A stretch of DNA of 57,650 nucleotides, from positions 1-57,650 of the forward strand of contig CAZVCT010000003.1 of the NCBI GenBank assembly GCA_964625655.1, given 5' to 3'. The notes under the pieces were generated by a model that made no database searches, was not told where the DNA came from, and was given only the letters and a program-made list of their open reading frames with translations. Positions 1 through 57,650 of this stretch are shown piece after piece. Both the position numbers and the translations under genes were made by a program. Numbering within the stretch: position 1 is the first letter of the stretch; each line of letters opens with the position of its first letter. The DNA comes from an uncultured bacterium. GTDB taxonomy: Bacteria > Deinococcota > Deinococci > Deinococcales > Trueperaceae.

Positions 1-378
1 GGCGCCCGTGTCCTCGATCTGCTGCACCACGGTCTTCCACGCCTGCTCGTTGCTGCTCACCATGGCGCTGACGATCACGGCGCGGTCGGGCCAGAGGCGC
101 TTGACCTCGCGGATCTCCTTCAGGTTCACCTCGATGGGCCTGTCCGAGATCAGCTCTACGTTGTTGATGGCCACCAGGCGGTGGCGGCCGTACTCGAAGG
201 CGCCGTAGCGGTTGCAGACGTTCAGCACCGGGTCGCCGATCGTCTTCCAGACGGCGCCGCCCCAGCCGTACTCGAACGCCTTGTTGATCTGGTACGCCGA
301 GTTCGTCGGGGGTGCCGAGGCGAGCCAGAACGGGTTCGGGCTGGTGATCCCTGCGAAGTTGGTCGTCAGGTCAGCCAT
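1..378 (-). CDS. preA: Dihydropyrimidine dehydrogenase subunit PreA (dihydroorotate-dehydrogenase-like), N-terminal 126 codons; the gene runs off the window edge
   Basis: My own minus-strand translation from ATG 378 gives MADLTTNFAGITSPNPFWLASAPPTNSAYQINKAFEYGWGGAVWKTIGDP..., the conserved PreA N-terminus. The frame stays open to position 1. The start overlaps the preT stop (ATGGCTGA). Confidence 0.8.
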   Translation of the reverse strand, partial: MADLTTNFAGITSPNPFWLASAPPTNSAYQINKAFEYGWGGAVWKTIGDPVLNVCNRYGAFEYGRHRLVAINNVELISDRPIEVNLKEIREVKRLWPDRAVIVSAMVSSNEQAWKTVVQQIEDTGA

Positions 379-1807
379 GGATGCTCCTGAAGTTGTTCGT
401 GGTGCCGTGCATGTACCTCCCCCGCGTGGCGCCGGGGTCGCGCCGCACTTCCTCGACGCCCAGCTGCGCCGCGATGGCGCGCGCCGCGATCTTGCCGTCC
501 TCGGCTGCCGTCACCGTCAGGGCGTGGCCCGTCAGGCGCACGCAGTCGCCGGCGGCGAACACCTTCGGGTGGCTCGTGCGCAGCGCCTCGTCGACCTTCA
601 CGTAGCCGCCGATGCTCTCGATGCCGAAGGCGGCGAACAGCGCCGCCAGCTTCTCCTGCCCGATCGCCTTGATGACCTGGTCGGCGGGCAGCACGAACTC
701 GCTGCCGGGTACGGGCTCGGGGCGGCGCCTGCCGCCCTCGTCGGGCTCGCCCAGCGCCATGCGCACGCAGCGCACGCCCATCACGTGGCCCGCCTCGTCG
801 CCCAGGATCTCGATGGGCTGCGTCAGGAGGCGGATGTCGACCCCCTCGTTGCGCACGAACGCCACCTCGAAGTCGTAGGCGGTCATCTCGGCGCGGCTCC
901 TGCGGTAGAGCATGGTGACGCGCTCGGCGCCCAGGCGCTTGGCGACGGTGGCGGCGTCGACGGCCGTGTTGCCGGCGCCCACCACGATCACCTCGTTGCC
1001 GACCGGGATGTTCAGCAGGCCCTCTTTCCCGTCCTTGTCGGCCAGCTTGGTGGCGGCGATGAACGGCAGCGCGTCGATGACGCCGTGCAGCTCCTCGCCG
1101 GGCACGTTCAGCCGCGGCACGGGGCCGGTGCCGGCAGCGATCAGCACGGCGTCGTACCCCTCGATCAGCTCCTGGGGGCTGACGTCGACGCCCACCTCGA
1201 CGCCCGTGACGACGTCGACGCCCAGGCTCTTGATGAACTCGACCTCTTCCAGCGCCACCTGGGTGGGCTCGCGCATGACGACGATGCCGTAGGTGGAGAG
1301 GCCGCCCGCCAGCTCGTGGCGCTCGAAGACGGTGGCCTTGATGCCGCGCTTCGCCAGCTCGCCCGCGGCGCTGAGGCCGGCCGGGCCCGCACCCACGACG
1401 GCGACGCGCTTGCCCGTGTCGGGGGCGGGCTCGAAGACCTGCGCGCCCGTCTCGAAGACGTGGTCGGTGGCGTAGCGCTGCAGGCGGCCGATGGCGATGG
1501 GCCGGTGCTCGGCGCCCAGCACGCAGGCGCCCACGCACAGCTCGTCGACGGGGCAGACGCGCCCGCAGCTGTGGCCCATCAGGTTCGATTCCAGGATGGT
1601 GGTGGCGGCCCCCAGCAGGTTGTCGTTGGCGATCTGCCGGATGAAGGTGGGGACGTCGATCTCGGTGGGGCACGCCTGGATGCAGGGGGCGTCGAAGCAG
1701 TAGAGGCAGCGGTCCGCCTCGACGGTCGCCTCGTTCTTCGTGTAGCGCGGGTACGTCTCGCTGAACGAGTCGGCCAGCTCGGAGAGGGTCAGCTCGTGGG
1801 CGGCCAT
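371..1807 (-). CDS. preT: NAD(P)-dependent dihydropyrimidine dehydrogenase subunit PreT (glutamate-synthase small-subunit-like Fe-S flavoprotein)
   Basis: Track ORF 371..1837. I moved the start to ATG 1807 (MAAHELTL), which forms an ATGA overlap with the mmsA stop. Cys clusters CLYCFDAPCIQACP and CGRVCPVDELCVGAC. Two dinucleotide folds, VAVVGAGPAGLSAA and VVGAGNTAVD. Confidence 0.8.
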   Translation of the reverse strand: MAAHELTLSELADSFSETYPRYTKNEATVEADRCLYCFDAPCIQACPTEIDVPTFIRQIANDNLLGAATTILESNLMGHSCGRVCPVDELCVGACVLGAEHRPIAIGRLQRYATDHVFETGAQVFEPAPDTGKRVAVVGAGPAGLSAAGELAKRGIKATVFERHELAGGLSTYGIVVMREPTQVALEEVEFIKSLGVDVVTGVEVGVDVSPQELIEGYDAVLIAAGTGPVPRLNVPGEELHGVIDALPFIAATKLADKDGKEGLLNIPVGNEVIVVGAGNTAVDAATVAKRLGAERVTMLYRRSRAEMTAYDFEVAFVRNEGVDIRLLTQPIEILGDEAGHVMGVRCVRMALGEPDEGGRRRPEPVPGSEFVLPADQVIKAIGQEKLAALFAAFGIESIGGYVKVDEALRTSHPKVFAAGDCVRLTGHALTVTAAEDGKIAARAIAAQLGVEEVRRDPGATRGRYMHGTTNNFRSIHG

Positions 1808-3291
1808 CAGAACGTCCGACTCCAGGTCTGGGGCCACCTTTCGACCACGACCTTCGTCTGGGTGTAGAACTCGATGCCGTGCGCGCCCTGGGCGTGCAGG
1901 TCGCCGAAGAAGCTGTCGGACCAGCCGCTGAACGGGAAGAACGCCATCGGCGCGGCCACGCCCAGGTTGATGCCGATGTTGCCGGCGATGGCCTTGTGGC
2001 GGAACTCGCGCGCCGCGGCGCCCGAGCTGGTGAAGAGCGACGCCTGGTTGCCGAAGGCGCGGTCGTTGACCATCTGGATCGCCTCCTCGAGCGTGCGGGC
2101 GTGCATCAGCGACAGGACGGGCCCGAACACCTCGGTGTCGGCGAGCGTGCTGCCGGGCGTCACCTCGTCGACGATCGTGGGGTGCACGAAGTAGCCGTCG
2201 GCGAAGCCGTCGACCTCCTTCTCGCGGCCGTCCACCAGCACGCGGGCGCCCTCGCTGAGGCCCTTGTCGACGAGCGAGCGGATGCGCTCGCGCGAGTCGC
2301 GGGTGATGACGGGGCCCATCTCGACGCCGTCCTCGAGGCCGTAACCCACCTTGCGCTGCTCGGCGGCCGCCACCATGCGGTCAGTGAACTCGGCTCGGGC
2401 ATCGCCCACGGTGATGGCCACCGAGGTGGCCAGGCAGCGCTGGCCGGCGCAGCCGAACGCCGAGTCGGTGAGGATGCGCGAGGTCATCTCCATGTCGGCG
2501 TCGGGGAGCACCACGGCGGGGTTCTTGGCGCCGCCCTGCGCCTGGGCGCGCTTGCCGTTGGCGGCCGCGCGCGAGTAGATGTAGCGCGCCACCGGGGTGG
2601 AGCCCACGAACGAGACGGCCTTCACGTCGGGGTGGTCGAGGATGGCGTCGACCGTCTCCTTGCCGCCGTTCACCAAGCCCACCACGCCGGGCGGGAAGCC
2701 CGCCTCCTCCAGCAGCTTGTACAGCAGCTGGGTGGTCATGGGCACGCGCTCGGACGGCTTCAGCAGGAAGCAGTTGCCGGTGGCAACGGCGTACGGCAGG
2801 AACCAGAGCGGGATCATGCCCGGGAAGTTGAACGGCGTGATGGCCGCCACCACGCCCAGCGGCTGGCGGATCATGTGCTCGTCGATGCCGCGCGCGATGT
2901 CCTCGTTGTTGCTGCCCTGCATCATGTAGGGCGCGCCGCACGCCACCTCGACGTTCTCGATGCCGCGCTGCATCTCGCCCATCGACTCGCCGAACGTCTT
3001 GCCCGCCTCGTTCGTGATGGTGCGCGCCAGCTCCTCGAGGTTGTCGTTCAGCAGCTGCCGCAGCTTGAAGAGGGGCTTGATGCGGTCGACGACCGGCGTC
3101 TCGCGCCACTCCCGGAAGGCGCGCACGCCGGCCTGCACGGCCGCGTCGACCTCGTCTGCCGGGCTGAGGGGCACCACCGCCATCGTCTCGCCCGTCGCCG
3201 GGTTGCGGACTTCCTGCCGGGCGGAGGCGCCGGAACGCTGCCACTCCCCGCCCACGTAGTTGAGAAGTTCCTGCGCCGCTGATTCGATCAT
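1807..3291 (-). CDS. mmsA: CoA-acylating (methyl)malonate-semialdehyde dehydrogenase
   Basis: Track ORF 1807..3405. Start set at ATG 3291 ([17 protein letters not shown]), preceded by AAGGCGGTGG. Aldehyde dehydrogenase family with the [11 protein letters not shown] and [11 protein letters not shown] catalytic Cys region typical of MMSDH. The context next to preTA fits pyrimidine/beta-alanine catabolism. Confidence 0.8.
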
Positions 3292-3480
3292 CGAGCCACC
3301 GCCTTCGGGAAGATATGGAGGATCCCGGCCGCTGGACCGGTCGCCATTTGAAGATGCGGGCATTGTACGCACTCCCGGAGGGCGAATCAAAGGAGCTGAC
3401 GTCACGAAGGGTCCAGACCCGGCAAGTACACGCGTGGCTCCTTCAGCTCGGGCGGCGCCGCGGCGTGGTTACATGGAGGC

Positions 3481-4695
3481 ATGGAAAAAGACAGGCCCGG
3501 GCGCTCGCTCGCCACCCTGGCCGTGCACGCCGGGCAGGGGCACGACCCCGCCACCGGCGCGCACGCCACGCCCATCTACCAGACCAGCACGTTCGTCCTG
3601 GGCGACGTCGCACGCGGCGCCGCCCTCTTCGCCGGCGAGGAGCCCGGCAACGTCTACAGCCGCATCGGCAACCCGACGGTCGCGGCCGTCGAGGCCAAGC
3701 TGGCCGAGCTCGAGGGCGCCGAGGGGGCGGTAGCGTTCGCCTCCGGCATGGGCGCCTCGGCGGCCGTGCTGCTGAGCCTCCTGAAGAGCGGCGACGAGGT
3801 CCTGATCCTCGGCCCCATCTACGGCGGCACCCGCGGCCTGCTCGACGAGATGCTGCCGCGCTTCGGCGTCACCGCGCGCGCCGTCTCCGACGCCGAGCTG
3901 GAAGGGGCGGTGGGCGAGAAGACGCGCATGATCTACGTCGAGAGCCCCACCAACCCGAACCTGACGATCCACGACCTGGCGCACGCCGCCGCCGTGGCGC
4001 GCAAGCACGGCCTGATCAGCGTGGCCGACGGCACCTTCGCCACTCCGTTCCTGACGCGGCCGCTGGAGCACGGCATAGACCTGGTGCTGCACTCGGCCAC
4101 CAAGTACCTGGGCGGCCACGGCGACCTGCTGGGCGGCATCGTGGCCGGGCGCCTGGAACTGCTCGAGCCGATCCGCATGGAGGGCCTGCGCCACCTGGGC
4201 GCCACCATGGACCCGCACGTCGCCTTCCTGCTGCTGCGCGGCATGAAGACGCTGCACCTGCGCATGCAGGCGCACTGCGACAACGCCCGCGCCGTCGCCG
4301 AGGCACTGGTGGGGCTGCCGGGCGTGAAGAGCGTCCTCTACCCGGGCCTGCCCCAGCACCCGCTGCACGAGGTGGCGGCCAGGCAGATGGACGGCTTCGG
4401 CGGCATGGTCTCCGTCGAGTTCGAGGGCGGCCGGCCGGCGGCCGCGGCGTTCCTCGAGTCGCTGCAGCTGTTCGACCACGCCGTCTCGCTGGGCGACGTG
4501 GCCTCGCTCGCCTGCCACCCCGCCTCGACCACCCACCAGCTGCTGCCGGTAGAGGTGCTGGAGGCGGACGGCGTCACCGAGGGGCTGGTGCGCCTGTCCG
4601 TGGGCATCGAGGACGCCGAAGACCTCGTGGAAGACGTGCGGCGCGCGGCGCGGGCCGCGGCGAACGCTGCGGTAGGAGCGACGGCGGGCAGCTGA
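3481..4695 (+). CDS. Cys/Met-metabolism PLP-dependent enzyme (methionine gamma-lyase / cystathionine gamma-synthase family)
   Basis: 404 aa. Motifs YSRIGNPT, SATKYLGGHGD (PLP lysine) and RLSVGIED. The exact reaction cannot be assigned from sequence alone. Confidence 0.8.
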   Translation: MEKDRPGRSLATLAVHAGQGHDPATGAHATPIYQTSTFVLGDVARGAALFAGEEPGNVYSRIGNPTVAAVEAKLAELEGAEGAVAFASGMGASAAVLLSLLKSGDEVLILGPIYGGTRGLLDEMLPRFGVTARAVSDAELEGAVGEKTRMIYVESPTNPNLTIHDLAHAAAVARKHGLISVADGTFATPFLTRPLEHGIDLVLHSATKYLGGHGDLLGGIVAGRLELLEPIRMEGLRHLGATMDPHVAFLLLRGMKTLHLRMQAHCDNARAVAEALVGLPGVKSVLYPGLPQHPLHEVAARQMDGFGGMVSVEFEGGRPAAAAFLESLQLFDHAVSLGDVASLACHPASTTHQLLPVEVLEADGVTEGLVRLSVGIEDAEDLVEDVRRAARAAANAAVGATAGS

Positions 4696-4759
4696 GCGTA
4701 AAGGCGGCCTTGGAGCCGGCAGCCGGGGGCGGAGCGCTGTCCCCGCCCCAGCCCTTCTC

Positions 4760-7700
4760 TTAGGGCGAGACCTCTTCCCCACGTAGCTGACGACGCAGGC
4801 GCTCGTCGGCCGCCCGCCGCGCCTCCGCGCTGCGATCGAAGAGCTGCAGCTCGGCCCCCTCGTTCTCCTCGACGCGCGCCCAGTCGCGGGCGCGCTCGAA
4901 GGCGGCCGCCGCTTCGTCGTGCCGGCCTTCCAGCATGAGGGCCTCGCCCAGTTCCGAAGCGGCGCTGCGGGCGCCGTAGGCGTAGCCGATCGACTCGGAC
5001 ACCTCCAGCGCCTCGTGGGCGTAACGCATCACCTCGTCCGTTCCCACCAGCTGCGCCGTGCGCGCCAGGTTGGCGAGGCTCGCGAGCGAGATGGCCAGGC
5101 CGGTGGCGTGCCGCACCGCCCGGTAGTTCTCCACCGCCTCCGTCAACGCCTCGAACGCCTCGTTGGGGCGTTCCAGCAGCGACAGCACGATGGCGACGTT
5201 GCCGCGCGCCTGCGCCTCGCCCACCGCTTCGCCCAGCTCGCGCCGCATGCGGGCGGCCGCGTGGAAGGCCTCGAGCGCCTCCTCGAGCCTGTCGGCGGTG
5301 CCGGCCACCACGCCGGCCGTGTTCCAGGCCATGGCGGCGGTGTCGCCGGGTGAGTGCGGCTCCAGCAGCTCCAGCGCCTCCGCGATCTTGGCCGCGGCCT
5401 CGGCGTGCCGTTGGCGCTGCGCGAGGAAGAGGGCCACGGCGTCGGCCACCCAGCCGCGCAGTTCCGTGTCGGGCGCTTCGGCCAGGCTCGCCTCGGCCTC
5501 CCGGAACAGCTCCAGCCCCTCGCGGGAACGGCCGCGGACGTCGTGGTAGCCGCGCAGCAGGCGCGCCAGCGGCCACGCCAGCCGGGCGTCGCGGCGCTCC
5601 AGCGCGTAGCTCCACGCCACGAGCAGGTTGGGGCGTTCGACGTCGGTGAGGCGGTAGCCGCGCGCGCTGCGCTCGGTGTCGTCCAGCGAGTTGATCGTGT
5701 CCGCCAGCTCCGCGTAGGTGCGGGCCACCCGCGCGCGGGCGCCCTCCGGCTCCTCGAGACCCGACCGGTAGCGCTCGGCGATGGCCGCGTGGACCGTGTA
5801 GCGGTTCCCCTCGCGCCGTATCAGCGTGCGCTCGAGCAGCGCCAGCAGGAAGAAGGGGGAGGCGCCCGCGGCGGAACGAGCCGCCTCGGCGGTGAAGCCG
5901 CCGGGGATGAGCGCCAGGGTGCCCAGCGCCTCGCGCTCGTCGACGCTCATCAGGTCGCGGGTGACGTCGATGAAGCGGGCCGTGCGCGGTTGCAGCCCGG
6001 GCGCGTCCGCCAGCAGCTCGGGGCGGGCGTCCAGCTGCTCGCCCAGCTCCTCGGGGCTCAGTGCGCGCGTCCAGGCGGCCGCCATCTCGATGGCGAGGGG
6101 CGTCGGGCCGACCTTCTCGACGAGCGCCTCCAGTTCCTCGGCGGGCGAATCCACGAGGGCGCCCACGCGCTCCATGCCGCGCCGCAGCAGCTCGGCCGCG
6201 GCGGCGGCGCTCAGCTCCGGCACCGCCACCACGCGCTCGCGGGCCAGGCGCAGCGGCATGCGCGAGGTGGCCAGCAGCTGCACGCCCGGGGCGGCATCCA
6301 GCAGCTCTTCCAGGACGCCCGCCTCGTCGGCGATGCCGTCCACCTCGTCGAGCACGAAGCGGACGCGCGCGTCGCCCAGGACGGCGCCCAGCTCTGCCAC
6401 GTCGTCGGGGGGCGGCAGGCCCAGCTCCTGCGCGATCAGGCCGGGCAGGGCGGCCGCGTCGCGCACGGCCCTCAGGTCGATCCAGTGGGTGCCTTCCACC
6501 TCGTGCGCCAGTTCCAGGGCCAGCTGGGCGGCCAGGCGCGACTTGCCGATGCCGCCGGGCCCCACCAGCAGCGCCAGTTGCGCACCGCGGACGGCCTGCA
6601 CGGCGCCCGTCAGCCAGCGGTTGCGGCCCACGAGCGGCGTGCCCCACTCCGGAAGGGTGGGCGGCGCCGCCGCCTCGTGCGTCCCGCGCGCCAACTCGCG
6701 GATGCGCTGGGGCTCGGCGCTCACGAGCGCCGGCCCGCGTTTCAGGCCCCCCTCGGCGGCGAGGCGACCCACGAGGCCGCCGATCCGAGCCGGCAGGCCA
6801 CCTCCCTCCTCGGCGAGCGCGGTCACGGTGTCGCCGTCGACCGACGCGCCCAGCGCGCCGGCCAGCCAGTTCCCTACCTGCGTTGGGGTCAGGGGGCTCA
6901 GCTCCACCTTCTGGTTGCCGTGGAAGGCAGGCGCCTCGCCGTCCGGCACGACCTCGACGAGCTTCACGCCCCCCTTGCGCAGGCGCTCGGCCAGCAGGCG
7001 GCGGCTGCCCGGGTCGAGCCAGCGGCCGCCCTCCAGCAGCATCACCAGCCCGTGCCCCTCGGCGTCGTAGGCGAGGCGTTCCGCGACCTCCGCTTCGCTG
7101 GGATCGGGCGGCAGCAGGTCGCCGTACGCCTGCTCCATGGCCCGCAGGTAGACGCCGTGGTTCGGCGCGGTGGCCGCCACGGCGCGCACGGCCCGGCCGG
7201 CGATGCGCCCCCGCACGCCCACCTCGTGGAGGAAGCGCGTGAAGCCTGCGCCGGCCGCCCCCGTCAGATGCAGCACGCGCTCGTCGGCGCTGGTGGCGGT
7301 GGCGGCCAGGAACGCGTCGAGGCGGGCGAGCTGGTCGTCGCGGCCCACCAGCCGCGTATCGCGCAGCGCGCCCCCCTCGGCGGCCACGGGCGTGTCGGCC
7401 GCCACGACCGTGTTCCGCCCGGCGCGCTTCGCCAGGTAGAGGCGCGCGTCCGCACGTTCGAACAGGTCGTCGAAGCTCGCCTTGGCGCCGGGCTCGTCGG
7501 TGGCGGCCACGCCGACGCTGACGTTGACGTTCACCCACACCGCGGCCTCGACGGGGTTCGCGGTCACCTGGTCGCGCACGCGCCGCAGCACGCTCTCGGC
7601 TTCGGTGTGGGTGGTGCCCGGCAGGGTGATCACGAACTCGTCGCCGCCGTACCGGAACAGCTTGTCGACCGAGCGGAGCACCTTCGCCGCGCGCTCCGCC

Positions 7701-7894
7701 ACGGCCGCCAGGGCGGCGTCGCCCGTCGCGTGGCCGTAGACGTCGTTCAGGGTCTTCAGGTGGTCCAGGTCGAGCACCGCGAGCGCGAAGTGGGCGCCGC
7801 TGCGGTCGTGATCCAGGACGAGCGCGTCCACCGTCGGCGCCAGGCCCGCCCGTTGCAGGGCGCCCGTCAGGTCGTCGATGGGCAGGTTCTCCAT
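4760..7894 (-). CDS. Diguanylate cyclase (GGDEF) fused to two STAND/AAA ATPase modules and C-terminal TPR-like repeats
   Basis: Track ORF 4760..7963. Start set at ATG 7894 (MENLPIDDL), 7 nt behind TAGACT. GGDEF domain: DLDHLKTLND, I-site RSVD five residues before RYGGDEF. First P-loop is degenerate (LTGAAGAGFT). Second is intact (VGPGGIGKS, Walker B FVLDEVD, NB-ARC-like). The C-terminal ~400 aa are helical repeats. Confidence 0.85.
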   Translation of the reverse strand: MENLPIDDLTGALQRAGLAPTVDALVLDHDRSGAHFALAVLDLDHLKTLNDVYGHATGDAALAAVAERAAKVLRSVDKLFRYGGDEFVITLPGTTHTEAESVLRRVRDQVTANPVEAAVWVNVNVSVGVAATDEPGAKASFDDLFERADARLYLAKRAGRNTVVAADTPVAAEGGALRDTRLVGRDDQLARLDAFLAATATSADERVLHLTGAAGAGFTRFLHEVGVRGRIAGRAVRAVAATAPNHGVYLRAMEQAYGDLLPPDPSEAEVAERLAYDAEGHGLVMLLEGGRWLDPGSRRLLAERLRKGGVKLVEVVPDGEAPAFHGNQKVELSPLTPTQVGNWLAGALGASVDGDTVTALAEEGGGLPARIGGLVGRLAAEGGLKRGPALVSAEPQRIRELARGTHEAAAPPTLPEWGTPLVGRNRWLTGAVQAVRGAQLALLVGPGGIGKSRLAAQLALELAHEVEGTHWIDLRAVRDAAALPGLIAQELGLPPPDDVAELGAVLGDARVRFVLDEVDGIADEAGVLEELLDAAPGVQLLATSRMPLRLARERVVAVPELSAAAAAELLRRGMERVGALVDSPAEELEALVEKVGPTPLAIEMAAAWTRALSPEELGEQLDARPELLADAPGLQPRTARFIDVTRDLMSVDEREALGTLALIPGGFTAEAARSAAGASPFFLLALLERTLIRREGNRYTVHAAIAERYRSGLEEPEGARARVARTYAELADTINSLDDTERSARGYRLTDVERPNLLVAWSYALERRDARLAWPLARLLRGYHDVRGRSREGLELFREAEASLAEAPDTELRGWVADAVALFLAQRQRHAEAAAKIAEALELLEPHSPGDTAAMAWNTAGVVAGTADRLEEALEAFHAAARMRRELGEAVGEAQARGNVAIVLSLLERPNEAFEALTEAVENYRAVRHATGLAISLASLANLARTAQLVGTDEVMRYAHEALEVSESIGYAYGARSAASELGEALMLEGRHDEAAAAFERARDWARVEENEGAELQLFDRSAEARRAADERLRRQLRGEEVSP

Positions 7895-7901
7895 CGTGGG
7901 C

Positions 7902-7907
7902 AGTCTA
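7902..7907 (-). promoter_or_regulatory. -10 box TAGACT for a leaderless GGDEF-STAND mRNA
   Basis: Minus strand reads TAGACT-gcccacg-ATG. This is the same TANNNT-N5-7-start geometry seen at several other genes in this window. Confidence 0.45.
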
Positions 7908-7970
7908 CCCACACGTACCTGACGGGCTTCATACGCGCCCCCAGGCGCATGGTTCGAAGGCATTCACGTG

Positions 7971-8045
7971 CTCTGGGGTTCGGCGCTCTGGGGTTCGGCG
8001 CTCGGACGTTCGGCGCTCGCGTGTTCGGTGCCCGGACGTTCGGCA
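7971..8045. repeat. 15-bp tandem repeat, 5 copies
   Basis: ctctggggttcggcg / ctctggggttcggcg / ctcggacgttcggcg / ctcgcgtgttcggtg / cccggacgttcggca. Fills the gap between the stop of the upstream gene (8047) and the GGDEF-STAND promoter. Confidence 0.9.
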
Positions 8046-8046
8046 C

Positions 8047-9735
8047 TCAGACGGGCAGGATGGCCACCAGGCCCAGCAGCAGCGCCTGCGTCATCAGGGT
8101 CCAGTCGCCCACGCCCAGCGCCGCCAGCACGAGCGCGGGCAGCGCGGCCAGCATGGCAGCCACCAGCTGCGGCTCCCAGCGCGACGCCCCGGCGCCGCTC
8201 CAGCTGGCGTACTTCTCGAGCGCCAGCACCACGATGCCGATCAGCGAGACGGCGCCGATCAGGTTGCCCACCAGCGCCTCCTGGGGCGGCAACCCGCCGC
8301 CTATCAGCTCGGCCACGCCGCGCAGGGCGAACATGACCGGCAAGGTCAGCAGCGTCAGGAGCAGCAGCGCGGGCAGCGCCCGGCCCCACGCGCGCGTCAG
8401 CGGGTCGACGGGCCGCGCGCCCACCTCGAACTGCGGCCCCAGCAGCCCGCTGGCGACGCGCGCCGCGAAGAGGGCGGCGAAGAAGACGGCGAGGGCGCCA
8501 CCGAGGCCGGGGATCCCGAGAGCGGCGCCGGGGGCGGTTCCGGAACCGGCAGCGCCGAGCCCGTCAGCGTCGAGGCCTTCGGCGCCGAGCCCAGCCGTCC
8601 CGAGGCCGGCGAGCGACGGGCCGAGCCCGCTGGCGGCCAGCACCGACGCCACGGCCAGCGCCGCCACCACGAGCGTGCCCACCAGCCGCAGCAGCGGCCG
8701 GCGGTAGAGGGCCGAGGCGGTGCGCCACGCCAGCGCCAGCCACTGCGGCGAGTGCGTGCCCGGAAGCGGCAGCGAACGCCGCGGCCTGGTGGCGCCGGGG
8801 CGGTCGTGAAGCGCGTCCAGCAGGCGCCGCTTCTCGCCCTCGTCGGCCACGCGGGCTCCTAAGCCGGCCAGGCCCGACAGCACCTCGGAGGTGCGCAACG
8901 CCTGCACCTGCGTCAGCACCAGGCTCTGCGGGGCGAAGCGCGGCGGCCAGTCGTGCGCCAGGGTGCGCCGCACGCACAGGTGCGATGCCAGCGCGAGGAG
9001 CGCGGGCAGCAGCAGGACGAGCGGGCCGTCGTGCTCGAGGGCGCCCAGGGGGTCGAGCGCCGGCGGCAGCGCCGCCAGTCCACCCACCAGCAGGTGCCGC
9101 AGCGCCACCCAGAGCAGCGGCACGAACGCCACTAGCCACAAGCCGCCCAGAGCACGCCCGGCGAAGGAGCGCGCCTCGTGCTGGCCGTGGCGCGGGTGGG
9201 CCACGTAGCGCAGCCAGCGGGCGTCCAGCAGGAAGAGCGCCAGGAGCGCGAGCGCGGGGGCCGCGTACGGCACCTGCAGCCCGAACCAAGGCCCCGCCAC
9301 CAACGACCAGACCAGGCCGATCAGCACCGCTGCCACCAGGCCGCCGCCCTGCTTCACGAGGTAGCGCCACCGCATGACGCTCCAGGGACGCTGCGGGGCC
9401 AGGGCCAGCCGGTAGAGGTCGCGCCGGTCGAGGATGAAAGGGGGCGTGCGGCCGCCCAGCAGCGCCAGGCTCAGCAGCAGCACGCCGGCCGCCGCGGCGG
9501 CGACGCCCGCCGGGAACGGCAGCGGCTGCGCCAGGGGCGCCAGCGTCTCGACGCCCGCGATGGCGAAGACGACGATCCAGAAGAGCATGTAGACGATCGT
9601 CCACCAGCCGACGGCGCGGCCGATCCAGCGGCGGTACGAGTCGGCGGCGCGGCCCACCGTGCGGCGCCGCAGGTAGCCGACAGCCCCCTCGGCGGCCGCC
9701 AGGGCACCGGGCGTTCCGGTTGCGCGTTCGCTCAC
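8047..9735 (-). CDS. Polytopic membrane protein, probable permease partner of the adjacent ABC ATPase (putative ABC-exporter type)
   Basis: Track ORF 8047..10026. Start set at GTG 9735, which forms a GTGA overlap with the ATPase stop. Many hydrophobic helices. Contains an internal Gly/Leu/Ala-rich GLG repeat stretch. No recognisable catalytic motif. Confidence 0.6.
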   Translation of the reverse strand: MSERATGTPGALAAAEGAVGYLRRRTVGRAADSYRRWIGRAVGWWTIVYMLFWIVVFAIAGVETLAPLAQPLPFPAGVAAAAAGVLLLSLALLGGRTPPFILDRRDLYRLALAPQRPWSVMRWRYLVKQGGGLVAAVLIGLVWSLVAGPWFGLQVPYAAPALALLALFLLDARWLRYVAHPRHGQHEARSFAGRALGGLWLVAFVPLLWVALRHLLVGGLAALPPALDPLGALEHDGPLVLLLPALLALASHLCVRRTLAHDWPPRFAPQSLVLTQVQALRTSEVLSGLAGLGARVADEGEKRRLLDALHDRPGATRPRRSLPLPGTHSPQWLALAWRTASALYRRPLLRLVGTLVVAALAVASVLAASGLGPSLAGLGTAGLGAEGLDADGLGAAGSGTAPGAALGIPGLGGALAVFFAALFAARVASGLLGPQFEVGARPVDPLTRAWGRALPALLLLTLLTLPVMFALRGVAELIGGGLPPQEALVGNLIGAVSLIGIVVLALEKYASWSGAGASRWEPQLVAAMLAALPALVLAALGVGDWTLMTQALLLGLVAILPV

Positions 9736-10406
9736 CCGACCAGCCGGCCCTCTTCTAGCGCCAGCACGCGCGGAGCCAGGCGCACGCCCAGCTCCTGCTG
9801 GTGCCCGGTGAGCAGCACGGCGCCGCCGGCGGCCGCGCGCTGCTGCAGGGCGTCGGCCAGCAGCTCCTGCGCTTCCAGGTCCAGGCCGTTGAACGGCTCG
9901 TCCAGCAGCGTCAGGGGCTGCTCCAACGACAGTGCCAGTGCCAGCGACAGCTTCTGGCGCATGCCACGCGAGTGGGTGGCCGGGAACTCGTCGAGCCTGG
10001 CGGCCAGGCCGAAACGCTCCAACCACTCGACCGCGCGCTCGTCGGCCTCGGGGCGCCGGTAGACGAGGGCGTTGAAGCGCGCGTGCTCGCGCAGCGTCAG
10101 GTCTTCGTAGAGGGCCGGCTCGTCGGGCACGAACACGAACTGCTCGCGCGCGCTCATGCCGCCGGCGGTGCGCCCCAGCACGTCGACGTCGCCGCGGCTG
10201 GGCAGCAGCCCGACGAGGGCGCGCAGCAGCGTGCTCTTGCCGGCGCCGTTGGGGCCCACCAGCAGCACGAGCTCGCCCGCCTCCAGGGTGAAGGTGGCGT
10301 CCTCGACGATGGGGGTGCCGCCCAGGCTGACGCGCAGCTCGGTGGCTTGCAGAAGTGGGGAACGCCGACCCTCACGGGTCGGCGTCTTGGACGACGAGCT
10401 TTCCAC
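9732..10406 (-). CDS. ABC transporter ATP-binding protein
   Basis: Walker A GPNGAGKST, signature-like SRGMRQK, Walker B LTLLDEPFNGLD, H-loop LLTGH. 224 aa. Confidence 0.9.
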   Translation of the reverse strand: MESSSSKTPTREGRRSPLLQATELRVSLGGTPIVEDATFTLEAGELVLLVGPNGAGKSTLLRALVGLLPSRGDVDVLGRTAGGMSAREQFVFVPDEPALYEDLTLREHARFNALVYRRPEADERAVEWLERFGLAARLDEFPATHSRGMRQKLSLALALSLEQPLTLLDEPFNGLDLEAQELLADALQQRAAAGGAVLLTGHQQELGVRLAPRVLALEEGRLVG

Positions 10407-10503
10407 GTGGCCTTCACTCTAACAGCCGCTGGGCTCGCCCTACTTGGGCGCGGGGCGCCGCGTCAACCGCCGGTGGGATCGGCGCCCGGCGCGAAGGAAG
10501 GGT

Positions 10504-11034
10504 TCAGCTGCGCGTCATGTCTCCCGGGCGGTCGCCCTGCATGGTGGACGGGTCGACGGTCTTCTCCACCGAGATGGTGAGGTTCGCGACGAGCGCCGCG
10601 ATGGCGCCGATGGCGGCCCAGACGGGCAGGAGCACGGTGCCGATGACGCCGATAGTCAGGGGGATCTCGATGAGCACCTTGCCGTCGTCGTTCTTGATGG
10701 TGATGCGGCGGACGTTGCCCTCGCGGACCAGCTCCTTGACCTTCGAGACGACCGCCTCGCCGGAGACGCGGAACTCCTCGGTGACGGTGCGGCCGCCCTG
10801 GCCGCCCGCGCCCTGGCCAGCCCCGCCGGCCTGACCCGCCTGCCCCGTGCCGTAGCCCGTCTGGCCCGTGGTGCTCTCCTGGCCCGTGGCGCCTGCGGCG
10901 CTGGTATGGCCGCCAGCGGTCCCGCCCGTGGGGACGTAGGTGCCCTTGGTGGGGTCGTAGCTGCTGCCCGTGCCGTGCTCGTTCGCGCCCGAATCGCCGG
11001 GCTGGAAGCCGTCGTTCCTCTTGTCGTCGTTCAT
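10504..11034 (-). CDS. DUF4342-like protein with a Gly/Thr/Gln-rich low-complexity N-terminus
   Basis: Track ORF 10504..11043 (GTG). ATG 11034 has GAAGAGGTG upstream. The C-terminal half (EEFRVSGEAVVSKVKELVREGNVRRITIKNDDGKVLIEIPLTIG, then a hydrophobic segment) matches my memory of DUF4342. Confidence 0.6.
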   Translation of the reverse strand: MNDDKRNDGFQPGDSGANEHGTGSSYDPTKGTYVPTGGTAGGHTSAAGATGQESTTGQTGYGTGQAGQAGGAGQGAGGQGGRTVTEEFRVSGEAVVSKVKELVREGNVRRITIKNDDGKVLIEIPLTIGVIGTVLLPVWAAIGAIAALVANLTISVEKTVDPSTMQGDRPGDMTRS

Positions 11035-11228
11035 GCCGGTCACCTCTTCCGCAGAATCCTTGGATGTCTCATGGGACGCTTCGTCCCTACGACTCTAGGG
11101 TAGGGGTGGCGGCAGGGCGGGCGCATCCGCCATAGGGATGAGGCGGAGGTGGTCCGTTGGGCTCGGCCAGCGTGCACCGGAAGCTTGCAGGCGGCATGCC
11201 AATATGGGCGCGAGGTAGCCACAAGCCG

Positions 11229-13418
11229 ATGATCTACTTCGTTGTTCGCGTCCTGGTCTATACCCTCGCTGCCTACTCGGTGGTGAACGTGGCACCCGGC
11301 CTAGTGCCGCCGCCCTTCCCCTTCGTGCCCGCGCAGTTCGGGATGCTGGCCTCCTACCTCGCCATCGGCCTGGCGTTCGGAGCGCTGCAGGCGATCGGCC
11401 GGCCGCTGCTGCTGTTCTTCAGCGGGCGCCTCTACATCTGGTCGATGGGCACCATCTCGGTCGTCATCAACGGCCTCTTCTTCCTAGTCCTGGCGCTCCT
11501 CAGCCCGCAGCGCCTGCCGGTGCCCGGCGGCGAGGTCTTCTCGGCCGCGGTGGGCGCTTTCATGATGGGCGTGGTCGTCACGCTGCTCGAGGCCATCACC
11601 GGCCTCGACGCCCCGCGGCGCGACAGCGAGACGCGCACCACGCCGCGCTACTGGGGCTGGCTCGGCTTCTTCCCCGGCGGCCGCCGCAACCGCGCCGTCG
11701 AGGGCCTGCGCACCGTGCAGCTGATCGCCATCGCCCGCTCGTACGCCCTCGAGATCCTCGTCGGCCTCACGCCGCTGGCGCCCGTCCGCACCTTCATGAA
11801 GCGCCTCCTCTACCGCTTCCGGCCGCGCATCGACGAGGAGGACCCGGCGGTGGTCCTGCGCCTGATGCTGCAGGACCTGGGCCCCACCTTCGTGAAGTTC
11901 GGGCAGCTGGTGGCCAGCCGCGTCGAGGTGCTGCCGCCGCGCTGGCGCGACCAGCTCGAGGTGCTGCAGGACAAGGTGCGCGCCTTCCCCTTCGACGAGG
12001 CCGAACGCTTGGTGGAAGCCGAGCTGGACGCCAAGCTCGAGGCGCTCTTCCTCGTGTTCGACCCCGAGCCGCTGGCGTCCGCCTCGATGGGCCAGGTGTA
12101 CGCCGCCACGCTGCTGGACGGCACGCAGGTGGTCGTGAAGGTGCAGCGCCCCAACATCACCGTCGTCGTCAAGGCCGACCTGAACATCCTGCGCGACCTG
12201 CTCTCGACGCTCGAGGGTCGCTTCCCGCGCTTCCGGCGCCTGGGGCTGCTGCCCCTGTTCGACGAGTTCGCCGAGAGCCTCGTCGAAGAGCTCGACTACG
12301 AGACCGAGGCGTACCAGGCGCGCATGCTGCGCCACAACATGGAGGAGTTCGACTTCGTCGAGGTGCCCGCCGTCTACCCCGCCTACTCGACGAGGCGCGT
12401 GCTGACCATGCAGCGCGTCAGCGGCGTGAAGATCACCGACGTCGCCGCGCTGGACGACGCCGGCGTCGACCGGCGCGCCCTGGCGCTGGACCTGTTCCGG
12501 GCGCTCATCAAGCAGGTGCTGTTCGACGGCTTCTTCCACTCGGACCTGCACGCCGGCAACGTCTGGTACGACCGCGAAGCGCGCCGCCTGCTGTTTCTCG
12601 ACATGGGCTCGGTGGGGCAGCTGTCGCGCTCGGACCGCGTGCGCCTGGCCCAGCTCATCTGGTCGCTCCACGACCGCGCCGCGACGCCCGCCGCGCAGGT
12701 GGTGCTGTCGCTGTGCGAACCGCCCGACGAGCCCGTCGACATGCAGAAGCTGCGCCGCGACGTCGAGCGCCTCATCAACCGCCACCTGCTGCTGGAGGGC
12801 GAGGTCGAAGGGATCTCGGAGCTGTTCGCCGAACTGGTGACGCTGCTCGTGCGCCACGGCCTGCTGCTGCGCCCCGAGTTCACCATGGCCTTCAAGGCCA
12901 TCGGCCAGGGCGAGTCGATCATGCGCACCCTCATGGGCGACGAGCAGCCCGGCGCCATCGTCGACATCGCCTTCCGCACCATCCGCAACGTGCTGCTGCG
13001 CGAACTCGACCCGCGCCGCTTCGGCCCCGACACGCTCCTGCCCCTCACCAGGGAGGCGCTGGGCCGCGTCCCCAACCTGATCAGCGCCTTCACCAGCCTG
13101 CTGGACGATTTCGAGCACGGCCGCACCGCGCTGCAGCTGGACGTCGGCAGCGTCAACCAGCGCGTCACCGACGTCCAACGCAGCTTCGAACGCGGCTTCC
13201 GCCGCATGGTGCTGGCCATCGCGCTGGCGGGCCTGCTGCTGGGCTCGTCGCTGCTCCTGATGGCGCCCCTCGGCGACATCGCCAGCGGCAACGAGGTGTT
13301 CATCCTGCGGCTGGTGGCGGGGGTGGGGGTCACGGCCAGCGGGATCATGACGATCAGCATCGTGGCGTCGATGCTGCTGCCCCTTGGACGGGAGGTGTCT
13401 CGCCGCAACCGGCGGTAG
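11229..13418 (+). CDS. Fusion of a 4-TM holin-family-IV-like (YvlD-like) domain with an ABC1/UbiB-family atypical kinase and C-terminal TM helices
   Basis: Track ORF 11157..13418. Start set at ATG 11229 (MIYFVVRVLVYTLAAY). The N-terminal ~120 aa form 4 hydrophobic helices. ABC1 core: ASASMGQVYAA, VVVKVQRP, HSDLHAGNV, FLDMG. Confidence 0.75.
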   Translation: MIYFVVRVLVYTLAAYSVVNVAPGLVPPPFPFVPAQFGMLASYLAIGLAFGALQAIGRPLLLFFSGRLYIWSMGTISVVINGLFFLVLALLSPQRLPVPGGEVFSAAVGAFMMGVVVTLLEAITGLDAPRRDSETRTTPRYWGWLGFFPGGRRNRAVEGLRTVQLIAIARSYALEILVGLTPLAPVRTFMKRLLYRFRPRIDEEDPAVVLRLMLQDLGPTFVKFGQLVASRVEVLPPRWRDQLEVLQDKVRAFPFDEAERLVEAELDAKLEALFLVFDPEPLASASMGQVYAATLLDGTQVVVKVQRPNITVVVKADLNILRDLLSTLEGRFPRFRRLGLLPLFDEFAESLVEELDYETEAYQARMLRHNMEEFDFVEVPAVYPAYSTRRVLTMQRVSGVKITDVAALDDAGVDRRALALDLFRALIKQVLFDGFFHSDLHAGNVWYDREARRLLFLDMGSVGQLSRSDRVRLAQLIWSLHDRAATPAAQVVLSLCEPPDEPVDMQKLRRDVERLINRHLLLEGEVEGISELFAELVTLLVRHGLLLRPEFTMAFKAIGQGESIMRTLMGDEQPGAIVDIAFRTIRNVLLRELDPRRFGPDTLLPLTREALGRVPNLISAFTSLLDDFEHGRTALQLDVGSVNQRVTDVQRSFERGFRRMVLAIALAGLLLGSSLLLMAPLGDIASGNEVFILRLVAGVGVTASGIMTISIVASMLLPLGREVSRRNRR

Positions 13419-13455
13419 TGCCGGTTGGGCATGCGTCGGCTTGTGGTAGGGCGTG

Positions 13456-13533
13456 GGGTGGGTTGGCAACCCCCTTCCGTTCCCTGGGGCATCGGGATGC
13501 AAACGGGAACGGAAGGGGGTTGCCAACCCACTC
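13456..13533. repeat. Long perfect inverted repeat (25 bp perfect, about 29 bp with extensions, 20-nt loop); probable terminator or REP-like element
   Basis: GGGTTGGCAACCCCCTTCCGTTCCC (13460-13484) pairs with GGGAACGGAAGGGGGTTGCCAACCC (13505-13529). The loop carries its own small stem (GCAT..ATGC). Lies 40 nt after the stop at 13418. Confidence 0.85.
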
Positions 13534-13832
13534 GTGGCTCTTTCATTAGGCGAGGCAGGGGTCGCGGCAGTGCTCGGCGGCGGTTGCGGCGAAGTAGAAG
13601 GGAAGTAGGTTGCAGGCCGGAGTCTACGTAATCATGGCCTGTCCTCGAGCTGGTCGCTGACCGTAGAAACAGGAGCATAGAGACGCGAGTTGACTAGGAC
13701 CTTTCGTCGATTGACCGTCGGCTTCGTGGCTACCGCTGGTGATGACCTAGCAAGTTAGGCCGAAGCCATGTTCGGGTAACGGGCTTGTTCCGGTGTCAAG
13801 TGTGCTAGGCTATTTACCGAACGGAGTTAGTG

Positions 13833-14963
13833 ATGGCAACGGGAGTCGAGGAGAAGCCCAAATCCGAGGGAGAGGCTATGCGTCGCGTCGCTGCTGCCAT
13901 CCGCGACCGCCTGCCGATGGGCTGGACGGCGCAGCTTAAGGAGGAATTCAAGAGTTCAACTGGGGTCGTAGCCGATGGAGTTCTGGAGATCGCGAGCCCC
14001 CGCGGGGAACGCGCCTACCTCATTCTCGAAGCTAAGCTCAGTGTTGTGGGTCGCGACATCGCGCAGCTCGAGAGCCGCCTGCACGACGCCGCAGACCATT
14101 TATCGACCACTTCTAACGAAACCCGGGCGGCCATCGTTGCGCCGTACCTATCGATGCCGGTTCGCAAGCGCCTTACGGAAGCCGATCTTTCGTACGCTGA
14201 TTTGACGGGTAACGTCCGCATCGAACTGTCAGAGCCCGGTCTTTTCATAATGGATAAAGGCGCTGACGCTGATCCGTGGCGCGGCCCCGGTCGCCCCCGA
14301 GGCACACTCAAGGGCGAGCCCGCAGCGCGGGTCGTCCGCGCTCTGAGTGACATCGACAGGGCTTGGACCATGCGGGAACTGATCGACGAATCTGGAGCGT
14401 CCACTGGTGCTGCCTACCGGGTCATCGAGTACCTCGAGCGGGAAGGGCATGTAGAACGCGACGATCAGCGCCGGGTTCACGTGCTGGACTGGCTGAAGCT
14501 ATTGCGAGCTTGGAGCGCAGACTACAGTCTCACTGGGAGTAACCGCATCTCACGCTGGATCGCACCGCGCGGCATCCCGAACCTGCTCGAACTCATGGCT
14601 GATCCTAGAAGGATGCAACCGGGCCAGTCATTCCGCTACGCCATCACCGGCACCATAGCGGCAGCCGAGTGGGCACCGTATGCCCCTGCTTCGATGGCCA
14701 TGGTTTACGTTTCGGACACCGAAGCTGCGACAAGCGCCTGGGGGCTCCACCCGACAGAATCCGGCGCGAATACGTTGCTGGTCGAGCCACCCTACGATGT
14801 GATGCTGGAACGCACGACCATCAACCATGCTGGCCTGCATATAGCTGCGCCTACTCAGGTGGCTGTCGATCTGCTGGGCGGGCCGGGGAGAAGCCCTGCC
14901 GAGGCGGAAAAGCTGCTGGAGTGGATGCAGTCGAACGAGGAAGTCTGGCGAAAGCGTGGATGA
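13833..14963 (+). CDS. AbiEi-like regulator/antitoxin with central wHTH and an extra N-terminal PD-(D/E)xK-like domain
   Basis: ATG 13833 with GGAG 7 nt upstream. N-domain: ADGVLEI...AYLILEAKL (D...ExK pattern). wHTH: ARVVRALSDIDRAWTMRELIDESGASTGAAYRVIEYLEREGHV. C-domain resembles AbiEi (AITGTIAAAEW, MVYV, IAAPTQVAVDLL). GC is lower than the flanks. Confidence 0.6.
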   Translation: MATGVEEKPKSEGEAMRRVAAAIRDRLPMGWTAQLKEEFKSSTGVVADGVLEIASPRGERAYLILEAKLSVVGRDIAQLESRLHDAADHLSTTSNETRAAIVAPYLSMPVRKRLTEADLSYADLTGNVRIELSEPGLFIMDKGADADPWRGPGRPRGTLKGEPAARVVRALSDIDRAWTMRELIDESGASTGAAYRVIEYLEREGHVERDDQRRVHVLDWLKLLRAWSADYSLTGSNRISRWIAPRGIPNLLELMADPRRMQPGQSFRYAITGTIAAAEWAPYAPASMAMVYVSDTEAATSAWGLHPTESGANTLLVEPPYDVMLERTTINHAGLHIAAPTQVAVDLLGGPGRSPAEAEKLLEWMQSNEEVWRKRG

Positions 14964-15768
14964 CCTGACAGTCAGCTCACGACGCGCGATGCTTGACGTC
15001 CTCGAAGTACTGGGACGTCACCGGGAGTCCATGATCATAGTTGGGGCGCATGCCATATACATGCAGGTACCCACTACGCAGACAGCTGTGGCACCGTTTA
15101 CCAGTGACAGTGACATGGTGATCGATCCGGCATCGCTCTCGAATGAGCCGCTACTCGAAAACCTACTTGAAAGCGCAGGCTTTACTTTGCGGAACCCGTA
15201 TCAGCCCGGGACCTGGCGTCGCGGGGCAGACGAACTTGATCTGATGGTCCCGGACAGAGCCGGAGGTAGGGGACGGCGCGCAGCCCGGATACCCCCTCAT
15301 GAGAAACACGTTGCAAGGAAAACACGGGGCCTAGAGGGTGCCCTGGTGGATAACTCCCTCAGGGACATCGAATCACTGGACCCTGAAACGGATCCCCGGA
15401 CGTTCCAAGTGCGCGTCGCAGGTCCCGCAGCACTCCTGGTCTCTAAGCTCTACAAGCTGCATGAACGACTCGGTCAGGATAATCCGGACCGCCAGCAGGA
15501 CAAAGATGCTCACGACATCTACCGCATCTTGGTCGAAACCGAGCTAGGTGACCTGCAGGTGCGGTACCAGAAACTCCAAGCGGCTGAAATCAGCCTAGAT
15601 GTTGCCACGACTGCACTGGGATACCTGGATGAACTGTTTGCCGCAGGGGCACATGCGAAGGGTTCCGCGATGGCCGGACGCGCTGAAGAAGGCATCGGTA
15701 GCCCGGAAACAGTCTCATTACAGGTGTCGATCCTGGCGGCACAATTCCTCGAGCAGATGGTCGGATGA
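14956..15768 (+). CDS. Nucleotidyltransferase-fold protein, AbiEii/MenT-like toxin candidate
   Basis: 8-nt overlap with the upstream gene. Minimal NTase motifs IVGAHAIY and TSDSDMVID, a third acidic residue in ELDLMVPD, and the C-terminal pattern KLYKLHERL...QDKDAHDIYRIL typical of DUF1814/AbiEii proteins. Low GC. Confidence 0.6.
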   Translation: MDDLTVSSRRAMLDVLEVLGRHRESMIIVGAHAIYMQVPTTQTAVAPFTSDSDMVIDPASLSNEPLLENLLESAGFTLRNPYQPGTWRRGADELDLMVPDRAGGRGRRAARIPPHEKHVARKTRGLEGALVDNSLRDIESLDPETDPRTFQVRVAGPAALLVSKLYKLHERLGQDNPDRQQDKDAHDIYRILVETELGDLQVRYQKLQAAEISLDVATTALGYLDELFAAGAHAKGSAMAGRAEEGIGSPETVSLQVSILAAQFLEQMVG

Positions 15769-15799
15769 AAGCTCGGTGGTCGGGCCGGTAATCTCCGGT

Positions 15800-16624
15800 A
15801 TGGCACTGACAGGCGTCCGACTTCCGGCGCGGCAGCCGGGGGCGGGCTTTCCGCTCGACCTGCCGTTGCTGGGTGGGGGTGGAGGCACCGGGTCCGCAGG
15901 CGGAGTCGACATCGCGTTCGCGCCCGGAGTGACCGTCCTCGTAGGCGAGAACGGCAGTGGCAAAAGCACGCTGCTCGAGGCGGTGGCGTTGGCGGCCGAG
16001 GTGCCTACGGTGGGGAGCAACGACGACGCTCACCTCGACGTCACGCTGGCGCACCTCCTGCCCCTGGCCGACGCCCTGCGCCTCACCTGGACCGAGCGCA
16101 GCCGCCGCGGCCTGTTCCTGCGCGCGGAGGACTACTTCGGGTACGTGCAGCGGCAGCGTCGCCTCGTGAGCGACCTGCGAGCCGAGGCGGCGCGCGTTGG
16201 CGCCGAGGCAGCGGGCCAGCACGAGGGCGAGCGCCTGCGCCGCATGAGCCCGTTCGCGGGCTCGGCCGCGGCCATGGACGCGCGCTACCAGGGGGACCTG
16301 GACGCCCGCTCGCACGGCCAGTCGTTCCTCGCCTTCTGCAAGGGCCGCTTCACGGGCCCGGGCCTCTACCTGCTGGACGAGCCCGAGGCGGCGCTGTCGC
16401 CCGTGAGCCAGCTGGCGTTCCTGTCGCTGGTGAAGGAGACGGTGGAGCGCGGCGGCCAGTTCGTCATGGCCACCCACTCCCCCGTGCTGATGGCCTACCC
16501 GGGAGCGCTGCTGTACCAACTGGACGGAACGAGCGTGACCCCGGTCGCGTACGACGACCTGGAGCACGTGAAGGTGATGCGAGAGTTCCTAGCCGCACCG
16601 GAAGCCTTCACAAGGCACCTGTAG
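15800..16624 (+). CDS. Soluble ABC/AAA-type ATPase (COG3910-like predicted ATPase)
   Basis: Track ORF 15599..16624. Start set at ATG 15800, 5 nt behind TAATCT. Walker A GENGSGKST, SHGQSF, Walker B LYLLDEPEAALS, ATHSP. GC is back to genome level. Confidence 0.75.
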   Translation: MALTGVRLPARQPGAGFPLDLPLLGGGGGTGSAGGVDIAFAPGVTVLVGENGSGKSTLLEAVALAAEVPTVGSNDDAHLDVTLAHLLPLADALRLTWTERSRRGLFLRAEDYFGYVQRQRRLVSDLRAEAARVGAEAAGQHEGERLRRMSPFAGSAAAMDARYQGDLDARSHGQSFLAFCKGRFTGPGLYLLDEPEAALSPVSQLAFLSLVKETVERGGQFVMATHSPVLMAYPGALLYQLDGTSVTPVAYDDLEHVKVMREFLAAPEAFTRHL

Positions 16625-16807
16625 CAAGGCGGCGAAGCTATCCGCCCGTGCCTACGAAGCTTCTAGGACATCCCTTATCTCTCGAACTCCGGCGCTGCCC
16701 TTGTGCCGTCGGGTGCTGGCGCCGACCGTACCCCCAAGCTCTGGCTGCTCGCTGCCCTCCCAAGCTCTGCCACCGTCCCTGCCCCGCTGAGCCACGAGCG
16801 AACGAAG

Positions 16808-16881
16808 TCGGTGGGGCGCGCCTTTCAGCGGAGCCTTGCCACTCCGTGGCTTGAGCTCCGCTGAAAGGCGCGCCCCACCGA
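16808..16881. repeat. Long perfect inverted repeat (27-bp stem, 20-nt loop) between convergent genes
   Basis: TCGGTGGGGCGCGCCTTTCAGCGGAGC (16808-16834) pairs with GCTCCGCTGAAAGGCGCGCCCCACCGA (16855-16881). The loop carries a small stem (GCCAC..GTGGC). Same geometry as the 13456 element but a different sequence. Confidence 0.85.
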
Positions 16882-16926
16882 CCACCATCACGAACGGACC
16901 CTAGACGCGGGCCCTAAGCACGATGG

Positions 16927-19140
16927 TCAGAACTCCACCCCCGGCTGCGTGTAATCGCACACGCCGGTCGGGAAGATCTCCTTCAGCCGCGCCACGTCGA
17001 CGGCGTCCGGCTCCCAGTCGCCGTAGAGGCCCTTGGCGACCGCCTCGTCGACGCTCTGCAGGGCGCACTTGTAGACGTCGCCGGTGATGGGGCCGCCCGC
17101 CACCATGCGCGAGGTCGAGTAGATCTCGAAGCGTTCGGTGCAGGGGCCGGCCGGGCGGTCGTCGAGGATGCCGTCCCAGGCGTCGGCGCCGGCGTAGATC
17201 AGCTGGCCCTGCTCGTCGAAGCAGGCGTCGACGGCGAACTGGGGGCGCGCGTCGGCCACGCTCATGTCGGGGTTGGCGGCCAGGTTGGCCATCCACTCGT
17301 CGATGACCTCGAACGCCATCATCGTCTGGTCGAAGCGGAACTCGCCGGGGATGATGTCGGTGAACCAGATGACCATGTTCTCTTCCGGCGTGCCGGCGTT
17401 GCGCAGGCGCTGGCGGGTGGCGAACGACTGGACCGTGTTGTGCATGTCGAGCTCGCGCTCGCGGTAGTTGCGCCAGTCGATGGTGGGGATGTTCAGCTCG
17501 CCGCGGTAGTAGAGGCCCGAGTTCAGGACGGCCTCGATGGCGCCCGGGTCGGCCTCGGTGCGCGGCGCGGGGGTGCGGCCGTCGGGGCTCAAGTTCATGT
17601 TGCGCGCGCTCCAGGGGTCGAACTGCTGCGGGTCCTGGCAGAGTTCGCCGATGAAGGGGCAGCCCTCCTGCACCATGTCGGCCTGGTCCTTCCAGCCGCC
17701 CACGAAGGCGTTGAGGTCGAGGAACTCCTCGGGCGAGATGTCGCCGTTCACGAGCGCCTGCAGGCCGTACTGCACGCCGACGTTGTCCCAGGTGCTGCGG
17801 GCGTAGCCGTCATCTCTGCGGCCGTAGACGTTGACGGCGTCCTCGAAGTGCGTCCAGTGCGTGCTCATCTGCTGCTCGGGCGTCACGCCGGGGGCGGTGC
17901 CGAAGTGTGGGTTGAGCGCCAGCGGCGAGAGGCCGCGCCAGCCGTTCACGCACTCGGAGAGGCCGGGGGCGCCGCCGAAGTACTCGTTGGGCAGGTCGTT
18001 CCAGGCGGCCATCCCCTCGATGAGGGTGCGCTCCTCCCAGTTCGCCCACCGCGAGGTGGGGTCCTGGGCGACCTTGGCGTCGAACCAGCGCTCGAGCAGC
18101 TCGCAGTCGCCGACGTGGATGGTCTGCGTGGCCATGTCGGGGTAGGAGTACTGCGGGATGGCGGCGTCGAGCAGGGTCGGGTGGTTCTGGGCGTAGACGT
18201 ACTGCTGGATGCCGCCGCCCGAGCCGCCCACTCCGACGGTGTAGTCGGGGATGCCGTAGGCCGTCACGAAGCGGTCCTTGACCATCAGCGCGGTCTCGCC
18301 GCCCAGGATGAGGTCGTAATGCTCGCCCGTCTTGTTGGCCGTCGAGTAGGCGATGGCGTAGCCGCGCTCGAGCAGCGGGGAGACGAGCATGCTGCCGCGG
18401 CTGGGGCCGCCCTGGTAGCGGCCGATGCCCACGCCGCCCTGGAACGAGTAGACGAGGCGGCCGTTCCAGGCGCTCAGGTCGGGCTCTTCCCCGTCCTGCG
18501 AGGCGGGCGACAGCATGGCGATCGAGTAGATGAAGCGGTTGATGGTGCCGCGCTCCCAGCGGACGACGTAGTCGACCTCTGAGCCGTCAGGAAGCTGCAC
18601 CGTCGTCATGTCGTCGGGGCGCGGGCCGGCGGGGTCGTACGGCTGGAAGCCGTCCTCCGCTGCGAAGTAGAGGAAGTCGACGCGCGTCTCTACGCTGCAG
18701 TCGTCGTCCAGCACCTCGCCCAGCATGGCGTTGGCGCGGTGCGAGTCGGTGGCGCACAGGAACGGCTCCTGCTTCGGGCCGGCGAACATCGGGCCCGTGA
18801 TGGGGTGGTTCGTCAGCGTGACGCGCGCGCGGTGGGGCCCCGCGAACGCCGTCACGACGGTGTCGCCCTCGGGCAGGCCGCTTACGACGCCCTCGAGGGC
18901 GTGGCCGTCCGCGACGCGGCCGAAATCGGCGGTCACCTCGCGGGTGCCGACCCAGACGCTGACGTTGTCGAGGCCGATCTCTTCGGGGACGTGGATCAGG
19001 AGCCGCGCGTCGCCACCCGAGACGTACTCGGGCGGGCTCGAGGCGACGTCGATGACGAGCCGCTGGCCGAACGCGGCGCCCAGCAGCGCGAGGGCAGCTA
19101 CGAGCAGGGAGGGGACGAGTAGACGGGAGCGCTGACGCAT
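16927..19140 (-). CDS. Secreted alpha/beta-hydrolase-like protein of unknown specificity (tannase/esterase-like; resembles DUF6351-type proteins)
   Basis: Signal peptide MRQRSRLLVPSLLVAALALLGAAFG. GxSxG-like VGVGGSGGG. 737 aa. SD GGTGGAG upstream of ATG 19140. The family name is from memory only. Confidence 0.55.
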   Translation of the reverse strand: MRQRSRLLVPSLLVAALALLGAAFGQRLVIDVASSPPEYVSGGDARLLIHVPEEIGLDNVSVWVGTREVTADFGRVADGHALEGVVSGLPEGDTVVTAFAGPHRARVTLTNHPITGPMFAGPKQEPFLCATDSHRANAMLGEVLDDDCSVETRVDFLYFAAEDGFQPYDPAGPRPDDMTTVQLPDGSEVDYVVRWERGTINRFIYSIAMLSPASQDGEEPDLSAWNGRLVYSFQGGVGIGRYQGGPSRGSMLVSPLLERGYAIAYSTANKTGEHYDLILGGETALMVKDRFVTAYGIPDYTVGVGGSGGGIQQYVYAQNHPTLLDAAIPQYSYPDMATQTIHVGDCELLERWFDAKVAQDPTSRWANWEERTLIEGMAAWNDLPNEYFGGAPGLSECVNGWRGLSPLALNPHFGTAPGVTPEQQMSTHWTHFEDAVNVYGRRDDGYARSTWDNVGVQYGLQALVNGDISPEEFLDLNAFVGGWKDQADMVQEGCPFIGELCQDPQQFDPWSARNMNLSPDGRTPAPRTEADPGAIEAVLNSGLYYRGELNIPTIDWRNYRERELDMHNTVQSFATRQRLRNAGTPEENMVIWFTDIIPGEFRFDQTMMAFEVIDEWMANLAANPDMSVADARPQFAVDACFDEQGQLIYAGADAWDGILDDRPAGPCTERFEIYSTSRMVAGGPITGDVYKCALQSVDEAVAKGLYGDWEPDAVDVARLKEIFPTGVCDYTQPGVEF

Positions 19141-19277
19141 GTGTCTCCACCTTCCATGAGTTGTGATGTGGCGCCAGTATAGCCGCAGGCCGAATTACGG
19201 GCAGAACGGCCCCCGGTGCGCACCCTTGGCGCCCACGCGGACGCCAGGGAAGGCCGACGTTCGCCTATGCTGCTCGG

Positions 19278-19958
19278 GTGACTTTCGTCGACCTTCTCGT
19301 GTGGATCGGCACCCTGGCCTTCGCTGCCACCGGCGCGCTCATCGCCGTGCGCAAGCGCTACGACCTGATCGGCGTGCTGGTGCTGGCCTCGGTGACGGCC
19401 ATCGGCGGCGGGTCGATCCGCGACGTGGTCGTGGGGGTGCTGCCGCCCTCGAACTTCGTGAACGAGCCGCTGCTGTGGGTGGTGGCCGCCACGGCGCTCG
19501 CGGTCTTCCTGCTGCCGAACAGCCTGAGCGAGGAGAGCCGGCTGCTCTACGGGCTCGATACCATCGGTCTGGCGGTCTTCGCCGCCCTGGGCGCCGAGCA
19601 GGGCCTGGAACACGGCATGGGGATGTGGGGCACCGTCTTCGCCGGCGCCGTGTCGGGCGTGGGCGGCGGGGTGCTGCGCGACGTGCTGTCGGGGAGGATC
19701 CCCGGCATCTTCTACCGCTTCGGCGACTTCTACGCCTCGGCCGCTGCGGTGGGGGCGCTGACCTACTACTTCACGCACGCCATCGACCCCGGGCTGGCGC
19801 TGGGGCTGGGCGTCGTGGCCACGCTGGTGGTCAGGTTCGGCAGCCGCGTCCTGAAGCTGAGGCTGCCCGTGCCCCGGACGCTGGACTACGAGGAGCTCGA
19901 CCCGGAGCAGCCGGTGCGTAGGCGCGTGCCCCTTGGCGAGCAGCGCCCGAAGGACTGA
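19278..19958 (+). CDS. TRIC-like/UPF0126 (YadS/YicG) membrane protein
   Basis: Two internal repeats with GGGSIRDV and GGGVLRDV motifs. GTG start 6 nt behind TATGCT. Confidence 0.8.
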   Translation: MTFVDLLVWIGTLAFAATGALIAVRKRYDLIGVLVLASVTAIGGGSIRDVVVGVLPPSNFVNEPLLWVVAATALAVFLLPNSLSEESRLLYGLDTIGLAVFAALGAEQGLEHGMGMWGTVFAGAVSGVGGGVLRDVLSGRIPGIFYRFGDFYASAAAVGALTYYFTHAIDPGLALGLGVVATLVVRFGSRVLKLRLPVPRTLDYEELDPEQPVRRRVPLGEQRPKD

Positions 19959-20042
19959 CCCGAAAACCGCCCGGAAGGTCCCGCGGAAGGCCCCGCGGAA
20001 GACCGCGCGGAAGACGGCCCGGACGCCCTGCCGGAAGACTCA
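19959..20042. repeat. 12-bp tandem repeat, 7 copies, core (C/G)CGGAAG
   Basis: cccgaaaaccgc ccggaaggtccc gcggaaggcccc gcggaagaccgc gcggaagacggc ccggacgccctg ccggaagactca. Lies between convergent stops at 19958 and 20063. Confidence 0.85.
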
Positions 20043-20062
20043 CCAGCGAACCGCCTGAAGGC

Positions 20063-20509
20063 TCAGAAGACGAGGCCGACGAGCCACCAGGCGAGGCCGT
20101 ACGCCGCGGCGCCGAGGATGGTGGAGACCGCGACGTCCCGGCGCCACAGGTAGGCGCCCAGCGTGGCGGCCACCCCTAACGCGGCCGTAACCCAGCTGGC
20201 TAGGCGCGGGCCCAGGTTGCCGGGCCAGGCATCCGGATGGCCGGCCGGATCGGCAGCCAGCACTTCCGCAGCGACCGGCGGCTCCAGTACCCCCACCAGG
20301 GACGCCACCAGCAGCGCCGTCACGGCCGCGATGCCGACGCTGCCGAGGAAGCGGCCCAGGAAACTGCCTAGGAACCTGCCCAGGAAAGCGCCTAGCGGCC
20401 CGCGCAGTTGCGGCCGCGCCGCGCCCTTCCCGAGGCGCGTGGGCAGGTAGCGGAACAGGTACGTTCCGACACCCACTGCCAGGCAGACGAACAGCAGCTC
20501 GCTCCTCAT
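20063..20509 (-). CDS. azlD: AzlD-family branched-chain amino acid transport protein with an inserted FLG repeat
   Basis: ATG 20509 forms an ATGA overlap with the azlC stop. MRSELLFVCLAVGVGTYLFRYLP is a typical AzlD N-terminus. The insert LGAFLGRFLGSFLGRFLGS is encoded by 12-bp repeats at 20342-20401. Confidence 0.75.
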   Translation of the reverse strand: MRSELLFVCLAVGVGTYLFRYLPTRLGKGAARPQLRGPLGAFLGRFLGSFLGRFLGSVGIAAVTALLVASLVGVLEPPVAAEVLAADPAGHPDAWPGNLGPRLASWVTAALGVAATLGAYLWRRDVAVSTILGAAAYGLAWWLVGLVF

Positions 20510-21213
20510 GGCGCGCCTTGGCTCCTCTCCGGCAGCAGCGCCCCGCCCAGACCACCGAGCAGCATCCCCAGCAGCACGCCGGTGCTCGTCGACCAGAGCG
20601 CCGCCCCCAGCAGGAAGCCGCCTGCCGCGGCCGCTACCGCCAGCGTGTGGCGCCGCTCGAACATCGCCAGCAGCAGTGAAAGGAACAGCGCGGGCAGCAG
20701 GAAGCCGAGGGAAGCGTTCAGTACGGGGAAGCGCTCCAGCGCGCCGCCGCCGAGAGCCGCGCCGACCACCGTGCCGGAAACCCAGGCGGCGTAGGCTCCC
20801 AGGCCCAGGCCCGTCTGCCACCGCTCGCTCCACGGCGCGCCGGCGGGCGCCACCTTGCCTAGCGCCGTGGCGAACACCTCGTCCGTGAGCCCGAACGACC
20901 AGAGCCAGGCTTGGCGCGTGGCGGCGCGCTCCCCCAGGGCGCGCAGCAGGGCGGGGGCGTAAAGAACATGGCGGGCGTTCATGGCCAGTAGCGACAGGAT
21001 CGCCAGGAGGGGCGAGGCGCCGCCGGCCAGCAGCGCCAGCGCGAGGAACTGGCTGGCGCCGGCGTAGATGACGAGCGACATGAAGGCGGCCTCGGCGAGG
21101 GTGAAGCCCGCCCGGCCGGCCGCCACCCCGAACGACACGGCAACGGGGAAGTAGGCTAGCGCGATGGGTGCGCTGGCCACGAGGCCGGTCGAGAAGCGAG
21201 GGGGCGCCTGCAT
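20506..21213 (-). CDS. azlC: AzlC-family branched-chain amino acid permease component
   Basis: Track ORF 20506..21222 (TTG). ATG 21213 is preferred. Motifs FGVAAGRAGF, YAGASQF, LTDEVFA. Confidence 0.8.
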   Translation of the reverse strand: MQAPPRFSTGLVASAPIALAYFPVAVSFGVAAGRAGFTLAEAAFMSLVIYAGASQFLALALLAGGASPLLAILSLLAMNARHVLYAPALLRALGERAATRQAWLWSFGLTDEVFATALGKVAPAGAPWSERWQTGLGLGAYAAWVSGTVVGAALGGGALERFPVLNASLGFLLPALFLSLLLAMFERRHTLAVAAAAGGFLLGAALWSTSTGVLLGMLLGGLGGALLPERSQGAP

Positions 21214-21329
21214 GGCCGGCAAGCGTAACGCCGGGGCGGGCGAGTTGTAATGCCTTATTTTCTAAGGTATCCTGATCCTCTCGCCGTAACCCCACATCTC
21301 GCGTCCAGCACGCGAACCCGGAGGCCAGC

Positions 21330-21803
21330 ATGTCCGATGGAGCCAGCTTCGTCTCGTCCGCCCACGCCCTCGAGTACCTTCTGGGCCACCGCCGCCTGAC
21401 GCGCCGGATGATCGAGGCGTTCCCCGAGGAGCACCTCTTCAGCTACTCGCTGGCAGGCTTGCGGCCCTTCGGCGAGATGGTCGGGGAGCTGCTCAACCTG
21501 GGCGCACCGATGGTCGAGGGCGCGGCCACGGGCAGCTGGGCGGAGTTCGGCAGCGTTACGCAGCCCACCACGAAGGCCGAACTGCTGGCGCGCTGGGACG
21601 AGGACACCCGCCGCATCGAGCAGGTATGGCCCACCATCTCGGAAGAGCGTTTCGCCCAGGAGGACGTGGCGTTCGGCTTCTTCCGCGACAAGGTGTGGTC
21701 GCTGCTGCAGTACGCCGTCGACAACGAGATCCACCACCGCGGCCAGGGCTACGTCTACCTGCGTTCGCTCGGGACGGAGCCGCCGGCCTTCTACGAACGC
21801 TGA
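21330..21803 (+). CDS. DinB-family (damage-inducible, four-helix bundle) protein
   Basis: 157 aa. SD GGAGG upstream. C-terminal NEIHHRGQ metal-binding motif. Confidence 0.8.
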   Translation: MSDGASFVSSAHALEYLLGHRRLTRRMIEAFPEEHLFSYSLAGLRPFGEMVGELLNLGAPMVEGAATGSWAEFGSVTQPTTKAELLARWDEDTRRIEQVWPTISEERFAQEDVAFGFFRDKVWSLLQYAVDNEIHHRGQGYVYLRSLGTEPPAFYER

Positions 21804-21832
21804 GCAGCCGGCGGGTCCGGTAGCATCTGCTG

Positions 21833-23553
<1,721 letters not shown>

Positions 23554-23581
<28 letters not shown>

Positions 23582-26019
23582 CTGCCTTCGAGCCGCCTGA
23601 CGCGCGCCCGCGCCACCGCCAGGCGCGGGTCGCCGGGGCCCAGCACCTCGGCCGCTGCCTCCCAGGTCTCCAGGTCGTCCCCCAGGCGCTCGGCCAGGTC
23701 GCATAGCGCGTCGGCGTCGCGCGACTGGAGCACGGCCTGGCGAAGTTCCTCCTCGAGCCCCTCGCGCTCTTCGATCACGCCGGGCGCCTCGCTGAGGGGC
23801 AGCAGCGGCTGCCGGTAGAGGCCCACCGCCTGGCGCACGCTTTGGGCGGCTAGGTGCTCGCGCAGCTGCACCACGTCCGCGTCGAACGGCGTGGTGAAGC
23901 GGTAAGGCGCGTCGCTGACGGGCAGCAGCGAGCGCACCCGCGTCATCATCCCGCGCATGCCGCCCGAGGTGAAGGGCGCCTTGTCGTCGGGCGTCAGGAA
24001 GGCGTTCAGGGCGTCCCTGCCGATGCCTTCCGGGTGGAGCGCCAGCGCGAGGGCGACCTCGGCCACGCGCTGCGGCAGCTTGACCTCGGCCCCCTCGTGG
24101 ACGGCCACGACCTCACCCGTCAGGAAACGAACCGACAGCGCCGCCTGGCGCCGGTCGAGCGAGCGCCAGATGGCCACGAAGCGCGCCTCGGGGCCGCTCA
24201 GGACTCGCAGGCCCGTGGGATGGAGCTGCGCCAGCAACCGGGCCGTCTCGGGCGTCAGACGCGAAGCGCCGCCGTCGACGGCGAGAAGGTAGTAGAGGGC
24301 CGCCATGAGCCGCTGGTCAGCCAGCAGATCGGGATCGAGCAGGGCCGTCTGCAGGTCGTCGCCCGCGTCCGGCCTGCCGGCGAGCGCCCCGACCATGCCC
24401 CGCGCCAGCGCAGCCAGCGAGCGCTCGACCGAGACGCCGCTCGCCGCCAGCTCGGTGACGTCGGCGGCGACGCGCTCCGCCTGCTCTACGAAGCCCAGCT
24501 CGAGTAGGCCACGGACGAACTGGTAGCCGTGGCGCGCGCGCCCTTTGCGGGGGCTGGCCTGGTAGTTCGCGCGCAGCAGCTCTAGCGCCGCCTCCGGCCG
24601 CGCTTCACCCAGCTCGAGCCACGCGAGGGTGCTGCGGAGCAGCGCTGCGTGCTGCGGCAGGCTGCCTTCGGCCAGCACCTGGGCGTCCTCCAGCATGCGC
24701 CTGAGCCCCACGAGGTCGCCGGTCAGGATGCGCGCCACCGCCAGGTCGTTCACGACCTGCAGGCGGCGGGTGCCTTCGGCGACCTCCCCGCGGTCGAACA
24801 GGTCGAGGGTCCAGCGCGCCCAGCTCGCAGCCTCGGTGTACTCGCCGGCCTGCACGAGGCGCGCGACGAGCATGCCGGCGTTGCGCACCACGTCGTAGCG
24901 GCTGCCGTGCTCCTCTGCAAGCTCGACGGCCTCGCGCAGCAGCTGCGTGGCGGTGCCGTGGTCGGGGTGCAGGCGGCCCAGCTGCCAGAGGGTGAGGGCG
25001 GTGCGCTGCGCCTCGGCGGCCTGCCGCGCGAACTCGAAGCCCTGCTCGCGCTTCATCGCGCCGGCGCGCCGCGCCCGCAGCGCAGGAGCGACGTGGACCG
25101 AGAGGTAGGCGTCGACGTCGGGAAGCACCGAGGCCCTGTCGCCGGCGGCGAAGGCGGCCACCAGGCGCCACTCGAGCACGCGTTCGCCGTGGGAGTACTC
25201 CTCGGGGAGCGCCGACAGCAGCAGGTGGAGCCGCTCGAGCAGCCCCTCCTCCTGGTAGCGGGGACCCGCCTGCCGCAAGAGTCCCTCGACCTGCTCGGGG
25301 GCGGCCATGACGGCCAGCTCGAGCGCGCCGACGAGGTCGCCTTCGCGCCTGAGCGCCTGCACGGCCAGGCCCGGCTCGACGAACTGCGCTTCGCTCTCGA
25401 GGAGCTGGGTCCCGGTGGCGCCGGGAAGGGCGGGGGGCGGCAGGCCGGCGGCGGCGTTGCCGGCAGCAAGCAACGGGGTGAAGCGGCCCTCGGTTGAGCG
25501 CCAGAGGGCCTCTACCGCGGCCTCTTCGAGGGCGCGCGGCAGCATCGCGCTCGCCTCGGCGGCCTGCACACGCAGGCGCTCGGGACCCACGTGAACGCAG
25601 CGCTCGAGGAGGGAGGGGGGCGCAGAGCGCTCGCCGCGCAGGTCCAGAAGGACGGAGTAGCCGTCGTGCGCGAGGTCTAGCAAGGCGGGTAGCAGGCCTT
25701 CGTCGGGTTGATCGGTGCTGACCGCCAGCCAGAGCGGCTGGAGTTCGGAGCGGTAGAGCCTCAGCGCGCTCAGTTGGCTGCGGTACGGCAGCGCCATGCC
25801 GAGCAAGGGGCTGGGGAGCGTGGCGTTGACGGCGCGCGCGATGGCGTTCCCCTGCGCGACCGCGTCTCCGGCAGCGCGCGGCCCGAGATCGAACCAGGCG
25901 ACCGGCGCGTGGGCGCGCAACCCTTCGATCAGGAAGGGGACCCCGAACTCCTCACCGCCGGTCAGGACGATGGGACGCTCGGAGGCCAGTAGTTCGTCGA
26001 CCAGCCTCGGCAACCACAC
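23554..26019 (-). CDS. Large regulator: degenerate NTPase-like N-domain, helical/TPR-like repeats, and a C-terminal SARP-type wHTH plus BTAD
   Basis: GTG 26019, 6 nt behind TATCCT. N-terminus IVLTGGEEFG has no P-loop lysine. C-terminus: LSVRFLTGEVVAVHEGAEVKLPQRVAEVALALALHPEGIGRDAL (OmpR/SARP-like), followed by a BTAD-like helical region. Its 3' end overlaps the convergent ABC gene by 28 nt. Confidence 0.7.
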
Positions 26020-26057
26020 GGCTCAAGGATAGCCGCGCAGCACGAGGCTGCGGGGGT

Positions 26058-26249
26058 TCAGCTGGGCAGGAGCCCGCCGGTCCTGGGCAGCTGCCCGCTC
26101 GACGGGCGCCTGGAGCCGCCCTGGGGTCGTTCCTCACGGATCTCCGCCACTGCCGCGAGGATCCGCGGGTCGCGCACCAGCACCCGGCCACCCACCAGCG
26201 TGAACTCCGTGCTGCTCTTCAGCCTGCGCATCGCTTCTGCTCTGTCCAT
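26058..26249 (-). CDS. Small hypothetical protein (63 aa)
   Basis: High GC3. GGGGGA lies 7 nt upstream of ATG 26249. No recognisable motif. Confidence 0.35.
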   Translation of the reverse strand: MDRAEAMRRLKSSTEFTLVGGRVLVRDPRILAAVAEIREERPQGGSRRPSSGQLPRTGGLLPS

Positions 26250-26432
26250 CTTCCGTTCCCCCTTCGGCCCGCTATTGCCTCGGCCCTGCGCTGTTCGGAA
26301 GTGAGGCTAAGGGTGAGCGCGCTTCAAACGCGCTCCACCATCACGGCGCCACGGGGCGGAAAGTGATGAAGCGGGTTTGAAGCGCCCTCGGGAATACCGT
26401 TCCCATCAAAGAACCGGAGGAACGGACCCCTT

Positions 26433-26582
26433 ATGAAGAACCTCAAGAACATCATCCTCGGCACCCTTCTCACCTTCAGCCTCGGCGCATTCGCCGTCGG
26501 CGCCTACGCCTCCATCGACAGCGGAAGCACCACGCTGATCGCCGACGTCAGCAACCAGTACGACGAAGACGACGTCGGCTGA
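26433..26582 (+). CDS. 49-aa secreted peptide precursor (not in the ORF track)
   Basis: GGAGGA lies 8 nt upstream of the ATG. MKNLKNIILGTLLTFSLGAFAVGAYA|SIDSGSTTLIADVSNQYDEDDVG: a classic signal peptide with AYA cleavage motif and an acidic 23-aa tail. Third codon positions are almost all C/G although overall GC is lower. Confidence 0.6.
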   Translation: MKNLKNIILGTLLTFSLGAFAVGAYASIDSGSTTLIADVSNQYDEDDVG

Positions 26583-26686
26583 GCCCGCTCGGGCGCACCT
26601 CAACCAAGCAACTCCCCGATCCGGCCCGGTGCCAACCCATCAGCCGGGCGCACGCCTACTAGTTCCGAAGGTTGACCCTCCCCCGA

Positions 26687-27529
26687 ATGAGACCAGCACA
26701 GCCGCAGGAAGCCTTGACGCCGCGACTCGACGAGTTGCGCTTCCTCTACCAGCCCATCGTCTCCCTGACGGGCGGCGAGGGGTGGTCCGAAGCGCTGGTG
26801 CGTTGGCAGCTGCAGGACGGCACCGTGAGGGGCCCGCTCGACATCCTGCCGCACTGGTTCGCCCCCACACGGCTCGACAGGTTCACGAGCTTCACGCTCG
26901 ACCGCGCGGCCCGCGCCGTGGCCGCGAACCCTGGCGCGCGTGTGTCGGTGAACCTGAGCCCAGCGCAGGTGCTGCTCCGCGGGACGCTCACGCTCTTCGA
27001 GGGGATGCTTCCGGCCGTCCGGTCACGGCTGCACATAGAGCTCACCGAGCAGGTCTACGCGGACGGTGGCGCTTTAGCCACGCGCCTGCGGCTGCTTCGG
27101 AAGCGCTGCGGCATCGTGCTGCTCGACGACGTGACGCCGGCCGATCTCGAGACGCGCCTCCGGTACGACACCGTCGTGGACGGCGTGAAAGTCGACCGCA
27201 GCGTGGTGGCGGCGCTCCTGGAGAAGGATGGGCTCGACGGCCTGGGCCGCAGCAGCGCGCGGCGCTTCCTCCGCGAGGCCGTGGCGCGCTTCGAGGTCGT
27301 GGTGGCCGAAGGGATAGAGGATCCGAACGCATGCGAGGAGCTTGCGGCACTTGGCGTCAGCCACGTGCAAGGGTTCGGGATCGCAAGACCCGGACCCGAG
27401 CTGCGTTCGGAAGCGGCCGTCGACGCACTGGCGCCCTTCCCGGCGGGAGCACTCCCAGCCAGGAAAGACAGCCGAACCGACGGGAACGACATGCCCGTCA
27501 GCGGACCGCCGATCGGCTGGTCGCGCTGA
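26687..27529 (+). CDS. Stand-alone EAL-domain c-di-GMP phosphodiesterase
   Basis: Track ORF starts at TTG 26672; ATG 26687 is preferred. Motifs YQPIV, EALVRW, VNLS, IELTE, LLDDV, KVDRS, AEGIED and VQGF are all present. Confidence 0.85.
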   Translation: MRPAQPQEALTPRLDELRFLYQPIVSLTGGEGWSEALVRWQLQDGTVRGPLDILPHWFAPTRLDRFTSFTLDRAARAVAANPGARVSVNLSPAQVLLRGTLTLFEGMLPAVRSRLHIELTEQVYADGGALATRLRLLRKRCGIVLLDDVTPADLETRLRYDTVVDGVKVDRSVVAALLEKDGLDGLGRSSARRFLREAVARFEVVVAEGIEDPNACEELAALGVSHVQGFGIARPGPELRSEAAVDALAPFPAGALPARKDSRTDGNDMPVSGPPIGWSR

Positions 27530-27835
27530 CCGCTCCGCTACGGGCGAGCGCCTGGGCGCGAGGCATGTGGGTCAAAGAGAGGGCGTTGGTGGGAAGCGAG
27601 AAGCTCCCAGCAGCGAAGGAGCGGTAAGCGGGCGCCCGCGAACGCTCCGATTAGGCCGCCCAGAGCGGTCCGGTCCGGGGGGACCAACGAGAAGCCGGGC
27701 CGCGGTATCGAACCGCGGCCCGCCTTCGTTCGCGTTCACTGGAAGCGCGTGGGCGCCGCTATATCAGGGCGGCGCCGCACCCCGTTCCCTGTTTCCGCGC
27801 GAGCCGGCAGAGACGCTGGGCGCCTCCCAGCACCG

Positions 27836-27844
27836 TGGTAAAGT
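27836..27844 (+). promoter_or_regulatory. Extended -10 promoter (TGgTAAAGT) for the peptide importer operon
   Basis: TGGTAAAGT lies 39 nt upstream of GTG 27883. GGTGG SD lies 7 nt before the start. Confidence 0.4.
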
Positions 27845-27882
27845 GAACTCCGACACACAAACGGAAGGCTGGTGGTTGGCAC

Positions 27883-29436
27883 GTGAAACGAGCGTTCGTG
27901 CTGGTTCTAGTAGTAGCTCTCGGCGTTCTCGGCCTCGCTTCTGCGCAGGGAACACTCAACCTATCTACCTCCGAAGACTGGGAGACCCTCGACCCCGCCT
28001 TCGCCTCCGGCGTCCAGACCGGCGCGATGGTCGCGAAGATCTACGACGGGCTCATGCGCTACGACTACGAGAGCACCGACGTAGTCCCGAACCTGGCCGA
28101 GAGCGTCGACGTCAACGACGACGCCACCGTCTTCACGTTCACGCTGCGTGACGGGGTCACCTTCCACGACGGCAGCCCCCTGACCGCCAACGACGTCAAG
28201 TACTCGTTCGAGCGCGTGCTGGACCCCGCCACCGCCAGCCCCCTCACGTGGGTCTTCGAGGACGCCGGCATCGCCGGCACCGAAGCCTTCGTCAACGGCG
28301 AGGCCGAGGGCGTCAGCGGCATCGAGGTCGTCGACGACCTAACCGTGCGCATCACGCTCGACGCGCCCTACGCCATGCTCCTCTTCCACCTCGCGATGCC
28401 CGCGGCGCACATCGTCTCCGAAGCCGCCACCAGCCAGCTGGCCGACGGTGAGGACCTCTCGGGCAACCCCGTTGGCACCGGGCCGTTCATGCTCGAAGGT
28501 CGCCTGCGCGACTCCAGCCTGAGCCTCAGCGCCTTCGACGACTACCACGCTGGTCGTCCCAGCATCGACGGGGTCAACTACCGCATCATCACCGACCCCC
28601 TCATCGCCTGGAACGAGTACCTGGCGGGCAACCTCGACGTGACGGGCATCCCGTCCGCCAGCTTCCTCGACATCGTCAACGATCCGCAGTACGAAGACCA
28701 GATCGAGACGACCGCCGAGTTGGCCGTCTTCTACTTCGCGCTCAACCAGCGCATCGAAGAGCTGCAGGACCCGCGCGTGCGCCGCGCCATCGCCATGGCC
28801 ATCGACCGCCAGGCGATCGTCGACGGCCCGTACAACGGCACCGACCAGCTGGCCAACGCCCCCATCCCGCCTGGGCTGGCCGGCTACGACGAGAGCATCG
28901 AGCCGATCCCCTACGACCCCGAGGGCGCCAAGGCGCTGCTGGCGGAAGCCGGCTACCCCGACGGCTTCGAGATGGAGATCTGGTCGACGCGCGCCGAGGT
29001 GACCGTCGCCGTCAACGAGCTGATCCAGTTCTTCCTGAGCGAGGTCGGCATCGAAGCCACCATCAACCAGGTCGACTTCGGCACCCTCATCGACGGCGCC
29101 ATCAACGGCCGCGCGCCGGCCTTCTACCTCTCGTGGTTCGCCGACTACGCCGACGCCTACAACTTCCTCCACCCGCTCTACGTGGCCAGCGGCGCCAACC
29201 GCTACGGCTACTCGAACGAGCGCGTCACGGAGCTGATGGCGGAGGCCGCCACCAAGGCCGAGCTCGCCGACCGCGTGCCGCTCTACGAAGAGGCGCAGCG
29301 CCTGATCGTCGAAGACCTGCCGGTCGTGTACATCCGCTACCCGGTGTCCTACACGGTCGTGCGCCCCGGCGTGACGGGCGTGCTCAATCACCCCATCTTC
29401 AACGCCGACAAGTTCATGCAGGTGCAGCTGCCCTGA
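27883..29436 (+). CDS. ABC transporter substrate-binding protein, family 5 (peptide/nickel/opine type)
   Basis: Signal peptide MKRAFVLVLVVALGVLGLASAQG. 517 aa with typical DppA/OppA-like length and motifs (TFHDGSPLTANDVKYSFER). Confidence 0.85.
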   Translation: MKRAFVLVLVVALGVLGLASAQGTLNLSTSEDWETLDPAFASGVQTGAMVAKIYDGLMRYDYESTDVVPNLAESVDVNDDATVFTFTLRDGVTFHDGSPLTANDVKYSFERVLDPATASPLTWVFEDAGIAGTEAFVNGEAEGVSGIEVVDDLTVRITLDAPYAMLLFHLAMPAAHIVSEAATSQLADGEDLSGNPVGTGPFMLEGRLRDSSLSLSAFDDYHAGRPSIDGVNYRIITDPLIAWNEYLAGNLDVTGIPSASFLDIVNDPQYEDQIETTAELAVFYFALNQRIEELQDPRVRRAIAMAIDRQAIVDGPYNGTDQLANAPIPPGLAGYDESIEPIPYDPEGAKALLAEAGYPDGFEMEIWSTRAEVTVAVNELIQFFLSEVGIEATINQVDFGTLIDGAINGRAPAFYLSWFADYADAYNFLHPLYVASGANRYGYSNERVTELMAEAATKAELADRVPLYEEAQRLIVEDLPVVYIRYPVSYTVVRPGVTGVLNHPIFNADKFMQVQLP

Positions 29437-29444
29437 TCCCGAAG

Positions 29445-29516
29445 CCCTCCGCCAGGCGGCACCCCGCCTGACGGAGGGACCGACGCTGAGGGCGGGGCCA
29501 GCAAAAGGGCCCCGCC
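29445..29516 (+). terminator. Two consecutive GC hairpins between the SBP and permease genes (attenuating terminator or mRNA stabiliser)
   Basis: Nested stem CCCTCCG..CGGAGGG with inner CAGGCGG..CCGCCTG (29445-29477). Then GGGCGGGGCC-agcaaaag-GGCCCCGCCC (29489-29516), followed by ccTTTgg. Confidence 0.55.
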
Positions 29517-29647
29517 CCCTTTGGAACGGCTCTCGGAGCCGTCGCCGGTTCCCGTAACGCCGCGATCCCTACTCGCACCGCTCGAACGTCCTAGTCCGCC
29601 GGGCTACGCCTCCGAGAACCTCTTTACAGACCCAGGAATCTGATCCA

Positions 29648-30574
29648 GTGCTCGTATATGTGTTGAAGCGCCTACTGCAGGCGATACCGGTGCTGTTCGG
29701 GGTCAGCCTGCTGACCTTCGTACTCATGATCCTCGTGCCCGGCGACCCCGCCCAGAAGCTGCTGGGCCAGCGCGCCAGCCCCGAAGCGGTGCAAGAGCTG
29801 CGCACGCGCCTGGGCCTGAACGACCCGCCCGTGCAGCAGTACCTGCGCATCATGGGGAACATCGTCCGAGGCGACCTCGGGCGCTCCGTCATCACCCGCG
29901 AGCGCGTCATCGACGAGATGCGCAACCGCTTCCCCGTCACGCTCAGGCTGGCGGTGCTCGCGATGATCTTCTCCACCATCACCGGCGTGCTGGTGGGGAT
30001 AGTGGCGGCGCTCAACCAGAACCGCTTCCTCGACCGGCTGCTGATGCTGATAACCCTGACGGGCATCAGCGTGCCCGTCTTCTGGTACGCGCTCATCGCC
30101 ATCCTGCTGGTGGTGTTCCAGCTCAGGTGGGTGCCGCAGACCGGCATCGGCGACGGCAGCCTCACCTACTACTGGCTGCCCGCCTTCGTGCTCGGCACGC
30201 GCGCCGCGGCGTTCATCGCGCGCATCACGCGCTCGGCGATGCTCGAGGTCATCCGCCAGGACTACATCCGCACGGCCCACGCCAAGGGGCTGTCGAAGCG
30301 CACCGTCACGCTGAAGCACGCCGTTCGCAACATCGCCATCCCGGTAGTCACCGTCATCGGCCTCGACCTGGCGTCGTTCATCGACGGCGCTTTCCTCACC
30401 GAGTACGTCTTCAACATCCCCGGGCTGGGGCGCTACGGCCTGACGTCGCTGCTCAACCGCGACCTGCCCGTCATGATCCCGCTGGTGATCTACACCGCCA
30501 CCCTCTACATCGTCGCCAACCTGGTGGTCGACATCCTCTACGGGGTCATCGACCCCAGGATCAGGTACGACTGA
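29648..30574 (+). CDS. ABC peptide transporter permease (DppB-like)
   Basis: 308 aa, GTG start. N-terminal MLVYVLKRLLQAIPVLFGVSLLTF is typical of DppB/OppB. Confidence 0.85.
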   Translation: MLVYVLKRLLQAIPVLFGVSLLTFVLMILVPGDPAQKLLGQRASPEAVQELRTRLGLNDPPVQQYLRIMGNIVRGDLGRSVITRERVIDEMRNRFPVTLRLAVLAMIFSTITGVLVGIVAALNQNRFLDRLLMLITLTGISVPVFWYALIAILLVVFQLRWVPQTGIGDGSLTYYWLPAFVLGTRAAAFIARITRSAMLEVIRQDYIRTAHAKGLSKRTVTLKHAVRNIAIPVVTVIGLDLASFIDGAFLTEYVFNIPGLGRYGLTSLLNRDLPVMIPLVIYTATLYIVANLVVDILYGVIDPRIRYD

Positions 30575-31485
30575 TGGCCGTCACGAGCGCTTCACCCGAC
30601 CTCGGCCCCGACGGCGCCGCCGAGCAGACGCGCGGCATCTCGGCCTGGGGCATCGCCTGGAAGCAGATCCGCCGCGACCCCGGCGCCCTGCTGGCCGCCA
30701 GCGTCATCGTCCTGCTGATCCTGGTGGCGATCTTCGCCCCGCAGCTCTCCCCCTGGGACCCGACCCGCCCCGACCGCGCCGTCAACTTCCGCGCCGCGCC
30801 GCCCAGCGCCGAGCACTGGCTGGGAACGGACCGCGCCGGCCGCGACGTCCTGTCGCGCCTCATCTACGGGGCGCGCGTCAGCCTCGCCGTCGGCTTCGGC
30901 TCGCAGCTGCTGTCGCTCGTCTTCGGCATCGCGTTCGGGCTGATGGCCGGCTACTTCGGCGGCCTCGTCGACACGCTGGTGTCCCGCATGATCGAGGTGC
31001 TTCAGGCCTTCCCCAGCCTGCTGCTGCTGATAGTCCTGTCGGTGACGATCGGCCCGGGGTTGGTGACGGCGTACATCGCGCTCGGGATCGTGGGATGGTC
31101 GGGGGTGGCCCGCCTCGTGCGGGGCGAGACGCTCAAGCTGCGCAGCGCCGAGTACGTGGAGGGCGCCCGCGCGCTGGGTGCCCGCAACGCCCGCGTGCTC
31201 GTCCGCCATGTCTTCCCGTCCGTCATGCCCAGCCTGATCGTCATCTACTCGATCGGCGTCGGCGGCGCCATCATCGGCGAGGCCACCCTGTCGTTCCTCG
31301 GCCTTGGTGTGCAGCCGCCCACCCCCTCGTGGGGCCAGATGATCGCCGACGGCCAGAGCTACCTGACCACCGCCTGGTGGATCAGCGTCTTCCCCGGTGT
31401 CGCCATCGCGCTCGTGGTGCTGGCGTTCAACTTCCTGGGCGACGTGCTTCGCGACGCGCTCGACCCGCGGATGCGGGGGCACTGA
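30574..31485 (+). CDS. ABC peptide transporter permease (DppC-like)
   Basis: ATG 30574 forms an ATGA overlap with the previous stop. AEHWLGTDRAGRDVLSRLIYGARVSL is the DppC/OppC signature region. Confidence 0.85.
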   Translation: MAVTSASPDLGPDGAAEQTRGISAWGIAWKQIRRDPGALLAASVIVLLILVAIFAPQLSPWDPTRPDRAVNFRAAPPSAEHWLGTDRAGRDVLSRLIYGARVSLAVGFGSQLLSLVFGIAFGLMAGYFGGLVDTLVSRMIEVLQAFPSLLLLIVLSVTIGPGLVTAYIALGIVGWSGVARLVRGETLKLRSAEYVEGARALGARNARVLVRHVFPSVMPSLIVIYSIGVGGAIIGEATLSFLGLGVQPPTPSWGQMIADGQSYLTTAWWISVFPGVAIALVVLAFNFLGDVLRDALDPRMRGH

Positions 31486-31498
31486 GGCCAGCACCAAA

Positions 31499-31532
31499 CG
31501 TAACGGAGCCGTAACGCCCGCGCCATTACCTT
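31499..31532 (+). promoter_or_regulatory. CGTAACG direct repeat (11-bp phase) plus TACCTT -10; leaderless promoter of gene 31539
   Basis: CGTAAC at 31499 and 31510, then 11 nt, TACCTT at 31527-31532, then 6 nt, ATG 31539. Confidence 0.55.
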
Positions 31533-31538
31533 CAGCGC

Positions 31539-32753
31539 ATGAACAGGCTTCAGCGGAACCTGACTGGCTTCACCCTTGCTCTGCTCGCCCTGCTCCCCTG
31601 CGTCCAAGCGCAGTCGCTGGCGGGCACCTACGGCCGCGAGATCGCCACCGGGCTGCTCGCGGTCTCGTTCGAGGAGCGCCACGGCATGCTGGTCGGGCAG
31701 ATCGTCATGGGCGGCCTCTCGTACCCCGCCGTCGCCCAGCTCGACGGTGACGGCGCCTACGGCTACGGACGCGTGTACCTCTACATGGGCGGCGGAGTGG
31801 CGTACTTCGAGGTCTCACCAGCGCCAGACGGCGTGAAGCTCGTCCTCGCGTCGCTCGACCCGCAGACGGCGCAGTCCATGCCCTCCACCGCTACGGCTTT
31901 CGAGCTCCAGCCGCTCGACCCGGCCGCGCTCGACGGGCTCCCGTCGGGCGGGCTTCCGCCCGGCAGCCTGCCCGTGCTCGCCGACCTCCGTTACGAGGCC
32001 GGGGAGCGCCTGACCGCTCCAGGCGCCGGCGTCTCGTTCGTCGTGCCCGCCGGCCACCACGCCGGGTACATGCCGGTCTACGACCTCTTCGGCGTCAAGG
32101 CCGACGGAGCGCCGGGCTACGCGCAGGTGGAAGCCTCCTCCAGGCTGGAGCCCGCTGAAGCGCTACGGCAGCTCGAGGCTCGGTGGGCTGCGGGCCATCT
32201 GGAGGTCAGCGCGGCCGGTCCGGCCGAGGTAGAGGGGAACGCGACCCGCATGCGCTACGACGTGCTGTCGCCGGAGGGAGAGGGGACGGCCTACGTCGTG
32301 GTAGTGGCGCCGCCGATGGGCAACGCCATCATGATCGCAGGCATAGGCGTGCGCGGCGCGGAAGCCTGGGTGGCCGAACTGGTGGAGACGATCGTCTCCA
32401 CCCTCCTGATGGATGCGCCGATCGACGTGGAGGAGGTAGGCATCCGCCACATGCTGAGCGGCAAGCGCGCGATCATCGGCGATGGGGGATCGCTCGACAC
32501 CCTGGCCCCCGCCGAGCTGCACCTGTGCGCCGACGGCACCTACCGCTACGCCACCCTCGGAGCGCCGCCGGCGGGGCCGGCGTTCGAGCACACGGGGCGC
32601 TGGTCGGTGCTGGGCAACCTGCTTGGCTCCGACGTGCTGCTGGAACGCTCGGACGGTGGGCCCGACGAGCGACTTACCGTCATCGGGTACGGCGGTGCCC
32701 TGCGGATCGAAGGCAGGAGCCTGGAGCTGGAGGAAGGCGCCCGCTGCGGCTGA
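31539..32753 (+). CDS. Secreted protein of unknown function, paralogue A
   Basis: Signal peptide ...LALLALLPCVQAQ. Shares blocks AGVSFVVPxGxxAGY, VEAxSxL..EAL.QL, RYxVxxPxG, LxLCAxGxY and a C-terminal Cys with gene 43923..45401. Confidence 0.75.
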   Translation: MNRLQRNLTGFTLALLALLPCVQAQSLAGTYGREIATGLLAVSFEERHGMLVGQIVMGGLSYPAVAQLDGDGAYGYGRVYLYMGGGVAYFEVSPAPDGVKLVLASLDPQTAQSMPSTATAFELQPLDPAALDGLPSGGLPPGSLPVLADLRYEAGERLTAPGAGVSFVVPAGHHAGYMPVYDLFGVKADGAPGYAQVEASSRLEPAEALRQLEARWAAGHLEVSAAGPAEVEGNATRMRYDVLSPEGEGTAYVVVVAPPMGNAIMIAGIGVRGAEAWVAELVETIVSTLLMDAPIDVEEVGIRHMLSGKRAIIGDGGSLDTLAPAELHLCADGTYRYATLGAPPAGPAFEHTGRWSVLGNLLGSDVLLERSDGGPDERLTVIGYGGALRIEGRSLELEEGARCG

Positions 32754-32771
32754 TGGGGACGGTCGCCTGGG

Positions 32772-36042
<3,271 letters not shown>

Positions 36043-36156
36043 CGTTTGGCTCCTTTATTCACAGCAAAACCTAGCACGAACCGGGCACGGGTGGCGAGCC
36101 CGCCGGGATGAAGCTAACGCCTCGCTAAGCGTTGTACGGAGCACGGTTCGGCTGCG

Positions 36157-36185
36157 TTGACAGCGCCCGTCCTGCGCCCTAAAGT
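36157..36185 (+). promoter_or_regulatory. Sigma-70-type promoter TTGACA-N17-TAAAGT for the GH2/sugar-importer operon
   Basis: TTGACA at 36157-36162, a 17-nt spacer, TAAAGT at 36180-36185. Lies 25 nt upstream of ATG 36211. Confidence 0.55.
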
Positions 36186-36210
36186 GAAAGCTGCATAACA
36201 ACAGGTTTAC

Positions 36211-38163
36211 ATGAAACGGTCGGAGGCTGGTTTGAGCGACGCAGCGACGGCCGCCGTGGCGGCACATACAGGCGAGGACGGGCGCGAAGACGCGCGTAAC
36301 GTCGATCCGCGTTGGCATCCCCGCCCCACTTTGGCGCGCGCCGGCTGGCGCTCGCTCGATGGCACCTGGCGGTTCGGCCGCGGCCAGCTGACGCGACCGC
36401 CCGCGCTGGAAGGCAGCATCGAAGTGCCGTACGCACCCGAGGCTCCGGCCTCCCAGGCACGCGGCGCGGGCGAAGGGCCGGCCCTCTGGTACGGCCGCAC
36501 GCTGGAACTGCCCGAGGAGTGGCGCGGCGGGCGCGTCCTGCTGCATTTCAACGCCGCCGACTGGGAGACGACCGTCTGGGTGGGCGGCCAGCAGGTGGCG
36601 CACCACGAGGGCGGCTACACGCCGTTCACGGCGGACGTCACCGACCTGGTGCAGGGCGGCCCCACGGAACTGCTGGTGCGCTGCGTCGACGACCCGCACG
36701 ACATGGCGCGCCCCCGCGGCAAGCAGGACTGGCTGCCCGAGCCGCACAGCATCTGGTACCCGCCCACCTCGGGCATCTGGCAGAGCGTCTGGTGGGAGAG
36801 CGTGCCGCAGACGCACTGCTCGTACCTCTCCTTCACCCCCGACCTCGCCGGCTTCGCGCTCGACATGGAGCTGCGCCTGGAAGGCGTGCCCGCCCGCACG
36901 GGGCGGCCGCTGGGAACGCGCACGGACACGGGCGGCGCGGCCGGCCTCACGGCCCGCGTGCGCCTGAGCCTGCACGGCGAGGTGCTGGTGGACGACCGCA
37001 TCGCCGTCACCGGCGACACGCTGCGGCGCAAGCTCTACCTGCCCGACCCCGGCATCGACGACGCGCGCGCCCACTTCCTCTGGAGCCCCGAGAGCCCCAA
37101 CCTGATCGACGTGACGGTCACCCTGGAGAAGGAAGGCAGGACGGTCGACGAGGCGCACGCCCGCACGGCCCTGCGCACCATCGAGGCGCGCGAGGGCGCC
37201 GTGCTGCTCAACGGCCGCCCCTACCGCCTGCGCCTGGCCCTCGACCAGGGCTACTGGCCCGACACGCACCTGACGCCCCCGAACCCCGAGGCCCTGGAGC
37301 GCGACGTGAAGCTGGCGAAGCAGCTGGGCTTCAACGGCGTGCGCAAGCACCAGAAGCTGGAAGACCCGCGCTTCTACGCCTGGGCCGACCACCTGGGTCT
37401 GCTCGTGTGGGTGGAGCTGCCCAGCGCCTACGCCTTCGACGCCCGCGCCGTCCAGCGGCTGACCGCCACCTGGCTGGCGGCCGTGCGGCGCGCAGCCCCT
37501 CACCCGAGCGTCATGGCGTGGGTGCCCTTCAACGAGAGCTGGGGCGTGCCCGACCTGCCCACCTCGGCGCCGCAGCGGGCGCTGGTGCGCGGCCTGGCAG
37601 ACCTGACGCGGGCGCTCGACCCGAGCCGACCCGTGGTGGGCAACGACGGCTGGGAGATGCTGGGCACCGACATGGTGAACATCCACGACTACGAGCGCGA
37701 CCCCAAGGCGCTGGGCGCGCGCTACGGCACGCCCGAGGCCATGCGGCGCGCCTTCGACGAACGCCGGCCCGGCGGCCGGCGCCTGCTGCTCGACCCGGCG
37801 CTCGCCGAAGGCGCGCCCTTCGGTCGGCCCGTGATCCTGAGCGAGTTCGGCGGTGTGCGCGTCGAGGACGGCGCGCCCGGCTGGGGCTACGACGCCGTGC
37901 CCGACGGCGCCGCGCTGCTGAAGCGCTACCAGGCGCTGATGGCCGAGCTCGAGCGCACGCCGCTGGCCGGTTTCTGCTACACCCAACTCACCGACACCTT
38001 CCAGGAGCGCAACGGGCTCCTGAGCATGGACAGGTCGCCCAAGGCCGACCCGGACGCCATCGCCCGCGCCACGCGCGGCGAGGCGCCGCTGGGCCCGACG
38101 GACGAGAAACAGAGGAACGACGCTGGCCGACCCGACACGGCGGCCAAGGAGGAGGAAGCATGA
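36211..38163 (+). CDS. Glycoside hydrolase family 2 (beta-galactosidase/beta-glucuronidase-like)
   Basis: Motifs WRSLDGTWRF, VWVGGQQVAHHEGGYTPFTADVT, NGVRKHQK, PFNESWG. The exact start is uncertain. Confidence 0.8.
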   Translation: MKRSEAGLSDAATAAVAAHTGEDGREDARNVDPRWHPRPTLARAGWRSLDGTWRFGRGQLTRPPALEGSIEVPYAPEAPASQARGAGEGPALWYGRTLELPEEWRGGRVLLHFNAADWETTVWVGGQQVAHHEGGYTPFTADVTDLVQGGPTELLVRCVDDPHDMARPRGKQDWLPEPHSIWYPPTSGIWQSVWWESVPQTHCSYLSFTPDLAGFALDMELRLEGVPARTGRPLGTRTDTGGAAGLTARVRLSLHGEVLVDDRIAVTGDTLRRKLYLPDPGIDDARAHFLWSPESPNLIDVTVTLEKEGRTVDEAHARTALRTIEAREGAVLLNGRPYRLRLALDQGYWPDTHLTPPNPEALERDVKLAKQLGFNGVRKHQKLEDPRFYAWADHLGLLVWVELPSAYAFDARAVQRLTATWLAAVRRAAPHPSVMAWVPFNESWGVPDLPTSAPQRALVRGLADLTRALDPSRPVVGNDGWEMLGTDMVNIHDYERDPKALGARYGTPEAMRRAFDERRPGGRRLLLDPALAEGAPFGRPVILSEFGGVRVEDGAPGWGYDAVPDGAALLKRYQALMAELERTPLAGFCYTQLTDTFQERNGLLSMDRSPKADPDAIARATRGEAPLGPTDEKQRNDAGRPDTAAKEEEA

Positions 38164-39470
38164 AGAGGACCGTAAGGACGCTGTTCGTAGCCCTGGTGGC
38201 GGTGCTGGCCCTGGCCGGCACGGCAGCCGCCCAGGTGCAGCTCACGTACTGGCACGGCTTCACCGGCCCCGACCTGCCCGTGATGGAGAGCCTGATCGCC
38301 GAGTTCAACGAGCTTCACCCCGACATCCAGGTGAGCGGCGAGCCGATCCCCTGGGGCAACCTGTTCCAGCAGATCGAGCCGGCGGTGGCGGCGGGCCGCG
38401 CGCCCGACGTCATGGCCCTCAACGAGGACGTCATCACGGGCTTCATCCTGCGCGGCGCCGTGGCCGAGATGACTCCCGAGATGCTCGAAGCCGCCGGCGT
38501 CGAAGCCGAGCGCTACTTCGGACCCCTATGGGAGACGGGCATGGTCGACGGCACCGTCTACGGCGTGCCCATCCACTCCGTGATGCTGGTGATGTACTAC
38601 AACAAGGACCTCTTCGAAGCCGCCGGCCTCGACCCCGAGAACCCGCCCGCCACGCGCGAGGAGTTCATGGAAGCCGCGCGCGCCCTCACCCAGGACTCGG
38701 CCGGCCTGCACCCGGGCGACGAAGGCTTCAACGCCAGCAGCCTCGCGCAGTACGCCGTCGGCATCCCGAACCCGTGGATGGGCGGCACCATCGCCTACGC
38801 CGTAGCGGCCCAGAACGGCGTGACCTTCGTGGGCAGCGCCGACGAGCAGTACGCCTCCAACTTCGACTCGCCCGAAGCGCAGGAAGCCATCCAGTTCCTC
38901 GTCGACATCGGCGCCGAGCACGGCTTCGGCCCCACCGACGCCACCGAGGGTTCCGAGATCGACGCCTTCCGCCAGGGCGTGGCCGCCATGAACTTCAACG
39001 GCGTCTGGATGCTGTCGCAGTACCAGGAGCAGCCCGGCCTCAACTTCGGCGTGGCGGCGTTCCCGCAGCTGGGCACCGAGCGCGCTGCCACCTGGGGCGG
39101 CTCGACCCACCTCGTGCTGCCGCGCCAGCGCAACGCCGACCAGGCCAAGGTCGACGCTGCCATGACCTTCATCGGCTGGATGACGCAGCCCGAGCAGAAC
39201 CTGAAGTGGACGGCCGCCGGCGGCCTGCCCACGCAGCCGGGCGTGGCCGAAAGCCCCGACTACGCTTCCAACCCGATGTCGCAGCTTAGCGAAGCGATGA
39301 ACAACACCTACGTCCTGACGGGCTTCCCGTTCCTCGCGCAGTTCCGCGGGGCCTGGGACGCCGCCTTCGAAGCCGCGCTGCGCGGCGCCGCGCCGGTCGA
39401 CCAGGCGCTCTCGCAGGGCGTCTCCGAAGCCGACGCCGCCATCCAGGAAGGCCTCCTCAGCCTCCCGTAA
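38160..39470 (+). CDS. Sugar ABC transporter substrate-binding protein (CUT1 family)
   Basis: ATG 38160 forms an ATGA overlap with the GH2 stop, with GGAGGAAG upstream. Signal peptide MKRTVRTLFVALVAVLALAGTAAAQ. Confidence 0.85.
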   Translation: MKRTVRTLFVALVAVLALAGTAAAQVQLTYWHGFTGPDLPVMESLIAEFNELHPDIQVSGEPIPWGNLFQQIEPAVAAGRAPDVMALNEDVITGFILRGAVAEMTPEMLEAAGVEAERYFGPLWETGMVDGTVYGVPIHSVMLVMYYNKDLFEAAGLDPENPPATREEFMEAARALTQDSAGLHPGDEGFNASSLAQYAVGIPNPWMGGTIAYAVAAQNGVTFVGSADEQYASNFDSPEAQEAIQFLVDIGAEHGFGPTDATEGSEIDAFRQGVAAMNFNGVWMLSQYQEQPGLNFGVAAFPQLGTERAATWGGSTHLVLPRQRNADQAKVDAAMTFIGWMTQPEQNLKWTAAGGLPTQPGVAESPDYASNPMSQLSEAMNNTYVLTGFPFLAQFRGAWDAAFEAALRGAAPVDQALSQGVSEADAAIQEGLLSLP

Positions 39471-39490
39471 GGCACGCTTCTCAGCACTAC

Positions 39491-39521
39491 CGGGAGGGCC
39501 GAAACGGAATCGGCCCTCCCG
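39491..39521 (+). terminator. 12-bp perfect hairpin between the sugar SBP and permease genes
   Basis: CGGGAGGGCCGA-aacggaa-TCGGCCCTCCCG. Confidence 0.5.
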
Positions 39522-39541
39522 CCTATCACCCGGAGGTTCAA

Positions 39542-40534
39542 GTGAGCGGACCGACTGCCGAGAACAGTTCGCTGACGGCCACGCAGGCAGCCGTGGCGAC
39601 GCGGCGAGGAGCCGCACGGCGCGCGTTCCTGCGCCCCGCCATCGACGGGCACCCGCTCGAGCCGTACCTATACCTGTTGCCGCACGCCGTTCTCTTCCTG
39701 CTGTTCATCGTCTATCCCGTTGTCTTCGGTATCTACGTCAGCCTGCACCGCTGGAACATCCTGTCGGACAACCAGCCGTTCGTAGGGCTGCAGTTCTACA
39801 CCCGGCTGTTCACGCCGGGCACCCCGCAGTTCGACTTCTTCTGGAAGACGACCCTCAACACCGCGCTCTTCACGGTGATAACCACGCCGCTGATCATCGT
39901 GTGCGCCCTGGGCCTGGCGCTGCTGCTGCATAGGCCCATCCCGGGCCGCGCCTTCTTCCGCGCCATCTTCTTCCTGCCCACCATCCTGTCGGTATCGGTG
40001 ATGGGCCTGCTGTGGCGCTGGATGTTCGAGAACCGCACCGGCCTCTTCAACGTCCTGCTCGACCTGCTGCCGTTCGCCGAGCCGGTGGCGTTCCTGACCA
40101 CCGTCGGCCTGGCGTGGGTGCCGATCATCGTGGGCACGGTCTGGTGGACGGTGGGCTTCAACATGATCCTCTACTCGGCGGCGCTGGCCGCCATCCCGCA
40201 GGCGTACTACGAGGCCGCCGCCATCGACGGCGCCGGCACCTGGGCGCGCTTCCGCCACATCACCTGGCCGCAGCTGAACCCCGTCACGCTCTTCGCGGCC
40301 GTCACCACCACCATCGCCTCGTTCCAGCTGTTCGGGCAGTCGCACGTCATCACGGCAGGCGGACCGCTGCGCTCGACGCAGAGCGTGATGATGTTCATCA
40401 CCGAGGAGGCGTTCACCCGCTACCAGTTCAGCTCGGCGGCGGCGATGTCGCTGACGTTCGGGCTGCTGCTGCTGCTGGTGACGGGCTTCCAGTTCAGGCT
40501 CACGATCCGCGACCTCGGAAGGGGCCGCGCATGA
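39542..40534 (+). CDS. Sugar ABC transporter permease (MalF/UgpA-like)
   Basis: GTG start with GGAGG upstream. Six hydrophobic helices. EAAAIDGAGTWARFRHITWP is the EAA loop. Confidence 0.85.
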   Translation: MSGPTAENSSLTATQAAVATRRGAARRAFLRPAIDGHPLEPYLYLLPHAVLFLLFIVYPVVFGIYVSLHRWNILSDNQPFVGLQFYTRLFTPGTPQFDFFWKTTLNTALFTVITTPLIIVCALGLALLLHRPIPGRAFFRAIFFLPTILSVSVMGLLWRWMFENRTGLFNVLLDLLPFAEPVAFLTTVGLAWVPIIVGTVWWTVGFNMILYSAALAAIPQAYYEAAAIDGAGTWARFRHITWPQLNPVTLFAAVTTTIASFQLFGQSHVITAGGPLRSTQSVMMFITEEAFTRYQFSSAAAMSLTFGLLLLLVTGFQFRLTIRDLGRGRA

Positions 40535-41514
40535 GCGCGCGCGCTCCGGGTCACAGCGCCACCAGCGCCAGCAACGCCACCAGCGCCCAGCCGGCCGAAG
40601 GCACGTTCCGCTCGGTTCCGGTGACGGCGGCCTCGGCGAGGCCCCCCTCCCTAATCGGGGTGCGGGCGCGCACCCAGCGTGGGAAGGGCCGCCTGCGGGC
40701 GGGCGACATCCTGCGCTTCCTGCTGCTGCTTGTACTGGCCATCGTCTTCCTGGCGCCGATCTACTGGATGGTGACCACCTCCCTGAAGACGGAGGCCGCC
40801 ACCGTGGCGCGCCCCGTGCAGTGGTGGCCGCACGAGCCTACGCTCGAGAACTACCGCACCATCCTGCAGTCGCCCAACGCGCCGTTCGCGCGCTGGACGT
40901 TCAACTCGCTCTTCACCTCCACGGCGTTCGCGCTGCTCAGCATCGTGCTGGCCGTGCTGACCGCCTACCCGCTCTCGCGCATGCGCTTCCGCGGCCGCAG
41001 CGTGTGGTTCTGGGTGATCCTCTCGTCGATGATGATCCCCGGCGTCATCTTCCTGATCCCGCACTACCTGATGATGATCGGCTTCGGCTGGGTGGACACC
41101 TATCACGCGCTGATCTGGCCCGGGGTCCCGGCGGCGTTCGGCATCTTCCTGATGCGGCAGTTCTTCCTATCGATCCCGCGCGAGCTCGAGGAGGCCGCCC
41201 GCCTCGACGGCGCCAACAGCTTCCAGACGCTCTGGTACGTGCTGCTGCCGTTCCTGGTGGCGCCGATGGCGACGCTGGGGCTCTTCCAGTTCATGGCCTC
41301 GTGGAACAACTACGTCTGGCCGCTGTTCGTGGTGCACGGCGAGATGCAGACGCTGCCGGTGGCCATCACCACCTTCAGCAGCCGCTACTGGACCGCCTAC
41401 GGCAAGCTGATGGCCGGCACGGCCATCGCCGCGCTGCCCGTGCTGATCGCCTTCCTCTTCGCCCAGCGGTACTTCATCCGCGGGATGTCGCTGACGGGGC
41501 TCAAGGATGACTGA
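40531..41514 (+). CDS. Sugar ABC transporter permease (MalG/UgpE-like)
   Basis: ATGA overlap with the previous stop. EAA loop EEAARLDGANSFQTLWYVLLP. Confidence 0.85.
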   Translation: MSARAPGHSATSASNATSAQPAEGTFRSVPVTAASARPPSLIGVRARTQRGKGRLRAGDILRFLLLLVLAIVFLAPIYWMVTTSLKTEAATVARPVQWWPHEPTLENYRTILQSPNAPFARWTFNSLFTSTAFALLSIVLAVLTAYPLSRMRFRGRSVWFWVILSSMMIPGVIFLIPHYLMMIGFGWVDTYHALIWPGVPAAFGIFLMRQFFLSIPRELEEAARLDGANSFQTLWYVLLPFLVAPMATLGLFQFMASWNNYVWPLFVVHGEMQTLPVAITTFSSRYWTAYGKLMAGTAIAALPVLIAFLFAQRYFIRGMSLTGLKDD

Positions 41515-42721
41515 CCGCTTCTGGTGGCTGGTGGGGATCGAGAACGCCTTCGTTCCCGACATGGACGTCGACGAGCTCGGCTGGACGGGGCACCGCACCC
41601 GGTGGCGCGAAGACCTGGCGTTGGCCGCAGACGTGGGCGCCACGGGCATCCGCTACGGCATCACCTGGCCCGAGGTCGAGGTGGCGCCGGGCCGCTACGA
41701 CTTCACGCAGGTCGACGCCGTCCTCTCCGAGATGGAACGGCTGGGGCTGGAGCCCGTCTGGGACCTCGTGCACTTCGGCGTGCCGGCGCACCTGAAGGGC
41801 GGTTACCAGGACCCCGACTTCCCGGAGGCCTTCGCCGCGTACGCCGAGGCGTTCGCGCGGCGCTACCGCGGCACGGTGCGCAAGCTGACGCCCTGGAACG
41901 AGCCGTACATCAGTGTCTACTTCCGCGGCGGCTGGGGCATCTGGCCGCCGCACCTGAAGGGGCGCGAGGGGTTCGTGCAGCTGTTCGCGCCGCTGATGCG
42001 CGCGCTGCACGACGGCATCAGGCGGGTCGAGCGCGTAGCGCCCGACATGCAGATCTGGCTGAACGACGGCGCCGACACCTTCCACCCGGTGAGGCCCGAG
42101 GTGGCCGACGAGGCGCGCTTCCGCACGCTGCAACGCTACGCCCCCTTCGACGTCCTGCGCGGCCTGGCCGTGCCCGGCCACGAGACCTACGAGTGGCTGG
42201 TGAAGGCTGGCTACCCGCCGCACGAGCTGGAGCGGCTGGCGGCCGAGCCGGTGCGCATCGACGTCATCGGCCTCGACTACTACCCCGAGACGGAGCACGA
42301 CTTCGACGTGGACGAGGCCGGCGAGCCGGTGATCACCACGGCCCGTGAGAAGCTCGGCCTGGCCGCCACCGCGCTGGCCTACCACGAGCGCTTCGGCCTG
42401 CCGCTGTTCGTGGCCGAATCGAGCGCCTCCGGCACCGACGCGCAGAGGCGCGAGTGGATCGAGTGGAACCTGCGAGAGATCGAGGCGGCGCGCCAGGGCG
42501 GCGCCGACGTGGTGGGCTACACCTGGTGGCCGCTGTTCGACCACATCGACTGGAACACGCTGCTGACGCAGCGCACGGGCTTCGTGTGCCCGGCGGGCCT
42601 CTACTCGCTGGTCCCCACCGTGTCCGACAGGCAGGAGACCGACGCGGCGCGCGCCTTCCGCGAGGCGGCGACGCGCTCGGAGGCGGCCGAGACGGCGGCC
42701 GCTGTCGGGAGCGAGCGATGA
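41507..42721 (+). CDS. Glycoside hydrolase family 1-like protein
   Basis: (beta/alpha)8 GH-A pattern. TPWNEP (acid/base) and FVAESS (nucleophile region, divergent from ITENG). Confidence 0.65.
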   Translation: MTDRFWWLVGIENAFVPDMDVDELGWTGHRTRWREDLALAADVGATGIRYGITWPEVEVAPGRYDFTQVDAVLSEMERLGLEPVWDLVHFGVPAHLKGGYQDPDFPEAFAAYAEAFARRYRGTVRKLTPWNEPYISVYFRGGWGIWPPHLKGREGFVQLFAPLMRALHDGIRRVERVAPDMQIWLNDGADTFHPVRPEVADEARFRTLQRYAPFDVLRGLAVPGHETYEWLVKAGYPPHELERLAAEPVRIDVIGLDYYPETEHDFDVDEAGEPVITTAREKLGLAATALAYHERFGLPLFVAESSASGTDAQRREWIEWNLREIEAARQGGADVVGYTWWPLFDHIDWNTLLTQRTGFVCPAGLYSLVPTVSDRQETDAARAFREAATRSEAAETAAAVGSER

Positions 42722-43749
42722 TCCGGCGGCTCCTGGTGGCCCTGCTGCTGCTGAGCGCGGTGGAGGCGAGCATGGCCCAGACGACCGACACGAGCCTGGC
42801 GACCTACGTGAACCCCGTGATCGAGCCCGTGGCGGCCGACCCCAGCGTGATCCGGGCCGACGACGGCTTCTGGTACCTGTACGCCACCCAGGACCGCTGG
42901 GACGACGGCATCGAGCATTACCTGCCCATCTTCCGCAGCGCCGACCTCGTGACGTGGGAGTTCCTGGGCGACGTGTTCATCTTCCCGCCCCGCTGGAAGA
43001 GCCAGGGCTTCCTGTGGGCGCCCGACATCAGCGTCGTGAACGGTGTCTATCACCTCTATTACAGCTACTCGACCTGGGGCGACCCGAACCCGTGCATCGG
43101 CTTGGCGCGCTCCGATAGCCCCGCCGGACCCTGGGAAGACCTAGAGCGGCCCATCTTCTGCTCGGACGACATCGGCGTGCGCAACTCCATCGACCCGTAC
43201 CACCACGTGGCGGCAGACGGCGCGCGCACCCTGATCTGGGGCAGCTTCAACGGCATCCACGCCGTGCCCCTGTCGGACGATGGCACCGAGCCCGCCGGCG
43301 AGCCCGTGCGCATCGCCGACACGCGCTTCGAGGGCGCCTACGTGCACGAGCGCGACGGCTTCTACTACCTGTTCCTGGCGTCGGGCTCGTGCTGCGAAGG
43401 GGCGAACTCGAGCTACGCGACGTGGGTGGGGCGCTCCGAAGAACTGCTGGGGCCCTACCTGGACGACCTGGACCGCAACCTGCGCAGCGGCGGCGGGCGC
43501 ATCGTCGTCTACCGCAACGACGACTGGGTGGGCCCGGGCCACGTGGCGGTGGCCACCGACGACGCCGGCGACGACTGGCTCGTCTACCACGCGATCGACC
43601 CGACCCGGCCGCACCTGCGCAGCGGCGCCACGCGCCGGCCCACCCTGATCGACCGCATCGAGTGGGTGGACGGCTGGCCCGTGGTGAACGGCGACGAGGG
43701 CGCCACCTCGGGCGAGCGGCCGGCGCCGGTGGTGAACGGCGGGGAGTGA
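42718..43749 (+). CDS. Secreted glycoside hydrolase family 43 (arabinanase/galactanase/xylosidase type)
   Basis: ATGA overlap with the previous stop. Signal peptide MIRRLLVALLLLSAVEASMA. Motifs ADPSVIRADDGFWYLY, LWAPDI, FEGAYVHERDGFYYLF. Confidence 0.8.
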   Translation: MIRRLLVALLLLSAVEASMAQTTDTSLATYVNPVIEPVAADPSVIRADDGFWYLYATQDRWDDGIEHYLPIFRSADLVTWEFLGDVFIFPPRWKSQGFLWAPDISVVNGVYHLYYSYSTWGDPNPCIGLARSDSPAGPWEDLERPIFCSDDIGVRNSIDPYHHVAADGARTLIWGSFNGIHAVPLSDDGTEPAGEPVRIADTRFEGAYVHERDGFYYLFLASGSCCEGANSSYATWVGRSEELLGPYLDDLDRNLRSGGGRIVVYRNDDWVGPGHVAVATDDAGDDWLVYHAIDPTRPHLRSGATRRPTLIDRIEWVDGWPVVNGDEGATSGERPAPVVNGGE

Positions 43750-43766
43750 GCGAAGTCGAACGAAGC

Positions 43767-43826
43767 GCGGCCGGGCAGAGCTCGGCCGGGCAGAGCGCGA
43801 CCCGGCAGGGCGCGGCGGGGCGTAAC
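43767..43826. repeat. 15-bp tandem repeat, 4 copies, running into the CGTAAC repeat
   Basis: gcggccgggcagagc tcggccgggcagagc gcgacccggcagggc gcggcggggcgtaac. Confidence 0.8.
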
Positions 43827-43854
43827 GGAGGCGTAACGGACGCCTGACTACCTT
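43821..43854 (+). promoter_or_regulatory. CGTAACG direct repeat (11-bp phase) plus TACCTT -10; promoter of gene 43923
   Basis: CGTAAC at 43821 and 43832, then 11 nt, TACCTT at 43849-43854. Confidence 0.55.
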
Positions 43855-43864
43855 CGGGAGGACG

Positions 43865-43904
43865 GGGCGGGGGCGCGCCAGCGAGCTGCGGCGCGCCCCC
43901 GCCC
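43865..43904 (+). other. 15-bp perfect GC hairpin in the predicted 5' UTR of gene 43923
   Basis: GGGCGGGGGCGCGCC (43865-43879), a 10-nt loop, GGCGCGCCCCCGCCC (43890-43904). GGAGG follows at 43910 and ATG at 43923. Confidence 0.7.
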
Positions 43905-43922
43905 GCCCCGGAGGTGCCCGCC

Positions 43923-45401
43923 ATGACCGGAACCGCGACCCGCAAGCCCCGCACGCGAGCAGCGAACGATCGTCCGAGCCACGAACCGTCACGAGCTTCC
44001 CTCCCCCAAGCGCGCCGCGGATCCCCAGGCGCGCGCCTGGAAAGGGTGCTCGTCGCCATCGCCCTCCTGCTGCTGGCAGCCACGGCCGCGGCGCAGTACG
44101 CGGGCAGCTACGTGCTTCCGACGGACGATGGCACGGTCACGCTGCTGCTCGAGCAGCAGGACAGCTACGTGCAGGGCGAGCTGGACATGTACGGCTCCCG
44201 CTTCGCCGTGAACGGCGAGATCGATGATTCCGGCCTCTACGGCACGATCGGCAGCGGCGCCGACGAGCTCTACTTCGAGGCTGAGCTGGTGGCCGAAGGG
44301 CTCTACCTGATCGCGGCCGCCCTCGACCCCGCCACGGGCAGGCCCGACCCCGCGACCGCCGGCGAGTACCTCTTCCAACGCGCGGCGCCGGTTGCTGAGG
44401 TCGGAGCGCCAGGCACAGGCGCCGCAACGCGCGGCGGGAAGCTTCCCCCGACCAGCGCGCCGGCCGGGCCAGGAGCGCCCGCCACCACCGGGGCGCAGGC
44501 GGGCACGGGCGCCTCTAGCCCTGCCGGCGCCAGCGCCCAGCCCGCCGACATGCAGCCGGCACAGCTCGAGCGCCGCTACGAGGGCGGCACCCGGATCGGC
44601 TCGCACGACGCCGGCGTCTCGTTCGTGGTGCCGCAGGGCTACTACGCCGGCTACCACGCGGGCGAGAACGCCTTCATGGTCGTGTCGGACAGCCAACCGG
44701 GCCTCGTGGTCGTCGAGGCGCTCTCGCACCTGCCGCTGGACGAGGCGCTGGCCCAGCTCGGCACCGCCTTCGCCAGCGGCGACACCACCCTCTACCCGCA
44801 GGGGCAGCCGCAGGTGGCGGACGGGGTCGCCAGGGCGCGCTACTCGGTGGTGACGCCCCAGGGCCAGTTGGCGCTCTACCTGATGGGCGTCGCGGGTCCA
44901 AGCGCCAACGTGCTGATCGTCGGCGGGCTGGGGGCGCCGCACGAGAGCGGCGCCGTCGAGGCGCTCGTCGAGGCGATCGCCGGCAGCACCGTCATGACGC
45001 CGCCCACCAGGGCAAGCGCCCAGAACGCGGCGGCGCAGCTGGCGGGCGCGCGGCTCGGCCGCTCGTCGTCCACGAGCAGCAGCAGCACGAACGACAGTCA
45101 CTTCTCCAGCAGCTCCACCAGCCTCGACCTGTGCGCCAACGGCGGTTACGCCTTCGTCCACCGGTCGCAGGTGAGCGCCAGCGTGACGGGCGTAGGCGGC
45201 GGTGGCGTCGACGCTTCGAGCAGCGACATGGAGGAGGACCAGGGCAGCTGGAGCGTCGAGTCGGGCCTCCTGGGCCCCGTGGTCGTGCTGCGTTCGGCGC
45301 AGGGCGGCGCGCCCACGTTCCTGGGGCTGCTCGAGGCGAGTGGGACGCTCTACGTGGACGGACAGCCGGTGAGGGTAGCGCAGAGCTCCAACTGCTTCTG
45401 A
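43923..45401 (+). CDS. Secreted protein of unknown function, paralogue B
   Basis: Track ORF starts at GTG 43914. ATG 43923 has GGAGG 8 nt upstream. Hydrophobic signal-like segment VLVAIALLLLAATAAAQ. Homology blocks shared with 31539..32753. Carries an extra Ala/Gly/Pro linker and a Ser-rich stretch. Confidence 0.75.
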   Translation: MTGTATRKPRTRAANDRPSHEPSRASLPQARRGSPGARLERVLVAIALLLLAATAAAQYAGSYVLPTDDGTVTLLLEQQDSYVQGELDMYGSRFAVNGEIDDSGLYGTIGSGADELYFEAELVAEGLYLIAAALDPATGRPDPATAGEYLFQRAAPVAEVGAPGTGAATRGGKLPPTSAPAGPGAPATTGAQAGTGASSPAGASAQPADMQPAQLERRYEGGTRIGSHDAGVSFVVPQGYYAGYHAGENAFMVVSDSQPGLVVVEALSHLPLDEALAQLGTAFASGDTTLYPQGQPQVADGVARARYSVVTPQGQLALYLMGVAGPSANVLIVGGLGAPHESGAVEALVEAIAGSTVMTPPTRASAQNAAAQLAGARLGRSSSTSSSSTNDSHFSSSSTSLDLCANGGYAFVHRSQVSASVTGVGGGGVDASSSDMEEDQGSWSVESGLLGPVVVLRSAQGGAPTFLGLLEASGTLYVDGQPVRVAQSSNCF

Positions 45402-45425
45402 GCAGCGCGGGGCCCGGCCGCGAGG

Positions 45426-45459
45426 CGTAACGACGACGTAACGCACGCACGCCTAGCCT
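45426..45459 (+). promoter_or_regulatory. CGTAACG direct repeat (11-bp phase) plus TAGCCT -10; promoter of gene 45478
   Basis: CGTAAC at 45426 and 45437, then 11 nt, TAGCCT at 45454-45459. AGGAGG at 45466 and ATG at 45478. Confidence 0.55.
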
Positions 45460-45477
45460 CGCGGCAGGAGGTCAGAG

Positions 45478-46626
45478 ATGTACCAAGTACCCAACGCGTC
45501 CGCCCGTCGGCCCCGCCACCTGCTGAAGGTCACCCTGATCACAACCCTGATCACAGCCCTGTTCGCCATGCTGCTCGCCGCCTGCCAGACCGGCGCCCCC
45601 GGCGGTGGCGGCGTAGACCAGACCGGCACCCTGCAGGTGAACGTCACAGGCGTCGCCACTGCCGCCGTGAGCGTCACGGGCCCGGGCTCCTACAGCCGGC
45701 AGCTCACGAGCAGCACCACGCTCACCGGCCTCGAGCCCGGCACCTACGTCGTCAGCGCCACGCAGGTGGACACCTCCACCGGCAGCTTCGCCCCCGTAGT
45801 AAGCGGCTCTCCGGCCACGGTGGCCGCCGGCGCCACCGCGACCGCCACCGCCACCGTCACCGTCGGGTACGTCTTCCTGGACCCCACCGCCGTCGGCGGC
45901 CTGCAGATCGACGTCACCGGCCTGGGAACCGACGTGAACGCGGCCATCACGGTGACCGGACCGGGCGGCTTCAGCCAGGCGGTTACCGCCTCGACCACCC
46001 TGACGTCGCTCGTGCCGGGCTACTACGAGGTGTCCGCGGCCAACGTCACGGCGGGCGCCGCCACCTACCGAGCCGTGGTCGACCCCGCAACCGCGCTGGT
46101 GCTGCCCGAGGAGACCGCCACCGTCAGCATCGCCTACGGGCAGGAGGCCGAACAGGACGACGACAGCGCCATCGCCCACGCCGTCTACGCGCAGTTCCGC
46201 CCTACCTCCGGACCGCCCGTCAGTGTGGACGCGCCGCTCTTCAACGAAGCCGCGCTCGACGTGAAGGGCCTCTCGTACCGCAACGACGTCTCGTATCCCG
46301 GCGACGTCAGCGACCATTTGATCTTCGACATCTCCGGAGGCGAGAGCCAGGCGGTGACCATCACCGTGAACCTCGACTGCGGCGCGTACGCCGCGGACCC
46401 GAGCCCCATCCGCGCCCGCTTCTACAGCGCAGGCGGCGACCTCCTGCGCACCATCACCTGCAACGACGGTCCCAGGCAGCTGAGCATCGAGAACTCCGGC
46501 ACGCTGGAGGGGTTCACCGTCGAGATCGCGCCCACCCTCTCGGACCGTCAGTTCTACGTCGCCTATGAGCTGACGATGGACGCCTTCTGCTTCGGCGGTT
46601 GCGTCTACGAGCCGTACGTGCCTTAG
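45478..46626 (+). CDS. Lipoprotein with two tandem Ig-like repeats and a C-terminal PPC-like (pre-peptidase C-terminal) domain
   Basis: Lipobox LLAAC. Two ~85-aa repeats (GTLQVNVTG...VTGPGSYSRQLTSSTTLTGLEPGTYVVSA and GGLQIDVTG...VTGPGGFSQAVTASTTLTSLVPGYYEVSA). The C-terminal segment GDVSDHLIFDISGGESQAVTITVNL is PPC-like. Confidence 0.75.
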   Translation: MYQVPNASARRPRHLLKVTLITTLITALFAMLLAACQTGAPGGGGVDQTGTLQVNVTGVATAAVSVTGPGSYSRQLTSSTTLTGLEPGTYVVSATQVDTSTGSFAPVVSGSPATVAAGATATATATVTVGYVFLDPTAVGGLQIDVTGLGTDVNAAITVTGPGGFSQAVTASTTLTSLVPGYYEVSAANVTAGAATYRAVVDPATALVLPEETATVSIAYGQEAEQDDDSAIAHAVYAQFRPTSGPPVSVDAPLFNEAALDVKGLSYRNDVSYPGDVSDHLIFDISGGESQAVTITVNLDCGAYAADPSPIRARFYSAGGDLLRTITCNDGPRQLSIENSGTLEGFTVEIAPTLSDRQFYVAYELTMDAFCFGGCVYEPYVP

Positions 46627-46656
46627 ATCCGCTCGGCGGTTCAGGGTCCGCTCGGA

Positions 46657-46681
46657 AGTCCTCGCCGATCAGGCGAGGACT
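46657..46681 (+). terminator. Hairpin terminator after the lipoprotein gene
   Basis: AGTCCTCGCC-gatca-GGCGAGGACT, followed by cgTTcaTTcc. Confidence 0.5.
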
Positions 46682-46764
46682 CGTTCATTCCGTCGACACC
46701 ACGCACGTTCGTTCATCCCCGTGCGCGAGGAACCGCGGGTCATCCCGCGTACAATCACCCCACG

Positions 46765-49700
46765 GTGAACCCGATCGTTCGGCTCCTGGGCGGCGACGAC
46801 GCGGGAGGCGAGCAGCTGCCGGCCGACAAGCGCGGCGCGCTGCTCGCCTACCTCGCGTACGACGGCGGCTGGCTGAACCGCGAGCGCCTGGCGTTCCTCT
46901 TCTGGCCCGATACGGACGAAGCCGGCGCGCGCCGCAACCTGCGGCAGCTGCTGAACCGCGTCCGGGCGCTGCACCTGAGCGTGCCCCCCGAGATCGAGAC
47001 GCAGCGCCTGCGCTGGACGGTGCCCACCGACGTGGCAGCCTTCCGGCAGGCGTACGCGCGCCAGACCTGGGCAGAGGTGATCGCCCTCTACCGGGGTGAG
47101 CTGCTCCAGGGCTTCCCCCTCGATGGCGCCAGCGGCTTCGGCGCCTGGCTCGAGCTGGAGCGCGAGAACCTGCGCCAGGCGTACCGCCGCGCCGTAGAGC
47201 GCGCGGCCGAGGCGCTCGAAGAGGCCGGCGACCACGCCGCCGCTGCCGAGCTCCTGACGCCCCTGCTTAACGGTGAGGAACTGGCGGAGGAGGCGCTGCA
47301 GGCCTACATGCGCAACGCCTACCTGGCGGGGCAGCGCGACCATGCGCTGGCCGCCTACCGACGCTTCGCCGCGCGCCTCGAGGACGAGCTCGCCCTCGAA
47401 CCCCTGGACGCCACGCGCGAGCTGGCCGATACGATCACGCGCGCCGCGCCCGTGACAGGTCTGGCGCCGGCACCAGCGCCCGCCGTGCGCACGCCGCTGA
47501 CCGTCCAGCGCCCGCCGCGGGTGGTGGGCCGCGAGGCGGAGGCGCGTCAGGCCCGGACGGCCGCTACCCCGGTGGTGCTGCTGCGCGGCGAGGCGGGGGT
47601 CGGCAAATCGCGCCTCATGGAAGAGCTGGCGCCCGGGGCCGCAGCTCGAACAGTGCGCTGCCTCGAGGGGCTGCGCTCCGTGCCGTACCAGCCGATCGTG
47701 GAGCTGGCGCGAGGTTCCATGACGGCCGGCCTGGACCTGAGTTCTCTTGGCGACTACCGCGACGACCTGGCCCGGCTGCTGCCGGAGGCGCTGCCCGCTC
47801 AGCGGCCGCCGCCCGCCGACCCGGCCACGGCGAAGGCGCGCCTGCTGGAGGCGCTGGCGCGCTTCCTCGAGCTGGCCTTCCAAGGGGCCGAGGGGCGCTT
47901 CGACCTGCTGTTCGACGACCTGCAGTGGGCCGACGACGGCACCCTCGAGCTGCTCTCGTTCCTCGCCTCCCGGCGCCGGCTGCGGCTGCTGGGCGCGTTC
48001 CGCCGCTTCGAGGAAGGCCCGCGCCTGTCCGCGACGCTGGCCGCGCTGCGTTCGGACCACGCTCTGACGGTGGTCGAGCTGGAACCGCTCGGCGAACCCG
48101 AGCTTAGGCGCCTGCTGGCCGAGCTGATCGGCGTGGACGAAGGGCCGGCCGCCTTCAGCCAGTGGCTGCACAAGAGCAGCGCGGGCAACGTGATGTTCGC
48201 GCTCGAGACCCTCAAGTCGCTGTTCGAGGCCGGCGTCCTGCGGCTCGGCGAGGCGGGGTGGAGCACCGAGCTGGACGCCATCACCCGCGACTACAGCGAG
48301 CTGGAGACGCCGCGCGCCATCGCCGAGGTGGTCGAGCGCCGCGCCGGGCGCCTGTCCAGCGAGGCGCTGCGGGCGGTGCAGGCAGCAGCCGTGATGGGCC
48401 AGGACCTCGATCCGGCCACCGTGGCGCGGGCGGTGGGGCTCTCGGAGTGGGCGGCCCTGGATGCCTTCGACGAGCTGGAGCGCAGCGGCATGCTGGCTGG
48501 GAACGCCTTCCGCCACGACCTGCTTCGGCAGTCCGTCTACCGGAACCTGCCCCAGGCGCGGCGGAGGCTGCTGCACGGCAGGGTGGCGCAGGTGCTCGAC
48601 GCGGGCGAGCAGCCGATCGTGGTCTCCGAGCACCTGCTGGCCGCCGGCGAGTTCGGCCGCGCCGCCTCGCTGCAGTTGGGCGCGATCAGCGAGCTGGAGC
48701 GGCTGGGCCTCACGGAGCAGGCGACGGCGCTGCTGGAGACGAGCATCGCCACCATCGAGCGCGAGAGCCCGGGGCACGAGGCGCTCCTGAGGCTCAGGGC
48801 GGGCCTCGCGGGCGCCTACCGCACGGCGGGCCACGCCGAGCGGTCGCTGGCGCAGGCCGAAGCGGTGCTGGCCGAAGCCACCGACCCCTACCTGCTGGCC
48901 TCCGCACTCGAGACCAAAGCGGGGTTGCAACTGGGTTCGGGTCAGCTCGAGGAGGCGCTCGGGACGGCGCAACGCGCCCAGGAGCTGGCCGAACGCGTCG
49001 GCGCCGAGCGGCTGGCCCGTAGCGCCTCGGTGCTGGTGGCATCGGTGGCCTACTACCAGGGGCGGTTCGACGACGCGCTCGAGATCGTGAAACGCAACGT
49101 CGAGGCGCTCCGCGCGGACGGCACCGACATCGATCTCGCCAGCCAACTGACCAGCCTGGGCGCCATCCACGACGACCTCGGGCGGCACGAGGAGGCTCTG
49201 GGAGCCCACCAGGAGGCGCTCGGCATCGCGCAGCGCCTCAGGTCGAAGTTCGTGCAGGTGAACGTCGCGATGAACCTGCTGCAGTGCCTGATGGCGCTGG
49301 GGCGCCCCGAAGAGGCCCTTGGCGTGGCGCGCGAGGCCCTGGCTCTGGGGCGGTTCGATAGCACCGCCACGCTGCGCAACAACTTCGCGGCCTCCCTGAT
49401 GGACCTGGGGAGGCTGGACGAGGCGGAGGCCGAGTTCGCGGTGCAGCTGGAGGAGGTCTCCGACCCGACGCTTCGCGCGCTGGCCCTGGCACGCCTCGCG
49501 CGCATCCACCACGCCCGGGGACGGCACGCGCAGGCGCGCGAGGCCCTCGAGCAGGCGCTGGAGCAGGCGCGGCTGACCGACTACCCGGTCGCGCGCGTGT
49601 CGGTGGCGCGCTCCCTGGTCGACGTGGGCGACGAGGCGCTGCAGCGCGAGCTGCCCGACCTGCTGCTGGGCCTGGACGACAAGAGCCTGCCGCCCGAGCT

Positions 49701-49812
49701 GCGGCCGACGCCGGCTACGGACGCACCCGATGCGGAGGCGCCCGATACGGGAACGCCCGATGCGGGAACGCCTGACGCGGCGACGCCCGACGCGCGGGCG
49801 CCAGGGGCGTAA
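46765..49812 (+). CDS. AfsR-like regulator: SARP wHTH + BTAD, STAND/AAA ATPase, TPR repeats
   Basis: N-terminus: LPADKRGALLAYLAYDGGWLNRERLAFLFWPD...ARRNLRQLLNRVR (OmpR/SARP wHTH), followed by BTAD. Walker A LLRGEAGVGKS, Walker B LLFDDLQWAD. About 450 aa of TPR-like repeats. C-terminal pentapeptide repeat APDxx. TACAAT -10 lies 9 nt before GTG 46765. Confidence 0.85.
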   Translation: MNPIVRLLGGDDAGGEQLPADKRGALLAYLAYDGGWLNRERLAFLFWPDTDEAGARRNLRQLLNRVRALHLSVPPEIETQRLRWTVPTDVAAFRQAYARQTWAEVIALYRGELLQGFPLDGASGFGAWLELERENLRQAYRRAVERAAEALEEAGDHAAAAELLTPLLNGEELAEEALQAYMRNAYLAGQRDHALAAYRRFAARLEDELALEPLDATRELADTITRAAPVTGLAPAPAPAVRTPLTVQRPPRVVGREAEARQARTAATPVVLLRGEAGVGKSRLMEELAPGAAARTVRCLEGLRSVPYQPIVELARGSMTAGLDLSSLGDYRDDLARLLPEALPAQRPPPADPATAKARLLEALARFLELAFQGAEGRFDLLFDDLQWADDGTLELLSFLASRRRLRLLGAFRRFEEGPRLSATLAALRSDHALTVVELEPLGEPELRRLLAELIGVDEGPAAFSQWLHKSSAGNVMFALETLKSLFEAGVLRLGEAGWSTELDAITRDYSELETPRAIAEVVERRAGRLSSEALRAVQAAAVMGQDLDPATVARAVGLSEWAALDAFDELERSGMLAGNAFRHDLLRQSVYRNLPQARRRLLHGRVAQVLDAGEQPIVVSEHLLAAGEFGRAASLQLGAISELERLGLTEQATALLETSIATIERESPGHEALLRLRAGLAGAYRTAGHAERSLAQAEAVLAEATDPYLLASALETKAGLQLGSGQLEEALGTAQRAQELAERVGAERLARSASVLVASVAYYQGRFDDALEIVKRNVEALRADGTDIDLASQLTSLGAIHDDLGRHEEALGAHQEALGIAQRLRSKFVQVNVAMNLLQCLMALGRPEEALGVAREALALGRFDSTATLRNNFAASLMDLGRLDEAEAEFAVQLEEVSDPTLRALALARLARIHHARGRHAQAREALEQALEQARLTDYPVARVSVARSLVDVGDEALQRELPDLLLGLDDKSLPPELRPTPATDAPDAEAPDTGTPDAGTPDAATPDARAPGA
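49723..49812 (+). repeat. 15-bp tandem repeat, 6 copies, encoding (A/T)PDxx at the C-terminus of the AfsR-like protein
   Basis: gcacccgatgcggag gcgcccgatacggga acgcccgatgcggga acgcctgacgcggcg acgcccgacgcgcgg gcgccaggggcgtaa. The last unit contains the stop codon and the first CGTAAC. Confidence 0.85.
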
Positions 49813-49840
49813 CGGCGCCGTAACACCGGCTGCGTACGCT
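49808..49840 (+). promoter_or_regulatory. CGTAACG/CGTAACA direct repeat (11-bp phase) plus TACGCT -10; leaderless promoter of gene 49847
   Basis: CGTAAC at 49808 (overlapping the TAA stop of the regulator) and 49819, then 10 nt, TACGCT at 49835-49840, then 6 nt, ATG 49847. Confidence 0.55.
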
Positions 49841-49846
49841 TCGAAC

Positions 49847-50068
49847 ATGAGCGATGGCGACGACGGACCCGCCGCGGCCTTCGTGGTGCGGGTGACGACG
49901 AGCGATAGCGGGCGCGCCGCACCGGGCGAGGGCGCCACATCGAGCGGGCGCCGGCGGCGGCACGTCATCCGCATGCAGGACCTGCGCACCGGAGAGGTGC
50001 GAGAGTTCGCGAGCTGGGCGGAGTTCCTGCAGTACGCGGAAGGAGCGGGCAAGCCCGGCCTGAGGTAG
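49847..50068 (+). CDS. Small conserved-looking hypothetical protein (73 aa)
   Basis: In-frame ATG inside track ORF 49730..50068. FVVRVTT...RRRRHVIRMQDLRTGEVREFASWAEFLQY resembles a recurrent small-protein pattern (FVVRx...G.v.hv.sGE..F.s..el..Fl) that I recall from Actinobacteria, Chloroflexi and cyanobacteria. Confidence 0.55.
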   Translation: MSDGDDGPAAAFVVRVTTSDSGRAAPGEGATSSGRRRRHVIRMQDLRTGEVREFASWAEFLQYAEGAGKPGLR

Positions 50069-50081
50069 GCTGAGCCCCGAC

Positions 50082-52442
50082 ATGTACCCGGAGTACGGCT
50101 ACGACACGGTAAGGCGCTACGCGCCCCGGCCCGCGCCCGCACTGGCGTTCCTGCTCGGCCTGCTGGTGCTGGCGGCTGGCTACTTCGTGGCGCAGCGCTT
50201 CTGGCAGCCGCCCGAACCGCTGCCCGCCACGGCCCCCGCGGGCGCCTTCTCGGCCGAACGCGCCTGGCCGCGCCTCGAGCGCCTGCTGGGCGACGGCTCG
50301 CCGCACCCGGTGGGCACGCCCGCCAACGCGGCCGTGCGCGAGCGTCTGGTGGAAGAGTTCGAGGCGCTCGGCTACGAGGTCGAGCTGCAGAACGCCTGGG
50401 GCTGCCGCCCCGAGTTCGACGTCTGCGCCGACGTCACCAACGTCATGGCGCGCCTCGAGGGCCACTCAGGCGGTCCGGCCCTGATGCTCTCGGCCCACTA
50501 CGACTCGGCTGGCGCCGGGCCGGGCGCAGCAGACGACATGGCGGCGGTGGCGGCCATCGTCGAGGTGGCCGGCATGCTGCGCTCCGAGGCGCAGCTGCGC
50601 AACGACGTCATCTTCCTGATCACCGACGGCGAGGAGGTGGGCCTCACGGGCGCGGAAGCGTTCCTGGAGCACCCCTGGGCCGACGACGTGGGCCTGATCG
50701 CCAACTTCGAGGCGCGCGGCACGGCGGGCCAGAGCATGCTGTTCCAGACGAGCCCCGGCAACGCCTGGCTGATAAGGCGCTTCTCGGAAGCGGCACCGTC
50801 GCCCGTGACCAGCTCGCTGCTCTACGACATCTACCGCCTGCTGCCCAACGACACCGACCTGACGGTCTTCCTCGAGGCCGGCCTGCCGGGCATCAACTTC
50901 GCCTTCGTGGAGGGGGTCGAGCGCTACCACACCTCCCTCGACGACCTGCAGCACCTGGACCGCGGCTCGTTCCAGCACCATGGCGAGAACGCGCTGGCGG
51001 CGGTGCGCGCCTTCGGTAACGCCGACCTGGCCACCATGCCTGCGGGCAACGCCATCTACCAGGACGTCTTCCCGGGCCTGGTGCTGCAGGCGCCCGAGGG
51101 CTGGGCCGTCTGGCTGGCGGTGGGCGCGCTGATCCTGTGGCTGCTGATCGTGGCCGCGCTGGTGGGCGCCGGCGCCATGACGCTGGGCGGGCTGCTGCTG
51201 GCGCTGCTGACCACCCTGCTGGGGCTGGCGGCCGCCGCGGGCCTCGGCTACGGCGTCACGGAGCTGATCAAGCTTCTCACCGGCCTGCCTGAGCCGTGGT
51301 ACGCCATGCCGCTGCCCGCTCGCGTCGCGGTCTGGACCGCGGCCGGCCTGGGCTTCACCCTCTTCGCGGCCCTGGGCGCGCGCATGGCGGGCTTCTGGGG
51401 CCTCGCCGCGGCCGTCTGGCTGTGGTGGTCTGGCATCTCGTTGGCTACCGCGCTGACGCTGCCCGGCGCCAGCGTCACGTTCCTGCTCCCCACCCTGGTG
51501 GCCACGTTCGTATACGCGTTGCTGGCGGTGTTCGGGGTCGGCCTGCCCACCCGGCGGGGCCTCACGATCGGGTGGCCGGCCGTGCTGCTGGCGCTCGTCA
51601 GCGTCTTCGTCACCGCCTACCTGATCCTGCCGCTGGCCTACACGCTCGAGCTGGGTCTGGGCTTCGGCATGAGCGTGGCGGTGGCGCTGCTGGTCGCGCT
51701 GGCCGTCAGCTCGTTCGCGCCGCTGCTGGCGGTGCCGCGGGGCGCGACGCCTGCGCTCGGGGCGCTGCTCGTGCTGGGTGTGCTGCTGCTGGCCGGCAGC
51801 GTCGTCTGGGCGCTGCGCGTGCCCACCTACAGCACCTCGAAGCCGCAGCGCCTGAGCGTCATGTACGCGCAGCTGGCCGTGGATGGCTCGCCTTACGGCG
51901 CCAACTGGCTCTTCTTCCGCGGCGGCGACACCCTGCCGGACAGCCTGGCCACGGTTTCGGGCTTCACCGGCGAGCGCGTGCGCCTGCCCGGCGACGCCGG
52001 CACGTACCCCGGCGCCGCAGCCGACATCGCGAACCTGCAGGCGCCGACCGTCACCGACGTGCGCGACACGCGGGTGGGCGACGACCGGCGGCTCACCTTC
52101 CGCCTCGCCTCGCCACGCGGCGCCGAGCGCATCACCCTGTTCATCCAGACGGGCCCGCAGCCCACCCTGCTGCAGGTGGGCGACACGGGCCAGTCGCTCT
52201 CCTACGCCCGCAGCGCGGCCGCCCGCTACCGCACCTTCGACTGCCGCGGCCAGGCCTGCGATGGGCTCGAGCTGACGCTGCACGTGGACGGCGACGGGCC
52301 CGTAGAGCTGGTGCTGGTGGACCAGCTGGCCGGCCTGCCCGAAGGCGGCGAAGCGCTGCTGGCCGCCCGCCCCGCCACCGCCGCCACCAGCTACGAGGGC
52401 GACGTGTCGCTGAGCTTCAACACCGTGATCATCGGTCAGTAG
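50082..52442 (+). CDS. Membrane-anchored M28-family metallopeptidase with a polytopic TM region and C-terminal domain
   Basis: Motifs NVMARLEG, LSAHYDSAGAGPGAADDMAAVA, ITDGEEVGLTGAEAF, FEARG. Then about 9 hydrophobic helices. Confidence 0.85.
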   Translation: MYPEYGYDTVRRYAPRPAPALAFLLGLLVLAAGYFVAQRFWQPPEPLPATAPAGAFSAERAWPRLERLLGDGSPHPVGTPANAAVRERLVEEFEALGYEVELQNAWGCRPEFDVCADVTNVMARLEGHSGGPALMLSAHYDSAGAGPGAADDMAAVAAIVEVAGMLRSEAQLRNDVIFLITDGEEVGLTGAEAFLEHPWADDVGLIANFEARGTAGQSMLFQTSPGNAWLIRRFSEAAPSPVTSSLLYDIYRLLPNDTDLTVFLEAGLPGINFAFVEGVERYHTSLDDLQHLDRGSFQHHGENALAAVRAFGNADLATMPAGNAIYQDVFPGLVLQAPEGWAVWLAVGALILWLLIVAALVGAGAMTLGGLLLALLTTLLGLAAAAGLGYGVTELIKLLTGLPEPWYAMPLPARVAVWTAAGLGFTLFAALGARMAGFWGLAAAVWLWWSGISLATALTLPGASVTFLLPTLVATFVYALLAVFGVGLPTRRGLTIGWPAVLLALVSVFVTAYLILPLAYTLELGLGFGMSVAVALLVALAVSSFAPLLAVPRGATPALGALLVLGVLLLAGSVVWALRVPTYSTSKPQRLSVMYAQLAVDGSPYGANWLFFRGGDTLPDSLATVSGFTGERVRLPGDAGTYPGAAADIANLQAPTVTDVRDTRVGDDRRLTFRLASPRGAERITLFIQTGPQPTLLQVGDTGQSLSYARSAAARYRTFDCRGQACDGLELTLHVDGDGPVELVLVDQLAGLPEGGEALLAARPATAATSYEGDVSLSFNTVIIGQ

Positions 52443-53325
52443 GGGGCTCGGTCAGGCGCCGCGCCAGCTCGGGCAGCACCTCGCCTAGGCGGCCCTCGAC
52501 GCGAACGTCCGCGTCGTCGTCGCCCCGGGTGGGTCCGTGGTTGACGATGGCCACGGGCTTGCCCTGGTCCTTCGCCGCCACCACGAAGCGGTAGCCCGAG
52601 CGCACCGCCAGAGACGAGCCCACCACTAGCAGCGCATCGGCCTCCTCCACCAGCTCGAACGAGCGCCTCACGCGCTCGGCCGGTACGTTCTCGCCGAAGA
52701 AGACGACGTCGGCCTTCAGCATGCCGCCGCAGTGCAGGCAGTCGGGCACGGTGAACCCCTCGACGAGGCGGTCGGGGATCTCGGCGTCGCCATCTGGCAG
52801 CACGTTCACCTCGTCCGTGCGCAGGGCATCGAACAGAGCCGGGTTCAGTTGCTCCATGCGCTGCTGCAGCGAATCGCGGCGCTCCGTTCGGCCGCAGCGC
52901 AGGCAGATGACCCTCGCAAGGGAGCCGTGCAGCTCCACCACCTCGCGGCTGCCGGCCACCTGGTGCAGCCCGTCGACGTTCTGGGTGATGACGCCCGCCA
53001 CCACCCCCTCGCGCTCGAGGCGCGCCACCGCGCGGTGGCCGGCGTTGGGCTTGCGCCCCTGCATGGCGGGCCAGCCCACGGTGCTGCGCGCCCAGTAGCG
53101 GCGCCGGCTGGCCGCGTCGCCCACGAACTGCTGGTAGTTGATGGGCGTGCGCACGGGCCCCACGCGCCCCGGGCTGCGGTAGTCGGGGATGCCAGATTCG
53201 GTGCTGATGCCGGCCCCGCTCAGCACCACCAGGCGGCGGCCATAAAGCAGCTCCACGAGCTCGTCGATGGTGCCCGTGTGCGGCTCGCCGCGCGGCACTG
53301 GCAGGTCTGGCTGGCGTATGCGCAC
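52429..53325 (-). CDS. cobB: NAD-dependent protein deacylase (Sir2 family)
   Basis: Motifs GAGISTESGIPDYRS, QNVDGLH, HGSL, and a Zn ribbon CLRCG...CLHCGG. GTG 53325 lies 6 nt behind TAGCAT. Confidence 0.85.
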   Translation of the reverse strand: MRIRQPDLPVPRGEPHTGTIDELVELLYGRRLVVLSGAGISTESGIPDYRSPGRVGPVRTPINYQQFVGDAASRRRYWARSTVGWPAMQGRKPNAGHRAVARLEREGVVAGVITQNVDGLHQVAGSREVVELHGSLARVICLRCGRTERRDSLQQRMEQLNPALFDALRTDEVNVLPDGDAEIPDRLVEGFTVPDCLHCGGMLKADVVFFGENVPAERVRRSFELVEEADALLVVGSSLAVRSGYRFVVAAKDQGKPVAIVNHGPTRGDDDADVRVEGRLGEVLPELARRLTEPPTDR

Positions 53326-53486
53326 GCCGCCATGCTACGGCGCCGGCCCGGCTGGGAAGGTCGTGGCTGCCGCTGCCTGGCCGGGGCGGCTGGCGTCCGT
53401 TCCGCCAGGCAGCCACCCGTTCCGCTTCATAGGCGAACACCTAAACAGTTGAGCACCTTCGAGCGCGCGGGCTGTTAGCATCGGGC

Positions 53487-54896
53487 ATGCTCAGCACCGA
53501 TAGCTACGGCGCCCTGCTCGCGCAGGGGCGCAACGCCGGTGCGGACTTCGCCGAGGTCTACGTCGAACGTTGGCGTCGGCGCCAGCTCCGTACCATCAAC
53601 GGCCGGGTCGAGGAAGCCACCAGTGGCATCCAGCTCGGCGCAGGCATCCGCCTCTTCTACGGCGAGGACGTCATCTACGGCTACACCAACGACCTCACCG
53701 ACGCGGCTCTGAAGGAGCTGCTGAACAGCCTGACGAGCCTGCGCGGTTCGAACGGCAACGGCGCCGGCCGCCCCGACGCCGCGGGCCGCGGGGGCATCGA
53801 CCTGCGCAAGCTGGACGTCGGCCCCGACATCCACGCGCCCAAGGTGACGTTCGAGACGCACGACAAGCTGTGGCGCCTCGAGCGCCTGCGCGAGCTGGAC
53901 GCCGGCGCGCGCATCGCCCCCGAGATCAAGCAGGTGGAAGGCACGCTGCTCGAGTGGGAGCAGGACGTGTGGGTGGCCAACAGCGAAGGCGCCTACGTCG
54001 AGGACCGCCGCGTGCGCACCCGCCTCGTGGGCCAGGCCATCGCCTCCGACGGCTCGAGCACCCAGACGGGCCACGCCGGCCCCGGCCTCTCGGTAGGCCT
54101 CGAGCTGCTGGACATGTACGACCCCGCCGACATAGGCCGCAAGGCCGGCGAGCTGGCCATGACGAACCTGCGCGCCAAGCCCGCCCCCGCCGGCACCATG
54201 CCGGTCGTGCTGGGCAACGGCTTCGGTGGCGTGATCTTCCACGAGGCCCTCGGGCACCTGCTGGAGACGACGGGCGTGGCCCGCAACGCCTCGGCGCTGA
54301 CGGGCATGGTGGGGCAGCAGATCGCCAGCCCCGTCGTCACGTACGTCGACGACGGCACCATCCCCAACGGCTGGGGCTCGTCGCGCTTCGACGACGAGGC
54401 TGCGCCCACCGAGCGCACCGTGCTGATCGACAAGGGCGTGCTCTCCAGCTACATGGTCGACCGCTGGGGCGCGCTCAAGACGGGCTACCGGCCCACGGGC
54501 TCGGGTCGCCGGCAGGACTACACCTTCGCCCCCACCTCGCGCATGCGCAACACCTTCGTCACCGAGGGCGACACGCCCAAGGAGAAGCTGTTCGAAGGCA
54601 TCGAGTACGGCCTCTACGCCAAGACGCTGGGCGGCGGCCAGGTGCGCCCCGGCTCGGGCGAGTACAACTTCGCCGTCAAGGAGGGCTACATCATCCGCAA
54701 CGGCGAGATAGCCGAGCCCGTCCGCGGCGCCATGCTACTGGGCAAGGGCCCCGACTCGATCAAGAAGATCGTGGCCGTCTCCGACGACCTCTCGAACGAG
54801 CCGGGCATGTGCGGCTCGCTGTCGGGCTCCATCCCCACCGAGGTCGGGCAGCCGCACCTGCTCGTGAGCGACATCGTCGTGGGAGGCGAGGCATGA
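53487..54896 (+). CDS. tldD: TldD metalloprotease
   Basis: HEALGHLLE motif and a typical N-terminus (GADFAEVYVER). ATG lies 5 nt behind TAGCAT. Confidence 0.9.
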   Translation: MLSTDSYGALLAQGRNAGADFAEVYVERWRRRQLRTINGRVEEATSGIQLGAGIRLFYGEDVIYGYTNDLTDAALKELLNSLTSLRGSNGNGAGRPDAAGRGGIDLRKLDVGPDIHAPKVTFETHDKLWRLERLRELDAGARIAPEIKQVEGTLLEWEQDVWVANSEGAYVEDRRVRTRLVGQAIASDGSSTQTGHAGPGLSVGLELLDMYDPADIGRKAGELAMTNLRAKPAPAGTMPVVLGNGFGGVIFHEALGHLLETTGVARNASALTGMVGQQIASPVVTYVDDGTIPNGWGSSRFDDEAAPTERTVLIDKGVLSSYMVDRWGALKTGYRPTGSGRRQDYTFAPTSRMRNTFVTEGDTPKEKLFEGIEYGLYAKTLGGGQVRPGSGEYNFAVKEGYIIRNGEIAEPVRGAMLLGKGPDSIKKIVAVSDDLSNEPGMCGSLSGSIPTEVGQPHLLVSDIVVGGEA

Positions 54897-56206
54897 AGGT
54901 AACGGACGCCAAGAAGTGGCTGCTGGCCGAAGCCGGCAAGCGCGGCGTGGAGCTGGAAGTGCTGGCCACGAACGACCGGAAGCTGAACGTGCAGGCGCAG
55001 AAGGGCGCCGTCTCGGACGTCAGCCTCGCTGCCAGTGGCGGCGTGGGCCTGCGCGTGGTGACGAACGGCCGCGTGGGCTACGCCTACAGCGAGGAGCTGA
55101 GCGAGGAAGCGCTGGCGTGGACTCTCGACGAGGCCATCGGCAACGCCGAGCTGCAGGAGAGCGGCAGCGCCACGCTGCCCGCGGGCGGCGCGCTGGGCAG
55201 CTTCGAGCTCGTCGACGAGGGCCTGTCGGCCGCGCTGCAGGACAAGAAGGAGAAGACCATCGCCCTAGAGCGGCAACTGGCCGCCGACGGGCGCGTGCAG
55301 TCGGTGCAGTACGCCGGCTACCAGGAGCAGCAGTCGGAGGTCGAGATCGGCTCCACCACCGGCATCGACGGCTCGTACCGCGCGGGCATGGCGGCGCTCT
55401 TCTCGGCGCTGGTCATGCGCGAGGGCGAGAGCGTCAAGCAGGGCTACGAGCAGGACGTGAAGCGCGAGTTCCACCAGCTGGAGCCGGGCCGCACGGCGCA
55501 GGAGTCTCTGCGCAAGCTGGGCCGCCACCTGGGCGCCAAGCCGCTCAAGACGGGGCGCCGCCGCGCCATCTTCGAGCCCGACGTGGTGGCCACGCTGCTG
55601 GCGCTCTTCACCTACGCCGTGTCGGGCAAGACGCTGGCCGAGGGCAAGAGCCGCCTCGAGGGCAAGCTCGGCCAGAAGATCGCGTCCGACATGATCACGC
55701 TCGTGGACGACGCCACGCTGCGCGAGGGCCTGGGCAGCCGCCCCTTCGACTCGGAGGGCACCCCCGCCCAGCGCCTCGTGATCGTCGAGAACGGCGTGCT
55801 GCGCTCGTTCCTGCACAACTCCGACACGGCCGCGCGCACGGGCCAGGCCAACACGGGCCACGCGGCGCGCAGCTACAAGGGCACGCTTGGCGTCAGCACC
55901 AGCAACCTGCTGCTGCTGCCGGGCAACGGCGTGAAGCAGGGCGACGGCGTGCTCGTCACGGACCTGATGGGCGTGCACGCGGGCGCCAACCCGATCACGG
56001 GCGACGTCAGCGTGCAGGCGATGGGCATGGAGATCAAAGGTGGCGAGCAGGGACCGGTGGACGACTTCGCCATCTCGTTCAACATCTTCGAGCTGCTCGA
56101 GCGGGTGCAGGAAGTGGGCAACGACGTCGAGTGGATCGCCGGCTACAGCGGCTTCGCGGCCGTGCCCAGCCTGGCCGTCGACGACATCAGCTTCGCGGGG
56201 GCGTAA
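54893..56206 (+). CDS. pmbA: PmbA/TldE protease partner
   Basis: ATGA overlap with the tldD stop. VGLRVVTNGRVGYAYSE is typical of PmbA. Confidence 0.85.
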   Translation: MKVTDAKKWLLAEAGKRGVELEVLATNDRKLNVQAQKGAVSDVSLAASGGVGLRVVTNGRVGYAYSEELSEEALAWTLDEAIGNAELQESGSATLPAGGALGSFELVDEGLSAALQDKKEKTIALERQLAADGRVQSVQYAGYQEQQSEVEIGSTTGIDGSYRAGMAALFSALVMREGESVKQGYEQDVKREFHQLEPGRTAQESLRKLGRHLGAKPLKTGRRRAIFEPDVVATLLALFTYAVSGKTLAEGKSRLEGKLGQKIASDMITLVDDATLREGLGSRPFDSEGTPAQRLVIVENGVLRSFLHNSDTAARTGQANTGHAARSYKGTLGVSTSNLLLLPGNGVKQGDGVLVTDLMGVHAGANPITGDVSVQAMGMEIKGGEQGPVDDFAISFNIFELLERVQEVGNDVEWIAGYSGFAAVPSLAVDDISFAGA

Positions 56207-56265
56207 GCCTCGGGTTCGGCGCAGCGCATGCGCCAGGCGACCGGTCGCCGGCTCCGAAGGGTTCC

Positions 56266-57276
56266 CTAGGGACTCTTCGGCAGCGGGCGCCCGGCCGCTT
56301 CCGCTATCCGCTTCAGCTCTTCCAGCTCGCTGACCTCGCCGTCGGCGAGCTTCTCTGCAGCGCGGCGGCGCTCGTCGAACAGGGCGTAGCGCTCGTGGGC
56401 GACGCGCTTCGCGTACTCGGGCGTTACGCCGCCCTCCCCTTCCAGAAGCGGCAGGTCGTTGCTCTTCAGGAACGACTCCAGCAGCTCTTCCCAGTCGGCC
56501 AGGCGCATCGATTCGCGGCGGCTGGCGCGCAGCTCGGCGGCGTCCAGGAACATGGTGACGATGCGGTTCAGCAGCGCCAGCTCGTCCTTCGTCAGGTAGT
56601 TCTTGGCGACGTTGGCGTCGGCCTTGCGAACGCGGCCGCCCCGCCAGCTGGTGGCGCCCATGTTGGGCTCTTTCGGGTCGGCGCGCTCGATGATCAGCTC
56701 GGCGGCGGTGTGCTTCGTGACCGCGTACAGCATGCGGTTCTGCACGCGCCGGTAGAACTCCGACACCTCGGGATCGTTGGGGACGTAGTCCTCGGATAGC
56801 GCCAACAGGTCGCGCACCTTGCCGTAGAAGCGCACCTCCGAGCCGCGGATCTCCTTGATGCGCTCCAGCAGCTCGTCGTAGTAGTCCCACTCGGGCAAGC
56901 CAAGGCGCGACTCGTCGAGCGCGAACCCCTTGGCGAGGTACTCGCGCAGCACGCTGGTGACCCAGAGGCGGAACTGCGCGCCGCGGCGCGACCGCACCGA
57001 GTAGCCCACCAAGAGGATGGCGTCGAGGTCGTACAGCACGAGCCCCTCGTCGGGCTCGCTGGCGGCGGGCTGCCGCACGGAGGAAGCGTCCAGTTCACCG
57101 TCGGCGCGCAGGCGCGCCAGCTGCGCCGAGACCTGCGCGGGAGGGATGGCGAAGAGCTCTGCCATCTCGTCGCGCGTCAGCCACACCGAGCCGTGGCCGG
57201 CACGCAGGTGCAGGCGCGTGTCACCGTCTTCGCTGGTGTACAGGATCAGTTCGTACTCGCTGCGCTTCTCGGCCAT
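56266..57276 (-). CDS. rhuM: RhuM-family protein
   Basis: 336 aa. IILYTSEDG..., LDAILLVGYSVRSRRGAQFRLW, AKNYLTKDELALLNRIVTMFLDAAE match my memory of RhuM. Confidence 0.7.
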   Translation of the reverse strand: MAEKRSEYELILYTSEDGDTRLHLRAGHGSVWLTRDEMAELFAIPPAQVSAQLARLRADGELDASSVRQPAASEPDEGLVLYDLDAILLVGYSVRSRRGAQFRLWVTSVLREYLAKGFALDESRLGLPEWDYYDELLERIKEIRGSEVRFYGKVRDLLALSEDYVPNDPEVSEFYRRVQNRMLYAVTKHTAAELIIERADPKEPNMGATSWRGGRVRKADANVAKNYLTKDELALLNRIVTMFLDAAELRASRRESMRLADWEELLESFLKSNDLPLLEGEGGVTPEYAKRVAHERYALFDERRRAAEKLADGEVSELEELKRIAEAAGRPLPKSP

Positions 57277-57324
57277 GGCTCACGTCCAGACGGGCAGTTT
57301 ACGCCGTCTACGGCGGACCTTCGG

Positions 57325-57650
57325 CTAATCGCGAGACGTTGGTTCGGGCGTTGTCGTCTTCGCTTCGTAGGGAGTTCCGTTCACAGTTTCGGGCGGCGTT
57401 TCAGTTGGCGTTCCGGTTGGCGTTCCGGTTGGCGTTCCGGGCGAACCCTCGTCGGGCTCCGGAGCGTCGGAGTCGGACGGTGCCGGCCCCTCCGGCACCA
57501 CCACCGCAGGCGTCTGCGCCGCCTCGGCCTCCTCGAACTTCGGCACGCGCCGTGCCGCTAGGAACGTGAGCGCCGCCAGCACCAGGCCGGCACCACCGAA
57601 GCCCACGGCGTAGCTCGTGGCCGCCACCAGCAGCCCGCTGAGCACGGGCA
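57325..57650 (-). CDS. C-terminal part of a membrane protein with a Thr/Pro-rich tail; open to the window edge
   Basis: Hydrophobic helix LLVAATSYAVGFGGAGLVLAALTFLAA, then an acidic/TP-rich tail including GTPTGTPTGTPTETPP. Confidence 0.45.
   Translation of the reverse strand, partial: PVLSGLLVAATSYAVGFGGAGLVLAALTFLAARRVPKFEEAEAAQTPAVVVPEGPAPSDSDAPEPDEGSPGTPTGTPTGTPTETPPETVNGTPYEAKTTTPEPTSRD
57404..57439. repeat. Perfect 12-bp tandem repeat, 3 copies, inside the coding sequence
   Basis: gttggcgttccg x3, encoding GTPT repeats on the minus strand. Confidence 0.9.

Follow-up and report, generated by a model that had tools for sequence, protein, structure and literature searches.

To our knowledge, SARP/AfsR-like regulators have been studied almost only in actinomycetes, as antibiotic-production switches. 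A similar promoter architecture is familiar from the pho boxes of PhoB/OmpR-type regulators, where proteins of winged-helix fold occupy two 11-bp repeats that replace the -35 element ~10 bp upstream of the -10 box; those boxes are bound by a phosphorylated protein with a receiver domain, which controls a global regulon. EmbR of Mycobacterium tuberculosis has an FHA domain instead of STAND and TPR parts and is under Ser/Thr kinase control. SARPs generally recognize directly repeated heptamers, set in 11-bp units, at sites that overlap the -35 region, and AfsR of Streptomyces coelicolor joins a SARP domain to an NB-ARC/STAND ATPase and TPR repeats in a protein of ~1000 aa (PMC10972967). Its operator, the afs box, measures 22 bp and has its centre at -29.5; DRup occupies -40 to -30, and the contacts lie within the first 8 bp of either repeat (PMC10936776). 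A survey of AfsR-like NLR-type regulators, which deals with Actinomycetota only and stresses that their targets are unknown, describes the importance of the HD motif in these proteins and terms afsS the canonical AfsR target (10.64898/2026.09.02.748808). In Deinococcota, the BTAD-containing activator DnrS of Thermus thermophilus has been studied genetically; it is an oxygen/nitrate master regulator that has a GAF domain at its N-terminus and the BTAD at its C-terminus, and attempts to obtain in vitro biochemical data failed (PMC5748679).

The window, by which we mean the whole 57,650-nt stretch analyzed here, comes from an uncultured member of the Trueperaceae (contig CAZVCT010000003.1) and holds four promoters that resemble the afs box in having two 11-bp direct repeats at about -40 to -19, over an absent -35 element. 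Judging from the sequence comparisons below, we put the probability at roughly 0.78 that these repeats, CGTAACG-N4-CGTAAC(G/A), are operators of the large SARP encoded at 46765-49812 on the plus strand (here called REG), which would activate a local regulon of four transcription units in the manner of AfsR. An exact search for CGTAAC-N5-CGTAAC returned four matches in the window (31499, 43821, 45426, and 49808), all on the plus strand, whereas 100 dinucleotide shuffles of the window gave a mean of 0.00 and a maximum of 0; this bears out an earlier note on this DNA, which had listed the same four pairs. As that note also had it, the heptamer CGTAACG is present in seven of the eight copies, the exception being the proximal copy at 49819 (CGTAACA). 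Single CGTAAC hexamers lie at 2340, 5020, 20186, 21224, 21285, 29553, and 36295; the claim that the other hexamers are unpaired held up, but the coordinates given for four of them were a few bases off and are corrected here to 5020, 21224, 29553, and 36295. CGTAACG is an odd palindrome, so orientation is given by its central A alone, and minus-strand matches with two mismatches are trivial. When a PWM for the box, built from 11 sites, was run over the window, the four boxes scored 29 to 33 bits, the next site 20.4 bits (20175), and the remainder at most 15 bits. The site at 20175 (CCTAACG..CGTAACC) was rejected as a fifth box; it lies antisense within a minus-strand gene for an AzlD-like membrane protein and has no TANNNT box, and we read it as a chance match.

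All four boxes are found at gene starts and on the strand of the gene, with a TANNNT hexamer 10 to 11 nt downstream, and direct reading confirmed both the spacings reported earlier (11, 11, 11, and 10 nt) and the positions of the ATG codons. The strand assignment stood as well, but the description of all four pairs as intergenic did not, as site d contains the stop codon of REG. The four promoters are without a -35 consensus and have weak, GC-rich -10 boxes (TAsCyT); a consensus scan of 43700-50200 found no sigma-70 -35/-10 pair. With +1 set at ATG 31539, the repeats of box a begin at -40 and -29, the -10 box occupies -12 to -7, and the box as a whole would span -40 to -19 if transcription begins at the ATG. 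At sites a and d the ATG falls at the expected transcription start, suggesting that their mRNAs are leaderless. Such starts are usual in the phylum Deinococcota, going by the figures for Deinococcus deserti, in which 47% of mRNAs begin exactly at the start codon, with a -10 motif directly upstream and no conserved -35 found (PMC4007540).

Box a (CGTAACGgagcCGTAACGcccg, 31499-31520, plus strand) consists of two 11-bp direct-repeat units, is an exact match with a PWM score of 32.7 bits, and begins 14 nt past the stop codon of an ABC permease gene. Its -10 box, TACCTT (31527-31532, plus strand), follows after 11 nt and is separated by 6 nt from ATG 31539; a 17-nt spacer would place the -35 hexamer at CGGAGC, in which direct reading found no consensus. 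Gene A (31539-32753, plus strand) encodes a 404-aa secreted protein, with a signal peptide recognized by eye, that matches nothing in Pfam or NCBIfam and belongs to no known family, but is a paralog of B (28% identity, E 7e-38). In the relative L001, the orthologous site after the permease gene also bears a box, there ahead of gene B. Box b (CGTAACGgaggCGTAACGgacg, 43821-43842, plus strand; exact match, 30.7 bits) is followed after 11 nt by TACCTT (43849-43854, plus strand) and precedes gene B (43923-45401, plus strand, with an alternative GTG start at 43914), which encodes a secreted protein of ~492 aa. The B family comprises 13 homologs, all named hypothetical and all from Trueperaceae-like sources. 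Box c (CGTAACGacgaCGTAACGcacg, 45426-45447, plus strand; exact match, 29.3 bits) has its -10 box, TAGCCT (45454-45459, plus strand), 11 nt downstream, and then a short leader of 6 nt, AGGAGG (45466-45471), and a further 6 nt before ATG 45478, an arrangement that is the same in L001 and L002. Gene C (45478-46626, plus strand) encodes a predicted lipoprotein of 382 aa with a LAAC motif and repeated Ig-like segments, of no known family; the REG gene begins 139 nt downstream of it, and there is no box in the gap.

Box d (CGTAACGgcgcCGTAACAccgg, 49808-49829, plus strand; exact match, 32.0 bits) overlaps the end of REG, the stop codon of which (TAA, 49810-49812) sits inside the distal CGTAAC, as it does in L001. 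Its -10 box, TACGCT (49835-49840, plus strand), lies 10 nt past the box and 6 nt from ATG 49847, the start of gene D (49847-50068, plus strand), for which a leaderless mRNA is predicted. D is a 73-aa protein that matches nothing in Pfam or NCBIfam and belongs to a conserved orphan family with a DLRTGE..EF motif and an invariant C-terminal Leu-Arg; none of its 98 homologs carries a Pfam domain. An AF2 model of D is predicted to be beta3-alpha (pLDDT 69.6) and gave no fold match. Beginning 14 nt past D is a gene for a 786-aa M28-family peptidase with a multi-pass membrane domain (50082-52442, plus strand; Pfam Peptidase_M28, 4.5e-44), which is syntenic in L001 to L003 and probably co-transcribed with D. 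The products preceded by boxes are secreted or envelope proteins of no assigned function plus the M28 peptidase, with no biosynthetic gene cluster.

By profile and predicted fold, REG is a bona fide large SARP. It is a 1015-aa protein with an N-terminal winged helix and BTAD, a STAND NTPase with HD switch, and C-terminal TPR repeats, and near it are 11-bp-phased heptamer repeats over the -35 region, on the gene strand. Pfam recognizes BTAD (6e-15), AAA_16 (2.7e-20), TPR_12 (3.8e-19, in four stretches), and other TPR models, and the ATPase motifs are present as Walker A (GEAGVGKS, 275-282), Walker B (LLFDDLQWAD, ~384-393), and FRHD (582-585), the F-x-HD motif being kept in 17 of 19 REG homologs. 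REG itself has no match to Pfam Trans_reg_C, even at E values up to 1, and the winged helix is instead predicted from the family profile and the modeled fold. Against PDB, the family profile matched AfsR (8k60, E 1.7e-33, positions 4-307, winged helix plus BTAD) and EmbR (E 4.6e-28, positions 3-292), while an AF2 model of the N-terminus (pLDDT 94.8) had AfsR, in its transcription complex, and EmbR as its top six Foldseek matches (TM 0.62 to 0.69; next match E 0.035). For the DNA-binding part, AfsR ranks first both by structure and by profile; EmbR, in which the fold of winged helix plus BTAD is likewise found, comes second by structure (TM ~0.64). Database names place homologs of the N-terminal domain in the SARP family, and PF00486 is present in some of them. 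The score of REG against the NCBIfam AfsR equivalog NF053617 is 43.7 bits, within the TPR part only, against a cut-off of 1430; REG is therefore not an AfsR ortholog.

The earlier note had named two proteins with a SARP winged helix plus BTAD and had left the binder as either of them. REG answers to that description, whereas p821, an 821-aa protein encoded at 23554-26019 on the minus strand, looks only weakly SARP-like from its sequence: it has no Pfam match and no PDB sequence match, and the resemblance is confined to C-terminal residues 627-786, which align to a SARP profile as a winged helix plus half a BTAD (hhalign, 91% probability, E 1e-6). That p821 binds the CGTAACG boxes through this winged helix, with REG merely one of its targets, gains something from this alignment, from a tblastn match (E 7e-6) to the N-terminal part of REG in L083, from its 67% identical, syntenic ortholog in L003, ~1.8 kb upstream of the box before B, and from the contigs of L001 and L002, which end just at the expected p821 position. 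We nevertheless hold it to be very improbable. A tblastn search of the 6 to 10 kb on each side of REG-D in Thermus, Meiothermus, and other loci that keep the boxes gave no p821 homolog, and the putative recognition helix of p821 (GGMRGMMTRVRS) is unlike that of REG. Beside its gene, moreover, is a divergent pair of direct-repeat boxes of a different type, TGAAGCG-N4-TGAAGCG (26320-26384, both strands), one reading TGAAGCGggttTGAAGCG (26367-26384, plus strand), then 10 nt and TACCGT, and the other TGGAGCGcgttTGAAGCG (26337-26320, minus strand), then TAGCCT; boxes of this type are conserved in L003 (4298, plus strand, and ~4262, minus strand) and present in L022. With these different boxes of its own, p821 is the less likely binder, and from the sequence data REG is most likely the protein that binds the CGTAACG boxes.

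What sets REG apart is that the boxes travel with it. The closest relatives of the window are Trueperaceae/Deinococcales MAGs, and in three of them (L001 to L003, REG 54% to 72% identical) the box is kept at the same promoters, ahead of the B, C, and D orthologs, although the sequence around it has diverged. The exact box is found at three sites in L001, at two plus a degenerate third in L002, and at two in L003, and in none of the 76 other loci compared; orthologs of box b precede B in L001 (4783), L003 (5763), and L002 (2535, degenerate), and orthologs of box c are present in L001 (6220) and L002 (4149), the two relatives that have C (L003 does not). More widely, a REG homolog together with a D gene was found in the window and 15 further loci (L001-5, L007-9, L014, L015, L018, L081, and L083-85), including Thermus sp. 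CP003126 and a Meiothermus sp. MAG, and D family members accompany REG homologs in every locus examined. In 16/16 of these loci an 11-bp direct repeat and then a -10-like hexamer come right after the REG stop codon, and in 15/16 the D start codon lies 6 to 7 nt past the hexamer. The box is directly before D in the window and 14 of the 15 related loci; in the exception, L085, it stands ahead of other genes, and D closes the box-driven operon ~5 kb downstream. Thermus, Meiothermus, and other distant genomes have variant 11-bp repeats at the same post-REG position, before a leaderless D. Further boxes precede adjacent cargo genes in 11/16 loci, always on the REG strand and at -15.3 to +4.4 kb of REG, and boxes are absent elsewhere in the 12 to 57 kb inspected per genome. 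REG-linked boxes thus span Trueperaceae, Thermus, Meiothermus, and MAGs labeled Burkholderiales, and because genomic context and cargo differ between genera, we take the boxes to travel with REG. The half-site shifts with the recognition helix, ARRNLRQLL going with (C/T)GTAACG, ARHNLRVxLHR with TGAGACG/TGTAACG, and (A/G)LHNLRxNLHR with ATTGACG, a co-variation that follows phylogeny and is not an independent test.

The same linkage bears on whether the boxes could be sites of an OmpR/PhoB-type response regulator encoded elsewhere, with the proximity of REG coincidental or REG itself in the regulon. The pho-box architecture is the same, and on metagenomic contigs of other lineages the identical CGTAACG-N4-CGTAAC repeat, TANNNT box, and leaderless start precede OmpR-family response-regulator genes (L112, L125, and L159) and a winged-helix protein gene (L113); the half-site alone therefore cannot identify the binder. 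Pfam scans, however, found no receiver-domain regulator among the codon-bias-selected ORFs of the window or the genes called in the Thermus and Meiothermus loci, and in 16 loci whose other neighbors are unrelated the boxes lie grouped near REG, their sequence shifting between REG clades. Sites of a global regulator should not follow a mobile REG-D module in this way, and we regard this explanation as quite improbable. That an ECF-type sigma factor reads GTAAC as a -35 element is scarcely credible: ECF -35 elements often read GGAAC or GTAAC, but here GTAAC ends 11 nt (proximal copy) or 22 nt (distal copy) before the -10-like hexamer, neither of which fits a 16- to 18-nt spacer; the hexamer is TANNNT rather than the ECF-type CGTC; all 16 loci hold the element twice, in precise helical register; and Pfam scans of the window ORFs found no linked sigma factor gene. 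The earlier proposal that these are target promoters of a SARP activator, with the repeats in the place of a -35 element, is thus supported by conservation, linkage to REG, the predicted fold, and the afs-box geometry.

By analogy with AfsR, two REG SARP domains would bind side by side, one on each 11-bp unit, so that a REG dimer would cover ~-40 to -19 of promoters with a weak, GC-rich -10 box and no -35. The bound dimer would substitute for the contact that the housekeeping sigma factor makes at -35 and so recruit RNA polymerase ("sigma adaptation"); REG would act as an activator, not a repressor. Its STAND ATPase and TPR parts may gate this activity upon some signal. The regulon would be local and comprise four transcription units, a statement that covers 57 kb of the source genome and up to 23 kb around each relative: the secreted orphan protein A, from a leaderless mRNA; its paralog B; the lipoprotein C, probably read through into the REG gene, for which we propose positive feedback; and D, likewise from a leaderless mRNA, together with the membrane M28 peptidase.

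REG resembles AfsR in domain architecture and size, but its host belongs to the Deinococcota and not the Actinomycetota, the SARP domains are only ~23% to 24% identical, the half-site CGTAACG differs from the afs repeat, the predicted mRNAs of its promoters are leaderless, and the products it would control are a peptidase and secreted or envelope proteins rather than a pleiotropic antibiotic regulator. A further AfsR-like trait is the small candidate target ORF (54 to 73 aa) directly 3' of REG, with the box in between, in the window and 14 of the 15 other loci; the afsS gene (63 aa) lies directly downstream of afsR in the same way. D appears to lack the repeat structure of AfsS. The small SARPs ActII-ORF4, DnrI, and RedD and the large SARPs PolY and RslR3 also have several promoters near the regulator with 11-bp repeats overlapping the -35 region (PMC10972967), but REG belongs to another phylum, has mostly two repeats per site, is linked to no biosynthetic cluster, and, unlike the pathway-specific SARPs, bears the STAND and TPR extension. 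DnrS, from the same phylum, is unrelated to REG in architecture and targets, and PhoB/OmpR systems differ in that here no receiver-domain gene is linked and the boxes track REG.

This is a known type of gene switch, here outside antibiotic-producing bacteria, and no new regulatory principle. It supplies a computational operator, a promoter geometry, and a small local regulon for the AfsR-like family in Deinococcota; a box at -40 to -19 in place of the -35 element would then be no actinomycete speciality, and sigma adaptation may accompany it in this phylum. Cultured Thermus and Meiothermus strains carry the REG family, so that thermophilic proteins and the Thermus RNA polymerase, the structure of which is well known, are available as a test bed. 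D, a small protein of a conserved orphan family, is a likely functional partner. More speculatively, and we think it rather unlikely, REG-D could be a two-gene module, ancient and moving horizontally, that parallels AfsR-AfsS, with D as effector or feedback partner and cargo genes acquiring the box. If so, the module would predate or lie outside the Actinomycetota, its NLR-like SARP switch would always drive a leaderless D of 54 to 73 aa from a box at its own stop codon, D could dock its C-terminus in the REG TPR domain or act on RNA polymerase, and lineage-specific secreted cargo genes would join the regulon by gaining a box.

Two local variations on the common promoter layout were also seen. 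The predicted 5' leader of B contains a GC-rich hairpin that is absent in L001, where B looks leaderless; in the window it has a 15-bp stem (43865-43904, plus strand; RNA fold -48.2 kcal/mol, z -2.75) and is followed by a GGAGG motif and ATG 43923. Most sites have two phased repeat units, and L018 has three to four.

A pattern search of the 57,650-base window for CGTAAC-N5-CGTAAC returned exactly four matches (31499, 43821, 45426, and 49808; boxes a to d), all on the + strand, and none in any of 100 dinucleotide-preserving shuffles, confirming the four paired repeats described in the earlier note. Direct reading likewise bore out that seven of the eight heptamers are CGTAACG, the remaining one being CGTAACA, and that a TANNNT hexamer (TACCTT, TACCTT, TAGCCT, and TACGCT at boxes a to d, respectively) lies 10 to 11 nt 3' of every pair. 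This -10 hexamer is followed by an ATG exactly 6 nt further on at boxes a and d and by AGGAGG and then an ATG at box c. When the window was searched with a weight matrix built from 11 sites, the four boxes scored 29 to 33 bits; the runner-up, at 20175, reached 20.4 bits, and the remainder scored 15 or less. We regard the 20175 match (one to two mismatches) as chance; it lies antisense within a minus-strand gene for an AzlD-like membrane protein, beside an AzlC gene, and lacks a TANNNT hexamer. The pairs had also been described as all intergenic, which needs amending for box d, whose distal repeat includes the TAA that ends the upstream gene.

At a 17-nt spacer, the -35 position reads CGGAGC, CGGAGG, or CGACGA, none of which is like TTGACA. 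A plain sigma-70 reading was rejected because the 11- and 22-nt spacings from the repeats to the -10 box are unsuitable for it and a consensus scan of 43700-50200 found no sigma-70-type promoter; the same spacings do not fit an ECF-type sigma factor reading the repeats directly, an explanation to which we give almost no credence. A start codon 6 to 7 nt past the -10 box is a signature of leaderless mRNA. In Deinococcus deserti, 47% of mRNAs are leaderless, a -10 motif being found and a -35 motif not (PMC4007540). SARP sites generally consist of heptamer repeats in 11-bp units that overlap the -35 region (PMC10972967). In the afsS promoter, the 22-bp afs box is centred at -29.5, overlaps a poor -35 element, and comprises two 11-bp direct repeats, the upstream one running from -40 to -30; two SARP protomers of AfsR bind it next to each other, with contacts to the first 8 bp of each repeat, and provide sigma region 4 with another point at which to dock (PMC10936776). 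If the A of ATG 31539 is +1, the -10 box of promoter a spans -12 to -7 and its repeats begin at -40 and -29, the same register as in the afs box.

Pfam scans of REG, the 1,015-aa protein encoded at 46765-49812 (+), found a BTAD domain (6e-15), AAA_16 (3e-20), and several TPR models; Walker A, Walker B, and F-x-HD motifs are all present and conserved. Homologs of residues 1-245 are named "DNA-binding SARP family transcriptional activator" or "AfsR/SARP family," some with PF00486. Searched against the PDB by sequence, full-length REG matched only TPR proteins plus, marginally, EmbR, and a narrow profile of 16 sequences matched just the BTAD part of AfsR; a 44-sequence profile matched AfsR (8k60) with an E value of 1.7e-33 over profile positions 4-307 and EmbR with an E value of 4.6e-28. 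An AlphaFold model of residues 1-245 (mean pLDDT, 94.8), for which the alignment was assembled from database hits, had AfsR (in transcription initiation complexes) and EmbR as its top six PDB matches, with TM scores of 0.62 to 0.69; the seventh structural match had an E value of 0.035. By domain architecture and predicted fold, REG belongs to the large-SARP class; the NCBIfam AfsR model gave it 43.7 bits against a cut-off of 1430, so it is not an AfsR ortholog.

The window has a G+C content of ~71%, and the closest relatives of REG are encoded in metagenome-assembled genomes (MAGs) labelled Deinococcales (72% identity), Trueperaceae (56% and 54%), and Meiothermus/Truepera (40 to 43%), with more remote ones in MAGs labelled Rubrivivax or Burkholderiales. 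A Streptomyces or biosynthetic-cluster context was discarded, given that the window has its nearest relatives among Trueperaceae/Deinococcales MAGs and that the genes nearby are for ABC transporters, glycoside hydrolases, and peptidases. Genes were called by codon-position G+C and then scanned with Pfam, which placed peptide-type ABC transporter genes (27883-31485) before box a. Gene A (31539-32753), encoding a 404-aa secreted protein, follows box a, and an 11-kb sugar-utilisation block (32772-43749; GalT, an ArsR-type regulator, GH2, a solute-binding protein, permeases, GH1, and GH43) lies between A and box b. Next come gene B (43923-45401), a paralog of A (28% identity; E value, 7e-38); gene C, for a predicted lipoprotein, after box c and 5' of REG; and gene D (49847-50068, +; 73 aa), after box d and before a membrane M28 peptidase gene. 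A, B, C, and D have no Pfam or NCBIfam family match, and all 13 homologs in the B family are named hypothetical. The closely related locus L001 has one copy only (B), directly after an ABC permease gene; it appears that in the window the A/B gene was duplicated together with its promoter and that the sugar-utilisation block was gained between the copies. The predicted 5' leader of B holds, between the -10 box and the ribosome-binding site, a 15-bp hairpin of nearly pure G+C (43865-43904, +; -48 kcal/mol; z, -2.75) that is missing from L001, where B looks leaderless; this hairpin may be an attenuator or stabiliser.

The exact box was present in 3 of 79 related loci, and these are the closest relatives (L001 to L003); compared with the window, they keep the 22-bp box and the -10 hexamer and not the surrounding DNA. 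The order in L001 is ABC permease, box, B, box, C, REG, box, D, M28 peptidase, and that in L003 is box, B, REG, box, D, M28 peptidase; in L002, the box before B is degenerate (TATAACGcgccCGTAACG, followed by 10 nt and TACCGT), and those before C and D are exact. The proximal variant CGTAACA is common to the boxes before D in all four genomes.

More distant loci in Thermus, Meiothermus, and L085 were reached through members of the D family. When 12 genomes were aligned at the D start codon, each had an 11-bp direct repeat, 8 to 11 nt, a -10-like hexamer, 6 to 7 nt, and an ATG or GTG, and in all 12 this layout lies directly 3' of the stop codon of the REG ortholog. The half-site reads CGTAACG in Trueperaceae, TGTAACG in L005, TGAAACG in L008, TGAGACG/TGTAACG in Meiothermus and Thermus, TGAGACG in L014, TGATACG in L084, and (A/G)TTGACG in L015, L018, and L085. 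In Thermus sp. CCB_US3_UF1 (CP003126), REG is followed in turn by a box, D, another box, and a 1,039-aa gene, with a later box before an 897-aa gene. In the Meiothermus genome (BPIJ01000002), boxes stand at three places: ahead of D, of a dienelactone-hydrolase/peptidase-like gene, and of a 317-aa gene. L085 carries boxes past the REG stop and ahead of an operon ending in D. A locus-specific scan of 16 loci found one to four boxes per locus, all on the REG strand and at -15.3 to +4.4 kb of REG, and none beyond that range in the 12 to 57 kb inspected per genome. Because the cargo and neighbouring genes are wholly different between genera, the boxes move together with REG and D. Among predicted recognition helices, ARRNLRQLL pairs with (C/T)GTAACG, ARHNLRVxLHR with TGAGACG/TGTAACG, and (A/G)LHNLRxNLHR with ATTGACG; this co-variation is suggestive, yet it tracks phylogeny. 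The box past the REG stop in L018 (6952-7002) consists of three to four phased 11-bp units (TTGACG/TCGAAG/TTGACG/TTGACG) rather than two, like some Streptomyces SARP sites.

In each of the 16 loci amenable to checking, gene D lies within 5 kb 3' of a REG homolog, placed as afsS is beside afsR. Its family has 98 database members, every one named hypothetical; 12 aligned members (54 to 73 aa) share a conserved DL(R/K)TGE..EF motif and an invariant C-terminal Leu-Arg, and the window member carries a 16-aa insertion. An AF2 model of moderate confidence (pLDDT, 69.6) predicts a beta3-alpha fold, and a search with it found no PDB match (best E value, 0.9).

We put the probability that REG binds the boxes and activates the four promoters at about 0.78. 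The proposal that the boxes are target promoters of a SARP encoded in the window is supported by their conservation, their linkage to REG, the SARP fold, and the promoter geometry; it is narrowed in that REG is the likeliest binder, and the window is not from an actinomycete. An OmpR/PhoB-type response regulator encoded elsewhere in the genome might bind the boxes instead: metagenomic contigs from other lineages carry this CGTAACG repeat, with a leaderless start, ahead of response-regulator genes, so the half-site is not diagnostic of its binder. However, no receiver-domain gene turned up in Pfam scans of the window's ORFs or of the genes called in the Thermus and Meiothermus loci, and the boxes track REG tightly; we consider this explanation unlikely.

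The earlier note had named a second protein with a SARP winged helix and BTAD, p821 (821 aa; 23554-26019, -). It has no Pfam match and no PDB sequence match; hhalign aligned its residues 627-786 with the SARP profile (91% probability; E value, 1e-6), covering the winged helix and half a BTAD, and its C-terminal region also matched a REG N terminus by tblastn, so its identity as a SARP is tentative, with a DNA-binding module at the C terminus in what resembles a reversal of the usual domain order. This SARP-like C terminus and a syntenic ortholog in L003 would speak for p821, rather than REG, as the binder of the CGTAACG boxes, but tblastn found no p821 homolog in the 6 to 10 kb of flanking DNA available on each side of the REG-D pair in the Thermaceae and other loci that retain boxes, and the divergent promoter region of p821 bears different repeats. 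On the + strand, TGAAGCG-N4-TGAAGCG (26367-26384), 10 nt, and TACCGT precede a gene for a 50-aa secreted peptide (ATG 26433); on the - strand, TGGAGCG-N4-TGAAGCG (26337-26320) and then TAGCCT precede a small ORF (ATG ~26263) ahead of p821. Both are conserved in L003 (4262-4315), and a further copy lies in L022 (16365-16382), 3.6 kb 3' of a REG homolog. These repeats are probably operator boxes of p821 itself, the simplest reading being one box type for each regulator, and it is very unlikely that p821 serves the CGTAACG boxes.

With REG as the binder, we infer a mechanism in which REG dimers on the box would bring RNA polymerase to four promoters that have no -35 element, with activation gated by the STAND and TPR parts upon some signal. 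REG starts 139 nt 3' of C with no box between them, and in L003 it directly follows B, which suggests positive feedback; Thermus REG has its own TACAAT promoter, so the feedback is not universal. The way of working proposed is that of AfsR and other SARPs, here for a protein from outside Actinomycetota, and our literature search found no paper tying AfsR-like regulators to Deinococcus, Truepera, or Meiothermus. DnrS, a BTAD regulator in the same phylum as the window, was studied genetically, attempts at in vitro biochemistry having failed (PMC5748679); its architecture differs from that of REG. A survey of AfsR-like NLR-type regulators covered Actinomycetota only and stressed that their targets are unknown (10.64898/2026.09.02.748808). 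New here are a proposed operator sequence, the local set of genes for orphan envelope proteins and a peptidase that would form its regulon, and the conserved small protein D as a likely partner; the system adds no new principle of regulation, and it offers a testable and useful thermophilic model of SARP/NLR-like transcription control.

A metagenome scan for remote regulon members returned at least 120 loci, mostly chance matches or other lineages; among the matches listed, no contig had homologs of window genes save distant ones. In L112, L125, L159, and L113, the CGTAACG direct repeat and a leaderless start precede genes for OmpR-family response regulators or a 163-aa winged-helix protein. 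Probably autoregulatory, these sites show that winged-helix regulators have this half-site in common. In L097, L153, L188, and L205, the box (CGTAACG-N4-CGTAACG, TA.ATT or TAGAGT, 6 nt, ATG) precedes genes for small membrane proteins with the N terminus M.(V/G/F/.)SRREERRMKVS..., which suggests another SARP-type regulon with the same half-site in a different lineage. L153 additionally encodes a distant REG-like protein (28% identity), and L110 has the same box, hexamer, and ATG, where no ORF of 40 aa or more is readable.

Elsewhere in the window, 4760-7963 (-) encodes a 1,067-aa protein with an N-terminal GGDEF diguanylate cyclase, a STAND NTPase (AAA_16/NACHT), and TPRs, a further NLR-like switch, here coupled to c-di-GMP synthesis. 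At 13800-16700 the G+C content falls to 0.61, against ~0.71, and the encoded proteins weakly match HTH_IclR, NTP_transf_8, and an AAA_21/AbiEii-like ATPase; this stretch is perhaps a toxin-antitoxin or defence islet that was acquired. The window also has a gene of the RhuM family at 56266-57276 (-).

Follow-up and report, generated by a model that had tools for sequence, protein, structure and literature searches.

The window analysed here, meaning the whole 57,650-nucleotide stretch of DNA, is a segment of a Trueperaceae (Deinococcota) genome. Between positions 43767 and 52442 it carries, on one strand, genes for a secreted three-domain protein (paralogue B), a lipoprotein, a large regulator, a small cytoplasmic protein and a membrane M28 peptidase, with the coordinates and gene content given in the preliminary description (Table 1). 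A divergent copy of the secreted protein, paralogue A, directly follows Dpp-like permease genes elsewhere in the window; an SBP_bac_5 gene and two permease genes lie upstream of it, which bears out its reported place directly downstream of a Dpp-like importer. We likewise confirm, for both paralogues, the lipoprotein and the M28 peptidase, that every product except the regulator and the small protein has export or transmembrane features, and that three repeat-bearing promoters lie inside the block (boxes at 43822, 45427 and 49809) and a fourth before paralogue A (31500).

Table 1. Genes and promoter elements of the module, in window coordinates
Feature	Position	Strand	Elements or evidence
Promoter (a)	31499..31532	+	DRup CGTAACGGAGC 31499-31509; DRdown CGTAACGCCCG 31510-31520; 6-nt spacer; -10 TACCTT 31527-31532
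Paralogue A, 404-aa secreted three-domain protein	31539..32753	+	signal peptide in translation; family alignment
Promoter (b)	43821..43854	+	DRup CGTAACGGAGG 43821-43831; DRdown CGTAACGGACG 43832-43842; -10 TACCTT 43849-43854
Paralogue B, 492 aa	43923..45401	+	AF2 model, Foldseek, family alignment
Promoter (c)	45426..45459	+	DRup CGTAACGACGA 45426-45436; DRdown CGTAACGCACG 45437-45447; -10 TAGCCT 45454-45459
Lipoprotein, 382 aa	45478..46626	+	LAAC lipobox in translation
Region upstream of regulator	46657..46764	+	hairpin ~46657-46681 after lipoprotein gene; CGTTCAT direct repeat; TACAAT 46750-46755
Large SARP (AfsR-type) regulator, 1015 aa	46765..49812	+	Pfam, AF2 model, PDB matches
Promoter (d)	49808..49840	+	DRup CGTAACGGCGC 49808-49818; DRdown CGTAACACCGG 49819-49829; 5-nt spacer; -10 TACGCT 49835-49840
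Small cytoplasmic protein, 73 aa	49847..50068	+	translation, orthologue alignment
Membrane M28 metallopeptidase, 786 aa	50082..52442	+	Pfam PF04389 (Peptidase_M28) 4.5e-44

Proteins encoded by the module

Judged from its structural model, the N-terminus of the regulator is an OmpR-type winged helix (residues ~1-90) followed by a BTAD domain (91-224), the arrangement of the large SARP class; a STAND ATPase (~250-640), TPRs (~640-960) and a low-complexity P/D/A/T tail complete the protein. Pfam recognizes BTAD (PF03704, 6e-15, residues 92-224), AAA_16 (2.7e-20) and TPR_12 (3.8e-19), with weak matches to NACHT and TPR_MalT; the ATPase is AAA_16 in Pfam, not NB-ARC, a model that matches only the Meiothermus relative described below. 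Its motifs are intact (Walker A GEAGVGKS at 275, Walker B LLFDDLQW at 381, FRHD at 582), and Walker A, Walker B (hhhDDLQW) and the F-R/P-HD motif are kept in 6-7 orthologues. The winged helix of the window regulator itself has no Pfam match and rests on the model, the fold match and the homologues: the AF2 model of residues 1-250 has a pLDDT of 91, and its top six PDB matches are AfsR (8k60, 8hvr) and EmbR (2fez, 2ff4), at E 3e-8 to 7e-7 and TM 0.54-0.65 over 237-258 columns, the next match having an E above 0.04. Half of the homologues of the N-terminal domain (23 of 46) have a Trans_reg_C match, and the L004 orthologue has a weak one (E 1.7e-4, below the Pfam cut-off), while a profile of the orthologues finds the BTAD of EmbR (6.5e-5) and of AfsR (2.9e-4) among PDB sequences. 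Identity to AfsR in the structural alignment is 22-24%. On the AfsR equivalog model, NCBIfam NF053617, the regulator reaches 43.7 bits, where the cut-off is 1430, and it matches in the TPR region only; it is therefore not an AfsR orthologue.

The small protein has 73 residues in the window and 55-56 in relatives, with a conserved core (..VLRVT..IRxQDLRTGExREFxSWxxFxRYAE..) and an invariant C-terminal LR. It has no transmembrane segment and looks like a beta-beta-alpha unit.

Paralogue B consists of an N-terminal hydrophobic helix with a conserved AAAQ site, an 8-strand beta domain (61-153), a disordered P/A/G linker, a PsbP-like alpha/beta domain (~215-360) and a second 8-strand beta domain (376-487); its AF2 model reaches an overall pLDDT of 78, with the domains above 85. 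The family has two invariant cysteines, Cys404 and Cys491, and the C-terminal beta domain probably carries a disulfide; paralogue A, 28% identical to B (E 7e-38), aligns with the family including both cysteines. In the model, the central domain superposes on members of the PsbP/Mog1/LpqN/Apa/DUF1795 fold, with CyanoP (2lnj, E 3.8e-4), plant PsbP, Apa and LpqN of M. tuberculosis, and EagT6 as Foldseek matches (E 3.8e-4 to 1e-2, target-normalized TM 0.45-0.61). With 6-19% identity and no Pfam match, homology to these proteins is not established; we describe the domain as PsbP/LpqN-like in predicted fold and carry no function over from them. The PsbP-fold proteins have no counterpart of the flanking 8-strand beta domains or of the conserved Cys pair. 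Many members of the PsbP/Mog1/LpqN fold are extracytoplasmic adaptor or binding domains.

The lipoprotein comprises two tandem beta-rich repeats of ~88 aa (47% identical, E 4e-16) and a C-terminal domain of ~155 aa. Its earlier label of Ig/PPC is not confirmed: the protein has no Pfam or NCBIfam match, with Pfam taken up to E 10 on both the repeat region and the C-terminal domain, and two tandem repeats are all that can be shown. The preliminary description had found no assignable motif in any of the three non-enzymatic proteins, which still holds for the lipoprotein and the small protein, neither with a Pfam match, but no longer for the paralogues, given their PsbP/LpqN-like central domain.

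The M28 protein has an N-terminal transmembrane segment, a catalytic domain (120-307), at least six transmembrane segments between residues 343 and 576, and a C-terminal domain. All metal-ligand motifs are present (HYD 139, ADD 150, DGEE 182, NFE 208, YHT 282), as in other membrane-anchored M28 aminopeptidases, and the closest solved relative is the Bacillus YwaD aminopeptidase. An M28 domain followed by a polytopic membrane domain presumably also recalls ERMP1/Pff1-type proteins.

GTAAC boxes and the four promoters

The motif GTAAC-N6-GTAAC occurs four times in the window, always on the + strand, against 0.00 occurrences expected by chance (100 shuffles). Allowing one mismatch adds a single site, at 20176 inside a minus-strand membrane-protein gene, with 0.31 expected by chance. 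The scan covers 57 kb of genome, and the regulon count refers to that segment. Downstream of every box lies a TAnnnT -10 hexamer, at a distance of 10-11 nt, and beyond it the start of 31539, 43923, 45478 or 49847. The boxes are two 11-bp direct repeats with the consensus CGTAACGnnnn CGTAACrCnnn, and it is the two CGTAACG units and the -10 that carry most of the sequence information.

In promoters (a) and (d) the -10 lies only 6 nt before the ATG, and both mRNAs are therefore predicted to be leaderless. If ATG 31539 is taken as +1, an assumed start, the repeats of promoter (a) fall at -40 to -30 and -29 to -19. In the afsS promoter, the afs box consists of two 11-bp repeats centred at -29.5, the upstream one at -40 to -30 (PMC10936776), and SARP repeats are generally spaced by 11 bp, the 3' repeat lying some 8 bp from the -10 (PMC10972967). 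On that assumption of a leaderless start, the repeats in promoter (a) would be placed just as the afs box is in the literature. The start sites themselves are predicted from -10 hexamers and leaderless starts. Two CGTAACG units with the 11-bp spacing of SARP sites are found in the four window promoters and in 16 promoters of relatives, with 10-11 nt between GTAAC and the TAnnnT hexamer. The distance from box to -10 is 1 bp shorter in promoter (d), and in all small-gene promoters, than elsewhere.

The other two promoters precede leaders. That of promoter (b), ~61 nt long, contains a GC hairpin at about 43865-43904 (fold -46 kcal/mol, z -2.5) and a Shine-Dalgarno sequence GGAGG at 43910-43914, and that of promoter (c) is short, with the Shine-Dalgarno sequence AGGAGG. 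As reported in the preliminary description, the stop codon of the regulator lies inside the first repeat of promoter (d), with TAA 49810-49812 falling within the first GTAAC. The region upstream of the regulator has no GTAAC box, even with one mismatch; TACAAT sits 9 nt before the GTG start, and the arrangement suggests that the regulator is transcribed from its own box-free promoter in the window. No sigma-70 consensus promoter was found in 43500-52700, which is consistent with activator-dependent promoters.

Conservation in relatives and competing explanations

Neighbourhood conservation had been proposed as a check on the cluster, and it shows genes and boxes co-conserved in seven further Trueperaceae lineages. 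Six of them (L001, L007, L009, L010, L012 and L013) have the order paralogue, (lipoprotein), regulator, small protein and M28, with boxes in matching places; the layout of promoter (d) is identical in 6/6 relatives carrying the small gene, and that of promoter (c) recurs before the lipoprotein orthologues of L001 and L009. The L004/L011 lineage keeps the order only partly, having the paralogue and the regulator only, each with a box, so that here, unlike in the window, a box precedes the regulator. Over the eight lineages, 179 kb of sequence contain 20 GTAAC boxes, without exception upstream of module genes. Because the layout is kept in relatives, we regard the regulatory module as real, and of moderate novelty. 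Regulator, small protein and secreted three-domain protein make up its conserved core, and the lipoprotein is accessory. In more distant phyla the secreted family usually does not adjoin a STAND regulator.

The M28 gene had been counted in the regulon as following the small gene after only 13 nt. The gap (50069-50081) is as described, and the two genes are probably co-transcribed in the window, to judge from their spacing. Membership probably holds for the window and L009, where M28 would join the small-protein transcript, but not for five relatives, in which 78-195 nt separate the two genes and M28 is preceded by a TATACT element of its own and by a conserved leader.

Such differences bear on an explanation that we consider unlikely, namely that the cluster is conserved synteny in which linkage is confined to the regulator and the small gene (or the paralogue), with the lipoprotein, M28, Dpp and flanking genes as unrelated passengers and no common extracytoplasmic function. 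Besides M28 with its own promoter element, the lipoprotein is missing from four of the six full-module relatives (L007, L010, L012 and L013), and L009 and the window alone have Dpp genes next to the module. Synteny may also partly reflect close relatedness, since SIR2, TldD and PmbA, which flank the cluster, are conserved as well. At the same time, the lipoprotein has its own box wherever it is present (window, L001 and L009), which is evidence of co-regulation beyond adjacency; paralogue A is boxed although it lies 12 kb from the rest of the module; and in Meiothermus, which belongs to another order of the phylum, regulator, small protein and paralogue homologue still occur together.

The Meiothermus locus (L018) encodes a SARP-NB-ARC-TPR regulator and a 62-aa small protein, followed by an operon ending in the paralogue homologue. 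The small protein aligns with its Trueperaceae counterpart in the same position at a hhalign E of 9.5e-5 and a probability of 59%. The repeats here are TTGAGACAGCT ATAAGACGGCC and ATAAGACGCCA ATGAGACGGCC, and the layout of repeat, 6 nt and -10 is the same as in the window; AGAC-N7-AGAC occurs twice against 0.12 expected, both times at the promoters with these repeats. The recognition helix of the regulator differs as well (TARHRLRLLLSRIRE against ARRNLRQLLNRVR), and box and helix therefore co-vary.

This co-variation also weighs on a second explanation, in which the GTAAC repeats are bound by another OmpR/PhoB-type factor, such as a two-component response regulator whose gene lies elsewhere, and the SARP-STAND protein is a mere neighbour or target. 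A direct repeat every 11 bp is typical of OmpR/PhoB winged-helix proteins in general, beyond SARPs alone. AfsR itself has been compared with GlnR and PhoP (PMC11301090). A response regulator gene does lie upstream of the paralogue in L001-L003, and the part of the genome in view is 57 kb. Nonetheless, that response regulator is of GerE/LuxR type, not OmpR, and is absent from the module of the window, and the box always accompanies the SARP gene, even in L004/L011, where the boxed regulator and paralogue stand alone. With box and recognition helix changing together in Meiothermus, we find the involvement of another such factor quite improbable. That the STAND-TPR protein serves as an anti-phage sensor (Avs or bacterial NLR type) with its neighbours as effectors is extremely improbable. 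Defence systems commonly contain STAND NTPases with TPR sensors (PMC12803255), and a SIR2 gene adjoins the cluster, but PADLOC gives the regulator a generic TPR match only (8.5e-7), other module proteins none and the neighbouring SIR2 a marginal PDC-S65 match (6.7e-4), the N-terminal 'effector' is by its model a DNA-binding SARP domain, the SIR2 gene is on the opposite strand, without a box and 73-78% identical across relatives, like a housekeeping deacetylase, and the locus is stably syntenic, not island-like.

Relation to AfsR-afsS and other STAND-gated activators

Overall, we think it likely that an AfsR-type 'large SARP' transcription activator controls a local regulon at this locus of a Trueperaceae (Deinococcota) genome. 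The preliminary proposal of a regulon gated by an AfsR-like STAND regulator, with mostly extracytoplasmic output, is supported by the fold, the box position, the co-conservation and the Meiothermus locus alike. By analogy with AfsR, we infer DNA binding and activation by the regulator, to which the joint change of box and recognition helix between Trueperaceae and Meiothermus lends indirect support. Two of its SARP domains would bind side by side on the two 11-bp direct repeats, which would take the place of the -35 element (-40 to -19), and the regulator would thereby recruit RNA polymerase to promoters having a -10 hexamer only, its activity being gated, upon a signal, by the STAND ATPase (with intact Walker A, Walker B and HD switch) and the TPR sensor. 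The four promoters would then switch on the leaderless small cytoplasmic protein encoded directly downstream of the regulator and one or two copies of the secreted three-domain protein. In the lineage of the window, the lipoprotein would also be switched on, and the polytopic M28 aminopeptidase, whose regulon membership is lineage-specific, would join by operon fusion.

The domain order of OmpR-type winged helix, BTAD, STAND ATPase with HD switch and TPR is shared with AfsR, for which an HD switch has been described (preprint 10.64898/2026.09.02.748808). The sites are also alike, each a 22-bp box in which a pair of 11-bp direct repeats replaces the -35 (with predicted starts here), and so is the gene layout, with the prime target, predicted here, being a small-protein gene that directly follows the regulator on the same strand. 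Synteny directly downstream of afsR serves to identify AfsS orthologues, internal sequence repeats are the AfsS hallmark, and the direct targets of AfsR are very few, afsS and wblH (preprint 10.64898/2026.09.02.748808). The gene at 49847 occupies the position of afsS, but no AfsS-type internal repeats are visible in the 55-73-aa small proteins or their alignment. The window differs further in its phylum, Deinococcota and not Actinomycetota, in its CGTAACG repeat, and in its additional targets, which are secreted or membrane proteins and not biosynthetic-cluster regulators. No AfsK-like kinase gene was found near the regulator in the window.

An ATP/ADP-switched STAND module and a C-terminal repeat sensor that together control a DNA-binding activator domain are shared more widely, with PolY, RslR3, MalT and GutR, the last two as functional analogues. 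MalT and GutR carry LuxR-type or other HTH domains at the opposite end of the protein. The N-terminal placement of the DNA-binding activator domain is common to the window regulator and the large SARPs PolY and RslR3. Large SARPs have ~1000 residues in the order SARP, NB-ARC, TPR (PMC10972967). Characterized members belong to actinomycete antibiotic clusters, whereas here the regulator accompanies a conserved chromosomal set of extracytoplasmic proteins. It is not cluster-situated in the sense of lying in or next to a secondary-metabolite cluster: Pfam scans of genes up to 20 kb from the regulator and farther away gave peptide/sugar transporters, glycosidases, galactokinase, SIR2 and TldD/PmbA, and no PKS, NRPS or tailoring genes.

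The locus may thus be read, by analogy, as an afsR-afsS-like regulon outside the Actinomycetota and without a link to a biosynthetic cluster. Peptide scavenging and surface remodelling, suggested in the preliminary description, are candidate roles. Our best guess is that the output of the module is envelope or extracellular ligand binding together with peptide processing.

Gene block and repeat-bearing promoters

The G+C content of the window is about 71%, and real genes were told apart by codon-position G+C. The block from 43767 to 52442 holds five genes on the same strand (see table), and paralogue A lies directly downstream of an SBP_bac_5 gene and two permease genes, the Dpp-like importer to which the preliminary description had already placed it next. 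The secreted proteins A and B are true paralogues (28% identity, E 7e-38). The box GTAAC-N6-GTAAC occurs exactly four times in the window, always on the plus strand (31500, 43822, 45427 and 49809), against an expected count of zero in 100 shuffles. Downstream of each copy, 10-11 nt away, lies a TAnnnT hexamer (TACCTT, TACCTT, TAGCCT and TACGCT, respectively), and beyond it a gene start, that of paralogue A, paralogue B, the lipoprotein or the small protein, here promoters (a) to (d). The repeat-bearing promoters claimed earlier at these four genes thus stand, as do two finer details: the regulator stop codon TAA falls inside the first repeat of box (d), and the gap between the small gene and the M28 peptidase gene is 13 nt. 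If one mismatch is allowed, a single extra box appears at 20176 (chance expectation 0.31), which we put down to chance, since its position is within a minus-strand membrane-protein gene. The window regulator has no box, and TACAAT lies 9 nt upstream of its GTG start. A direct repeat, CGTTCAT..(27 bp)..CGTTCAT, sits between a terminator-like hairpin of the lipoprotein gene and the putative -10 of the regulator gene, and could be a candidate site for another factor controlling the latter. A consensus scan of 43500-52700 found no sigma-70 promoter and no intrinsic terminator, and exact-sequence look-ups of the window lipoprotein and P0001 returned no contig on record.

At promoters (a) and (d) the ATG comes 6 nt past the -10 hexamer, a layout that, with start sites as predicted, is that of leaderless mRNAs, which are common in Deinococcus relatives. 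The distance from box to -10 in (b) and (c) equals that in (a) and is 1 bp shorter in (d); the leader of (c) is 12 nt, and that of (b) is 61 nt with a GC hairpin. This long hairpin in the predicted leader of paralogue B (-46 kcal/mol, z -2.5) ends just upstream of the Shine-Dalgarno sequence GGAGG and belongs to no Rfam family in a gathering-threshold search; L001, a full-module Trueperaceae locus, has a hairpin at the equivalent place, and paralogue A, L009 and L004 have leaderless starts instead. With the A of ATG 31539 as +1, the 11-bp units CGTAACGGAGC and CGTAACGCCCG occupy -40..-30 and -29..-19. In the afsS promoter, the afs box likewise comprises two 11-bp direct repeats centred at -29.5, the upstream one from -40 to -30, and overlaps the -35 element, and sites of Streptomyces antibiotic regulatory proteins (SARPs) generally have repeats spaced by 11 bp and about 8 bp between the 3' repeat and the -10 (PMC10936776).

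Positions of features in the window and in comparison loci
Feature	Locus	Position	Strand
Second STAND protein	window	4760-7963	-
EAL-domain gene	window	26672-27529	
Paralogue A	window	31539-32753	+
Sugar-utilisation genes	window	32772-43749	
Predicted 5' leader of paralogue B	window	43862-43922	
Paralogue B	window	43923-45401	+
Lipoprotein	window	45478-46626	+
CGTTCAT direct repeat	window	46683-46716	
Regulator	window	46765-49812	+
Regulator 3' end with tandem repeats	window	49700-49812	
Small protein	window	49847-50068	+
M28 peptidase	window	50082-52442	+
PmbA	window	54893-56203	
RhuM-family gene	window	56266-57276	-
Pre-M28 element and leader	L001	12329-12463	
Pre-M28 element and leader	L007	12622-12813	
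Pre-M28 element and leader	L010	10793-10882	
Pre-M28 element and leader	L012	10595-10672	
Pre-M28 element and leader	L013	10011-10205	
Box-like element before regulator	L004	14211-14226	-
Box-like element before regulator	L011	14301-14316	-
STAND-like ATPase	L014	9381-10817	-

The regulator as a predicted large SARP

Pfam finds BTAD (residues 92-224), AAA_16 (252-406) and TPR domains in the regulator and no match in its first 90 residues, and searches of PDB sequences with the single sequence and with an orthologue profile returned TPR and BTAD only, with no winged helix. Detection of the latter in the window regulator needed a structure model: an AlphaFold2 model of residues 1-250 (pLDDT 91) has only six significant matching chains in the PDB, all of them the AfsR SARP domain (8k60, 8hvr) or EmbR (2fez, 2ff4), with alignments of 237-258 columns and TM 0.54-0.65; the following match has E above 0.04. 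Among homologues of residues 1-250, which bear SARP-family activator annotations, 23 of 46 carry Trans_reg_C, and the orthologue at L004, from a reduced Trueperaceae lineage, matches Trans_reg_C at E 1.7e-4. Together, these annotations, the L004 match and the fold match to AfsR and EmbR show a predicted winged helix in the first 90 residues. The Walker A (GEAGVGKS), Walker B (DDLQW) and F-x-HD motifs are kept in all regulator orthologues, and the HD pair has recently been described as the activation switch of AfsR (preprint 10.64898/2026.09.02.748808). Domains, fold and motifs make the regulator a predicted 'large SARP' as defined in PMC10972967. By its sequence it is not an AfsR orthologue, since it scores 43.7 bits with the NCBIfam AfsR equivalog, for which the cut-off is 1430. 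The 3' end of its gene encodes a low-complexity tail (PDAEAPDTGTPDAGTPDAATPDARAPGA) in short tandem DNA repeats. The second STAND protein of the window (1067 aa) carries a GGDEF diguanylate cyclase domain at its N terminus, ahead of AAA_16/NACHT and TPR, and would be an NLR-like switch with c-di-GMP output.

Conservation of the module, its boxes and its output

Word-detectable homologues of paralogue B number only 13 among 5.8 billion clusters, and one of them comes from a Trueperaceae MAG. The comparison loci were contigs encoding two paralogue B homologues and seven further loci from a scan of GTDB species genomes, in which module genes were placed by tblastn mapping. Six Trueperaceae lineages (L001, L007, L009, L010, L012 and L013) share the order EAL ... 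paralogue, (lipoprotein), regulator, small protein, M28, SIR2 (minus strand), TldD, the lipoprotein being present in L001 and L009 only; the EAL-domain gene is a conserved left neighbour of the module in all six. The reduced lineage of L004 and L011 keeps just the paralogue, convergent with a regulator of 41% identity. Throughout these relatives the box stands upstream of the paralogue, of the lipoprotein where present and of the small gene; counting the four of the window, there are 20 copies in 179 kb and zero at any other position. Only the two CGTAACG units and the -10 carry sequence information, and the predicted recognition helix ARRNLRQL is invariant, the 41%-identical regulator included. 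At L004 and L011 the regulator is itself preceded by ATAAC-N6-GTAAC and a -10-like hexamer, which implies putative positive autoregulation in that lineage.

At L009, Dpp-like genes directly abut a module with a single paralogue. In the window, a sugar-utilisation stretch of about 11 kb lies between paralogue A and the remaining module genes; it includes GH2, GH1 and GH43, two ABC permeases, an ArsR-like regulator and a galactokinase fusion ORF. The comparison suggests insertion and paralogue duplication in the window's lineage. The right end of the window carries a RhuM-family gene just after PmbA, and G+C drops to 61% at 14-16 kb (14000-16000); these features may point to mobile or foreign DNA.

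With a paralogue-family profile, 999 of 1.84 billion cluster representatives (50% identity) match at E up to 1e-3, of which 43 still match at E up to 1e-30; they reach other phyla, Calditrichota proteins included. Plasmids searched by tblastn with paralogue B yielded no match. Gene context was inspected for six distant family members. L018, assigned to Meiothermus via its TldD cluster, which contains M. cerbereus proteins, encodes a 971-aa BTAD-NB-ARC-TPR regulator, then a 62-aa protein and a tight operon of a 41-aa lipoprotein-like ORF, a 339-aa protein and a 299-aa paralogue homologue; PmbA and TldD adjoin. The 62-aa protein has the strand-strand-helix motif of the window small protein, and its hhalign match to the Trueperaceae small-protein profile (E 9.5e-5, probability 59%) is suggestive only; BLASTP between the window and Meiothermus small proteins is not significant (E 0.22). 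A box, TTGAGACAGCT ATAAGACGGCC, overlaps the TGA stop of the L018 regulator and is followed by 6 nt, CAGACT, 6 nt and a GTG start, and a second, ATAAGACGCCA ATGAGACGGCC, precedes the operon; AGAC-N7-AGAC occurs at those two places only in 16.9 kb, against 0.12 expected. The recognition helix of the L018 regulator is unlike the Trueperaceae one. Thus box and helix change together within a constant architecture, and this co-change is the best argument at hand that the box would be read by the neighbouring SARP; that another OmpR-type factor reads the boxes is less likely. Beyond Meiothermus, no STAND regulator stands beside the distant family members at L015, L016/L017, L019 and L021, and L014, from a Calditrichia MAG, encodes just a 478-aa STAND-like ATPase (AAA_22/AAA_16, precomputed WHD_MalT) without BTAD, convergent with a distant homologue of the secreted family. 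Since this is so, the link between regulator and secreted protein is a feature of Deinococcota, not a property of the whole protein family.

As for the output, the model of paralogue B (pLDDT 78 overall, above 85 in the domains) runs from a hydrophobic helix at the N terminus, with its conserved AAAQ site, through an eight-strand beta domain, a disordered P/A/G linker and an alpha/beta domain to a second eight-strand beta domain, and the family has two invariant cysteines, 404 and 491. Foldseek matches the central domain to CyanoP, PsbP, M. tuberculosis Apa, LpqN and EagT6 at 6-19% identity; the predicted resemblance to PsbP-type proteins is one of fold only. The lipoprotein has a LAAC lipobox and two tandem 88-aa repeats. 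The small protein is 55-56 aa long in relatives, with a 17-aa insertion in the window copy, no TM segment and, in Trueperaceae, an invariant C-terminal LR. When domains of the paralogue, lipoprotein and small protein and the M28 C-terminus were searched singly against Pfam at E up to 10, nothing usable emerged, and NCBIfam returned no match for the four unknown proteins; the Ig/PPC label earlier attached to the lipoprotein is not confirmed, because it has no family match.

The M28 protein has the full set of metal-ligand motifs; one TM segment lies at its N terminus, and at least six more follow. The gap before its gene is 78-195 nt in five relatives, where the gene is preceded by a -10-like CTATACTG element and a leader of about 65 nt, both conserved (leader pattern ACGATCACAGGT..GGCGCC.GGCC..GCGTG.GCGCC.TTCG.ACGGGAGG); only in the window and L009 is it 12-13 nt, and there the leader has been lost (it is absent at window 50069-50081). 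Since the gene has its own element and leader elsewhere and a short gap only in these two, M28 is a constant neighbour, but probably box-controlled only in this lineage. At the Rfam gathering threshold, the window, L001, L007 and L013 showed no family, the M28 leader included, and a tRNA search found none; the leader may be a candidate undescribed cis-regulatory RNA.

A proposed AfsR-type regulon with extracytoplasmic output

Overall, we consider an AfsR-type large-SARP regulon the best explanation of the locus, one in which the STAND/TPR switch would gate regulator activity. The preliminary description had proposed a STAND-gated regulon with extracytoplasmic output, and this holds as a prediction from sequence and models. 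It had also named gene-neighbourhood conservation as a check, and here order and boxes are kept in six lineages while L004 and L011 retain paralogue and regulator with boxes; that the cluster is mere synteny is less likely. Less likely, too, is an anti-phage sensor: we rejected the reading of the STAND protein as a defence system, PADLOC being negative.

The canonical target of AfsR is a small gene directly downstream, and AfsS orthologues are recognised by that synteny (preprint 10.64898/2026.09.02.748808). As in afsR-afsS, the regulator here has a small gene immediately downstream. In sequence the small protein does not resemble AfsS, and the rest of the output is extracytoplasmic. There is no biosynthetic cluster among the scanned neighbours of the regulator. 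A peptide-related role of the output is a reasonable guess, because Dpp, M28 and TldD/PmbA genes adjoin. The types of activator and operator are already known; the phylum and the uncharacterised output are new. A bolder proposal, which we think improbable as a whole, is that a large SARP with a box-driven downstream small-protein gene is an ancient or repeatedly evolved unit found in Actinomycetota (afsR-afsS) and Deinococcota, that in Deinococcota the beta-beta-alpha small protein is a feedback partner docking on the TPR sensor of the regulator, and that the regulon deploys a widespread secreted family (beta, PsbP-like, beta). If true, this would be a new extracytoplasmic function under NLR-like control.

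In this context, the locus presents what would be a complete AfsR-type activator in another phylum, with the same promoter geometry, the same small-gene layout and a predicted operator, whose output is secreted and membrane proteins and not a biosynthetic cluster. It would offer an independent comparative system for the signal sensed by large SARPs and for the role of AfsS-like small proteins, a first regulatory handle on a widespread uncharacterised secreted protein family, and a compact, predictable operator-activator pair (22-bp box, leaderless target) that is testable in culturable Meiothermus.
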